DNA of 64,000 nucleotides from Podarcis liolepis (lineage: Eukaryota): assembly GCA_965112155.1 (NCBI GenBank), contig OZ218100.1. One strand, given 5' to 3'. The notes beneath the pieces are model-generated. The model did not search any database. It was not told where the DNA came from and saw nothing but the letters and a program-made list of their open reading frames with translations. Positions 1 through 64,000 of this stretch are shown here, piece after piece. The position numbers and the translations under genes were made by a program. Positions within the stretch are counted from its first letter, which is position 1. Each line of letters starts with the position of its first letter.

Positions 1-1242
1 GCAATCCTCTACCGGGCCGGTTATGAAGAGAATATACCGGAGGGTTCTGCAGTCCTTATGATGCAAATATGCACGGGGAGCAGCGAGAACGCACTTGGCC
101 AGCGCTGATCTGGAAAGTAGCAGCGAGAAGCTTTCCCTTCTCCCCGGAAAGCCCATTCATTAGCAGCCAATGAAAGGCTGCTTTTACCAGCCCGCTGCAA
201 AACTTAGACTTATTTATTTAAGTTTGTATACCGCCCTTCATCCGGAGATCTCAGGGCGGGTTCACAAACTTATTTCTCTTCTGACACTGGCTACATCCAG
301 AATTGCCAAAGTCCCTCTCCCCCCCCCCCCCGCAAAGGTGGCATATATAACCCAGTAGCCCAGCTATTATCATGCTTGTTAAGTAAACATTTGCCTGTTA
401 AGCAAACTACACGTTCCTGACTAGAAAGCCATTTAGCATATCCAAAACATGGCAAGTGAAATTACAGGGAAACAAGAAAGCCTTTTTGGTAGTGGTACCC
501 ACCTTATGGAACACCCTCCTGTCAGATGTCAAAGAGAAACAATTATATGACTTATTCGGAAGCTTTTAATGTCTGATGTTTTGTTCTGTTGGAAGCTGCC
601 CAGAGTGGCTGGGGCAACCCACTCAGACGAACGGACTCAAAGAAATAGATATATTAATAAATTAACAAATTATTAATAATAATATTTTCTCTCTCAAATA
701 ATCTTAATTTATACCAGTCAAATAACCAGGATGCTGAAAACAGCAAGATACCCAGCAACATAGCAGTGGACTGTAGTGACAAAAATCATGCTACCTAAAG
801 GCAATTTTGCCAAAACGAGCAGCTAGGCGCTTTTAATTACTTGGTTGTATAGTGAAAAAGAACTTCTAAGCAAGAGAGACACAAATGCCACAAGACATTC
901 CTGAGCAAAAGAGAGCAATTGGAAGGTACGGAGGGTCATATTTCTGGCCTAATCCCTTTGACAAGCTCTCCTTTAAGCAAAAAGGCAGCATAAGTAACAG
1001 TCAGAAATGCAGCTCGAATAAGGAGACAGAACAACCTGATGTAATGTCATCTTGGGGAAACATCTGCATCATTTTGCTTGCATTCGTGTCCTCCATATGG
1101 CCTCCCCACAGGCATGTACTGTAGTTGGGCGACTATGCAAACAGGATGCTGGACTAGATGGGCCTTTGGCCTGATCCAGCAGGGTTCTCTCTAAGTTCTT
1201 ATCTATTGCTGTTGCTTCTATGCTAAAGACAACAAGAAAGGG

Positions 1243-1388
1243 CAGTGGCGTAGCGTGGGTTGTCAGCACCCGGGGCAAGGCAAGTAATTTGCGCCCCCTA
1301 ACCCGTGGATTTGCGCCCCCTAACCCTAACCCCCAGATGTTGTGCCCGGTGCGGCCGGCCCCCCTGCACCCCCCACGCTACGCCACTG
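1243..1388. mobile_element. hAT-type MITE
   Basis: TIR CAGTGGCGTAGCGTGGG, perfect 8-bp TSD AGAAAGGG. Confidence 0.9.
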
Positions 1389-1870
1389 AGAAAGGGCCAT
1401 GAAATAGTTAATATCTCATAGGGTTGGTGCAATGGCCTAGGGCTATGGAGGCTGCATCACAATGTAGTCAGTGCAGGACTACATATAGGCCAATGTTCTG
1501 ACACAGTACAAGGAAGCTTCCTACATAACTTAAAGCTACTATGTGTGCTCCAGCATGGTGTTAAAAGCAAAAATTGATGTCGCTTTTCTTCCCAGGGTTT
1601 CTTCCCTGCCAGCGTATGGGGGGAGCCTGGCCAGCTGATGCAGCCCTTGGTGGGTGGAGAGGAGCAGTGGGCCAAGCCACCCCTGGCTTTACTTCCTTTC
1701 AGAGACTTCCTTTGGAGCAAACAATAAATAAATATTGCAGGGAAGGAAGACTAGGGGTGCAGTGTTAAAACACTTCCTAGGAAGCAAGCCCCACTGAACG
1801 CACTAGATTTATTTCTGCGTAAACAATAAAGGCAACTTTATGCTACAGATAGAACAATAGAACAAAATCA

Positions 1871-2100
1871 CAGTGGTACCTCGGGTTACAAACACCTCGG
1901 GTTACAAACACTTTGGGTTACAAACTCCGCTAACCCGGAAGTAGTACCTCGGGTTGAGAACTTTGCCCCAGGATGAGAACGGAAATCAAGCGGCGGCAGT
2001 GGGAGGCCCCATTAGCAAAAGTGCGTCTCAGGTTAAGAACGGTTTCGGGTTAAGAATGGATCTCTGGAACGAATTAAGTCCGTAACCCGAGATACCACTG
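1871..2100. mobile_element. Tigger/Tc1-mariner-type MITE
   Basis: TIR CAGTGGTACCTCGGGTTAC, TA at right end. Confidence 0.85.
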
Positions 2101-2703
2101 TATTATAATAAGTGAGTCTGAATCAAATCTAAACCCTTGTTGTTGGGCTCCTCTTGGTCAGAAACATAAGGATCAGCGATCTTGTAGACGTATTTTTGAA
2201 ACGGTCCCTTTCCACTAGCTCGGTTCTCTATTGCCAGGAGTGGGACTGAAGGGAAGGTGAGATTTGATGCCAGGAAGCTCTCATACATGGAGCAGCTCTT
2301 GTAGGAGAAGGATGGGAAGGATACAGCTATTCATGCTTCCTGGATCATGCCATTTGTGTTTACTTCTGAAATACCTTTTTTTTTTAATAGCAGAGCAGGT
2401 GTGAAATATTTTGCCACTAACACTCCTGTTGTAGCCATGTTTACGTGGAAGTAACATAGCCTCTGTGACTCCAATGAACTTGCTTGCTAGCTTAATGAGG
2501 CTATTTATATCCTACCCTCCTGTTTCAACAACATGGCTCAGGATGGCTCATTGTATATTAGGAAAAAAAACATCAAGTACATCATATTAATGCAACTTGA
2601 AGGCTGCAACCATTTACCTAGAAGTAAGCCTTGTCAAACTCAATGGGACTTGCTTTTAAATTGACATGCACAGGATTGTGCTGTAAAAACAGACAGACAA
2701 AGG

Positions 2704-2989
2704 CATGGGTTGGCAAGGTATATCTTGCCTGGGCCGGATTGGTCCCGCGGAGATAACTCCGTGGGCGTGAGTGTGCCCGCCAGCGATATTCATCGTCTGT
2801 GCGTGCACACCCGTGATTTTCGGCATCTGTGCGTGATTTCTGGCGCCGTGGAAGCGAGTCCCTGCGCCGCGTTGCACCAGTTTAGCGCAGTGCTCAAGCA
2901 GGTGGCTCAGTTCGGGGGTGGCTCATGGGCTGGTCAAATGAACTCCACGAGCTGCTTCCGACCCATGGGCCTTAGGTAGCTGACTCCTG
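2704..2989. mobile_element. hAT-type non-autonomous element
   Basis: Degenerate CAGGGGT-type TIRs, TSD GACAAAGG/GACAAGGG, CpG-rich core. Confidence 0.75.
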
Positions 2990-3280
2990 GACAAGGGGCT
3001 CCTCAAAAACTCTTCTCAACCTGGCAGGCCAAATGCCTCCTGAAACAGAAAAGCAAACAGTGGAAATCTCCAGGAGACCTGGCCAAATAATCTGAGAGAT
3101 GGAATTCCATAACATCAGTGGGGCCACTGAGAAGATTCTCTTCTGTATCCCAGTTGGTCTTACCTCTGCCCACTGGTTGGTAGGACAAGAAGAGCCTCTT
3201 GGAAGATCTTAACAAGAGGACAGGCCCACATATGGGAGGAGGAAGTCCTTTCCTTTCCTTTCTTCCATGTAAACCTAAAC

Positions 3281-3570
3281 TCAGAGTTGGAAGGGACTTT
3301 AAAGCTCATCTAGTTCAGCACCCTGCCAATGCCGGAAACTCACTACTACAGCATCCCTGATAGGTGACCATCCACTCTCTTGTCTAAAAACCTAACATGA
3401 AGGAGAGTCCACCACCTTCCAAGGCAGTCTGTTCCACCATCAAACAGCTTGTACTGTCATCAAGTGCTTCCTAATGTTTAGTGTAAATCCTGTTTCTTGT
3501 ATTTTGAGCCCACATGGGTTCAAGTCCCACCCCCTGGAGCTACAGAAAACAAATACACTCCATCATCCAT
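3281..3570 (-). mobile_element. CR1 LINE 3' fragment
   Basis: agagttggaagggac...tcatctagt CR1 3' end and adjoining ORF2 end in reverse. Confidence 0.75.
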
Positions 3571-6500
3571 GTTGCCATCATGGTGCTCATGGGTGCAATT
3601 AAATCATTGAGGTTTTCTCTGGGTGCCCAAGAAGCCTCTGAGGCTTCCGACTCACAGCTTCCTTGGTTATGAGATGGTAAAGTTATGTTTTTCACCCTTG
3701 AAAAGCACTGATCCAGGAGGGATAGAAGTGACCAGAGGGGACTGCAGTCCCTGAAAAATCCGTAACATGCCTACAGAGCGATAGCTCTCCAAATATGGGA
3801 TCGCAGCCTGAATTTCATGTACTTTACAGTTCATTATGAACTAATTATGAACTGTACTTGGGGTGGCATAAAAAGTATGTTTAAAATATATAAAGATGTG
3901 TATGTTTGGTCTTATTCCCATTTTTAAAGTAGCATGAAATTAGTCAATTAAAAAAAAATGAGCTTAACATCCAGAAAATGTTCTTTACACACAACTCTGA
4001 TGAATGCAAAACAGTTTGTCTCTAGAGAATGGGGAGAGCCCCATCACTTGGCATACTGGAAACTAGACAGGACACGGTCCTGGGAAAGACTGCCGGCAGG
4101 GCAGCATGTATAATGAGATCATGCAGCCACATAAATTGTCACAGAATGGCCTTTCTCATTGAATTTGCTGATTTACTGAGCAGCCGTTGAGCTCTGCTTT
4201 TTTAAAAATATTGTCCCTTTGGGTTGCAAAATAACTTTTTGAACATAACACTGATGGGAAATGATACCATCTTGTCTCTGTGTGTGTGTGCCTATGCCAC
4301 TTAGACAACCTGAGGCCATCTTTGCTTGGGCACAAGGCTGGACTGACCTGCTGCCAGCCAACTTGAATCTTATTTCTGAAACCCTCACATTTCACAGCAC
4401 TGTGACTGCTGCCAACTTTGGAATGACTTTGCTAGATTTCCCGTCCTGTAATTGAGAGGATGTGAAATCCAGCAAAAAAATTGAGGCTTATGATCCCCTC
4501 TTTTGAAAGGGGAAGCGATGGTGACTCCTCCCAGGAACAAATAACACACAACGCACCTCTCAGCCTATTCTTCCCCAAAAGAAAGGTGGGGTTCCTGCAG
4601 GCTGCAATGCTTTGATTCCCTGAAACGGTTAAATCCTTATAGGAATTTGTATTCTTCTGCTACTACCCCACATGATCCTATGAGACAATACCTGTTTGCA
4701 TCAAACAATCTGGGAGTGAGCATCTCTTAAAAGGCCATAAAATCCTTTCTTTTTTTCTTTGCATCTTGAAAGAAAAAAGCAAAATCACCTGCACAAGTGC
4801 TGGGCTTGTGCCGGTACCAGCTGCAAGTTCCATCAGATGCAGGCATAGCTAGTGCTTTCCACTTTGCCTGGTTCCCAGCAGGTTCTGTGTGCCTGCTGAT
4901 GACTATTAATAGATGGGAGGGAAAGTAGGGTTCTGTCTCCTACAGTCATCTCTGGGATGAATGGTAATTACCCTTTAATTAGATTGGATTTGGTTCCTCC
5001 TCCCTGCTTTTTAGCAAAGGAAGAGATGCTAGCGCAGGAATCATCCCATCTGCTCCTCTTAATTGTTCTGCACAGAATGGTGCTTAGCAGCCCAGGAAGA
5101 GGTTTATCTCATGGGGGCTCTCTTGCTGGCACTTGCCTGTGGCTTCTCATCGCACCAGGGGAGGTGGGGTTTACCAGCAGGCAAAGTGGCCTTTTAAAAA
5201 GTACAGCAGCAACAGGAGATGTGATGCACGCCAGCAAACAAGAATATGCTTTGGAAGCAGAGGCCTCAAGGTCAATTCATGCACCCGTCAACATCTTAAA
5301 CAGTTGCCCCAGGAGCCTTCTCAATCACTACTGGGCATGTGGAGCCTGCAACAAAATGTTGCGGTGCAGTTGGAAAGCCCTTGCTTAGGTGCTCCATTCT
5401 ATCCCCCCCCATTTTCTGCCTCCTCCTGCCAACAGTCAGTCAGCATTCCATGGCTGCTGAACATGCTCATTCCACATTGGGCAGTTCCCTCACCCCAAAG
5501 ATGTTTTTGTACTTCTTCAAATCTCAGGTTCCCAATATCTCCCTCTTGTGTGTAGTTTTGGCTACATGTGCAAGAGGCACCACAGCCTGAATATTGAAAA
5601 TTGTGGGGTGTTGGTGGTGACCATTTGATGCTGGAGAGGCTCATATGACCAAACGTGTAGACTCTGCAATGCTGAGCCCACATTTTGAAGGAAATCCCAC
5701 TGAAATCTGTGGAAATTGCATACGAACAACTGTGGTTAAAAGGGTGTATTACTGGGGGGGGGGGGGAATCCATGCTGCTATTTTTTGCAGAGTGATCCTG
5801 CATGTGCTGACTTGGAGGCAAGGCCCACTTGAGTTTAATGGGACTTCCTCTCAAATAAGCGCATATAGAATTGCAAGTGTAAGGTGATAAGAGCATATCT
5901 GTCCATTGGTTTAAGAATCTAGTTAGTAATAATTTCCTATCGCTTTAGAGGTCAGACCCTTATTAGCAGCTTGCCTGAAGGAAGGAGCATGTTCTGTTTT
6001 ATCGAAACAGCAATTAAAAAATGAAAGGAACATTTAGACGCACATTTATCCAAATGCACTGAAAATCCCAAAGAGATGGTGGGGAAATGGCTTCAAGCTG
6101 GCTTGGTGATTAACGTCTGGAGCAAATTTCAAGTCTAGAGTATGGGAGCGGGTGGGGTTAGGGAACACTTAAAAGAAACATAATAGGATCATTAGAGGTA
6201 ACGAGCAGGCCTAATATCAATAGTGTTGTCAGGAAGAAGAGGCAACATGGAAATGGATTGCAATTTAATTAATCGTTGCACTAAATGGCTGCCTTCCATT
6301 TTTATCCCCACCCCACTCCATCCTGCTTCAGGCCTTTTCTCCAAGAACATGAAGGACAGAGAGAAATGTAAGGCTTTGGTATGAGGCTCAGGATAAACCA
6401 ACTGGTGCCAAAGTTTCTCTTCTTGTCTTAGCTCTCAACAGAGGCACAAGGGACCATCATGGCAGGTGTTTGTTTCAACAATGTGGGGCACAGAGATCCT

Positions 6501-9228
6501 GGAGCATCAAGGTCCCTCAACATGGGCAGCTGAGCAGACAAAGTACCTCACTCTGCTGCCCTTTTATATTTTGCATGCTGGTTGCAGCATCTGGGCTTGA
6601 TGAGACATGTGACCCTAACCTGCTCCAAGCCTACTCCACCTGAGGAATCACAGCCCTCCTCCCAGAGCTAGCGAGACCCACTTGGCCAGCTAGGGAGCTG
6701 GGCTGTGGGCCCTTGCCTGTCTCAGCCTCCTGGAGTGCCACTCCCACTGCTCCCTACGTCTCAGAGCACCCAAGGCAAGAAGTTATAGCTTGAACTGGGA
6801 AAGGAAGTAGACTGCTGAAGCAACAGGTAAGTAGGTGGCTTTGCTGCAGCATTGCTTCTTATACCTCTAACTTGCTCCCATGGCCAGAGTGAGGGGCTTC
6901 CCCATCAGTGATGATTCTACTTGAGAACTAGATATCAAGTTAAGCTCTGCCTGCTTCCTCCTTGCTGCTGTTAATAAGGGGACCAGCGTCACCAGAGGCT
7001 CCACAGCTGCTTCTATTTGCTTCAGGTGAGGAACCCTCATTCAGCAGGAAGCTCTTGCAGCCCTGAGTGGTCAGATAAAGCGTCTCACTGCATCCAGCCT
7101 GGCAAGGACTGTGCCAGTTAGGTTGGAGTGGTGAGGGCTGATGGGATACGACAGCCTGGGAGCTACCAGGGCTGCTGAGTTGACACTGTCCTTTGATGCT
7201 CTCTCCCTTGTATCCTCAGCCCCTTCCAATGGTAGCCACGAACGATGGCGGGCCCTTGAAGCCCGCAAGCTACACATCACTGTCCTGGCGAAGTGATTCC
7301 CTGTGACAGATCCGTCTCCTGCCGTTGCTTTAACCAGCTCTCTTATTATTCTCTCCGGGTCCCCCACGGAGCTAACAGGCAGTGCACAGCACGGCTGCAA
7401 GGGACTAAGATCTGGTAGGAACCCATCTTCCTTCTTGAGGATGGGAAGAATGGGAGAGAAAGCCCAAAGACAGAAATAGGAGTGCTGAAGAGTGTCTGCT
7501 TCTTGACAGCAACTGGGTAGAAAACTCAGTTGCATCTGCATCTCAGGCCTACTTTGCCACTTTCGGAACCGCAAGGAGACAATGCCAACCAGGTACTGTA
7601 ATTTTCAGGATTAACAATCCAGCCTCTGAGCATAGCTAGATGGACTTCTTAAAGTACAGTTCCTGATTCAGGACAGAAATATGATGGCTTATGCCAGTGG
7701 TTCCCAAACTCTGCCCCTCCATGGAGCACTTGAAAATGGCTGAGGGTCTTGGTGGGCCACTTACTTATTTTTCTGCCTATTGTATCCCACTGCACTCTGC
7801 TAGGTGCTGAATGGTTTCTAACCAGTGCTAGATTACCAAATAGGCAGAGTAGACATGGCCTAGGGACCCTGTGTCTATTAGGGGTCCTGTGACAACGGGT
7901 CAAAATAATATTTATTTGATCTTGAAAGAAAATTACAGCCAAGCTTTCTTAGTTCAGTGTTATCCCACTAGAGTGTACACACAAGAGAGGAGGAGGAATT
8001 TTGACTGTCTGGGGCCTCCACAGGGTTTAATCCAGCACTGTTTCTAATTGCAATTTATAACTGGGTGGGTGGGCAGCGGCTACAGCAGGAGAGGAGGTGA
8101 TAGGCAAGTGAGTGGTGGGTCGGGGTATGGGCCAGTTTGCTGACCATTTTCTCACCTTGCCTCATGATCAAGCTGGCCCTGCTGAACTAAGCCAAAGGGA
8201 ATCCTCAATATATTCTGTTACTGTAGGGATCTTGAGACAGGTTGAACTTTTTACCTAGTCATCCCTAACTCAGGAGAAGGTGAGCTAAGGAGGCTGCTTT
8301 TGCTTTCCAATAAGGTGAAATGTGACTCCTTGGTTTGTTCCGGGCTGGTGATTCTGACATTCCTAACAAGGCAGAGGGAGGAAATTAAGCGCATAACTAA
8401 CCAGAAGAGGCAGTTTGAAATAGGGAAATGTCAGGGGCCAAGAGGAGAGGTGCACATGCAGTCAGCCTCTCAATTATTGATAGTGCTTATAAATAAATGC
8501 AGGGGCAGAGAGGAGAAGGTTACAGAGCAGGGAGGGAGGCAGAGCATCTCCCAGCCAAGGAAGGGAACCCGAGCGCTTAGTTGTTCTAAAGGTCAGGCGG
8601 TTCTGCCTCTCCCCTCCCCTCATCTCTGTAAAACTCAGTGATATTTGAGTTGATGGATAGGCTTCCTTGTGTACCTGCCAGAATCCCGGGGGATTGGGCA
8701 GAGAGAAGTGAATTGGGGGTGGGGAATGCCTTTGGAAATGTGGGACAATGGACAATTGAGGAGACAACAAAATTAGTGGAGCAGCAAATTCCAAGCCGAG
8801 TGGAAATAATTCCCCTGCATGTGAAAATAAGATAGATGTGCCTTTAGCTTGGTCCCATCCTCCCAGCACTGGAAATTGAGCAAAGTGGGATGCTAAACAC
8901 TACAGTCAGGCTGGCGGAGTCCAAAGAACTTCACTTGGTCGTTTATGATTGCATCCACATCCATACATTTAAAGCAGCCCCGAAGAATCCTGGGAATTAT
9001 AGTTTACCCCTTGTGGAGCTACAGTTCCAAGCACCTTTAACAAACCACAGAACCCTGGATTATTTGGGGGAGGGCCAAAATCTTTAAATGGGGCAATGGG
9101 ATGGAAAAGCCACAATGTTTGAATGTTGCAGATTGTGTGAGTAACACAGTGCAGGTGCTCTGTTGCTTGATGATGGATAATGGAATGTGAGGGACAAATT
9201 TCTGCACAGCACAGCCCATTTTTAAGAG

Positions 9229-9232
<4 letters not shown>

Positions 9233-9306
<74 letters not shown>
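9233..9306. repeat. (CT)n(CA)n compound microsatellite
   Basis: Direct observation. Confidence 0.95.
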
Positions 9307-9309
<3 letters not shown>

Positions 9310-9585
9310 GGGTTGAGTGGCAGTCGCTATCTTCTGGTCCATCAGAGCATAGGTAGGTAAATGGGAAAGGCAGCTTTTGGAGATGTGAAGATGGCTGACC
9401 CCCACCCCAAGAGAATATGGCTTTTGTTGATGTAAATTGCCACTGTGATTTCTCAAACTTCCTGCCAGATAAAAGCTTTGCCTGGACTTGAGCATTCAGA
9501 AGCTGGTGAGCTTACATGCAGGTACCACTCAAGAAAAATGGAGGAGTGGGAAAACAGGCCTTTTGTCATTATTTTTTCAGAAGAG

Positions 9586-9750
9586 AAGGCCATAGCTCAA
9601 GTAGCAGAGCACCTGCTTTGTATATAGAAGATTCAATCCCCAGCATCTCCATGAGTGGCTGGAATAGACTTGCCCTGGAGAGCTTCTGCCAGTCATTGCA
9701 AACAATACTGAGCTAGATGGACCAGTGATTTGAATCAGTATGGCAGATTT
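9586..9750 (+). mobile_element. tRNA-derived SINE with CR1-type tail (Squam2-like)
   Basis: atagctcaagtagcagagcacc head, caatactgagctagatggacc tail. Confidence 0.7.
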
Positions 9751-10899
9751 TTAGCAGCAACCTCACTATTTGAGCATGGGTAAATTCCAGACTAATTTCA
9801 GTGTCTTGCTTTGAACATTGGTCTTCTCCATCTTTTTAACTTTGGGGGGGTGGGGGACGACAACAATCTGGTGTGCCCTTAGAATTAATGGCCAACATCC
9901 TATACCTACACCACAACCACACTTCTTTTCTCGGCTGTTGCTGAGCCTGCGGTGCCAGCCCGTCAGCTTGTTAGAAGGACTCTGCTCTGGGTAGGTGAGT
10001 GGGAGAGCAGCCCATCTGTTTCACATGGCAACATGACCAGAGAAGGCCATTGGAAATTCAGATGCTGAGAGAAACCTGCATCTTGGGAATAGGCAAGAAC
10101 AGAGAGAGGCTTTTCCAGATGTAATAGGAATTGAGAGGACACATTTTCTCCTCTTGACAGCACAGCAAGTTTGGAGTTTGGAGCTACAGCAGTGGGGATA
10201 GAGCTTCGGGTTGAAGGTGGAGCTTCCTGCATTCTAGAGCCAAAAATTAAGCCCAGCCCAATATACCTTGTAGCATTTTCCCTCCAGTTCCTTCAGCAAG
10301 TCAAGGTAGTATGTAATATGCAAACCTGACCAAGTTATTTTGACACCTGAGGCAGAACATCCCACTATAATAACAACAATTTGCTACTCTGCTACCAAAA
10401 GCAACTGCCTGAGGATGCTACCTCACTCTGCCTAATGGTAGGGCCGGCTCTGTCAGGAAATATGGATAGTTGCTTCTTCCAGGCCAGGACTATATTCTTA
10501 GGCTTGCTCCACCCTCTTTGCACATTGATTATGTGTATATCCCCTCATAACTGCCCAAAGAAGTATTTTAAGAATTGAAGGCTCTAATACAGGGGCAGGA
10601 TTGACAATTTGAGAACCTGTATGCAGGAACCTGCCCCACCTATTCATGTTTGGCATCGTTTGTGAAAGAGCCTATGTGTACACAAACTGTACTTGTGCAG
10701 ATCTGATGAGTGTGACTGAGCACCCTGCTTTGGATGGGGTTCCTAATCACAAAGCTAGGTCCTACCCGAACAGTTTTATATGTATGTGGGCTGTTCTAAA
10801 AGTCATGGCAAATGCACAGAGAAGAAAACTCGGCGGACATTGACTGACTATTTGCACACAGAATATTCTGGCCCTACGTCACATATAAAAAAATGGTAT

Positions 10900-11235
10900 A
10901 TGCTTCCAGTAAGAATAAGAAATCAAGATAACAAACTTTTTATAAAAGAATGGAAATGGTTTATTGAATATTTACAGATAATTTGTAAACAGATAAGAAC
11001 ACTGGCAGGATTATTGTAATAATCTGCTGCTTGATAAGAGTATATATTTAAAGTAGATGAATAAATGAGCAAATTAAGTTAATTTGGATATGCAGAAGAT
11101 ATTAAAAATAAATTTAAGGAACTGCAGAAAGAGGGGGAAGGAAGGCAAGTTTTTGAAATGTTAAAATGATTGTTAAATTAGTGAAATGTATAAACCTGAA
11201 AAGCATAAATAATTTTTTTAAATAATTTTTTTATA
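10900..11235 (+). mobile_element. L1 3' end fragment
   Basis: ORF2-end-like RIRNQDNKLFIKEWKWFIEYL and A-rich 3' UTR. Confidence 0.65.
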
Positions 11236-14169
11236 TGCTTTGCCCCCAGTGAAATAATTGGGGAAGTAGCTGTGTAGAACAGGGGTGAAGTGGGGAGCTA
11301 CAGGCCCAGGGACTGAATATGGCCCTCCAGAACTCCTTACCTGGCCCTCAGAATTCTCCCCAGGCCATACCCTTCACTGGCCCTGCTTTGCAACTGGAGT
11401 GTCTTTGCCCAGTTGGAATGCAGCTTTGAATGTCAGCCTAACCTATCTCACAGTTGTTATGAGGATAAAATGGGAAGAACTATGTATGCCACTTTGAGGT
11501 CCTTGAAGGAAAGGTAGGCCATAATGGTACCAAACAAACAAACAAACAAACAAACAAACAAAAGCATTGATTACAGAAATTCTTCTTAACAGATAATACC
11601 AGAGATGGTATAACAACACAAGTGGTATTAGGTGTACGTGATATTACTTACTTACTTCCAACACAACATTCTCCTACAAACCTCAGTACTGATAACTGTT
11701 GTAATACCATTCTGAGTTGTGTTTGTATCTACTTTTGTGGAGAGCAGGGAACGGCACTTGTTTTGCATGTGGGGTTTCTCAATCAAACTGCAACTGTACT
11801 TTCTACAGCCAAAGGAAATACGTACTGGTATTTCCTTCTGCAGTCAGTTTGTTAGATCCCACCTGTGTGGGATTCTACAGGAAATTAATGGACGTCCTAG
11901 GAATTTTGAGTGTGAATCTTTTACTCTGGAAACTCCCAGAAGAAGATCCAGGATGAGTTAGAACTGATGCCAGTTCCTTCCTTTCACTTTGTTGTATTTA
12001 ATACCAGTACCCTTTTGAACAGGTTTTGTCTGTAATAGGGCTTGGCACAAAGCTCACTGATCAAATGCATCTGGGCTGGTTTTGGGAACAAAGGCAGAAA
12101 GAAGCCTGTCTTGGCTTCTGTGTGAAATTGCCGGATCCTGTTTTACCTATTGAACTAGAACTCTTCCATGTTATCTGCCTTGGCTGAATGCCAATCATCA
12201 ATGCTGATTTGCATTCTTCGGTTTTCTATGTCTGATTCTAATTTCTGTGTCCTTGTATAAATATTCATTGCTTGCTTTAAGTCCCCCTCTTATATTGCCT
12301 GTGGTTGTAAATGTGCTCTGTGTCTCTTCTAAGCTTTGAAATACTGCTGGTCTTTATAAATTTTATGAGCGTTCTCAAGGATGCTCTCAGGGCTCAAGGA
12401 CGACAGATAGAAACACATCAGAGTAACCACCCTTGCTTGCAGCTTCAGCTTGTGTCTCCCTGTCTGGCTTAAAACTAAATAGCTTTAGGATTAGGACTTC
12501 ATTCAGATCTGTTTTAATATAGGAGGAAAGAGAGGTTTCCCCAGTCTCATCAAAGGGAGACTTATACTTTCTCCATTTAACCATTTAACTAATGGGTTGG
12601 CTTCAAGTTATGGTGCAACAGAGTATGATTGGCACTCCTGAGCTGCCATCTCCTATAGTAAAAGCCCGGAAAATTATCTCCCAGAGGGTAAGTAATTTCT
12701 TTGGATGGCTTCCTTTAAACATCTCTACTAGTTATTATTGAATATCTCCTTGTTCTTAACAGGGATAAAAATATGGGTTTTTGTTCTCTAAATAAAAAGG
12801 TGACATTTAAAAGTGGGGGTGGAATCAGTGGGGCAATGTGATTACTTATGTCCCTCCTCAGGAAGAGTTCTCTAGGTCAGAAAGCAGCTGGAGGGATGCA
12901 TTTCATTTGCTTACTCGACTTACTAAACCCTTGTGTGTGGGTTTGATACTGCCTTGATTGCATCCTAGTCTTACTAAATCCAAAGTTTTAAAAGAATGAT
13001 TAACATTCAGGTGTTGTTTGAATTGCTGTGGAATGCTACATTCAGGGGATTGGGGAAGGGGAGAGAAAAAACATCCATTAAAACCCAACACTAATTAGGA
13101 GTTGGACCCTTAAAGTCCTCCCACATCCACCTTCCTGTCCACTTAGATCAGGTGGGGGGGAGCCCTTTCCCACTTTCCCCAGAGGTTCATCTGATGGCGA
13201 CACAGGGAACGGTCTTCTCTGTGCTAGTGCCCAGTATGTGGAATCACCCACCTCATTGGCAGTGCTTACAGGCTGTCCAGACCATTTCAGTTTTAACAGG
13301 TGATCTGTGATCTGGCAGCCCAGCATTTAAAGGCAGCATAATCCTCCATTTTCTGTTGGTCTTGGATTTGTATAACTGCACTGTTGCTTTCCTTGTTACA
13401 CTTTTTGTAGGGTGTGTGTGTGTGTGTTTAACATTATTGATTTGGGCTCCCCTGGGAGGATATAAAGTTAATGATGATGATGATGATGATGATAAAAAAG
13501 GTAGATTTTGAAAATTTTCTTTGTAAACCATTTTGGTTATCTTATGATAGAAGTGGAAAGCTGGATATAAATCTTTTAATTCATCATTATAATCTATGAG
13601 ACACTGGTATTCCGGTTGAGTATTTGGAAAAGTTGTATTACCGAGTCAGGGAAAAACATGCTCAGATCGATAGTTTAATAAAAGTAATTACGTAGCTGTC
13701 AATGGTACATTATGTATTCACGATGGCTACTGTAAGAGAAAACCAGTGACTGAAGATTCAAGGCTGTCACCTACTGGTAAGTTTCAGAACTGATTACACC
13801 TAAGTATTGATTATGATAAATAGGGAGGCTTTTCTTGCTAATGAGTTGACCTATAGCTGGTGTAAATTTTATTGTTTCACCCTTTTCCCTTTTCGTACCC
13901 ACTTGGCTAGGAAGTGTTCTGTCCATGCAAAATGCATAGAAAAAATATTGCCTTCTGTGGGCAAAGTATTTGGCGTGCTTTTTCTTCCCCTTTCTTGTCT
14001 TCTTCCTCCTCTGCTCTCACAGCTTTAAAAGGGGGGGGAGGGCAAATAGGAGTTTCTAAATATATTTTCTAGTTGATACTTTGTACAGTACAAGCTTGTT
14101 AGATATACTTGAATTGTCTCCACAATGGGGAACAGCATAGAAAATCTTAAAGATGCCCATTTAAAAACA

Positions 14170-14193
14170 TGTGCCATGGTAACACATGGAAAC
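14170..14193. promoter_or_regulatory. RFX X-box-like site (TGTGCCATGGTAAC followed by ACATGGAAAC)
   Basis: Close to GTTGCCATGGCAAC, ~1.6 kb upstream of the putative ATG. Confidence 0.4.
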
Positions 14194-14594
14194 CATGTAC
14201 ACCTGCATGATTTTTGGTAGCAGGATTATTTTAAGGTAGGGTGGGGAATCTCAAGCCCAGGAACTGAATGTTGGCCTCAGGACTCTCCCAAAGCCACATC
14301 CTCTGTCCCCAGGACACGCCTCTGCACTGCGCTCTTGAGAGCTTCTGCCTGGCTAGAATGTGCCAGTAAGCTGGTGACAATGCCCCTAGCTTGTGTCCAA
14401 GTTCATATGTGTAGAAGCTACTGGCTTTTGCGTGGCTGGAGTGCTCCTTCCACTTTTGCCTCTGGTTCCAGCCCCAACCACCGCCACCTAACCACAGCAA
14501 GGCTGGCCTTGAGAAAGTACAACCCCAGAGCTGGAAAGGAAGCTTCCCATACTGATCAGATAACATTGCCCGTTAGCAGCTTTTAAGCATTTTA

Positions 14595-15106
14595 ACAAAC
14601 CTAGACAGCATCTTAAAAAGCAGAGACATCACCTTGCCGACAAAGGTCCGTATAATTAAAACTATGGTTTTCCCAGTAGGGATGTATGGAAGTGAGAGCT
14701 GGACCATCAAGAAGGCTGATCGCCAAAGAATTGATGCTTTTGAATTATGGTGCTGGAGGAGACTCTTGAGAGTCCCACGGACTGCAAGAAGATCAAACCT
14801 CTCCATTCTTAAGGAAATCAGCCCTGAGTGCTCACTGGAAGGACAGATCCTGAAGCTGAAGCTCCAATACTTTGGCCACCTCATGAGAAGAGAAGACTCC
14901 CTGGAAAAGACCCTGATGTTGGGAAAGATTGAGGGCACAAGGAGAAGGGGACGGCAGAGGACGAGATGGTTGGACAGTGTTCTTGAAGCTACCAGCATGA
15001 GTTTGACCAAACTGTGGGAGGCAGTGGAAGACAGGAGTGCCTGGCGTGCTCTGGTCCATGGGATCACAAAGAGTCGGACACGACTAAACGACTAAACAAC
15101 AACAAC
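14595..15106 (+). mobile_element. BovB (RTE) LINE, 5'-truncated
   Basis: ESWTIKKADRQRIDAFELWCWRRLLRVP..SLEKTLMLGKIEG; (AAC)n tail. Confidence 0.95.
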
Positions 15107-15758
15107 AGCTGCATGGAAGCAATCTTTGGCAGAATCTAAGGCTGTCATGTAATAGGAGGACAGAAACCAGTTTACGTGGATCCTTGGGATCAGCCCTTCA
15201 TTCCCAAATAACTCAGTACAGTATATGTGGATGCAGCATTAATGCAGGAACCTCGGAGCAGCCAACTGGCTGTCACTTTATTGCTGCCATCTCAAGCAGT
15301 GTTTAAACGAGATGGAAACTACCCTTTGGTGTAGTTATATCATGGCCAGAAACTCAATAAAGTTATTATCTGGGTTGACAAGCCCTTGGCTGACACTGGA
15401 ATTAAGCAGATCAGAGTACAAAAGCAAGTGAAGGATTTGAGAAGCTGTAACTTGCTTTGCCACCCAGTAAGTGTAGGGAAATCGCTCAGCTTAGCAACTG
15501 CTGTTTGACAGAGGGAGGTGCCTCAAGCCTCAGCTTAATGGGTTGAGGACTGCTCCGCACTTCACCTGTAAACCATCTGCAGAGCTGCCTCTGCTGGGGA
15601 CAAACAGGTACTCTGAAAGATTGAGAAGCCTACCTTGCTCCACCCAGTGACTCAGTTGCCACCAACTGTAAATACTTCCCCTGTAAACAGAGCTTCAGTT
15701 GAGTGAAAGCAAACAGGAGAGGAGAGGAAAAGAAGTCTTCTCCACAATCACCCTAAAA

Positions 15759-15801
15759 ATGCACGTAACAGAAGGGCCCAGAACCGAGACTCCAGGAACA
15801 G
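15759..15801 (+). CDS. RGS22/RGSL1-like exon 1, coding part (MHVTEGPRTETPGT)
   Basis: aaaATGc start; CAG|GTGAGT phase-1 donor fits exon 2. A possible acceptor at 15690 leaves the true start uncertain. Confidence 0.55.
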
Positions 15802-18800
15802 GTGAGTATAATTTCTTCTCGATAGGGATGCTGGAGAAGTCAATCAAATGGAAATGGGAGCACAAATCACCACTATTGGCACATTCATTTGAGGTCAGGA
15901 ATGGAAATCATGTCCAGAAATTTATGTAAACCATTACATTTTTTTCTGCATTGTTTTTTATTTTTCCCTTCCATCGAAATGCATTGAAATTAATTGCACA
16001 ATTGATTGCTTTGGTTTTGGCCTAGATGAATAATGTAGGTTTTAGCAGAAACTGAACTGTAGCAGAAGAGAAAGAGTGCTGATTGTGATAAGCACAGGAC
16101 AGGGTGAAAATTGCTGCCTCCTTACATTCCTTACTGCTGAATAATGGTCTGATTCAGGGATAAGTGCATGAGTTGGAGGATGAGCCTTTTGAAATGAACT
16201 TCATCCTGGGGGGGATGGAGCTGGAATGAAGCTATAGCCATGTAATAGTTTCACAGAACGGCAAGCTTCCTTTTTGTGTGTGGCCATGTCATATATGTGC
16301 TTCTGCTCTGGCTTTTGCTCTTCCCAAAAGGGATGTCCCACTTGAAAACCATAGAGAGACATTCCAGGCAGCAGCAGTGAGTGGTTGCTAGGCAACCACA
16401 TTCTAGAGAACAGTTTAGGGATGGGCAATGTAGCCAAGAAGTGGAAAAAGAGATCTGAGTTTTTCAGCTGCCTGAGAGGAGCCTGTGTTTGGGGGTATGC
16501 AGTTTAGAAAGAGATGAAGAAGTTCCAAAAAGATGTAGGATGTGAACTTAGAGGTCATCCAGTGAAACCAATTAACTACAGGTGTGAGACGGACCAAGGG
16601 AAGTACTTCTTTACACAACCTATCATTAACATATGGAACTCATAGCCACAAGATGTGGTGATGGACCAGTGGTTTTGATGGCTTCAAAAAGAGAGGATAC
16701 ATTCACAAGGAAAGGTCTATCAGTATGAAGCTTCCATGTTCAGAGACAGTTAAGCTTTTCATATGGTCATTCAGAGATAAGGCTTGTGCGTCCAAAGGTA
16801 ACTTGATGAGCGTCTACTCTAAATCAAAGAGTCTAAGAGTGGAATGGAATGGCTGCAAGTTACTGAAGGTTGACTTTTAGACTCATTCAATTACTTATGT
16901 TTCTGTCTTCCTTTTCTGTTGTGATCCTTCTTTACATCTGGCTCCTTCCAACAAAACTCAAACTTTCCTCTCCCACCTGTTGCCTGTTGAAATGCAGGGA
17001 GAAAAAAGGGAAAGGTGCCACAGAAAAATTGAGGCCAAACTCAAGGAAAACATGCAGTTAAATACAATTATCAATCAAAATAATTTATTTCCATTTCTGC
17101 TTTACCATATGGTTAAAGATGCTTTGAAATTTAAGAGGAATATTTACCTTACTGTGTTTTTTTTTTTAAAAAAGAAATTTATTTGCATTTTCAAAAACGG
17201 GAACAGAGAGCATACCTTACTATGTACTAAATAGTCCCTGGATTGACCTTCATGTATTTTAAACTTTCATTTATAGCCCAACCCTCCCTGAAGCTCAGGC
17301 TGGCATGCATGATTTAATCCTCGCAATTATTATGTGAGGTAGGTTAACATAAGTAGTGATTGGCTGAAGGTCACCCAATGAGTTTCATGACTGGAAGTTT
17401 GAACCTGGGTCCTCCCAGTTTGATACTCTAACCATTACATCAGGGGGTTGCTATCATGTGCCATCCAGTACCTTCCCAGGTACCCTTGGGCATCCCCATT
17501 CAGCTGTAACAGTGTCTCCACGACATCTCCCCCAAGAGTCCCTGTCAAGGTTGACTAGAAGACTCTTGCTGGTTTTCAAATATTCTCAGGGACGGACTTT
17601 GGTAATCCTTCATAATATGGCACCCTGCATGAGGCCAAAATTTGGTGCCCCCAAATAGATCTTCTGAATTGTGGCTCTTCTCAATTTTGTGTCCCCCTCA
17701 GTTCGGTGCCCTGTCTGGGGGGCGGAACTGCCTGCACCACGCTAAATCCAGCGCTGCTATTCTGTTTGCTGTTACTCCACCCTTCGATATTTTCACTGCT
17801 ATGGAATGTAGATATTAGTTCTGCTTATCTCATGCATTGCTGTGACATGCTCTATGGGGAGCTGGCTTCAGGCAACAGGCCAATTGGCAGACCAACTCTG
17901 CATTACGAAAACCTCTGCAAATGTGACATGGTGGCTGGCAACATCAACCCTGCCTTGTGGGAATCCCTTCCAGATGACCTCAGTGGCTGGAGACAGACAG
18001 TCATGTCGTGTATCCATAGCAGTGACCAGAGAAAGAATGACTGCTGGGAGGAGTGCAGAAAGAGCAAACACCATGGTGCATCTGCAGCAGCCCAACCAGA
18101 CACCTACATCTTCCCCAGCTGCAACAAAACATGTCTCTCCTGTATCGGTCTCTACAGCCACAGCAGGCTCTGTAACCATCCAGCAATTTGACCCCCAAAG
18201 CCACACTCCTCCATTGTCTCCTGAAACAGATGGATACCAGCAGTGGCAACAAATGTTGTGGTGTTTTCTCACTATCTGGAACACTGTATTTTAAAGTAGG
18301 GTGTTGCTCTATCTTCACTTTCTGATTAAAGGTTTATACATACTGTTATAATGGTGTCCTTTCAAATGTTTCCTCTTCTTTTTGGAATCATAGAATTGTA
18401 GAGTTGGAACGGGCCCCCCAGGGTCATCTAGTCCAACGCCCTGCAATGCAGGAATCTCAACATGTGGTCCCTGCATTCAATTTGAAACCAGACCAGACCC
18501 TGCTTAGCTTTGCAAATGTGCTAGCAGTTTTATTCTGTTGCTTTTAAGTCTGCAAAGCCATATCTTGTGTGTAATATTGTGTGTGTGCAATATTAAATTA
18601 TTCAGACCGGTTTTGTATGCATCCCCCAAGATAGTGTTCACATTACATCTGAAGCACAAGATTAAATACACACAAATCTCACACACCCTGCCCAGCCTTC
18701 TTTATTACACACATGGATGGGGTTGTGATATATGGAAAGAAATAAAAAGCCATCCTCAAAACACACCAAAACTTAAATGAGCATTAAAAAATTACCTCAC

Positions 18801-21800
18801 AAGAATTGCAGGTATCCAAATCTTTCAAATCTGAAACCTGAAGAAAATACTGAGAGAGACAAGCCATTTCTCAATCTCAGCAGAATATCTTCCTCATTAC
18901 GTATACACTTTCCAGAGTGGCCATTTTAGTCTCTTACAGGAAAAAACAACTCATTTTTATTGCACCCGAAAGACTAACCAAACTATTAAGATATAACTTC
19001 AGGTGCATCTGATGAAGTGAATTGTAGTCTAGAAACATTTATGCCATAATTTGTTAAGGTGCCACAAGACTCTGTTATTACATGATTTACTTGTGACTAT
19101 GATATGATACCTCCAAAATGTAGTACTTCAGCATATTTTTTGTGGAGCCATTCTGTCTTAACTGAGATGTTCTGAGCTCTGGCTGCCATCAGCTCCTGTT
19201 AAAGTATCCATGAATGATTCCAGATGAGGCTTCCCTTATGCAAACCAATGATATCTTGCTCCTGGGTGTTGCAGAGGTCTGTGTAAGGCTTGTAGACCTC
19301 GGTGTCTTACATTGCTGCCTTGGTTTTTGATTTTGTTTCAGAGCACGAGCTTCTAGAGGAGCTGCTGACTTATGATGACCTCTTTCTGGAAACATTCAAT
19401 GCTTTTCTGGCTATGCCTGTGAGTAGAGGTCACATCTTTCCCTGTTATCTGAACTCTGGGTTTTGGCTGGGTTAGAAGGATACTTTCACAGTTGTAACAT
19501 GCTGTTCTTCTCAGAGAACAGTGCATTGGGGTTTGATTTTTTTTAATGTAAACAGCTGGTGGGTGGGGGATATTTGTGGGAAAGGGCTGCATGCAAAAGG
19601 TCCCAGGTTCAATCCCTGGTGTCTCCCAAGTGGGGATATGAAGTGTCTCTTCCTGAAATTCTAGAAAGCCACTGCTTAGTAGGTGTGGATAATACTGAGC
19701 TAGATGGACCAGTGGTTTGACTTGGTATAAAGAAGGTTTCTATAAGATCAGGACTGGGCAAGGAGAATTAATCCTTGCCCCACCTCACACTGTAACTCTG
19801 ATGAATATATATGCAAATGGAGATTTCATTCCCAGGGTTAATAATGGCTCCAGGAAGGAATTTTCATTGGGATCACAGTGGATGCGGGGAGAAGGGCAAA
19901 TAGCAGAGGTGGCCAGGATCCATTGGGACTGGTAGGTCAGAAAGCTGGGAGACCAACAGCAGGGGGAGCCAGAGCCCATGGAAGACAGAACCAAGTAATT
20001 CCATTTGTGTCCCCATCTTCCATTCCTGGCCTCTCACCTCCCATGACATATTTTAAAAAACATTTTATAAATGTGAGGCATGGCTGAAGATATGCATAAG
20101 CACATTTGCATTTTTTAAAACAAACAAACAGTTACTTGTTTGATGCAATGGAGTAAGGACAAGACGAAATGCTTGCTTAGTTGCCCTTCCAGCATTCCAC
20201 TTTCTGGCATATATATTTGTAGCACCAGTTGCAAAGCTAGGTTTTAATAGCTGCTGAAGGACCTGTGGTGAGTGACTGCTCAGAAATACTCTGTGCTCAT
20301 ATTCTTCTTAGAACTAAAAGTGACCTCTGCAGACACTGTTCTACCGGCCTTTCAGGTGATGTGTCACTTTCCTGCCTAAAGGGATGCTTTTTCTCTTTCA
20401 AGTAGGCTTTCCCTCTTAGACTGCATTACGACCGGCTGACAGGACGACTGCAGGAGCTGGATGGCTTCCTCTTGCCAATTGGGTCCAATTCCCTTTGCTA
20501 TGGAGCAACCGATACAGAGAGGGAAAGGGCCCTGAGCTGGTTAGCGCAGGAGCGCTTCCTCCCATTTCAAAGGTTGAGCACTGGATCTGTTTGCATTTTC
20601 CTATACAATGCTCTGCACTATTTCTTACCTTTCCGTTGACCTGTCACATTGCAGGTGTTTTCCATGCTTCAGATATGGGTTCAGGGTTTTGTTCCTGCTG
20701 CTGTGAATTCCTATGTGTCTATAACATGGTTGAAGTCATTTTAATCTTGCAAAGAGGGAAATGGACAGGAAACACGGAAGCCATTGAATGTCATGTAGTG
20801 TGTAATATGCCCATTCTACAGATCAGTGAGTCTCTGACATCCAGCAGTTTTATTTGTTTGGCCCAGTCATGATCACAGCTAGAACAACAGAACCAGTTCC
20901 TGTGCTTAATTTCATCCCATGTTATATTGGGCCCCTTAATTACTTTCAGAAGCGGCACTGAGCTCTGGGACATGACTCCTTCCATCCAGTATTGCATTAA
21001 TCGCAGGCAACCAAAGAGGATAATTTGAGCATGTAATTTTCCTTCCCTCATAGGTAACAACAGCAAAGAGACTAAGGAGCTTGAATAGATATTCTCATGC
21101 TGTGTCCAAGCAAATCTGTCCCAGGTTGCAGTCACGTGGGATGAAGAACCATTGCCTACCATGGACTTCAGAATAAGGGTGCATATGATTGAGATGCAAA
21201 TCAAGAAATAAACTACTTGAGCACCCACAAATGCAACCAAAGGCATTTCCCATGTTAGAAAACCTGCCAATACCTTGTGGTGCAGGGTTAGGGAACCTGT
21301 GGCCCTTCTGATTGTTGAACTCCAACTCCCATCAGTCCCAGCCAGCAGGGCTAAGGGTCAAGAATGATGGGAGCTGTAGTCCAGCAGCATCTAGAGATCC
21401 CCTCCAGTGCTAAAGATAGAACTAACCAGCCTAAAGCCCATGTTGCAATATAAGAACAAATTTACTGAAGAAGTGTGCATGCACACGAAAGCTCATACCA
21501 ATAACAAACTTAGTTGGTCTCTAAGGTGCTACTGGAAGGAATTTTTTTCATTTTGTTTTGACTACGGCAGACCAACACGGCTACCTATCTGTAAACAAAT
21601 TTTCTGTCACAGAAGTGTGTGCAAGTAGAGTTTCTGAAGGGTGTGTGTGTGTGTGTGTGAATCATGTTCCCCTTTTCCAATTTGTAAAAGTTAACAGTTT
21701 AACTGTGAATATGATGAATGTACCACCTAAAATAATTTTCTAAATGGTAAAGTGGGCTTAGAATAATGCTTTGCAGCCCTTCCTGTGGCCTGGTGCCCTG

Positions 21801-24800
21801 AGCTGTCGCTGTTTCTGAAGTGTTCATTTGCTGCCTGTTTCCTGCTAGGACTCTTTTTTACCTGGAGTATAAACTGGCAAAGCTGTTGCTGTGTCCTCTG
21901 GATGAGAAGTACCCAGAGAGTCGCTACGCAATTCGTGGGTTCAGTCGCCAGTCTGACAGCACTGCCATCTCCAGCATCCCCAGCCATTCATCAACAGAGC
22001 GGCAGCCCACTGGAGTCCCAAGCCATGTGCTGCTAAGACTTCCTAGCCAAACACGCAGTACTCCGGCCTGCCTAGGTGAGTCTCCCTCAGCTGCTGTCTT
22101 CTGCACCCTCAGGAGTGGATCTCCTCAGCCATATCTTGGTCCCTTTCCACTGCTGGAGAGATGCCTGTCAGTCTCTTCGCATGTTTAGCTCTCAGACTGG
22201 TTGGCTGGAAAGAAGACAAAACTATGGTGTGTGACTGCACTTGGAATACTGTGTATAGTTCTGGTTGCCTCACTTGAAAGGTATTTTAGAGATGGAAAAT
22301 GTGCAGAAAATGGTAATGATCAAGTACCACCTCCTTTGTCCAGCAATAGCAACCTTTTTACGCAGCTGCCATCTCCTAATAGCCATTGATAGATTTGTTG
22401 TCAGTGAATTTGTGGCTAGTTCTTTTTAAAGTAATCAAAAGTAAAATTATTTATGTTGCCTTGACCATGTCAAAAGGGAGTTTGGAAAATGACTTAGATG
22501 GGGCAGGATCCAAGCCTTTCTACTGTCCCATGAACCCATTGCACTTGCTTCCATTCTACACCTAGGTGGGGAGCAAGCCTCGCCATCCATCAGCTCATCT
22601 GTAAACATTTTCTTTCTGATCCCTCTAACCTTCTGTCTCCATGCTTTCCTGCAGGACATTTTGTAAGATCATCTGGCCAAACCTCCACTGAGATATCTTT
22701 GGAGTTCCCAGGTATCTTGAGTTTAGCTCTATCTCCAGCCACAGAACATCTGAGCAGGCTCCAGCTCCAGAGACTCCTGTCTGACTCCAGCGTACGAAGA
22801 GCAACTGGTAGGAACCCTGCAGCTAGGTTGGGGAAATTGGAGGTTGGGTAAGAGCTAGCTGGAAAAGGGTGCATTCGTTGCCCTGGCCCCTGGAAGGAAG
22901 TGCTTTCGAAGGTCAGCTATTTGTGATTTTGCTTCTGATATGCATCCTCTTACAGGAAGGCTCAGAAGTGGCTGGACCAATGCAGGTGAGCCGGTGGTAA
23001 CTCCAATTCATCTAAGCAGGGCTGCTCTCGCCTCCTCGCCTGATCAAGAATTCACTGAACTTCACATGGATGGGTAAGTCTGGCTGCTAAAAGTGCCATG
23101 ACGAGAATACTAAATTATTTCTAACCAAGTTAATGTAATGTTTTCCTGCCAGATGAAATGGCCTTGTGAAACCTGAAATCTGTTGTCCAATGTGTACAGC
23201 ACATCTCACTTTTCATGGTGACTATGAATTCAAGTTTTCCATGCTTGTGAGTTATCTAATGCAAAATGCTGTTGCCAGAATATTTACTGGATAAAGGTTA
23301 TCAGAACAGAATTACATCCATATTGGTTGATCTACAATGGTGGCCAGTCCATTACTGTGTCCACTTTAAGGCAATTGTTTTAAGCTTTAAAAACCTAAAA
23401 CCGCTTGGGACCTGAGTACTTTACAGACTGCTTTCTTCCATATGTTCCTCCCTGCATGCCTTGTTCATCTTATGAGAATATGATCCAGATTTCTTGGCTG
23501 CCTGAAGCACAGCAACACGGTGTTCTGCTTTATCAGTGGTGGCGCCCATTCTGTATATTGTACAGGCATGTTGTAATAGTATATTTCTTACATCAGACTA
23601 AATGAACTTTGATATCCCTTTGAACTATCTAATTCTGTTAATGCCCTAAGATTTGCCTGCAAAAAGCTGTCCCCATCAATTGTCTGGTTTTGACACACTG
23701 TTCCATCTGTTCCTTTCGAAGTTGTCGGAAGCCATTTTCAGGTTCTGGGAAGGTTTTGCAGTTTGACTTGAATGAGACAAGGAACTCCCAGGAAGGGGAA
23801 GGGGACACATTTATTTCGCCTTGCTTTGGAAGTGCCGCTCTGCAGCAGCTAAAAGAAGAGATCCTAGGGACTGTGAGTAATGTGGCATCCTGGTGAGAAA
23901 CTTGGCTTGGAGGCATTCTCTCTATCCAGTTCATTTTCCCCACTTCCTGACTTATATGGATCCATCTATATAGCATAGCTCAGTCGGTTAGAGGGTGATG
24001 CTGTTAAATGCCAAGGTTGCAGGTTCGATTCCCATAAGGGACAGTTGCATATTCCTTCATTGCAGGGGTGTGGATTATATGATCCTCAGGGTCCTTCCCA
24101 AGTCTCTGATTCTATGATCTTGTATTGCGATGGTGACTACCAAAGGCACAGGAGAAAAGGTGGTTGTCTCACTCTGTTCAATGATGATGTGAACTGCAGT
24201 GTTAACAACAGTGGCCCTATTAGGGCATTCGGTCTCCATGCATGTAGAACCCCCCCCCCACTAGGTTTAGATCAGGGGTCTGCAACCTTTAAGACAAAAA
24301 GAGCCACTTGGACCCGTTTCCGAAGAAAAACAACAACTGGGAGCCGCAAAACTATTGCGACATTTAAAGCAAGCGCGCCGCTGCCCTCCGATCTGACAGC
24401 GGGCAGGAAGGTGACGTTGGGACGGTGCGTGACTAACGCACGCACCGCCCCAATGCGACGTCACAGCCAGTACAGCGCCCGCCACAGTGGGGAGTGTTGG
24501 GGCGCACAATGTGCCTCCTCCCCTCGCTAGTATCCGCCCCGGAGCTGCGGCAAAGGTGTAAAAGAGCCGCATGCGGCTCCGGAGCCGCGGGTTGCAGACC
24601 CCTGGTTTAGACTGATTAAAGTTATAGATTGCTTCCCACTTAGAAAAGTCCCAACACAGTTTACAACCAAAATAGAAATGTAATAATAATAATAAATTGC
24701 ACAAACATGTTAAAGACATAGTAAAGAATACAGTGTCATGAAAGAATTAGTTCTCAAGGTAACCACCCAGAACATGACAAACAGTCAGTTGAAAGGAAAA

Positions 24801-25460
24801 CACTTTGCCCGATGCTGAAACAATGGCAAAGTTGGTGTCAGGTGGACCTCCCTGAGGAGAGCATTCCATAGACAGGCATTCCATACTACAGAAAAGACCC
24901 ATTCAGGGCTGTACTTGGCACGAGGGGCCTCCATGAGTAAATTGGGTAAAAATGGCATGTTAGTAAGGGCAGGGCTTCGAAGCACCATACCCCCCACTTC
25001 TCCCTGCATGTAACTTTCCCCATTTTTCCCTCTTGTGCAACGTAGCCATAGAATGGGCCCTCAGATGTATAGCTGTGGGTAGGCGGCATTCCCTTCTCCT
25101 CTCAGGTGCTTACAGCTCTACCAGCTATTTCCCCCCTCCCTCCCTCCCTCTTGTATTGCAGAGGGCTGGCATGGACAGCTTCAGGGAGTTCCTCCATGGC
25201 ACACTGGGAATCCACCTCCTTGACTTCTGGATTGACTGTGAGGATATTATGGAGTACACCACACGCCTGGAGAAGGCCAGAACTGCATCCCAGGAGATCC
25301 AGCTGTTCTTTTTCAGCGCTCTTCGGTATGGATGCAAATGATTTTTTCAAACTAGATGTGGAGGAGAATGGCTATACAGATGTGACATGGGAGATCCCTG
25401 ACTGGGTCTTTTATAAAGCACTTGTTGCAGTGCTGTAGCTACAGGGAGCAAGGGCCTAGC

Positions 25461-25511
<51 letters not shown>

Positions 25512-26479
25512 TACCCTGGGTGAAGCCGCCAGAGGGGTGCCATTGAGGCTTCCAGCCTGTGTGTGTACACAAATGCACACGGGGGTGTGTGTGAGCCAAA
25601 TTGGGTCTTTGACCTGGATGAAATAAAGCCTAGTTATGCCCCTGCTTGTTAGCTGGCAGAAGATGCTTAACCCTTTCCTTCATGCTGTTTACCAAAACTG
25701 TATCACCTTCAAAGCTGCTATTAGCTCCACAGCATGGATAAAAATGCGGGCACCTATGAGATGACTGTGGGGCTAATATCGATGCTGGTGCCAGTGTGGT
25801 GTAGTGGTTAAGAGCGATAGACACGTAATCTGGGGAACCCACAGCCTCTCAGCCCCACTCACCTCACAGAGTGTTTGTTGTGGGGGAGGAAGGGAAAGGA
25901 GAATGTTAGCCGCTTTGAGACTCCTTAAAGGGAGTGAAAGGCGGGATATCAAATCCAAACTCTTCTTCTCTTCTTCTTCTTTGCACCACACGGTCACCAC
26001 TTCAGTGTTTCTTAAACATCTGGGTGGTATCACACTAGAAGAGAGCCCCATGCAGGCTGACGCCATGATGTGTTAGCAACAAATTGGCTCTATGAGTTAC
26101 GTGGCCCACCCACTTGCCCCACCAAATCTAAGTTTCTGGCTCGGCCAGCTTGCACTCAGCTCAGACTTTTCCTGCTCTAGCTTTTCCCTCCTCTTTTGTT
26201 GGCAGGAGCATTCAAGCCAAGTACAAGCTGATGCTTCCTCCTGCCTGTCGGGTGAGTAATGCTGCTTGGGGGGCAGGTGCCCCTGCGTTTTTCCAGGTCG
26301 CAGCTTTAAGAGAACCTTTGCTCTCCCCCGGGGAAACTGACAAATCTGCCAACTGCGTAGCTCAGCTGCTAGCCTGCATGGGGGTGGAAGCCCAGGGACA
26401 AATGTCTACCTCCTACCACCTCCTCTGTCAGGAAAATTCTTTGTTTCCTGAAGCTGTAGCCTGAATCTCATGATGGGTG

Positions 26480-26516
<37 letters not shown>

Positions 26517-29500
26517 GTATCAGAGCAAGCTTCTGTTGCCTCTTTCTATCCTCTCTCTGTTGGCCTTTTTACCATTGTTTCCAACTTTGCATTGTGGGTG
26601 CTACCAGACATGGACTATTTTTGCAGCATTCAGTAACGGCTGTTCTGCTTTAAAAATAAAACCTCATTGCAGATTGATTCTGCAGCACCCCACTGTCTCC
26701 ACACCTTCCCATTGTGGGTGGACCTATACCAAAACTGCAATCACCAGCTCTTTGTGTCTCGTTCAAATGACAGTCTTGTCCTTTTGTGTTCTTTGACAAA
26801 GACATCTGATTTGTTCCTCCTCCCTGGCTATGATAATCTCTGCCCATCACTTAAGCCTTTTTGGACCATCTTAAGACAAGTCAGCAGAACATGAGAGTTA
26901 TCAACAGTCTTTTGCGAAGTCTTAAAAAGGCATCGCCTTAGAGCACCCACATGGGTAGTTCTATGTATAGAACTCAGGAAATCTATAAGAATGCGTGAAT
27001 AATGAGAACAACTTATTTAAGCCTTACCACCTGTGAAAGAGCTTAGGCCCCATTTATATGAAGGGTATCTGGTGTGATTGTTGTTGCTTCTGTGGTAGTT
27101 TCCATTCCAATTGGCATATTCCACACCCTTTGAAGTACATCCCTTGCTTAACAAGCTGTTAAAACAGGGCTGGGAAATTTGTGGTCCTCCTGATATTGGT
27201 GAATCTAATTCCCATCAGCCCAAGCCAGTATGGCCAATGGGCAGGGATGATGGGAGTTGTAGTCCAATAACACCTTGGGAGCTGTCACACAGGTGACACA
27301 TCCAGTGCCAGATTTACTTATAAGCTAAAGGAGCTATAGCTTAGGGCCCCACTCTCTTGGAGGACCCCCCCCCCCCAAAAAAATGAAGGAAAAAACAAAT
27401 GGATGTACATTTCCAAAATATAAGATAAAAAAAAAACCTACATACAGCAACAATGTTTTTTGTTGTGCAGGCTCCTATTTGTTGTGTGCAAATGGCTTTA
27501 GAAACCTATTAGGTCCATAAATTACCATATAGCATATATTCAACACAAAAAACAGTGACAATTTGTTGTTGACTAGGACAGCTGGACATATAAAGGGCCC
27601 CATTACCTTCAGTAGCTTAGGCCTCATCAAACCTAAATCTGGCCCTAGACACATCCTTGGATTAGAGGAACTTTGCCTGGACCCAGCCAGTGTGAGAGCA
27701 ATGAAGGAGGTGGTAGCAACTGCAAATGTCTAGAAGAAACATGACAAGTGGTTATTTAATTTCCATTTTATACAAATTGCATAATAACATTACTGCTTTC
27801 CTGACCCTCTGCTGGCAGCAGCAACGTGATGAAACTTCAAGCCCTGAGGAGACTGCTTTTGCTGCCTTGAGCAGAAACCAATACGATGCTTTGAGGCGCC
27901 TGCGCTCCTACTGGGTCCCCCGGTTTCTCATTCACCACCAGAGGACCAGGCAGCGCAGGTTTGTGTGTTGGAAGATCATGAAATGAACGGGAGTTTGGGG
28001 TGTGCGGAATGGGCTATTTTTTTCAGCTGCACCGGGCAGTAAAATGATATTTTTCTGTGTTATGTGCTAAGTTGAATAGGATCCAAAATGCAGCAGTCTG
28101 ATTGGTCCTAGAACAATAGGATTCAGAATGCAGCAGTCTGATTGGCCCTAGAACAATAGCATCCAGAATTCAGCAGTCTGATTGGTCCACAGGAGCCACC
28201 CAATCCAGCTCCAGGTGAAAGTGAATCCGCAACCTGATTGGCCTACAGGTGAATCCCGGAATAAGCCAATCACGTGGGGCCCTTTGTGTAAATAATGTAT
28301 TTAAAGCAGACATTCTGGGGAACTTCCATTCCTCTTCACCACAATGAGCTGAATAAAGAGCATGAAATCCACTCTTGACTCTGAGTATATTTCACTCTGG
28401 CAGCAAAATTCAATAACCAGAGAGGCCTTTGACAGGAAGATGAGGCAACGTCTTTTTCGCTTAGAGAAAAGGCGAGTAAGGGGTCACATGATAGAAGTTT
28501 ATAACATTAGGAACAGCATGGAGCAAGTGGATAGAGAAAGGTTTTTCTCCTTCCCTTCTAAACACTAGAACTTGTGGGCATAAAATGAAGCTGAATGTTG
28601 GAAGATTCAGGGCAGATTAAAAAAAGTACTTCTTCATGCAGTTAAACCATGGAACCACTCCCACAGGGGGCAATGATGGCCACCAACTCAGATGGCTTTG
28701 GGATTAGACAAATTCATGGAGGATAATGGCTACTGATGGCTACTAGCCATGATGGTTATGCTCTGCCTAAATAGTCAGAGGCAGAAATGCTTCTGAATGC
28801 CAGAATTCGGAGGAGGAGATAGTGATGTTGTGCTCAGGTCCTGTTTGCAGGCACCTGGTTGGCCGCTGTGAGAACAGGATGCTGAAATAGATGGGCCATT
28901 GGCCTGATCCAGCAAGCTCTTCTTATGTTCTTATGAGAGATCTAGGGCAGGTAAACGGGAGCTTGGATTATTGCACAGAATCACTGAGTTGGAAGGGAGG
29001 CCAAAGGGGGATCTAATCCAGTCTCCGACCAATGCATGGAACACTAGAGCAGGGATGGGGAGCCTCAGGCCTCAGGGCCAAATGCAACCCTCCATGCTTC
29101 TCTGCCTGGCACTTGGGACTCTCCCAATGCCACACCTCTCACCAGCCTTGCTTTGCACCTTCCTTGGGTGCTCTTGCCAGGCTGCAATGTGCCCTTGAAT
29201 TTGGCAATGCCTCTTGCTTGCCTAGTTGGAGGCCAGAGAGGGATGTGTGAAGAAACTGGCCTTCTGTACAGAAGGTAAAATTCACATTCGTTGTTACACA
29301 TTAACAGCTGCTACATTGAACATTTAAAAGTGATCTTCATGTGGTGACTATAATGTGCAAATTGGCTCCTCAGGGCGCTTGCATTCTCTGTTGTCTTCCT
29401 CAAGCTGAGGAGTTTGCTGATGTCCTATCGTCTCCCTCTCTCTCTCAAATGGGGAAAGTGGAAGGCTGTTTGTTGGCTCAAAATAATGCCAGTCTATTTA

Positions 29501-30457
29501 TGTTAACACTTCTGAATGCTTAGGCTCAGTTCAGGCTTCCCAGTCGACAAGGAGCTCTTCCCAAGTACTGACTTCCTGTCCTCTCTTAACATGGCGGCAT
29601 TGCTTCCTGTTGTGGATGACCAAAGGGACACAATGAGAAATGAAGACTCGAGAATGGTGTGCGTACCAACCCTTTAAAATCACAGAATGCTTGGTTCTGT
29701 TTTATTTCTGACCTATACTGTTATCCTGTGATCATAAATAACTCTCTTGATGTAGTGGATTTCTCCCTGCTGCAACCCTCCTCCCTCCCCCAGCAGTTTG
29801 ATCATCCTATGGTCTGTAATTGACTAAGTTAAGGTGACTTGGTATTAGGGACTTGTGGGAAACTCGCATGAGAATTTGGGGTGAGGTGGGGGAGGGCTGG
29901 CAGCCAGGTCACTTTAAAGCAGGGGGTGGGGAAGCTGTGCCCCCAGATGTTGTTGGACCACAACTCCCATCATTCCTGACCATTGGCCATGCCAGCTGGG
30001 ATTGTTGGGAGCTAGGATTCAATCACATCTGGATAGCTGCAGATTCCCAGTACATGCTTCAAGGCTTTCACTGGTAGTTGTGGTGACAAGGTATGTATTT
30101 AGGGTAACTCAGCTTTATCAAATAAGCTGAGTTTCAGAATGGCCTTGGAGAATCTGGACACAGTTCTAGCCCTTGTTCCACTGCATCTAGCAGTGAGGCC
30201 CTGAAGGAACATTCGACTCTTTGCTACGGCTGTGATATCTGTCCATCTTTGCTTCAGCAATTTAGGGGGAACAGAAAAAGTCGAATTGGTCCAAGCAAGC
30301 AGTTGGACCTCGCAGAAGACCCCTCTGAAACACTGACCACCACCCGATTTCTCCAGGTACTGATGTGTGACATGGGGGATGGTGATGGCTTTCTTCACTA
30401 CTTGACTCGGTGAGTTATGCTTTTCTTAGCAGCCTGAACATTTACTGTTCTTTGTCG

Positions 30458-30502
<45 letters not shown>

Positions 30503-31008
30503 GCTTCCTATTTGTGACCCAAGGGAGGATATTCACTTGTGGGGAATGTTTTTGCAGCCTTGTGCAGACCAGCTGCCTCCTTATATTCCTGGTTTTATTG
30601 GCGGCATTTTTCCAGTTCTCTGTTAAGCTAAGGGAGGCAGCTTTCCTGGTTTACCCTTCAGGTTTGAGGATCCTCAGAAGACCCATAACCTGTTGCTGTG
30701 GAGGAAGCTGAAGCTCTATGAAGCTGCATGGGCGCAGGAGGCAAGCCAGTCAGAAATTCACCATATTGCTTGGCAGATTTTTCAGACATTTATGGCGTCT
30801 TATGCAGGATGCAACACAGGTGAGCTATCCATGAATGTGGAGCAGCATTTGTTACCTCTGCTCTGTCATATGCCTCTGAGATGGCAGGAACCTAGGTCTG
30901 TTAGGAGTGAGAACCCTTTGATCTGTTGAGGGCCACATTCCTTCAGGGTTTATCTCTTGGGGAACACATGCCAGGGATGGGAAAGACCACAGTCAAAATT
31001 GCACCTCT

Positions 31009-31074
<66 letters not shown>

Positions 31075-34000
31075 ACAGGAATTTGAGAGGGGTGTTCCAG
31101 AGAGAGAAGTAGCAGGTCTGCAGCATACACACCAAATCCTTAAAGCAAAACACCTTTTCCCCAAATCCTGGGAATTGTAGTTTGTTAAGGGTGCTGGGAA
31201 TTGTAGTACTGCATGGGGAAACTTGGTGTCTAAGTAATAGCTCGTCCAAAGAACTGTCATAGCAAGCCTGCACTTTGAAGATGGGGGTCTTAAGCCAACC
31301 TTGTGTTCTGCTTCTCCTTTCCTTGCAGGGCTTAGCGCCCTTATACTGGAATACATCCAGCATCTTGAGAGGATGCTTTCCTTTGGCAGTGAAGACCTGA
31401 AGCCTTCCACTTTTGAACCAGTGGTTCCCTATGTTCTGGCTGTTCTGGATGAGATGTGGCTCCATTATCTTCGCCATGAAGTCACAACTTTCCTTGAGTG
31501 AGTCCCAAGCTGTCCTACACTATTCCACCATGCAAGATGGTGTAGTCTGAGTTTAAACCCAGTTGTTGCTTTATTAACAAAATGGGTTTTGAGAGTCAAT
31601 AAAGAAAACTTTAAATATCTTTTTCCCAGTCAGCCAGTGCTCTTTGCAAATAATTTTTAAGCTCTTTGATTGTAAAAGGGGGGAAATTGCCATCTAATTT
31701 TCTTTTTTGCAGATACTGTGTACCGGAATCTCATGACGATGACCAAAGTATCATGAGCGAAGGCGATAGAGTAAAACAGGAGGGAAATGAGAGGTAATAC
31801 AGAATGCTGTGGAAACAAAGGGGCAACTTAGATGCTGAATTCTATTTAGTAGAGGCCTGGATTTACGAAGTTGCTGTTCTGTTAGCCTCTGTGCCCTTAC
31901 AATATCCTAATTCATAATCTAATGAATGAAAAATAATATCTGGGAAGAAAAAGGTACTGAAATCTACTCAGAGTCGAGAGTGGATTTCATGCTCTTTATT
32001 CAGCTCATAGTGGTGAGGAGGGAATGAAAATCCCCTCCAAGTATCTGCTTTATATACATTATTTACACAATGGGCTGCACGTGATTGGCTAATTCCGGAA
32101 TTCTCCTGTAGGCCAATCAGGTTGTGGATTCACTTCTATCTGGAGCTGGATTGGGTGGCTCCTGCCGACCAATCAGACTGCTGCATTCTGAATCCTATTG
32201 TTCTAGGACCAATCAGACTGCTGCAGTTTGGATCCTATTCAACTCAGTACATAACAGGTACCTAAAGTTTTTTGGGTACCAGCAAATGCCTGGCTTACTC
32301 CTGGGTCTGCTGATAACCTTTCCATTATGTGGAACTTAAAGTGTAGCAGAAGCTATTAACGGGGCGGTTTTCAACACAATCTAAAAGTATTTCGCTTATT
32401 GTGAATTCATTTTCAGTTTATATATTTGAGAGAGAGATTCTAGCCCTCATAGGTGTGAAGGAAAGTTTGAAAATACATGTGCAAAATCTGCAAATGGAGC
32501 TTGGTCAAGGCTAATGAAATGAAAGAGCAGGGTTTGCTTTCTCTGCCAAGCTCTTATCTCCCTGTCCAGATTGCTTTCTCAGGCCATCCCCACCCATCTT
32601 TTGACCTTTCCCACCTCACTCAGTGCCCAGATGAAACCCAAACTACTGCAGTCCCTTTACATTTTGCAAAAATAAAATAAAATGCATCATTCCTTGGTGA
32701 TTTATTCTTAAAATGGAATTTGCATTTCATTGATACACCTCTGGAATATAGTTCTTCCCCACCAAGTCCTCTGAGTGATAAATATTTATGGGCTAATACT
32801 TTGCGAGCAGGGAGGCTTCATATCGAACGGTAACGTGAAGCTGTGATTCCCGAGCCCTGCAATGATCCTCATTTGTGTGGCCCTTCCTGCAGGATAAAGA
32901 AACAGAGGCAGAATGCCTGGCCACACCATGACCAAAAAGGCAGAGGGAGACACAGGAAAAGAATCAGGAAGAAGGCAGCCATGACGTCTCACTGCACAGG
33001 AAGTGCTGCTGAGCAAGAGACAACAGGAGAGAGGTCAACAAGCCCTCAAGATGCGCCCACCCCTCAAAATGCACCTGACCTGCTCAGCAACGCTGTTGTT
33101 TTGAATGTTTATAGGAAGGTGGCTCATAAAATTCAGGATGTGGCGCTGCAAAGGATTCTGGGGCTGCTCCAGGAAGTGGAGGCTTGCCAGGATGCTGCCC
33201 AGAGTGAAAAGCGCCTGGGTTGTGTGGCGAGGCTTCTAGAGATCTGGGACAAGCCAGGGCCTGTGGCATCAAGTGCCTGCTTCCCAGAAGAGCTGAAGAT
33301 GAGGTTAAAGAAGGAGGTAGCCGGGGGAGGGATAAGTGACTCCAGCTGGAAGGAAATCCGGCTCTCTTTGCGTTCCTTTCTGGCCCCTGCTTTTGAGCAG
33401 TTCTGGGATGAAGTGAGTGAGGGGCTGAGGAAGCATGGGATGGAGTCCTCCGAGATCCCAGAGGAGCGCTGGGGGAAGCTGGAACCGTTCCTACACTCCA
33501 TTGCCGCCAAAGTGGCACTCAGGCGTTTAAAGAGCCAGAAAGCTCGCGATGGATCAGCAGCCACAGCTCAACCTGTTAAGGGGGACAAGACCTCTTTCTG
33601 GCAGTCCCTACGGAAAGCCGCAGAGGGCTGGCCCACCATCGAGATTCTCCATTTCCTCAAACACCTCCAGGGGCATGGCCCCCCTGTGCTGGAGAGCGGC
33701 CTCCATTTTCTACTGGAGGTGCAGAAGTTCAAGAACGCCCACCACGCCTGGCCTGACATGGCTCTTCTGAAGAAGAAAGTCCATGTGATACGTGACTGTT
33801 TTCTCAACTCTCAGATTGAGCCCCGGCTGCAGGTACGAGACCTTTCCTGGGTAAGGGGCAGCAAATGTCACAGGGATACATCCTGCGCAAGGGGCAAAGG
33901 CTCCCTATTTTATACCTCCAAACAAGAGGCGTGGCAAGGGAGCAACACCTGCTGTATTCTTTTCTTCCTTGAGCCTGCTCCTAAAGGAGTAAATTTGGGA

Positions 34001-36668
34001 AGGGAGGTGCATTCAAAGAGCTGTTTGACAGTGGACCAGACTTCCTGGGGAGCAGTGGTTTTTATTACATATTTTGTGTTTTTATCTTGCATTTTTATGC
34101 CGTGAACTGCCCTGAGATCTACCGATGAAGGACAGTATACAAATTTAAATAAATAAATAAATAAAAGCTAGCAGCTTTGGCAAACCCGTTGTTGGTGTTG
34201 CCTGCAGATCAGTAATTCCAAAATAATTAAATGCTACTATCAGTCTCCTGCCAGCAGAATTAATCTCAGCTTCTCACAGTCCCTGACTCATTGCATCTGG
34301 GGAATGCCTTGCCTGAGCGCAGCTGCTGCCTCTCAGCATTCGGGCAGAGAAACCAGATTATACCCAAACAGAGGCCAGAGTAGTACGAAAATGGTGTGAG
34401 AGAGAGCACACACGCTTGACCGCAAATTAGTGCTTCTGCTTTACTCTGCTGTTGGAAGAGCCGTGGGCAGGGAGGATGTTTCCTGTGGGTTATCTTGGCA
34501 TGCTCCCAAGTCCAGGATGCTGAATGTGTGCTTCCTGCCCTCCAGGTTGCAGTGGATACTCGGAGGCTGGGGAGAGCTATTCGGGCAGCTGAACAGGCCG
34601 TCCAGGAAGAGATTCCAGTGCCGCCTCCAAGCTTGTTTGATGAGTTGAAGGATTCAGTCTTTAATATTCTGCTGCCGTACTGGGCTGCTTTCCAAAAACA
34701 CTGGCTCAAGCAGTCCCCTGCGAGTGCACAAAAAGCCCCAGGTGGGTTTATTTTCACTTGGAAAACAGAAGAAAGAAAATGGCAAATGTCCATGCAGAGA
34801 TCCCGCCATTGGTGTGTGCGCGTGCACATTAACATAGGCAATCCCTGTGGCAAAACATGTTTTGCGCTCCTGGTTGATGTGTGAGGAAAGTTAAGTGCAA
34901 TTGTGTAGTACTAATGCAAAATATACATAAAGTCCTAGGTTCAGTCTCTCCGCTGGAAGGATCTCACAAATGGGAATGCTGGAAAAGACCTCCAACAGAG
35001 GCAGCAGATGGCTGGCTACTGCCAGGGTAAATGGGCCTGGTCTCAGTAGCCCGCTAGTCTAATTCAATCTTAGAAAAATGCTTCGGCCTTCTGGCAGAAA
35101 GTCCACTTTCAAGACAGTAAAAGTGCAAGTCAGCTCTGGCCAATCTCTGACTTTGTCTTTGTCTTAGGGCATAGCGTGTTTCATGGAATAGGGAGTAAAG
35201 GTTGCACAGTAAAAGCTCTCCAGAGTACCGTAACACCCGTGTGTTTTACCAGTACATCACACTGAGAGAAGAAACAGCTTTGATAGGTCTTCCCTCTCTG
35301 CAGTGTTGAGAAATCAGCTCCTCCTCCAGAAGAGGCGGGCCATGCTTGAAAAGGTGCAAGGGCCACCAACGCAGCTTCTTCAACTGCCACCACTCCAGCG
35401 GCCCAGGGAAGTCCAGCAAAGCAGGGGTCAGGAGGGCTTTACTTACACTTTCTCCATCAGCAAAGGCCTCACGCTACAGGTCAGTATGCGGCATTGCACT
35501 CTTTACTGTTTCCTAGGATTCAGTGGCTTAGAATACTGGGAGAAGAGTGAAAGTACAAACCAATCTGGCAAGAGTGTTGGCTTTTCCCTGCTAAGTGATA
35601 CAGGCTGATATTCCTGCAAGCTGCTTCTCATCTAAGAAAGTAGTTCCTCCTCTGCAGCAACTCAGAGCATCGCAAGACAAAGCTATCACAAAATTTGGTA
35701 CAGCCAAGAATTGTGATAACAGCTCCTGGGTGTTGCACAAACAACCCTAACCAGCACGTTCTGTTGCTGTAGCTGAGAGTTATGCTGCCAACATAAGTCC
35801 CCCCCCCCCTTTTACACCCAGATGACTATGCCTGGGAGCCTGTTGCAAATGCAGTCTCTGGTTCGTTTCCACACTCAAAGGGTGCATACACATGCCAACA
35901 ATAGATATAATAATGGTAGTATTTGTTGCCTTTGGAATTAAATAGAATGTAACAGAATAGCCAAAAATGTAAACAGTTCATGGCAGGCTTTATATGTGTT
36001 TGGCAGAATGGCATCAAAAGCAAGAAATTACAACAAGTAGTCTTGGAAGCAATGTATAGGACCACTTGCTGGAAAGCTTATCAGTGAATATGTCACTATT
36101 CAGGGAAGATTTTTAGTCCCATGAGCCTACACTAGAGAGCAGGAGCAGATGAATTGAGTTGATCATCTTTCAGAATGCCTACCCTCTGTTGCTATTTTTC
36201 ATGGCCTCATAACCTGGTCTTTTTTACAACATTTTTACATATGCAATAGTAGTAATCTTTAATGGGTTGTAGTAGTTCTGCAGAAAATACCATGATCTGT
36301 AAATGACCCAACACTCAGCAAGTGTCTGAAAAATGTGGGATTCCTTGTTGTAGAGCAGGGATTATAGCAACATTTGCAGGGCCAAGGGTTACCCATCCAA
36401 GTTGCAGGGAGTTGAATTTTGGTGGTCTAAAAGTTTGTATGTGTCAACTGGGTATTGCCCTGCAGTTGTTGCAGAAACATTGATGGACTCCAGTGTCACT
36501 TTAGGCTAGAAAATGATAATACGCTAATACAGTAACTGCTTTTCTCCTTAGGGCATGAGCAAAGAACTCATGAGTCACAGCAAGACTAGCTCTTCTGGGA
36601 TTCAAAACAGAAAGAGGTCAACTGGATTTCAGTTTCCCTCACTTCCCAATGTGCCGGTGCTCACTTGA
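15759..36668 (+). CDS. Uncharacterised RGS22/RGSL1-family multi-RGS-domain protein, 19 coding exons, ~1135 aa (gene span)
   Basis: 19 GT-AG exons with compatible phases sum to 3408 nt with no internal stop. Motifs LLTYDDLFLETFNAFLAMP, WLAQERFLPF..FYLEYKLAKLL, FREFLHGTLGIHLLDFWIDCE, ALRRLRSYWVPRFLIH and LHFLLEVQKFK resemble RGS22/RGSL1 (from memory). Confidence 0.85.
16384..16396. promoter_or_regulatory. RFX X-box (GTTGCTAGGCAAC), intron 1 of the RGS-like gene
   Basis: Near-perfect palindromic match to GTTGCYNGGCAAC. Confidence 0.5.
17840..18250 (+). mobile_element. RTE-clade LINE 3' fragment (non-BovB)
   Basis: LYGELASGNRPIGRPTL..CNKTCLSCIGLYSHSRLC. Confidence 0.85.
18915..19075. mobile_element. 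Penelope-like element terminal relic
   Basis: ctgatgaag..gaaa..taaggtgccacaagactc with inverted flank. Confidence 0.6.
19342..19418 (+). CDS. RGS-like exon 2 (EHELLEELLTYDDLFLETFNAFLAMP)
   Basis: ttttgtttcag acceptor, GTGAGT donor; conserved RGS22/RGSL1 N-terminal motif. Confidence 0.9.
19585..19745 (+). mobile_element. Squam2-like SINE
   Basis: ggtcccaggttcaatccctgg B-box and CR1-type tail. Confidence 0.7.
20406..20572 (+). CDS. RGS-like exon 3 (AFPLRLHYDRL...ALSWLAQERFLPFQR)
   Basis: Pyrimidine tract plus aagtag acceptor, AG|gttgag donor, phase 0-2. Confidence 0.85.
21465..21593 (+). mobile_element. Penelope-like element terminus with minimal hammerhead ribozyme core
   Basis: CTGAAGA-A-GTGTG-CATG-CACAC-GAAA-GCTC then taaggtgctactgg..caacacggctacc. 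Confidence 0.7.
21849..22075 (+). CDS. RGS-like exon 4 (TLFYLEYKLAKLLLCP...PACL)
   Basis: cctgctag acceptor, GTGAGT donor, phase 2-1; YxEYxLAKL motif. Confidence 0.88.
22655..22807 (+). CDS. RGS-like exon 5 (Ser-rich linker)
   Basis: tttcctgcag acceptor, G|gtagga donor, open frame, phase 1-1. Confidence 0.7.
22956..23073 (+). CDS. RGS-like exon 6
   Basis: cctcttacag acceptor, GG|gtaagt donor (alternative donor at 22985). Confidence 0.65.
23722..23872 (+). CDS. RGS-like exon 7 (...FGSAALQQLKEEILGT)
   Basis: cctttcgaag acceptor (alternative 23742), GTGAGT phase-0 donor. Confidence 0.75.
23972..24120 (+). mobile_element. tRNA-derived SINE with CR1 3' tail
   Basis: tagctcagtcggttagag..ggttcgattccc head; gattctatgat tail. 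Confidence 0.8.
24273..24604. mobile_element. hAT-type MITE
   Basis: TIR CAGGGGTCTGCAACC, TSD GTTTAGAT/GTTTAGAC, CpG-rich. Confidence 0.9.
25162..25325 (+). CDS. RGS-like exon 8 (RAGMDSFREFLHGTLGIHLLDFWIDCEDI...), RGS-like domain 1
   Basis: gtattgcag acceptor, CG|gtatgg donor; RGS F..FL...L.FW..CE signature. Confidence 0.92.
25461..25510. repeat. (ATT)n microsatellite
   Basis: Direct observation. Confidence 0.95.
25790..25980 (+). mobile_element. Squam3 SINE, internally deleted
   Basis: gccagtgtggtgtagtggttaagagc head, L2-type tail, (TTC)n; near-identical to 61736-62027. Confidence 0.85.
26206..26251 (+). CDS. RGS-like exon 9 (SIQAKYKLMLPPACR)
   Basis: ttttgttggcag acceptor, GTGAGT donor, phase 2-0. 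Confidence 0.8.
27303..27647. mobile_element. hAT-type non-autonomous element
   Basis: TIR CAGTGCCAGATTTA/TAGGGCCAGATTTA, perfect TSD GACACATC. Confidence 0.9.
27819..27958 (+). CDS. RGS-like exon 10 (...QYDALRRLRSYWVPRFLIHH)
   Basis: CAGCAG tandem acceptor, AG|gtttgt donor; RGS C-terminal helix motif. Confidence 0.9.
28058..28394 (+). mobile_element. Solo LTR (Gypsy-like)
   Basis: TG...CA ends, ATTGG repeats, TATA-like, AATAAA, TSD TTCTG/CTCTG. Confidence 0.85.
28440..28935 (+). mobile_element. CR1 LINE 3' fragment
   Basis: [19 protein letters not shown]2 end; cttatgttcttatg tail. Confidence 0.85.
29524..29656 (+). CDS. RGS-like exon 11
   Basis: gcttag acceptor, open frame LSSGFPVDKELF...EDSRM; donor ambiguous (29656 or 29658). 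Confidence 0.65.
30258..30409 (+). CDS. RGS-like exon 12 (...FLQVLMCDMGDGDGFLHYLT)
   Basis: ctttgcttcag acceptor (alternative 30266), CG|gtgagt donor. Confidence 0.8.
30662..30819 (+). CDS. RGS-like exon 13 (NLLLWRKLKLY...IAWQIFQTFM), RGS-like domain 2
   Basis: cccttcag acceptor, CAG|gtgagc donor, phase 2-1. Confidence 0.88.
31004..31077. repeat. (CT)n(CA)n microsatellite
   Basis: Direct observation. Confidence 0.95.
31329..31497 (+). CDS. RGS-like exon 14 (...PSTFEPVVPYVLAVLDEMWLHYL...)
   Basis: ccttgcag acceptor, GA|gtgagt donor, phase 1-2. Confidence 0.88.
31713..31793 (+). CDS. RGS-like exon 15 (acidic linker)
   Basis: tcttttttgcag acceptor, AG|gtaata donor, phase 2-2. Confidence 0.8.
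31958..32256 (-). mobile_element. Solo LTR, same family as 28058-28394, inverted
   Basis: TG...CA ends, perfect 5-bp TSD GGTAC. Confidence 0.9.
32893..33832 (+). CDS. RGS-like exon 16 (940 nt; further RGS-like regions)
   Basis: Inside the 420-aa ORF 32843-34105; cttcctgcag acceptor, CAG|gtacga donor. Confidence 0.92.
34546..34741 (+). CDS. RGS-like exon 17 (...PSLFDELKDSVFNILLPYWAAF...)
   Basis: ccctccag acceptor, G|gtgggt donor; RGS terminal helices. Confidence 0.9.
35304..35479 (+). CDS. RGS-like exon 18 (...LQLPPLQ...YTFSISKGLTLQ)
   Basis: ctctctgcag acceptor, CAG|gtcagt donor, phase 1-0. Confidence 0.85.
36552..36668 (+). CDS. RGS-like terminal exon 19 (GMSKEL...FPSLPNVPVLT*)
   Basis: ttttctccttag acceptor, TGA 36666-36668, AATAAA at 36937 and 37184. 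Confidence 0.75.
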   Translation, partial: GMSKELMSHSKTSSSGIQNRKRSTGFQFPSLPNVPVLT

Positions 36669-36936
36669 CCATGAAAGAAGGTACCGCCATTATTCAGATC
36701 CCAAGACTTTGCATGAATGCTGAGTGGCAGCCAGAAGCCACTATGGAGCATTTTAGAATGATTTCCCCCCAAAAAGCTAGCTTGATGTAACAGAGGGGCA
36801 CCCAAGAGCAAGTTCACAGCCAAGATGTTGTGCAGATGAGAACATGTATGTGTTGCATGCACACATGTACTCCTTGCTGGTGGCCAGGAGGATATCACAG
36901 AAAATGTAACATATGGGGCAGTTGAAAATGGGACAA

Positions 36937-36942
36937 AATAAA
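36937..36942 (+). terminator. Poly(A) signal candidate for the RGS-like gene (second AATAAA at 37184-37189)
   Basis: AATAAA ~270 nt after the stop. Confidence 0.5.
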
Positions 36943-36968
36943 GATTAAGTAGCAGCAATAGGCTTCAT

Positions 36969-36974
36969 TTTAAT
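36969..36974 (-). terminator. Poly(A) signal candidate (ATTAAA) for AARS2
   Basis: First AATAAA/ATTAAA I found on the minus strand after the AARS2 stop. Confidence 0.4.
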
Positions 36975-37732
36975 TATGCAATTAACAGTTTGTTGGTCAC
37001 AAAGCTTTTTTCCCTATTAGATGAAAAGGTTACTATGCATTCTGGGGAAATTATAATAAGATTCAGAGTCTCGAATATGACTTTTGATGGTGAAAGTTAT
37101 CTAGGCAATATAGAAACAATGATTTATGTAAAGTAGATTTCCTTTGTATATTGACAGAATTTCCTGATCGAAAGATCTGCATAAATAAAACAGCACAGGG
37201 CTGAAACCTCTGTTGCTAGACTGCTGAACAAACATATATATGCACAATATGGTAGCCTTACACTATGTTGGAATCAGCTACATTGAACGTTTGGCCTTGG
37301 TCTCCTGGGAAAGAGAGTTCCCATCTTTCCTCATCCCAAAGTGAATCACGAGTGTGCCTCTCTGCTATTCATTATCATAATGGCAATACTATAGTTACTT
37401 TCCTCTCACCAGGGTGCCCTCAGCCTCATTGATGGTCAGATTCATTATGTCACTGTCTGCTACCTTTCTCTGCATTTATGGGACAGTCTTGCTCCTCTCA
37501 CACCATTATCTGCAAATGCAATAATAATGTTTCATGAAGGACCAGATGGGCAAGTCCAGACTCTTCTGCCACCTCAATATTGCAAAAGAAGCTGCAGTCC
37601 AAGACAGATCTACTGTTCTGACTACAACAGGTACTGCTTAGCCACTGTAGACAGATCTTGTTAGCAATCGCAGCCAAGCAACTGTCCCATCTCGGTGTTC
37701 TTGCACAGACATGTTGACCTTGCAAGCAGGAA

Positions 37733-37897
37733 TCAGAGTTTGCTCTTTGCATATTCCAGAGCTGCTGTCAGAACTCCTTGCAAGTCACTGGTTGTCCCGC
37801 TGCCCTTGGCTACAACTCCAGAACCACCTGACTTGCCTCCCATTTGAGTGCAGACAGCCAGGGCCCAGTCAGCAGCAGAAAACACCGGCAAGGAACT
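37733..37897 (-). CDS. AARS2: AARS2 terminal exon 22 ([24 protein letters not shown]...SKL*)
   Basis: 165 nt including TGA; C-Ala domain GGKxGGS motif. Confidence 0.95.
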   Translation of the reverse strand, partial: SSLPVFSAADWALAVCTQMGGKSGGSGVVAKGSGTTSDLQGVLTAALEYAKSKL

Positions 37898-40800
37898 CTG
37901 GGGAAGAAGACCAAAGAATGGAAAAATTAGCTGAACTGCCAGGAATGGCCCAGTAGAGCAAATATGTAGGCAACTTGGTGTTAGTCATTCCAGTTCTGGA
38001 CTTTTTTTTTTTTTTTAAATAAAATTTTTATTGGTTTTACAAAATTTTTAAGAAAAACAAACAAACACTTAAAATGACAAACATACACGTATAGTTTCAA
38101 ACCTATTTTCATAGACCTCTTTTCTTGGACTTCCCCATACCCCCCCTCTCTGCATCCCAATGTCCATAATTCAACTAGCAACTCCCAATTGTTACTTTCC
38201 AATCTCTGTTATCTTAGTCCTCTTTTATATTCTAACCTTGTATCCCTGTACCCCTTTGTTTCTGGAAACCACAACATTTTAACATTCATTAAGTTTATAG
38301 TAGTCCTTAAGATAACTTTTAAATTTTCTCCATTCTTCTTCCACCGTCTCTTTTCGTTGGTCACGGATTCTGCCTGTCATCTCGGCCGATGTCATATAGT
38401 CCATCACTTTCATCTGCCATTCTTCCAGAGTGGGTAAATCTTGCGTCTTCCAATACTTTGCGATGAGTATTCTTGCTGCTGTTGTAGCATACATGAAAAA
38501 AGTTCTATCCTTCTTTGTCACCAATTGGCCGACGATGTCCAAGAGAAAGGCCTCTGGTTTTTTAGAAAAGGTACATTTGAGTACCTTTTTCATTTCATTA
38601 TAGATCATTTCCCAGAAGGCCTTAATCTTCGGGCATGTCCACCAAAGGTGGTAAAAGGTACCTTCAGTCTCTTTACACTTCCAACATTTGTTATCGGGCA
38701 AATGATAAATTTTTGCCAGCTTGACTGGGGTCATGTACCACCTATAAACCATTTTCATGATGTTTTCCTTTAAGGCATTACATGCCGTAAACTTAATGCC
38801 GGTGTTCCATAACCATTCCCAGTCAGCTGACATAATGTTATGTCCAACATCCTGTGCCCACTTAATCATAGCCGATTTAACTGTTTCATCCTGTGTATTC
38901 CATTTCAGCAACAAGTTATACATTCTAGATAAATTCTTAGTGTTGGGTTCTAACAGTTCGGTTTCTAATTTTGATTTTTCCATCTGGAAACCGATTTTCC
39001 TGTCCTGTTTGAAAAATTCCACTATTTGACGATATTGAAACCAATTTTGTACTTTATGTTTCAATTTCTCATGACTTTGTAGTTTGAACTTATCTCCATC
39101 CTGTTCTAAAATTTCCCAATACTTCGGCCATCCGACCTCCATATTGAGTTTCTTCACTGCTTTAGCCTCCACTGGTGACACCCATCTAGGGGTTTTATTT
39201 TCCAATAGATCTTTATATCTTATCCAAACATTAAACAAAGCTTTTCTGACAATGTGATTTTTAAAGGTACTGTTAACTTTGTCGTACCAAAGATATGCAT
39301 GCCAGCCAAAAGCATTATTAAAACCTTCCAGATCCAAGATGTCCGTGTTCTCGAGGAGCATCCATTCTTTCAGCCAGCAGAAAGCTGCTGCCTCATAGTA
39401 CAATTTTAAGTCCGGCAGTGCAAAACCCCCTCTTTCTTTAACGTCTGTCAATATTTTAAATTTAATTCTGGGCTTTTTGCCCTGCCAGACAAATTTCGAA
39501 ATGTCTTTCTGCCACCTCTTAAAACATTCCATCTTGTCAAGAATCTGCAAGGTCTGAAACAAAAATAGCATTCTAGGCAATACATTCATTTTGATCACAG
39601 CAATTCGGCCTAACATTGACAGTTTCATTCCAGTTCTGGACTTTTGTTACTCAAAGCTGATAGACTGGCAACATTACAGGTGCAAAACCTTACATTCACA
39701 GAATGTGCATATTATGCACTCTTAATGGATTCACTGCACACATGCAGAACCTGTATCTGATACAGAAATTTGCATGCAGAAACTTTAGATTTCCTTAAAG
39801 TTCAGAGCATGGGGTTTAAATGTCCTCTGCCATGGCTATGATTTCTTGCACCTCTATGGTTGTCTAATTCCAACCTCTATCCTCCTCTTTGCAATTTCTC
39901 CCTTTTAGGCTGAGTACAGAATTTGTCTTTCCTTGGTTGTGAAACCTTATCTAGACCCAGTCAAGGAAAGACCATCAAGCAGTGGGCTTTGTGTTTTCTA
40001 TTTATTCAAACTGTTACGGCAATGACCATCTGCAATGGTTTTTCCACCACTTAATGAAAGCACAAGCGCCAAAATTCAAAACTTATGTTCTGCAATAGGA
40101 AACAGTTACAGTATGAGGCTCCTGCATTCCATGTTCCAGAGAACAGTGGCAGCTATTAGCCAAGGGGTAGGATCCTGCTTACCTTGGATACCTGGCAGGC
40201 GCAGAACACCTGTCCAGAAGCTTGTGGACTTAGCAACATCACTGAGGACCCTGGTACCTTGTCACATAACTGGTTGACCACTTTCATCAGGACCTAGAAA
40301 GAGCATAAGTTAAAATAAAATTCCTTCTGTTTGCTACACTTAAATGCTCCCTCAAAGACCTGCAATGTCCTGCCACAACAAGTTGGACTTGCTCACAGGT
40401 AGCTGATCCAGCTTAGCCCTTGTTGCCTGTTACCTTTGATTTCCAAAAGAAATGCACAACTGGTAGAAACTTACTGAGGGCGATTCAACAGGGATGGTAT
40501 CTATGATGACTGGCTGGTTGGAATACTTGGCTAGCAGGTCATCTGCTTTCTCTGCAGCCTGGAAAAAAAGGGGGGGGATGCAGTCAGCAGTGCACTGTGT
40601 AGCAGACATAAAATTTGTGCCATAGGCGAGAAAATGCTTCCAAATGCACATCCACATCTCTGCCAAGCACCATTTTAAAAAATGATGCCCAGGGGACATG
40701 TTTGTTTTACCCACAGGAGCTATTCCTAGCAACAATTTTCCTAGGTATCTTAAGGGGGATGGGGCAGGAAAATTTAGCACCAATTTACACCTTGGCTTCT

Positions 40801-43800
40801 TTAATGAAGCTGCACTTATTTGACCAAAACCATTGCCAAGTTTGGTAAGGACTGCTCTTCTCTTTCAATACGGAGCTTATTTAGGAATCTTCCTAAAATT
40901 TTAATGTTGCTCCTTTTAATGAGTACTATCTAACTGTTCTGGCTGGGAAGTTAGATTTGAAACAGGCAGGCAGTATATGTAAGAAATTTCAGTGTCCAGG
41001 GGTTAGAGGAACCAACTCTGCTCTTTCTGCTTCAGGCTCATGGCACGCCCAGCTGTCATTTCACCACAGCTTTCTTTCCTCTCAAGAAAGCTAGCGTCCA
41101 TTCTGAAAAAGCGCCAGATTTGGCAGAATCTCCAGTATCAGAAGAGATGTAAAACAGTCAACTTAAGCAAAAAATTTCAAGTTTATATAAATGTGGAAAT
41201 TTTTTTTGCATAAATTTGTTTGCAAAAAAATTGAATTGAGTTTTCTTAGTGCAAATGTTAGGCTTTTTTGATACAAAAAAGTGAAGAGTACACAACAAGC
41301 AGCGTGCCAGACTCTCCATTCATTTCTCCCTGACACGCACACCCTGCCTCTCAACTGTGGCAAACGGAAGGCCAACCAGCTCTAGGAAGCTTCCTTCCTT
41401 CATGTATGCCAGAAAGAGCACTCGGTTCTTCAGAGCTTGAGGGGAACTGTGCTTGGAAGCCATTCATCAGGGAGTGGACTAAGCTTGCTTTAAAAGCAAT
41501 TGATTAGATAACATTAGATAACAGAGCTGCTTAGAGTTCTTTTTCTCTACAGAAAAGTTTGGTAATAAATTCACTCCTTTGAAAAGGACAAGCTTCCCAT
41601 ACTTCTGTCATGCCTGCAGATTACAAGGCTGATCTGCTGCTGGATTCTTACCAGTCTGATTTCCAGTTTTCTAACTGCTGTGTTGGCTGTTCGCTGCAGA
41701 GTTTTAAGAGTGGCCTGCAGCTCTCTTTTCTGCCACTGAGGTATTGTGGTACTGTCCACGATCTGCAAAACAAATTGGCTCTGTTACCTGTACATGCTTG
41801 TGACTGCCGGGGGGGGGGGGGGATAAAAAGATGCTCCAGGGATGCAGCTGAAGAGAGGAATTTTGACTCCTATGACCAGAAGAATGAAGCCTGTCTCCTA
41901 GCAAAAGAGCCTCAATTACGACTAGCCCTTTGGATGTGATGGACATGCATACAAAGTATGAACCATGTAGTACATTGCAGTGCTATCAACTGAGAGCTCT
42001 CCAATACTGGAGCTGTGCTCCCGTTACTGGTCATTATTTTATTTAAAAATTAAGGGAAGGGAGGATAGGACAGTGGCAGAAGTCACTTAGACGGAAGAAG
42101 AGGAGACGAGGAGGTGGAAGAACAAAAGACCATGAAAGTTGCATGTGATTTTTAGGTAGCACTATATACTTCTGATTTTATCACATATTAACCCCAATAT
42201 CTCCCCAAAATGCTGAAGCTATAAAAAACATAAGGGCACATTGGTGGTGAGAGTATTATTCAGTGGCAGCTATGGTGTACCTAGAAATTAAATTAAATTT
42301 AATATAACAAAACAAGATTATTATTTTTAACTACATTTATATAGCACCATTCTCATAGAATTGTTGAAAATTGACTAAAAATAAAAGTGCACTAGAGGAT
42401 AAACAAAGATTCATACGCAACTACTTGGCAAAAATTATTTTGTATATAAATGATGGTAACAATGTTCGAATGACTCCTGTGAAATACGATACTGTTTGGA
42501 ATCCTTACTAAGTTTTCAGCTTCAAGTGAGAATTTTGTAAGACCTTGAGGACAGTATTTTAATATACTTTTTTAAGCAAATCTTTTTTAAGAAAAAGAAT
42601 GTTACCACCCTCCAGCATAAATAACTATTGTTTTTTTCCCACAGGGATAGTGAATGAAATGATCCAAATGTGTATTTTTTTGGGTGGTGGTGTATTTAGT
42701 TTTCATTCAATTGTGTGTGTGTGTGTTTTTTATGTCACTGCATTATATGCTTTTGATCAAATAAAAAGAAATACCATTTAAAAAAACAACAACCCAAAAC
42801 CCAAAGTGGAGGATAGGCAGTGTTTTATTTCTATTGTGCAGGGCCACGCAGATGGGCTTTTGAGGGAGGGAGTTCATAAGACCTCAACATATTCTTCATT
42901 ACAGGGCAGAGCACCCAGACACCTCACCCTCTATGCCATGAAACACAGGGCAGCCAGGCTGATACGGTCACTAGAAGGTGAAATAAAAGCCTCTTTCAGG
43001 GAAAGTTAGCCATTATTTCAACTTCAACAGGAATCCTAGAACGAGGAATGAGCAGGGAAACACGTCCTCAAGAAGCATTCGAAAACCTTTCTTGAGCCCT
43101 TGTTAGGGGGAGGGAGAAAGTACTCACAATGGTCAGCTGGCCAACTTCTTTGGAGAGTCTCTGGGCCTCGTTGATCACGGTTCCTCCCAGTTTCACTCGC
43201 ACCGTGAGGGAGTCCACTTCCTTAGCCAAAGTCTGGCCAGCTTCCCGAGCCTAAGAGAGTAATAAAAATGTCTGACCCCTTTCGGCAGAAACCATACAAA
43301 GGGCAAGAGGTTGTGTTTGCAATTCAAAGGGCATAACCATTTTCAGTCACAAGCCTGTTGGGAGTTTATTTCTGGGGCTAGAGCCCTGGGCATTGTGCAA
43401 TTACTAGATTAGGTTTATGTGACTGCTAATTAACTTTGTTGAGCTAGAGATAGTATCTCAAATTATGCTGGATATTTGTCACCACTAATACATGCTGGCT
43501 CAGAAACAAAGCAAAAAATAGGGAGACAGATTCTTTTCCGAAAGTGCTCAGTGACAGAGTGAAATTAGAGTTATTTCCCTCCACGCCAATTTGCCTTTGG
43601 GATTATTTGATATACCACACAGGGAGCACACAATCCCCTCAGAAATTGTAGCCTATGGCAAGAGAAAGAGAAGTCAGTCTACTGGTCCATCTAGCTCAGT
43701 ACTGACTGACACTGACTGGCAGCAGCTCTTCAGGGTTTCAGACAGGGGTCTCCTCCAGCCCTACCTGGAAGGACCAGGGATTGAACCTGGGACCTTCTGC

Positions 43801-46800
43801 ATGCAAGTGTGTACTCTGCTGCTGAGCTATGGACCTTTGTTGCTGAGACCCACCCTGAGAACATGGTTATAGGAAATATGTGGTTTTAGGGAGGACACAG
43901 CTATAGGGAGCCATAACACACACAGACACACACCCCTCCCTATCCAGGCAAGCAAGAGGGATGACTTCAGTTTAAGGACACTCCGGCTAGGCAAAAGCAC
44001 TGAAGGAAGGGGTAGAGAGCAAGCGCAGTGAGGAGTCTGGTCTGGGAAGAGTCCCAAGGGCCAGAGAGACACATTAAGCCCCTGGGCCTGAGTTCCCTCA
44101 ACTGTTTTAAACAAGTAGATAAATATTTGTGGCATTCATTCCACAAATTGTGGTTTTGCACAAAGATAAAAGGCACATGGGGTGGATTAAAAAAAGAGAG
44201 AGGAGCCCTGATGATTCTATTTGTTTTACTGATCTGCTCTTCATCTGATCGGTTCCTATCATAATGAGAAGCTGATCTCATTCCTTCTCGCCTGCTAGGC
44301 TCCATGCGACCGAAAGATGGAAGGGAGCCAATCCACTTTCTCCAGCTCTGAAGTAAGCTAGTATTTCAAAGACCTTGATGGTGCCACCAAATTAGAAAAT
44401 CAGAGGACAAGAGAAAGTCAACCACTTCTAGACGAGGTTTCCGGTTATACAGTATGCCCATCGATGCTCCTCAGCAAAAAGCCAGGTCCTTTTTAAAAAA
44501 TAAAAAAAGCTTGGGCTGTCACAAATTTCTGCCACACTTTTTATGGATACTCAAAGCAGAAGATCAAAAGAGTCCAGAATAACCAACTGTGTGAACAGGC
44601 CTAGCAGCTGCTGGAGCAGCTTCTTGCTGGAAACCATGGGAGGAGAGGGTGCATTTGTGCTCATGTTCTGCTTGCATCCGGCTGGCCACAGTGAGAACAG
44701 GATTCTGGATTCGATGGGCCATTGGCCTGATCCAGCACTCTTATGTCCTTACTTAGGAAGCACCCTAACAGCTTGGTCTTTACCACTCAACTATGCAGTA
44801 CTGTTTTCTGCATGATTTGTGTGCTACATCTGGGACAGGGATGGGGAACCTGTGGCCCTCCAAATGCCGGGGGGGGGGGGGGAGACTCCATTTCTCATGA
44901 GCCTCAGCTCATGTCAGGGAAGATGGTCGTGTAATCCAGCAACACCTGGGGGCAAGGGGAGAAGAAGTTCCGCTCCCCTGACCTAGGAACAGTATGCAAA
45001 TAGCATTCTACATCAAAGCGGTTGTCCGAATCTGCTTGGACCAACAGAAGAATTAAGCTCCAGTTGCAGGAAATCAGTAGCTGTAGGAGCAGAGCAAGCA
45101 CATAACTGCCTACTCTGGCTTCTCGCTGCAAGATGTGCTTTGAGTTATCGCTGTAGCTGCTTCCATCTGCTTAGCAAACACAAGCCTGAATGAGAACAGC
45201 TCCCTTCAGAAATAAACATAAAAGGGAGCTGCAGGTGAACATGAACCACTGACACAAAGCTGCCTCGGGTCAGCGCTTTCAGTAATCTGCGCCAGCCTGC
45301 CCTGAAGCTTTCTCTCCTCCGTGGCAGGCTGAACCTTGTCAAAAATGTAACAGTGGAGGAGATGACTAGACAAGCAGCACAAGTGCCAGAGGAAAATACG
45401 ACTCTCAGGAATAATGTAATCTTTTGCTGCCAACAGCCAAGGGGAGGGAAGACAATGCTGCTTGCCCACCTAGCAGGCACCTAAGTTCACGGGGCCTTTT
45501 TGCTCTGAAGCTGCCAGATGCAGTTAGTGATCCGCAAGAGCCAGAGCAAAATAGGAATGACCAGCAAAGTTTGAGGGGGTGGGGAAAGAGAGAGAAGAGG
45601 GGTCAAGGGAATCGAAATAAGAGAAGGAGCAGGAGCTGTTAGTCAAAAGCTAGCTAACGTGGAATGCTATGACCCTGTTTCAAAAAGGAAGTGGAGTACT
45701 ACAAAAAGCAGCAGTAGAAAAGGATGTTGAAAGAGCTCTGTTTGTGTCTCACAATGTGCTTGCTCAGTCCTGGAAGACATCTCCTTAATGGTCAGAGCCA
45801 GAGAGAGACCTGTATGAAGCTTCCAGTAATCAGGCAGAGAAGCTTCTATGCCCTGCAGAGCTCCTTGTTTGCTTATACACACTCTCTGTGGTCTACCCTA
45901 CTCGCCACCCATACAGAATGACCCCACTTGCTTTCACAATCACAGCCTCCGCCACAATGAATGATAACACAAATGAGGCGAACTTGCCCGATTGATTGAT
46001 TCTGAGTTGCTGAATTTGGAGATGGCGAGGGTGAAGCAAGGGCACAAGGTTCTGGCATTCCTGCCGTGAGATCAGGGGTGAAGGCCAACCAGTGCATCTG
46101 CTTGTGAGCAGCAGAATAGAGGCAACTGGTGAAAAATAATTGCAAGTGTTTGTGATTGCGGCAGGCAGGCGGGTGAAGCACTCTAGGAGCCCTCTGAAGA
46201 TCTTGCAGTGAAGCAGAGCAAAAGAGCAGCAGACAACCTGTGCACATCTGCAACATCAGACAAAAGCATTCCAGCCTTACTTGCTTGGCTTGCTCTCTGG
46301 TCACTGCAACAATATGGCTGATTCCTTTAACCAGCTGCCGCTCAGAAACGATAGTGAAGTCTTGTACATCTCCTGTCTGCAGAAGGTGCCTAGACAAGAG
46401 AAACAAATGGCAGGTGTCAGCATTGCCATCAAATTCCCCTTTTTATTTTGGAAAGGGGTTATAACTCAATGGAAGAGTACAAGTGTTGTGTACATAAAGA
46501 TTTCAGAGTGAACCCCTACCATCTCTCCCATTAAAAAGAATTCCTGGCAACAGGTGGGAAAGACCTTCAGGAGACACTGTCAGTCAAGGAAGTCCGTAGT
46601 GTGCTGAAGAGAGAGCAGATCCTGGCATCTCACACCAGCTGTTTACTACATGCAATGTCACAATTGTGCTCTTTGGATTTCAAGTGCTTGCAAGAAACGT
46701 ACATACTTTATGCTCTCTGATACTCAAGTAATTCATTTGCTGGAGATGATAAATAGCCAAGGTGAAAAGAAGAAAAAATATAATTCTGCATTTCAACAGC

Positions 46801-49800
46801 GCTTTTAAAAATCAGCCCCTTTGCCAATATAGCAAGAATGAATCACCTTCATGTTACTAACGAAGCTACAAAGAAATGGGAAGTGGCTGACCCACCAGAA
46901 TGCATTTAGTAACTACTAGGTATGGGTCTTTTAATCAACAAACAATACTGGCTGCTTATAAGGTGGTCAGAAATCATATGTAAAACTGTATCAAAGCAAT
47001 GATGCAGATGCTGGCCTTCCCCTTGGGCCTGAGGACAGCTATGATTAAGGAAGGGGAAAGAGAGCCAGTTCAGAGGCACCCAGTAAAGGGTTGCTAGAAA
47101 ATGTTTCTCTTATCTGAGAGAAATTAAGAGGAAGAATGACACTTACGTTCCGCAGCAGAGCTCCACGGAGGTGGACGTGGCATCTTTAGACTCCGCAGCC
47201 AACACTCTTTCCACTGGAACCCCTATGGATACTACTCGCACCAGATCTGGGTACACCTGAAAGAGGGGAGGGCAGGAAGGAAGGAAGGCAGGATGGATTA
47301 TCTGCAGAGTTATAAGGCTGTGGCAAACTAAACCAAAAGAAGCAGCTACATACTGCAGCCTGGTATGGTAGACAGAGGTGGCCAGGGTATAGCACGCAGG
47401 CTGGAAGAGGAAGGATGGAGTGTGCTGCCTCTCCTAACATAAGAAAAGTCTGCTAGAATCAGGCCAATGGCCCATCTAGCACAGCATCCTGCTCTCTCAG
47501 CAACCAACCAGATGCCTGTTGGATGTTCACAACCAGAAGCACGGGAGTGCTCTGCCAACCTGCAATTCAAAGCAAGTGGAGACAGAACATTGCCACTGTG
47601 ACTACTAATGAGGAGGTACGGCTCGTAGTCACAGTGGCCATGTTCTATCTCCAGTTGCTTGGAATTGCAGGTGGACAGAGGACAGCTGTCGAATCCTCTT
47701 TTACAGCCATCCAAGTTGGCGGCCATCACTGTCTCCTATGGGAGCGGATTCCACAGTGAATGACGACTTCCTTTCACCTGTCCTGAATCTTCCAACCATT
47801 AACTTTGTAGGCTGTCCACAAGTTCTAGTGTTGGGACAGAGGGAGAAAACCTCCTCTCTGCCCACTTTCTCCATGGCATGCATCATTTCACGAACTTGGG
47901 GTGGCGCTTGGGGGGGAATTGTCATCACGCCACTCCTTGGTGTGTGGAGTGCCTCAGGGTGCAATTCTCTCCCCGATGCTTTTTAACATCTTTATGCGCC
48001 CCCTCGCCCAGCTTGTCCGGAGTTTTGGGCTGGGTTGCCATCAGTATGCTGATGACACCCAACTCTATCTGTTGATGGATGGCCATCCTGACTCGGCCCC
48101 AGACACGCTGACCAGATGTCTGGAAGCGGTGGCTGGATGGTTACGTGGGAGCCGGTTGAAGTTAAATCCTTCGAAGACAGAGGTCCTCTGGCTGGGGCGG
48201 GACGATATGGGATCGAGGGGGCAACTCCCATCTCTTGCGGGGGTGCAATTAGTGCCAGCACCGTCCGTTAAGAGTTTGGGTGTAATCTTCGATACCTCCC
48301 TCTCTATGGAGTCGCAGATTACAGCTATAACAAAGGCGGCATTTTTTCATCTCCGCCAAGCTAAGCAGTTGGCCCCTTATCTCTCTCGTCCTGACCTAGC
48401 CACTGTGATCCATGCGACGGTCACCTCCAGACTGGATTATTGTAACTCGCTCTACGTGGGGCTGCCCTTGAGACTGACCCAGAAACTCCAGCGGGTGCAG
48501 AATGCCGCGGCGAGACTCCTTATGGGGTCTTCGCTGCGAGAGCACATTCATCCGGTATTATACCAGCTGCACTGGCTCCCGGTGGAGTACAGGATCAGGT
48601 TTAAGGTGCTGGTTTTAACCTTTAAAGCCCTATACGGCCTAGGACCCTCGTACCTATGGGACCGCCTCTCCTGGTATGCCCCACAGAGAAACCTACGGTC
48701 TGCAAATAATAACATCCTCAAGGTCCCAGGCCTCAGAGAGGTTAGGCTGGCCTCAACTAGAGCCAGGGCCTTCTCGGCTGCGGCTCCAAACTGGTGGAAT
48801 GCTCTGTCACAAGAGACTAGGGCCCTGCGGGACCTGACATCTTTCCGCAGGGCCTGCAAGACAGAGTTGTTCCGCCAGGCTTTTGGTCAGGGCGCAGCCT
48901 GACTCCCTCCTCTGGCAACCTGCACAGAATTTTGTTTAATCGGTTGCCATCAATTTGATTTTAACTAATTTTTATAATGAAATATTTTTAGAATGTGTTA
49001 TTATTTGATTGTTTATTTGATTGTTGTTAGCCGCCCTGAGCCCGGCTTTGGCTGGGGAGGGCGGGATATAAATAAAAATTATTATTATTATTATTATTAT
49101 TCTATCATGTCGCCTCTTACTCGCCTTTTCTCTAAACTCAAATGGTTGCAGTACTGCAACCTTTCCTCATAGGGGGATTTCTCCATCCCCTTGATCACTT
49201 GGGTTGTGCTTTTCTGAACCTTCTTCCAACCCTGCAGTATCCTTTTTGAGGAGAAGTGACCAGAATTGTACACAGTATCCTAAGCGTGGCTGCCCCGTAG
49301 ATTTGTGTAACAGCATTATGATACTGGCAGTTTTATTTTCAGTCCCTTTCCTAATGACCCCTAGCGTGGAATTTGCCCTTTTCACAGCTGAAGCACACTG
49401 AGTCAAGCAGAGAAACCAAGTGGATTGTAGGAGGAGGGAAGCCCCTTCCACCAGCCTCCAGAAGTCTAATAAATCATTTTTGCAGGCTAGTTTGTAGGGT
49501 TATTTACAAGGCTAGGATACAGCACTGCAAAAGCTGCATAAAGGTTGTAAACTGATGCCAGATTGTGCTCTTATGTGAAGAAGTGCTTACGACTGGACCC
49601 CACTGCTGGGCAGTTTCCCTGGGTGACACCAATTGTCACCCCACCAGCTGCATGGTTGCCACTGGTCACTGTCCTCCCCGACTTACTTCATTTAGTTTCC
49701 GGAGTCCTTGCACAGCACTCGCCAGCTTGATGGGAGCTTCTCCGGTATAGACCACCTCATTCCTTTTGATCACCTCCTGGATCACACTTTCTACGTCTAG

Positions 49801-52800
49801 CAGCTGCTGCATCGTTATGGGAGCCTGGTGAAGCAGGTGATATTTTCATCAGAATGATGCAATGTTACGCGACATGAAGAATTAAGTACTGTAAGATGGC
49901 TAGAAGTCCAGAGGAATAGGTGTCTGGTCTCCAGGGTTCTATTTTGGGTCATACTTTTATGTTTCAATTTCCCCATCTACAAAATAAAGTTCTCAATGCT
50001 GATGTCCTGAACCACAGTTTTTTGAATACTCATAATCATCTTAGGCTAAGAAAAATATTGGAATTTAAATCAGTTCCTTTATTTGCTTTAGTAAAAGCAC
50101 AGAGCTTCCATCTGAGCAGTTAAGGTTGGGCGAAGTCTACTTCTCTGTGGATAATCAGATATTGGATTATCGCATTCATTGAAGGCTGAGACCCTATTCT
50201 GCAGTTCCAGACTCTAAAATTAGATCCTGTGAACCACTCTTCCTCACTCTCTCCAGCTCTGTGGCTCACACAACAGTCTCTTCCACTTGCACTCACATGG
50301 AAACAGTCAAGCAAGCAAATGCAGTAACAAGCGCCTTTCTCCGTTTGTTAATTTACCACAAAGGGACACATGGGTCAGGATTACCAGCAGTTACATGTTC
50401 CCCCACCAAGGGAAGCACATTCTGGGCTGTCAGTAGTTTTAAAGGACCCTATTCACCATGGAGCTCTTCTGATAATTTTACCATAGCCAGGCTCAAAGTA
50501 GCCTGGGGCTCATGGAACACAGAGCAACAATCAGTCCAGTCCTAAAGCAGTAGTGGCCGGACTCCAGAGTTGCCAGAAGAAGAGAAGTAGTGCTGGGCTA
50601 CTGCAGCCCAACTTCCCAGATGAGCCACCCCCCCCCCCTCACTGCTCTAATGTGAGCAATTTGGAGACCCCAGTAGTCACCTTGGTGCTGGTGGAGAATC
50701 GCAGATACTCAGCAGTCACATGGGACCCCTGCTGCTCCGTACCATCTCCCAAGACCTGGCGAAGCGCAAAATTTAGCAGGTGGGTGGCTGTGTGGTTTGT
50801 CATGCAGGCTAGCCTCTGGGCCTGAAAGCAAACAAAAACACAATGTTTGGGGTGAGAAAGGAGTACTGGTGGACATTGCCTGGTTTTCCTGGGCAGGGGA
50901 AGAAGAATAGGAAGATCCAGGGTTGGGGGATGGGGGAGAAAAGGAGGACACAATGAATGCATAGCACTAGCAGACTGAACTTACAAATTCATAAATCATG
51001 GTGCCTTATATTAAGTCAGACCTTGGCTATTCTGGCTGGCTCTTAGGCGAGGGTTTTCGCCAGTCCGAGTAGTTGAGATCGGTTGTAATTGGAGACGGCA
51101 GAGACTGAACCCAAGACCTCCTGCATGCACAGCATGTTGTCTGTCCATGAGCTGTGTGCCCATCTCCACCACCACCAAGATTTGACACAGCTGTATGCAA
51201 GGGGGCAGTGGCTGCACCTATAGTGAAGTCGCACCTGAGAACGAACTACTTTGCTGGCTATGGAAAGGTAGGGGAGGGAGAGAGTCAGTCTTCTAGCGTA
51301 CAGCCAAAGAAAACCGAGTCCTTGTTATATCCGCAACACTTCTTTCCCAATAAATTCACTAGATAAGCAGCAATTAATTAAACCCCCTGATAGCCCAAAC
51401 ACCAGCCATCGCTGGTTTAACACCCCACCACCTGAGCTAAATAACAAAAGCAAGCTTGGCTTAAAACAGCCTAAAAGATTCTGCATTAACATATGGGAAA
51501 TCCCCGATATGACATTTCACTTCTACTCCAGAGCTTATTCCTCAAAAGGGACTATAAATAGTAACCTCCCTCAAAGGAAACAAGGATCAAAACCACTTTA
51601 CCTATTAGAAGTAAATGATTCATGAGAAGGATTTCATTGTTTTGGAAGAACTGAGTTACAGTACATTAAACTGCCCCCCCCCCCCGCTAGCAATCCAGCA
51701 CACAAGCCCACTTTGAAGCATTTAACAGAACTGCTGGATTAATTAATAGTCCAGTTCCCATGCATGTTTGCTTCAGAGTAAAGTCCATCCAATTCTCCCT
51801 AGTAAATGTGCCTAGGATTGCTGCTGGAACTCTGGTGTCTATTGTGCTGGGAACAAGGAACACTTCCACTGAGAAATCCATTTTTGCATATCACCTATTT
51901 TAGTGGGTGATTCTTGGGGATCTTGATTCCTGGATTTCTTAGATACAAATCAAGCTGCAACATCTATGTTTGTTAAGAATTGTAAGAGAAAGTGTGATCA
52001 GAGGTAAAATTCTGTATCTTCTGTATCTTGGTCCCCAGAATCCTCTTTCGTGGTTACAAAACAGTATTTTCTTCACTACTTTCCTACGCAATATGATCTG
52101 CTTACATGGCATATGTGCCAGTCACGTTGCACAGCACAGAACCAGAAACTCTCTGCCATCTCCTGGCAACAACAATTACCTCATCCACAAAGAGCTGCAC
52201 TTGGTCCCCGACCTTCAGGGTTTCAGAGACAATCACTTCATGTACCACATAGCCACCGGATACTTGTACAGACACCACAGGGAAAAGCATGTCCTCAAAA
52301 GGAGAAGCAAGACAAATGAGAGAGTTAGCACAAATTCTCGATTTTCTTCCCAGTATGGGTTTTCAAGGGGAATAAAGGGATTTCAGGTCACTCTGGCAAG
52401 CTTGTAAAAAATATAGCAGTCTCTTAGATTCACCTCCGGGACAAACACAAAACGAGCTGCAGAAGAGACAGGCTTGCCTGTGCTCAGCATTATTGCTACA
52501 ACAACAGTCTGTGTGTCTCAAGTTCCTCGCCCCCCCCCCACCTCCCAAGGAGCTCACATGACCAATGAATTCTCTAGCATTTTTCCCAGCAGTGAGGATT
52601 TGCAGCAACCTCAAATGGCCCGTGCTCAAGAGTGATCTGCTCGGCTCACTCAGGGATCTCAATGAATGTGTAGGGGAATTCCAGTCAACCCTCCACGAGA
52701 GCAGGATCATCTACAACAAAGAGCTGGCTTAGGGAACAGAGGAAATAATTCACTCTGCTATTGAAGTGGTGACGGTGCATTAACCTAGCTACAAAGTAAG

Positions 52801-55800
52801 AGCATTGGAATTCCCTTAGAGCACTGCTATCAAACAATAGCTTAACCCTCTTCCTTTCCTAGAGCTCACACAGTGGCTGAGACACAGAGAAGAAAGCCTA
52901 GGCAAAAACAAGATGCTGCTCAGTGACTGGAGCCAGGGCAGAGAGTCCTCTTCAGGGAGGTCATGCCCAGCCTAACAGAACAGGCGGGAGGCTCAGGAGG
53001 TGCCTGTTTCAGTCCTGGCCAGTGAAGAGCCTTACCTGCTGTGCTGCATGCAGCATGTAGCCTTGGTCAGGTGCCTGGCCGCCCTGCTCAGCATAGAAGC
53101 AGGTTCTGTCTAGAAGGACCCCACACTGTTGCCCTCTGCCAACTTCCTTTTGGAAAGACCCATCTCTGTACAGCATCAGGACAGTGGCTTGACATGGATG
53201 GAAAACTGAAAAAAGTAAAGAAAATCACACCCCATTCTTCTCCTAGGTAGTCAATGTGCTTGGGCCACCTGGAACCCAAAACGGCCAGCCAATGCACTGC
53301 TCTTAATGTATTTATATATTCAACTGCAGAAAATGCAGGGAAGCTCCCAGTTTTTTTAGAGTCAGGTACTTCACTGTAGGAGGATAACAGAACACAGAGC
53401 CCCCAGGAGATATTCCTTGGAAACCCAAACTGCTATTCCACTAATCCGAATTCAGGATGGCTGAAGCTCATCCATGTTGTGCTACACAGGAATTCAGAAC
53501 ACAGCCTTAGTATGACTTATTATATTTGCTCATCTGCCTCAGGACTTACTATGAGTGGCAGGGGCCCTCGAGGGTCTGAGGCAAAGGTCTGTCACATCTC
53601 CTGTTACTCAGTCCTTTTGTACCCGAAACACCTTCAAAGTGCAGCATGATGGCAGAGACAATACCTTATTACTTTGCCCTCCACCCCAAAGCTTTGGCGG
53701 AGAGCTTTTAGGCTCATTTACATCATGTTATGCTTGGGAGACACTCTATGAGATTTGAGCAACTTTGAAACTCAATGTGCCCACCAGAAAAAGAACCTCA
53801 CCCGTCTCCTATTGTGGGAGGACAATAGCAACCTCAAAACGGGTACATCCCTTATATAGGACAGTCAAAAACATTATTACAATAATCTGTAACAAGAAAG
53901 CCCTTAAATAAATATATTGGACTGTACAACTGCAGTCTCAGCAGCACTGAGAATGGCAGTTGTGGTCAACCTGACAGCCAATACTCTCATTTGTCTTTCC
54001 CCACAAACAGCCCTTGGCTGAGTTTTGAAACCACTGCCACAGATCAGTTGTTAAGGATCATTCTGCCTTAAGCCAAGCAATTATTTAACAATGAGAGGCA
54101 ACAGCAATGAGACAAACGTAAATGGATTATGCAAACCCATTCAGCCTTTACTCTTCTGTGACAGTGACTTCTAAACCCACTTTGCGTTATGTATGAAACA
54201 GTGACACCTTGAGGCCTGCTGCAGTAATGTCAAACACCCAGCTGGCATCAACCAAAGCCGTTTTTGCCCCCTGCCAGAAAGAAACCTGCTTCAATTGCTG
54301 TCCGTCAATGGAAACAGATTGTCCAACAGATTTGTATCTAGCTCAGTTTGGCAGGAGTTTAACACTCAGATACAGCAACCTATTATCTAATAGCACTCCC
54401 TGACGTGCCGCTTTTGCTGCTATGGACACAAATCAAGCAGCAGCAGGATGGCCGCTTGGGTGTATATTTTAACCCTAATGGTCATGGCCACTGTTTGCTA
54501 CTCCATGCATAAACTAAACCTAATACACACCTATCACCACGTTACACTATGCACTTTCCCCCTAAAGTGAGCTAGGAGTAGCCAACCAATGTGGTGCTCT
54601 CCAGACGTTGGACTACAACTCCCATTATCCCTTTTCACAGGCCTTGCTGTCTGGGGCTGATGGGAGTTGGGGTCCAACAACATCTGGAGGGTACTATGCT
54701 GGCTACCCCTGGACAAAAGTGTTGAACCACGACCTGGGACACCAGTGTTCAAATCCCCATTCAGCCATGAAGCTCACTGGGAAACCCTGGCAGCGGGATG
54801 CAAATGTACTCAATACAGTGCCCACAAATCTCCCTGCTGGAAAGTATGTGAAAACTGGCTTTTTCAGAGACTGGTTGCCACTTTGCTCTGCTTTCTAATA
54901 AGGGATCCTGGAGGACTAGAACACTTTAAACAACAGCTAACATTTACCCAACAGTCATAGATTTAGAATATTGTGTTCATACATTTTGATACTCAGGAAG
55001 AACAGACTTCAGCATCTTCACCATCCTTACCTTGATAATGTAATTTTTGCATATTTTCTTACTAGCATGTAAATTGCTTCCCTAACAGACAGGAAATGGC
55101 ACAGAACACATATATGTTTGATACACATGAACCAGCAGCCTGCTAACTTTACAGCAGATTATGGGTATTACTTTGGTGAGCTGCGGGAGCCTAAGCAGTT
55201 TCTGTTTGGCCATAGGCAGAATTTATAAAGCAGACACAGTATGTTCTCCACATGACAAATTAACAAATATGCCTGACATATATAAGGTGAGATGTTTCTT
55301 GGATACAAATCTGAAACCCCCATTTCTCCAGAGTCCTTTTTCATACACCTTGTTCAAGCACGGTTAGACCTTACCATATCTGCCATCCTGCCCAAGTTCA
55401 TAGGCAAACTTTGGAGAGTCGTCAGTAGCAGGCACCCCGTCCTGCCTCAACTTGGCCAATGAATGCAGGTCCAGGTGCATCCCAGCTCTCTGCTCCTGCT
55501 GCGGCTGAGATTTGCGCTGTGGGGAAAGAAAGGGTACAATTGGGAGACAGCTCAAGTGCACCATTTAAAACAGGCATAGGGAAACTCCGGCCCTCCAGAT
55601 GTCTGGGACTACAATTCCCATCATCCCTAGCTAACAGGACCGGTGGTCAGGAATGATGGGGATTGTAGTCCCAAACGTCTGGAGGGCCGGAGTTTGCCTA
55701 TGCCTGATTTAAAACAACAGCAAAAGCTGATGAGCAGAACTCTGAAGTCTTGGGGGATCCCACAAACCATTTGGCATTAGGTTCCCTATTTGGACTCCTG

Positions 55801-58800
55801 AGAGTCAATGGCCCTAAAAATCAGGTTTCCACATAATTCCCACTTCAGCTTCTCTTGCTGCTGTGCAGCCCTATGAGAGGAAATAAAAATCCAAATGAAA
55901 CAGCCATTTCAAAGGACAGCCCAGAATAAGAAAGGCGGCTGGATATTTTGTACTGTTGGTCAAACTTCTTGTGAACACTGACTTTGGTTTGATCTTTGAC
56001 AGAATTTAGATTTCTGAGGGTATTTTACAATTAATCTTATTTTGGACTATTACAACACACTGAGGGGCATCTTTAGAGGGCCTTATACAGCAGCCTCTAT
56101 AAGCTGCTGGACCACAGCTCCCAGGCTCCTTGACCACCAGTCATGCTGCCTGGGATTGACGGGAGCCCAACAACATATGGGCGTCCACAGGTTTGCCAGC
56201 CCTGCCTTATAATTACTGAAAAGTATTATTATTATTTATTATCTATTGAATGTATATCCTGCCCTTCCTCCCCAAGGAGCCCAAGGTGGCAAAAAGATAC
56301 ACAATTTAACCACAAAAACATTCTAAGACAGAACAACAGCAATTAAAAACTTTTTAAAGCAGTTATTTTAAATTCACTTCCCCCCATACAATGGTCTTGA
56401 GGGTTGCCAGAAACAGTATTCTTCAGGCACTAAAGGCCTGTGAAAACAATTCCTCCTGAAAATTAATCAGGACCTAGACAGGTGCACCTCACTAGGGGGG
56501 GCCTTCCACCAACAGGGAACTACCACTGAAAATGAATGCCTTGAAGGACAGTAGTCAGAGGGAATGAAGTCTGAGGTAGTTTAATTTGACGCACAAAAGA
56601 AGAGAAATCTGGCCTTACCTCAGCATCTTCCCGAGCCAGATGGTCCAAAGCAGCAGCATCCAGCTGGACTCCCTTCTCCTTCAGCATCAAACCGACGAGA
56701 TCCAGCGGGAAACCCAAATTGCTATGGAGAGACCAAGCAACCTCCGCTGCAGGCAGAAGTAAGATCAACGGAGGAGCGTTAGTTTATTTAAACTATTTGC
56801 AGGCCACCTTTAAGGATTGAACACACTCAAGGTGGCTTCCAGCATATAAATTCATTAGGAGAAACAAGCAATTATCTCTTCAAATACAGTGCGTTTGGGA
56901 GAGAAAGTGCACTGGTAGTAAAGAAACTGCAGTCAGTCAGAGAGCTATTGGCTGCTTGTCTGCCTGCCTTCAGAATGTAAAAAAGAAAAGTCTTGTCAGA
57001 TGAAACAAAGCTCTGATGAAAATATCATCTTGCTCTTTGTATTCCCAACTGAACACTGCGCTGCAGGTACCGTCTCATCAGGAGGTCTGTTCTGACCAGG
57101 CAGGATGCAGGCCTTTCATGTGGCAGCACCTAACCTTTGGCGCTCCCTCCTGCTACATCTCAGGCAGGCCCCACTCTTGTTTTTTTCAGCACCTATTCAC
57201 AACCTTCCCTTTTTTCAACAAGTCTTTTAAGTGGACATTCTTATCCCAGGTTCTACCAGTATAGAAACTGTTTTATTGTTTTGTTGTCTTGTTGCTAAGT
57301 TAGTTCCAGGTGTTGCACAGCATGTGATTCATAAATGAAATGAAATGAATGAATTATCCAGCCCAGCGTTCCATTTCCAGCAGTGGCATGGTAGATGCTT
57401 CTGGACATTTGCAAGCAGGGTTTGAAGAGCATCCCCCAATGTTTGTACCCAGCACATGTTATTTAGGTGGATACTGCCTCTCTCACTTAGCCAACATGGC
57501 CAACATCCATGTAGAGACCTATTCTTTTCAAGGGTGTGTGCCATAAAGCCACCTAAGCCAGTGGCTTAATAAAACCACTCCGGGGTGGAGGGGATGTATC
57601 AGTGACTCATAATGCTTAATACTTAACTGGGAGACAGAAAGGAACAAGTCTGGGACCTGAAGTTCAACCGAAAACAGTGGCAAAGTTCTATTGCTGAACA
57701 AGTAAGCTGTGCCTTCAGTTACAGACGGTATGTGTTTAATTGCAAGGACCAAAAAGGCAGGGCAACTCAAAAGCCAGGCAGCTTAAAAATGGGAACAGAT
57801 TGCAAGTGATGCCTCCCTTGTGACTGCATTTTCTCTTCTCCTCTAGCCAACAAGACGAAGAAGAAAAAAATACTTGCCTGGAAAGACTTTGGAATGCTCC
57901 ATCTGTTGGAGGGTTCTGTTTATAATGCGGCGCCCCCGCAGAAGGGAAGAGAGAAAGGCATCCTCATGCGCACTGATGATATTCATAATCTGTTGGGAGA
58001 TCAGAGCCAGATTCAGGAGGCAGTTAAACCAATTATTCCAAAGAACTCCAAGAGATACGGAAGTGTTTAAAGGCAGTGGCGGGGACCCAAATCCAGCAGG
58101 TGATAAGCTATTAATGAGATTGGACATGAGACACCAAGGGCTCCTCCTATTGCTCTGAATATGTGGAGTAAAAGTGTCATTCATGGCTTTAGTGCAGTCG
58201 TGTCTCATTTGCTTAAACCACTGCCCTTTATGCAGCCCTGTGATGAGCCACTGGGGTGGGGGGTAAATGTAGGTAAAAAGGTGTATGCTATATCCATTCC
58301 GCCTCATTTAGTGGGGTCAGCTTTTGGAACAGGCCAGAAATCCAATTTACTGAATACTGTGTACATGTGGAAGGAACGCAATCTCTGCAGGTAGGGGAAA
58401 ACAGCAAGGAAGTGCATTGTGTGTGTATGCCTGGGTTCAAACAGAAGGGGAAAGGCCGTAGGTTAGGGTTGGGGGACCAGTGCACAAGATGTTGTTGGAC
58501 TCCAGTTCCCATCAGCCCATGCTAGCATGATCAACCATCAGGGATTATGAGGACTGTAGTCCAACATCATCAGGAGGGCCACAGGTTCCGCAACCTTACT
58601 GTAGGTTTTGCTTGGTTTTTTTGGTTTTTCTATAGCAAAACTGGTTGCTTGGAAATAGGTTTGAAATGTAGCTCTGCTAACTGTGCCTGTAAAATACTTC
58701 ATTTCACCTATTTCTATGTACACTAGAATTTGCAACACTAGATTGGACGGTAGCAGAAAAAGCCTCTGCTCTGGAAGAAATAGCTGAATTGTACAGAATA

Positions 58801-61800
58801 TTAAGAAAGTTTGGGCTTTTAGGTGCACCTGGTCAGCTTTAGTAAGCGTGGTCAGCTGTGGTAAGAAGAAAACTACAGAGCCTGCTTTCAGATTAATTAC
58901 ATGTGGGAATTATCAACCTGCACCTACTCAGTGTGTTACATTTATTCCTGCTCCCAGCTGCTCTCCTTTAGCTTCCTCCCAATGAGAAGGGGAGGGAAAT
59001 CCCTTCTTTAATAGTGGAGGTTACTGTGCAGCAAATTCAACTGGAGAGAATTTGTGAGAAAACTTAGACAAGATGTTCCTGTACACCATCATCCAGTGAG
59101 AATAGTTCCTATACTTCGTGCAACCGGCAGCAATTACCAATTAGACACAAGTTTTGACCCACCAGTTCCAGTTGCTCACCGTGTCTGTATCCTTCCTTAG
59201 CTCCGGATAGGCATCTCCCTGCAAAGGAAGAAAGACGGACTCTCAGAAGCAGAGCTTCCAGCCCCAGCCCTCCTCCCCATGCACTACCAAGCACACAGCT
59301 TTGCTCCTTACATCAGTGGCAGGAACTATCCTGTATAAGCAGGGTATCCAAACTTGACAATTTAAGCTTTGATTTGCACAGCGATCACCCACGGCCTTTA
59401 AACTCACACACCTTTCAAGTCCTTTCTCCCCCACTTCTTAATAGGAGCGTGGCTGTCATTCAGTCAAAGAAACGGAACCCTGCAAACACAGCCCAAGTTT
59501 CTTCATTCTAAATGCCCTGACCAAAGCACCTCTCAGGCACACTTCTCTGGCATGAAGTGCTTTGTGGATTTTGCATTGAGACTATAAAGAGCAGGTGTTC
59601 CATGGTGCACCTAGGAGGACTGCTGCACCTGTTGATGTTTTCCCTAGTATGGAAGGTTGTATGGGAAATCCATGCAGAAGACAAAATGAGGAGTTAGGGA
59701 TCTGACATGGTTATCCTTCCTGCCTCTGTTCCTTCCCCCTCCCTCGCCCTCGTTAAGTTTTTGATGGTGTGAGAACAGTCTTTGGTGTCCTAATCAGTTG
59801 GGAGGAGGTGAAGCCCCCCCCCCCCACAGCTGCCTTAATCAGCCTGGGAGGATAGTGCTGGAAACTTCCTTTGATGTTGGAAATTGTTGTGGGAAAGCGA
59901 GGCATTGGGAGGAGGTGGCTATCTATAAAATTGGATGGTGTGGGCAGTGTTTTTCAGAAGCTCTGATCGGCTGCAGGGCTGTGCAAACTGAAGCTACCTG
60001 AGGGAGTCACTTCGCTGCTTCTTGAGGGTTTCCAAATGGCAGATAGAAGTGCATGCTTGCTATGTACCGTATTTTTCGCTCTATAACACGCACCCGACCA
60101 TAACACGCTCGTAGTTTTTAGAGAAGGAAAATCCGTAGGCATGCAACCTGTAGGCATTTCCTCCATAACACGCACAGACATTTCCCCTTACTTTCTAGGA
60201 GGAAAAAAGTGAGTGTTATGGTGCAAAAAATACGGTATATATTGCTTGCTGTTTAGAAATAAAATCATCTTCTTCTCCTCGCTCACTTGTGTTTTGTACT
60301 ACTTCTGAATCTCTTTTAAAAGAACCACCTTGCATTTGGCAAAACAGAGGTCTCCCTTGGATAGCATCTGAGGAAGCTTTTGTCCTCACATACAACCCCC
60401 TCTGCTTTGTCACAACTCCAGCAACTCTATCTACAGCTGCAGTTATTGAAACATTAAGGAACACTCTTTGTAGCTCAGTAAGGTGTCATCAGCGTTTATC
60501 AGGACCTAAAGCAAACAGTTACCACTCCCCCACCCACCCACAATGTGAAATAAAGAAAGGAACTCATAGGTATTGGGCCTATCATTTCAAGAAACTAGGT
60601 TGCTTGTCCTGTTACTAGGTGTGCACTCTTGGTCTACACATGAACCAGGGAAATTGCTTTAACATTTGGATGGGAACCTGGCTGGAAACAAGTGCCTCTC
60701 CCCAGGAAAATTCTCGGTTACCAGAATTTCCACCACGACAGGAACCAAGCTGGCCAGGAACCCAGGTGGCGCATGGAGAACTTCAGAGCAAAACCGCACA
60801 GCCCTGCGCAAGATCTGGCGAAGGACAAGCCTGCAGGGAAAAGAAATTTCAAGAACAGCTAAGTGTTCTTGGTCAGAATGCTGTTCTTTTTCTAACCAGC
60901 CTCCCAACCAGGTAGTGCAGTTAGCCAGTTTTAGATACCAGACTTTAATATACCCTCACGCCATTCCTCTTTACATGGCAAATGAGTACTCCCTCACTTA
61001 TCACAAAATGTAGTAAGCCAGCCAGGCTACCTTTAGGGACAACTTCTATTTTTGCTGAATGGCGTGTGGGTCTCCTGCCCCAAAGCCTTGCCCTGCTCCC
61101 AACGTTCAAACACCCCACCAATAAGATCCCATTAATATTTATCCTTCAGATTCCCCTTGACTCATCACCAATTATCCTCCTGCATGCATCTCACATCTGT
61201 CACATCGACAATCCATTTTTCTGCCTCTTCCACACCTGGCTTCCTGATGGCAGTCAAGAGTGTAGCTCTGTGCCAGGAATGGGGAACATGTAGCCCTCCA
61301 GATATTGTTGGACTCCAGTTCTCATCAGCTGCAGGCAGCATGCCTACAGTCAGGGATGATGCAGTCCAACAACATCTGGAGGGCCAGAGGTTCCTCTCCC
61401 CTGCTCCATGTCCATTTTAGACTCTGCTTCTTTACTCCAGAATCTCCTCCTCCTCCAAAAGCCCCCATCTTGCTCAAGTCTCCTTAAGTTCAGAGCCCTT
61501 TCTCTGCCCCAACCAACCCTTGTGATTGTGCTTCTTCCTTACTCGGCACCAGACATGCCTGGGTAAACACCATCGGCAATGCAGACGGACAAGGTGCGCA
61601 CGTGATCTGCCACCACTCTGTAGGCCATGTCCACGCTCCCAGGGTCAGCTTCTCCAACCAAGCCTCGATAGCTGGGCCCACCACAGCCCTGCAAGACAAA
61701 TATATTTTTAGGAAGCCTGAATAGGGGGGCTGCACAGAAGAAGAAGAAGAAGAAGAAGAAGAAGAAGAAGAAGAGGAGGAGGAGGAGGAGTTTGGATTTG

Positions 61801-63369
61801 ATATCCCGCCTTTCACTCCCCTTCAGGAGTCTCAAAGCGGCTAACATTCTCCTTTCCCTTCCTCCCCCACAACAAGCACTCTGTGAGGTGAGTGGGGCTG
61901 AGAGACTTCAAAGAAGTGTGACTGGCCCAAGGTCACCCAGCAGCTGCATGTGGAGGAGCGGAGACTCGAACCCGGTTTCCCAGATTACTAGACTACCGCT
62001 CTTAACCACGACACCACACTGGCTCTCAGAAAGCTTCATAGCACTGAATACTGCAGATGTCTCCTTCAAATGATCATTGTTTTTCTGTAACATTTGTTTA
62101 AAGTCCTCTGAAAGTTCTTTAAAAGTACAAGATAGAAGCTACCATGCCAAACTAAGGCATAAGCCTCTCTATCAGTCTTGGGAATATAGTTGTAAAACCC
62201 GCCCACTCAATTCTCATCCTTGCTTCCTCTTTGTACACAGTTCCATTTGTCTCTCTGAAAATAACTCAGGGTGCTGGGCAGGAACTCTCATGGCTGTGTC
62301 TCTTGGCCCTTTACAGTTGCAGTCCTATTTTCACTTACCCAGGAGTAAGCCCCATTGAGCCCAGTGGGAATTATTTCCACGAAGGCATGTGTAAGAATGT
62401 GCTATACAGTGGTACCTCTAGTTTCAAACTTAATTTGTTCCAGAGGTCCATTCTTAACCTGAAACTGTTCATAACTAGAGGCGTGCTTTCTCTAATGGGA
62501 CCTTTTGCTGCTGCTGCGCCGCCGGCACACTCTTCCAGGTTAGCGGAGTTTGTAACCTGAAGCGTTTGTAACGTGAGGTACCACTGTAAAGCATAAAGAG
62601 ATAGTTGTAGCTCTGCTGTCAGAAGCAGGATGTCTCTGAATACCAGTCACTGCAAATCGGAAGTGGGCAGCATTGCTGTTTCACTCAGGCTTCCCACAGG
62701 CATCTGGCTGGCCACTGTGAGAACAGGATGCTGCACAAGATGGGCCCTTGGGCCTGATCCTGCAGCACTTTCTTCGCTGATTTAGTTAGGAAACTGCTAG
62801 GGAACTCATTTCCAGACTCAGAAGGAGGGCCAGGTGTTATTGCAACACTTTTTTAGCTCTCGAGAGCTGCACTTTTCCACCCAGGAAAGAAATGTCACAT
62901 TGAAAGGGCTGGCAAACTGGTGTTGCCATCTCCCCCAGCCCTTTTAGGGTTTTGACCAAGAAGCAGCTGCAACTGCTGTTCTTTTCACCTTCGGAATGAC
63001 TGCTCTGGTGTATCATAGCTGCTCAAACTATCTCTCCTAGTTCTAAAGAGCCGTGCAGCTAGGAGTGTCCCCCCCCCCCGCAACCAAATGAAAAACCACC
63101 AAGAGAACAAAAAACTGCCATCTCTCTGCTCACCCAGAAGCAGCTAATATTGCTAGGTATATAGCTTTTACATATAAACCCTCTGAAGTTTCAAGTCTGG
63201 CTTCCCCTGGCAACTGATCATCACCTTGTGAATGGCATCCAGGAGAGGAGTGAAGAGGTCGGTGTCGTAATTGGAGCGCTTGTTCTGGAGAATGGTCATC
63301 AACCTTTCCAGACCCATTCCTGTGTCCACATGATGCTCAGGCAGCTGCTGTAGACTCCCATCAGCCTCT
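37733..63369 (-). CDS. AARS2: Alanyl-tRNA synthetase 2, mitochondrial (exons 5-22; 5' end outside window)
   Basis: [47 protein letters not shown] and SVELCCGTH motifs; exon lengths largely match human AARS2 exons 5-22 as recalled. Confidence 0.97.
38002..39625 (-). mobile_element. 5'-truncated young L1 (ORF2 C-terminal 449 aa)
   Basis: [22 protein letters not shown]; AATAAA and poly(A); perfect TSD TCATTCCAGTTCTGGACTTTT at 37985 and 39625. Confidence 0.96.
40183..40293 (-). CDS. AARS2: AARS2 exon 21 ([10 protein letters not shown]...CACQVSK)
   Basis: 111 nt, canonical sites. Confidence 0.95.
40475..40558 (-). CDS. AARS2: AARS2 exon 20 (AAEKADDLL...)
   Basis: 84 nt, canonical sites. Confidence 0.93.
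41652..41762 (-). CDS. AARS2: AARS2 exon 19 ([16 protein letters not shown]...)
   Basis: 111 nt, canonical sites. Confidence 0.95.
43128..43250 (-). CDS. AARS2: AARS2 exon 18 ([12 protein letters not shown]...)
   Basis: 123 nt, canonical sites. Confidence 0.94.
43670..43835 (-). mobile_element. Squam2-like SINE
   Basis: Reverse tRNA-like head and CR1-type tail. Confidence 0.8.
46281..46389 (-). CDS. AARS2: AARS2 exon 17 ([22 protein letters not shown]...)
   Basis: 109 nt, canonical sites. Confidence 0.95.
47147..47256 (-). CDS. AARS2: AARS2 exon 16 ([12 protein letters not shown]...SVELCCGT)
   Basis: 110 nt, CxGTH motif. Confidence 0.96.
47437..49400 (-). mobile_element. CR1 LINE 3' part, interrupted by an L2 (pieces 47437-~47896 and 49101-49400)
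   Basis: [16 protein letters not shown] in right piece; [15 protein letters not shown] in left piece. Confidence 0.85.
47897..49100 (+). mobile_element. 5'-truncated L2-clade LINE (RT C-terminal half)
   Basis: [31 protein letters not shown]; uninterrupted 333-aa ORF; (ATT)n tail. Confidence 0.95.
49687..49824 (-). CDS. AARS2: AARS2 exon 15 ([12 protein letters not shown]...GLRKLNE)
   Basis: 138 nt, canonical sites. Confidence 0.94.
50681..50821 (-). CDS. AARS2: AARS2 exon 14 (editing domain HTATHLLN)
   Basis: 141 nt, HxxxH motif. Confidence 0.96.
52180..52293 (-). CDS. AARS2: AARS2 exon 13 ([19 protein letters not shown]...)
   Basis: 114 nt, phase 0-0. Confidence 0.95.
53036..53205 (-). 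CDS. AARS2: AARS2 exon 12 (...[17 protein letters not shown]...)
   Basis: 170 nt, canonical sites. Confidence 0.95.
55375..55516 (-). CDS. AARS2: AARS2 exon 11 (...[11 protein letters not shown]...)
   Basis: 142 nt, TDDSPK motif. Confidence 0.94.
55571..55706. mobile_element. Palindromic hAT-type MITE
   Basis: TIR CAGGCATAGG, perfect TSD ATTTAAAA. Confidence 0.9.
56619..56746 (-). CDS. AARS2: AARS2 exon 10 ([18 protein letters not shown]...)
   Basis: 128 nt, canonical sites. Confidence 0.94.
57878..57989 (-). CDS. AARS2: AARS2 exon 9 ([23 protein letters not shown]...)
   Basis: 112 nt; donor is CAG|GCAAGT (GC). Confidence 0.92.
59180..59218 (-). CDS. AARS2: AARS2 exon 8 ([13 protein letters not shown])
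   Basis: 39 nt, GDAYPEL motif. Confidence 0.93.
60067..60235. mobile_element. Tc1/mariner-type MITE
   Basis: TIR CCGTATTTTT, TA TSD on both sides. Confidence 0.85.
60722..60830 (-). CDS. AARS2: AARS2 exon 7 ([13 protein letters not shown]...)
   Basis: 109 nt, canonical splice sites. Confidence 0.96.
61543..61688 (-). CDS. AARS2: AARS2 exon 6 (GCGGPSY...[19 protein letters not shown])
   Basis: 146 nt, canonical splice sites. Confidence 0.96.
61736..62027 (-). mobile_element. Full-length Squam3 SINE with (TTC)n tail
   Basis: tRNA head, CORE-like gtgaccttgggccagtcac, L2-type tail. Confidence 0.9.
62407..62586. mobile_element. Tigger-type MITE
   Basis: TIR CAGTGGTACCTC, TA TSD on both sides. 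Confidence 0.85.
63225..63369 (-). CDS. AARS2: AARS2 exon 5 ([23 protein letters not shown]...)
   Basis: 145 nt, AG/GT flanks, class II motif 3. Confidence 0.96.
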
Positions 63370-64000
63370 CTGGCAATAGACCAGTCAGTAACCGGGGGGG
63401 GGGGGAGAGACAGATATAAGATAGAAGCAAAAGGCTTGATTATTCACCTAAAGCTATGGATGGGAAAAACCCCAGACAGTAAAGGAGATATCATAATTTG
63501 GAAATACGGTACTAGGGAAATGAATGAGAGGGGTAGCAGAAGCATTACCAGAATGCTGCAGCAGAGGATAGAAAGAGGATCAAACAGACTATGAAAGTGA
63601 GGCGTTACAAAAGTTCTTATATGGACTACATTATGAAGGGTGCTGGAAAGGCAGGTCAAATTACTCTAGAGCATTGGCAAGGAACCTCTGCCCTGCTCTT
63701 GAATGTTCCAGAACTCTTCTGAAATCAGCAGGGTGAAAGGTGCTACATTCAGAAGGAAGAATAACTCTGAATGCACTCCCAATTATTCCTTTGCAGCCAC
63801 AGCTTTTCTTCAGTTTAAGGCTGCAAAGGAAAAACCTTTGGAGCCACAGCTTGAACGCAATGGGTCCTCCACTTAACATGTTATTTACTTGCACAATCAT
63901 GACTGTAGGCGCACGGCTGAAAATAAATAGAGAGTGGGGGACACCTGCCATGGGGAGAGCTTTTCAAGTCTTCTAACTTGCTTAACAGCCTCAGGGAAGG

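Follow-up and report, generated by a model that had tools for sequence, protein, structure and literature searches.

An unnamed lizard gene with an RGS22-like build, probably from an ancient animal family distinct from RGS22, encodes a candidate axonemal scaffold

The gene at positions 15759-36668 (plus strand) of the 64,000-nt stretch of Podarcis liolepis DNA analyzed here (the window) appears, on the basis of sequence comparisons, to come from an ancient animal family without a name, the sister group of RGS22. With a probability of roughly 0.6, it encodes an unnamed, non-RGS22 family member of RGS22-like build that is most likely a non-catalytic axonemal scaffold rather than a GTPase activator of G-alpha subunits. 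The unnamed family of the lizard gene is referred to as family A and the RGS22 family as family B, both labels being coined here.

The separation of the two families is apparent from similarity scores and from phylogeny. When compared with bovine RGS22 (PDB 9fqr, chain 9fqr_Ha), the RGS22 proteins of shark and killifish score 484 and 435 bits, whereas the Zootoca orthologue of the lizard gene scores 49.7 bits over only about 100 aa and the amphioxus protein scores 72 bits. In an all-against-all phmmer comparison, scores within a family range from 300 to 1100 bits and those across families from 40 to 130 bits. Mactra (P0088, P0310), Mya (P0089, P0311) and lungfish (P0020, P0312) each possess one gene of either family. 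In the maximum-likelihood (ML) tree, which like the score matrix covers families A and B, a branch with 100% SH-aLRT support splits A from B, and the bivalve family B genes are sister to vertebrate RGS22. Additionally, an AU test, for which the group was set after the tree was seen and in which family B lies on a long branch, rejects the grouping of the vertebrate sequences of both families in one clade (delta lnL 404, p about 1e-7). Based on these comparisons, family A appears to have split from the RGS22 family before the divergence of protostomes and deuterostomes. Two other assignments were also considered. Orthology of the lizard gene to RGS22 is ruled out by the scores (50 vs 435-485 bits), the fully supported branch and the AU test, and a duplication restricted to vertebrates is ruled out by the AU test.

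Family A is widespread among animals. With exon 16 as the query, an exhaustive HMMER scan returned 48 matches, first those from squamates, turtle, alligator, ostrich, amphibians, coelacanth, lungfish, bichir and lamprey and then those from invertebrates, with E-values of 3e-21 for lamprey, down to 1e-8 for invertebrates and about 1e-5 for family B (teleost and shark RGS22). Word searches contributed about 60 further full-length members. The taxa represented are sponge, flatworm, mollusc, annelid, echinoderm, amphioxus, lamprey, bichir, coelacanth, lungfish, amphibians, turtles, crocodilians, ostrich and squamates; the sponge sequence is a fragment that scores 105-130 bits against family A and 32-66 bits against family B. 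Among the matches of the HMMER scan and two word searches, which covered predicted proteomes rather than genomes, there were no family A proteins from mammals, teleosts or neognath birds. This absence from mammals may explain why the gene has gone unstudied. Because the family has apparently been lost in mammals, teleosts and most birds, it would be dispensable for 9+2 motility as such. NCBI names family A genes "uncharacterized" or "RGS22-like"; in lacertids and most other species the annotation is "uncharacterized protein LOC..." alone, as an earlier note on this DNA had expected. That note regarded the gene as intact, as a separate paralog kept in reptiles and as lost or moved in the human lineage. 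The observation itself and the description of the gene as intact, unnamed, distinct from RGS22 (by the scores against bovine RGS22, the tree and the AU test) and with no mammalian relative in the scan and word searches all hold. Its confinement to reptiles is refuted by a range extending from lamprey to ostrich, and a vertebrate duplicate of RGS22 gives way to an ancient animal family with invertebrate orthologues of its own.

It has to be asked whether this family already has a name. The gene could be the non-mammalian orthologue of RGSL1, in which case family A would be the RGSL1 family, mammalian and avian RGSL1 would have diverged and moved to the RGS16-RGS8 cluster, and a known gene would merely be missing its name. 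Vertebrate family A proteins are 1050-1165 aa long, near the length of human RGSL1 (about 1076 aa), the N-terminal motifs are common to RGSL1 according to the earlier note, and very fast evolution is possible for testis genes. However, the exon 16 scan reached lamprey, invertebrates and even family B and yet recovered no mammalian protein. Moreover, a gene named RGSL1 is annotated in chicken and goose, but no protein from chicken or any other neognath is found among the family A matches, where ostrich is present, and NCBI never applies the name RGSL1 to family A genes. Identity with RGSL1 is thus considered unlikely.

The structure of the encoded protein was examined through its lacertid orthologues. 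In the AlphaFold model of P0142, folded blocks occupy residues 15-110, 299-431, 493-645, 718-880 and 887-1053, and with a mean pLDDT of 60 and a pTM of 0.34 the model is trustworthy for individual domains only. The best Foldseek matches are 9fqr_Ou (E 7e-9) and 9fqr_Ha (E 1.5e-3), which are read here as the chains of RGS22 in the 96-nm repeat of bovine sperm, and the next are classical RGS domains with TM of about 0.6-0.68. RGS22 is also the nearest ESM Atlas cluster. Aligned to RGS22, the family profile stays collinear through the N-terminal domain and RGS-homology domains 1, 2 and 4. Against the Pfam RGS family (PF00615, gathering threshold 23.9), P0142 scores 47.5 bits over the whole domain at 307-408 and P0143 scores 52.3 bits, and exon 8 of the window, which encodes part of domain 1, scores 19 bits alone. 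Domains 2 to 4 fall below Pfam significance on their own, both in open reading frame (ORF) pieces and in orthologues. The protein of about 1133 aa is modeled as three parts: a conserved N-terminal domain of small size, a disordered linker that is long and retains conserved short motifs, and a set of four degenerate helical bundles with RGS homology. An N-terminal domain with four collinear RGS-homology domains, the combination by which an RGS22-like superfamily of A and B is recognized, is present.

The proposed function follows from what is known of RGS22, a structural subunit of radial spokes 1 and 2 in motile cilia and sperm flagella whose position there depends on AK8 (PMC13443885, PMC11779644). 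None of its four RGS domains possesses the G-alpha-contact residues (PMC13443885), and immunoprecipitation followed by mass spectrometry recovered no G proteins (PMC13443885, PMC11779644). RGS22 contacts AK8, DNAJB13 and PPIL6. By homology, the family A protein would be a scaffold of the radial-spoke type, attached to the axoneme in motile cilia and sperm flagella. Its axonemal location, its tissue of expression and its absence of GAP activity are inferred by analogy with RGS22. Since identity between family A and RGS22 is only about 12-25%, placement of family A in the radial spoke itself is an extrapolation, and no family A chain was found in the axoneme structures of the PDB. Alternatively, the protein might act as a GAP on G-alpha subunits, in sperm or sensory cells, for instance. 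Its domain 1 exceeds the Pfam gathering score, and classical RGS domains bound to G-alpha are among its good fold matches. In contrast, the closest characterized relative has the contact residues in none of its four domains, pulls down no G protein and serves as a structural subunit, and the sequences of domains 2 to 4 in the lizard protein have degenerated too far to reach significance. A catalytic role is accordingly regarded as improbable, and the non-catalytic axonemal scaffold is preferred.

The gene model was rebuilt independently of the earlier one by tblastn of lacertid orthologues against the window and subsequent selection of splice sites. The 19 exons lie on the plus strand. Exon 1 (15759-15801), located with residues 1-14 of P0142 and P0143, contains the start ATG and consists of 14 codons plus 1 nt, ending at the donor CAG|GTGAGT, with 13 of its 14 aa identical to P. 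muralis. Next come exon 2 (19342-19418; 25/25 aa identical to P0142), which carries the N-terminal motif LLTYDDLFLETFNAFLAMP, exon 3 (20406-20572; 55/55 aa identical), which encodes N-terminal domain, and exon 4 (21849-22075; 73/75 aa identical), which carries FYLEYKLAKLLL and a conserved RGFSRQS stretch. Both motifs, which had been quoted in the earlier note, are also found in bovine RGS22 by alignment. Exons 5 (22655-22807) and 6 (22956-23073) encode the linker, predicted to be disordered in exon 5, with pLDDT below 50 at residues 113-300 of the orthologue model. Exon 7 (23722-23872) passes from the linker into RGS-like domain 1, the first half of which is encoded by exon 8 (25162-25325; a partial PF00615 match on the ORF piece, E 0.002). 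Domain 1 continues in exon 9 (26206-26251; 15/15 aa identical) and ends in exon 10 (27819-27958), which carries the conserved QYDALRRLRSYWVPRFLIH with columns that are invariant in the A1/A2 alignments. Following exon 11 (29530-29656), domain 2 is encoded by exon 12 (30258-30409), where it starts, exon 13 (30662-30819; a weak PF00615 match on the ORF piece, E 0.2) and exon 14 (31329-31497; 55/55 aa identical). Exons 6, 7, 12 and 15 (31713-31793) were placed by tblastn, splice sites and identity to the orthologue. Exon 16 (32893-33832), with splice sites read directly from the sequence, spans 940 nt and 313 whole codons, 309 of them identical to P0142, and encodes a basic linker, domain 3 and the first half of domain 4. 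The second half of domain 4, including LLPYWAAF, lies in exon 17 (34546-34741; 65/65 aa identical), the C-terminal YTFSISKG motif in exon 18 (35304-35479), and the TGA stop in exon 19 (36552-36668; 36/38 aa identical). Read-through of the exon 18 donor to 35605 would yield an alternative C-terminus, which matches Zootoca isoform X1 (P0148, residues 1037-1139, 93%). The neighboring gene, tail to tail with the RGS-like gene, is part of an alanyl-tRNA synthetase gene (AARS2 or AARS1; 52105-63443, minus strand), recognized by PF01411 (tRNA-synt_2c) in five exon-sized collinear ORFs.

The exon phases are compatible along the chain, and pyrimidines make up 60-90% of the sequence upstream of the acceptors. 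The joined 3402 nt comprise the ATG, 1133 codons and TGA. A tandem acceptor at exon 11 accounts for the 1135 aa of the earlier model, since use of 29524 in place of 29530 adds 2 aa and both are in frame. RefSeq lists the orthologues as "uncharacterized protein LOC114594545" for Podarcis muralis and as LOC118081765 for Zootoca vivipara. Compared one exon at a time, the translated sequence is identical to XP_077781778.1 of P. muralis at 98.4% of positions (1103 out of 1121 whole codons), to the protein of P. lilfordi at 96.8% and to Z. vivipara isoform X3 (1135 aa) at 94.8%, and in a tree exon 16 of the window falls beside P. muralis inside a vertebrate clade with 100% support. The sequence thus reads as an intact, expressed-type protein-coding gene of a lacertid. 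The possibility that the chain is a pseudogene, an ORF in decay or arisen by chance, or an artefact of annotation is close to refuted by the lack of any stop in 1133 codons, compared to 46 and 63 in the remaining two frames, by GT-AG boundaries at all 18 introns, by the identity to the models of the sister species and Zootoca, and by full-length orthologues in over 50 species, invertebrates included.

A broader hypothesis is offered tentatively. Two axonemal scaffolds of the RGS22 type may have been ancestral to animals, with the family of the lizard gene, the less diverged of the two, persisting in Xenopus, lamprey, sea urchin, amphioxus and molluscs and lost in mammals, teleosts and most birds. 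If so, family A would be missing from every cilium parts list based on mammals, the recent concept of a "metazoan RGS22" would merge two families, and an extra, unstudied subunit would be present in non-mammalian radial spokes or at another site on the axoneme. RGS22 itself was recognized only recently (2025-2026) as a metazoan-specific structural subunit of the radial spoke, and mice that lack it develop hydrocephalus and have poorly motile sperm. The existence of another family, just as ancient and of the same architecture, would alter how the evolution of this subunit is read. Invertebrate "RGS22" genes are mostly orthologues of family A and not of RGS22. The candidate axonemal component would have been invisible to mammal-centered proteomics and cryo-EM. 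Because family A is present in tractable systems, such as the epidermal multiciliated cells of Xenopus, whose orthologue is LOC108716562, and the sperm of sea urchin and lamprey, the axonemal hypothesis is directly testable. For genome annotation, the family provides a common identity for dozens of "uncharacterized LOC" entries and mislabeled "RGS22" or "RGS22-like" entries.

Among known systems, RGS22 is the closest in build. Both proteins possess a collinear N-terminal domain with the motifs DD-F-(x3)-FN-FL-LP and ERLP...EY-LAKL, a long linker and four degenerate RGS bundles, the fourth being the best conserved, and RGS22 is the best PDB fold match of the lizard protein's orthologue. They differ in belonging to anciently separated orthogroups, in length (about 1133 aa for the lizard protein and about 1260 aa for RGS22) and in that the family of the lizard gene was not found in the predicted proteomes of mammals. 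The invertebrate members of family A, annotated as "RGS22-like" or "uncharacterized LOC", include amphioxus LOC118417227, sea urchin LOC575237, scallop LOC117323122 and proteins of Lingula and Owenia; no experimental study of them was found in the literature searched. Compared with vertebrate members along their whole length, they reach 300-390 bits; they also have invariant residues in common with those members and lie on the same side of the A/B split, but they are longer (1250-1490 aa) and far less diverged among themselves. RGSL1 made no appearance in searches seeded from the lizard gene, and chicken, which has an annotated RGSL1, yielded no family A protein. The classical proteins RGS1, RGS4, RGS8 and RGS16 share with the lizard protein the nine-helix RGS fold (Foldseek TM 0.6-0.68) and a significant PF00615 match for domain 1. 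Unlike them, the lizard protein has four tandem degenerate copies in about 1100 aa, at an identity of 12-20%.

The window is vertebrate DNA without assembly gaps. In the ORF list, coding-looking pieces are scattered over 19-36 kb of the plus strand, and the frame is open over a single larger segment at 32.8-34.1 kb, in agreement with the remark in the earlier note that the gene is mostly hidden in the ORF track. A gene model was built by local tblastn with lacertid proteins, and splice sites were chosen for frame and best fit to the orthologues. The model consists of 19 exons from 15759 to 36668. Each of its 18 introns begins with GT and ends with AG, and the acceptors are rich in pyrimidines. 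The exons sum to 3402 nt, beginning with ATG and ending with TGA. When length and stops of the joined reading frame were computed by script, there were no internal stops, while the remaining two frames of the same exon chain held 46 and 63. The predicted product has 1133 amino acids. The 19-exon, stop-free frame of 1135 aa first read from the sequence is also confirmed, because exon 11 possesses tandem in-frame AG acceptors at 29524 and 29530, 6 nt apart, and use of the upstream one yields 1135 aa. The same tandem acceptors explain the occurrence of both lengths among the models of different lacertids.

When the exons are compared one at a time, 1103 of 1121 whole codons (98.4%) encode the same residue as XP_077781778.1 of Podarcis muralis, and identity to Zootoca vivipara LOC118081765 isoform X3 (1135 aa) is 94.8%. 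These values place the source of the DNA among lacertids near Podarcis. The RefSeq model of P. muralis is titled 'uncharacterized protein LOC114594545', so the gene is already predicted but without a name, as had been anticipated. Similarity and fold searches used single exons (exon 16 and ORF pieces) and the near-identical orthologues P0142 (P. muralis) and P0143 (Z. vivipara). In addition, when the exon 18 donor is read through (35304-35608), the frame stays open to 35605, and the added sequence corresponds at 93% to the C-terminal end of isoform X1 in Zootoca (1139 aa). This indicates that an alternative C-terminal isoform, arising from an alternative last exon or a retained intron, is probably conserved among lacertids.

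On the minus strand, a collinear series of exon-sized ORFs that starts near 52 kb and continues past 63 kb matches PF01411, the core of class II alanyl-tRNA synthetases, and this gene lies tail to tail with the RGS-like gene. Of the AARS2 neighbor proposed earlier, the adjacency of an alanyl-tRNA synthetase gene is thus upheld, at the level of the PF01411 matches. Reverse-transcriptase fragments lie between the two genes. A regex scan of the 64-kb window found no leucine-rich-repeat cluster, so the window does not contain the leucine-rich-repeat part of a TCTE1-like gene. Long open retrotransposon stretches occur at 38282-39646 (minus), 47829-48899 (plus) and 14577-15092 (plus). The stretch at 47.8 kb matches Pfam RVT_1 and that at 14.6 kb resembles a LINE ORF2 tail; Pfam gave no match for the stretch at 38.3 kb, which is 455 aa long. 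Intronic microsatellites at 25456-25520, 26470-26520, 30440-30510 and 31000-31080 comprise an AT-rich trinucleotide run, (TG)n runs and a (CT)n(CA)n compound repeat.

The lizard gene belongs to a widespread family of unnamed 'LOC' proteins, here called family A, as distinct from the true RGS22 orthogroup, family B. Exon 16 (313 codons, 32894-33832) was scored by HMMER against 1.84 billion representative proteins and returned 48 matches. The vertebrates ranked first, in the order Anolis, snake, turtle, alligator, Komodo dragon, ostrich, newt, frogs, caecilian, coelacanth, lungfish, bichir and lamprey, followed by a hemichordate, echinoderms, molluscs, an annelid, a nemertean, a flatworm and a sponge fragment. 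Nearly all are titled 'uncharacterized protein LOC...', and a few are auto-named 'RGS22' or 'RGS22-like'. Word-index searches added about 60 further full-length members, including Xenopus laevis LOC108716562, with lengths of 1000-1165 aa in vertebrates. Across the HMMER scan and the word searches, no mammal, teleost, cartilaginous fish or neognath bird was found among the family A relatives, and the sole cartilaginous-fish and teleost matches to exon 16 (E about 1e-5) are genuine RGS22. Most invertebrate entries named 'RGS22' or 'RGS22-like', amphioxus included, are members of family A. The earlier suggestion of a paralog kept in reptiles therefore stands with respect to its separateness from RGS22 and fails with respect to its range, as the family spans invertebrates to reptiles.

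To call the lizard gene a third member is to assume that RGSL1 is both related to it and a different gene, and orthology of the two appears unlikely. RGSL1 was absent from the word-search, whole-library HMMER, PDB and ESM Atlas matches listed, and in the literature it was found only within gene lists. A word search with killifish RGS22 gave at least 120 teleost matches, with RGSL1 not among the matches listed. The distribution of family A offers evidence that is indirect and drawn from sequence searches, and it speaks against this orthology on two counts. First, the exhaustive scan reached lamprey, invertebrate and even family B proteins, yet recovered no mammalian protein. Second, RGSL1 is annotated in chicken and goose, yet family A contains no neognath protein, although ostrich is present.

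Orthology with RGS22 is rejected. The reference was the bovine chain 9fqr_Ha of the sperm 96-nm axonemal repeat in the PDB (1257 aa), to which an elephant shark fragment (P0043) scores 484 bits over 476 aa and killifish RGS22 scores 435 bits. In contrast, the lacertid protein P0143 reaches 49.7 bits, over the last RGS-like domain only, and amphioxus 72 bits. This gap indicates that gnathostome RGS22 forms a tight group that excludes the lizard gene.

The two families were further resolved by a final word search with the green turtle orthologue as query. It recovered lungfish RGS22 (P0312) and a second bivalve set, with proteins about 1500 aa long (from Dreissena, Mercenaria, Mactra and Mya) that reach only about 110 bits against the turtle protein. 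An all-against-all phmmer matrix fell into two blocks, with 40-130 bits across them. Block A holds lizard, turtle, bichir, lamprey and a lungfish LOC protein together with amphioxus, sea urchin, scallop, Mactra (P0088), Mya (P0089), Lingula and Owenia, with 300-390 bits for vertebrate-invertebrate pairs and 650-1460 bits for pairs of invertebrates. In block B, RGS22 of lungfish, teleosts and shark is joined by the second bivalve set, and scores are 360-860 bits. Both families are represented, by one gene each, in Mactra antiquata, Mya arenaria and Protopterus annectens. The clam pairs (P0088/P0310 in M. antiquata and P0089/P0311 in M. arenaria) lie on contigs of unlike length, and the bivalve family B proteins are the sole invertebrate orthologues of true RGS22 recovered.

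In a maximum-likelihood tree (36 rows, 993 columns, LG+C20+F+G4 PMSF), a long branch with 100% SH-aLRT support parts A from B, so that the lizard gene is not a 1:1 orthologue of RGS22. Vertebrate RGS22 and the bivalve B proteins are sisters, and vertebrate family A is a clade with 99% support and lamprey basal. An earlier tree also recovered this clade, with window exon 16 next to P. muralis. An AU test, whose group was defined after inspection of the tree and in which family B sits on a long branch, rejected the best tree with a single all-vertebrate clade (delta lnL 404, p about 1e-7), and with it the union of vertebrate A and B. Taken together, the scores, tree and AU test indicate that the A/B split predates the protostome-deuterostome divergence. 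The sponge fragment scores 105-130 bits against family A and 32-66 against family B, and this closeness to A hints at a possible origin older still. Overall, the gene model, orthology and two-family history can be considered established, with a probability of about 0.9-0.95. The literature search found no paper on the lizard gene or on an 'RGS22-like' family. Nor was any earlier mention found of its membership in an ancient non-RGS22 family that spans invertebrates to reptiles and was not recovered from mammals.

The domain architecture links the two families. A family A profile aligns collinearly with bovine RGS22 over the N-terminal motifs, RGS-like domains 1 and 2 and, most strongly, domain 4. 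Specifically, the RGS22 motifs DDF..DYFNEFLSLP and ERLP.FL....YFEYRLAKL correspond to LLTYDDLFLETFNAFLAMP and FYLEYKLAKLLL in the window, which bears out the N-terminal motifs that the earlier note had held in common with RGS22. The Pfam RGS profile (PF00615) is significant for domain 1 of the lacertid orthologues, at 47.5 and 52.3 bits (cut-off 23.9), and window exon 8 by itself gives a partial match. The P. muralis protein was modelled with AlphaFold from a family alignment of 32 sequences, which gave a mean pLDDT of 60 and a pTM of 0.34. The confident folded blocks of the model (residues 15-110, 299-431, 493-645, 718-880 and 887-1053) are separated by disordered linkers. With Foldseek, the top PDB matches were 9fqr_Ou and 9fqr_Ha (E 7e-9 and 1.5e-3), both read as RGS22 chains, the tool giving the RGS22 name on 9fqr_Ha only; classical RGS domains came next (TM 0.6-0.68). 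The nearest ESM Atlas clusters are RGS22. The linker that is predicted as disordered (residues 113-300 in the model of the orthologue, exons 4-7 in the window) holds short motifs that change little or not at all between molluscs and lizards, namely RGYSRQS (RGFSRQS in window exon 4), then S..S, then R.PSR..S.P. These resemble conserved docking or phosphorylation sites.

In bovine sperm, RGS22 occupies both head and neck in radial spokes 1 and 2, where it contacts AK8, DNAJB13 and PPIL6; it also touches the spoke-tethered TRiC, and links radial spoke 2 to radial spoke 3 via EFCAB5 (PMC11779644). Mouse RGS22 possesses four RGS domains, all without the G-alpha-contact residues, and its pull-down contained spoke proteins and no G proteins. 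AK8 is required for its arrival in cilia, and its loss results in a deformed radial spoke 1, uncoupled ciliary beating, hydrocephalus and poor sperm motility (PMC13443885). That 2026 paper handles RGS22 as a single metazoan-wide protein and mentions no paralogue (PMC13443885). By analogy with RGS22, a distant paralogue, the preferred reading is that the lizard protein may serve in the motile axoneme as a non-catalytic scaffold paralogous to RGS22. No strict RFX X-box was found within 1.2 kb of exon 1, a CpG-poor region. One site, GTTGCCACCAAC at 15655-15666, which precedes the start codon by about 100 nt, fits the consensus (GTNRCC N0-3 RGYAAC) with one mismatch and is a weak lead to ciliary-gene regulation that carries no weight as evidence. 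Compared with RGS22, the lizard protein and its family are alike in the N-terminal motifs and in the order of domains 1, 2 and 4, but differ in descent, as the lizard gene falls in the separate family A and its lacertid product retains 49.7 bits of similarity to the bovine chain.
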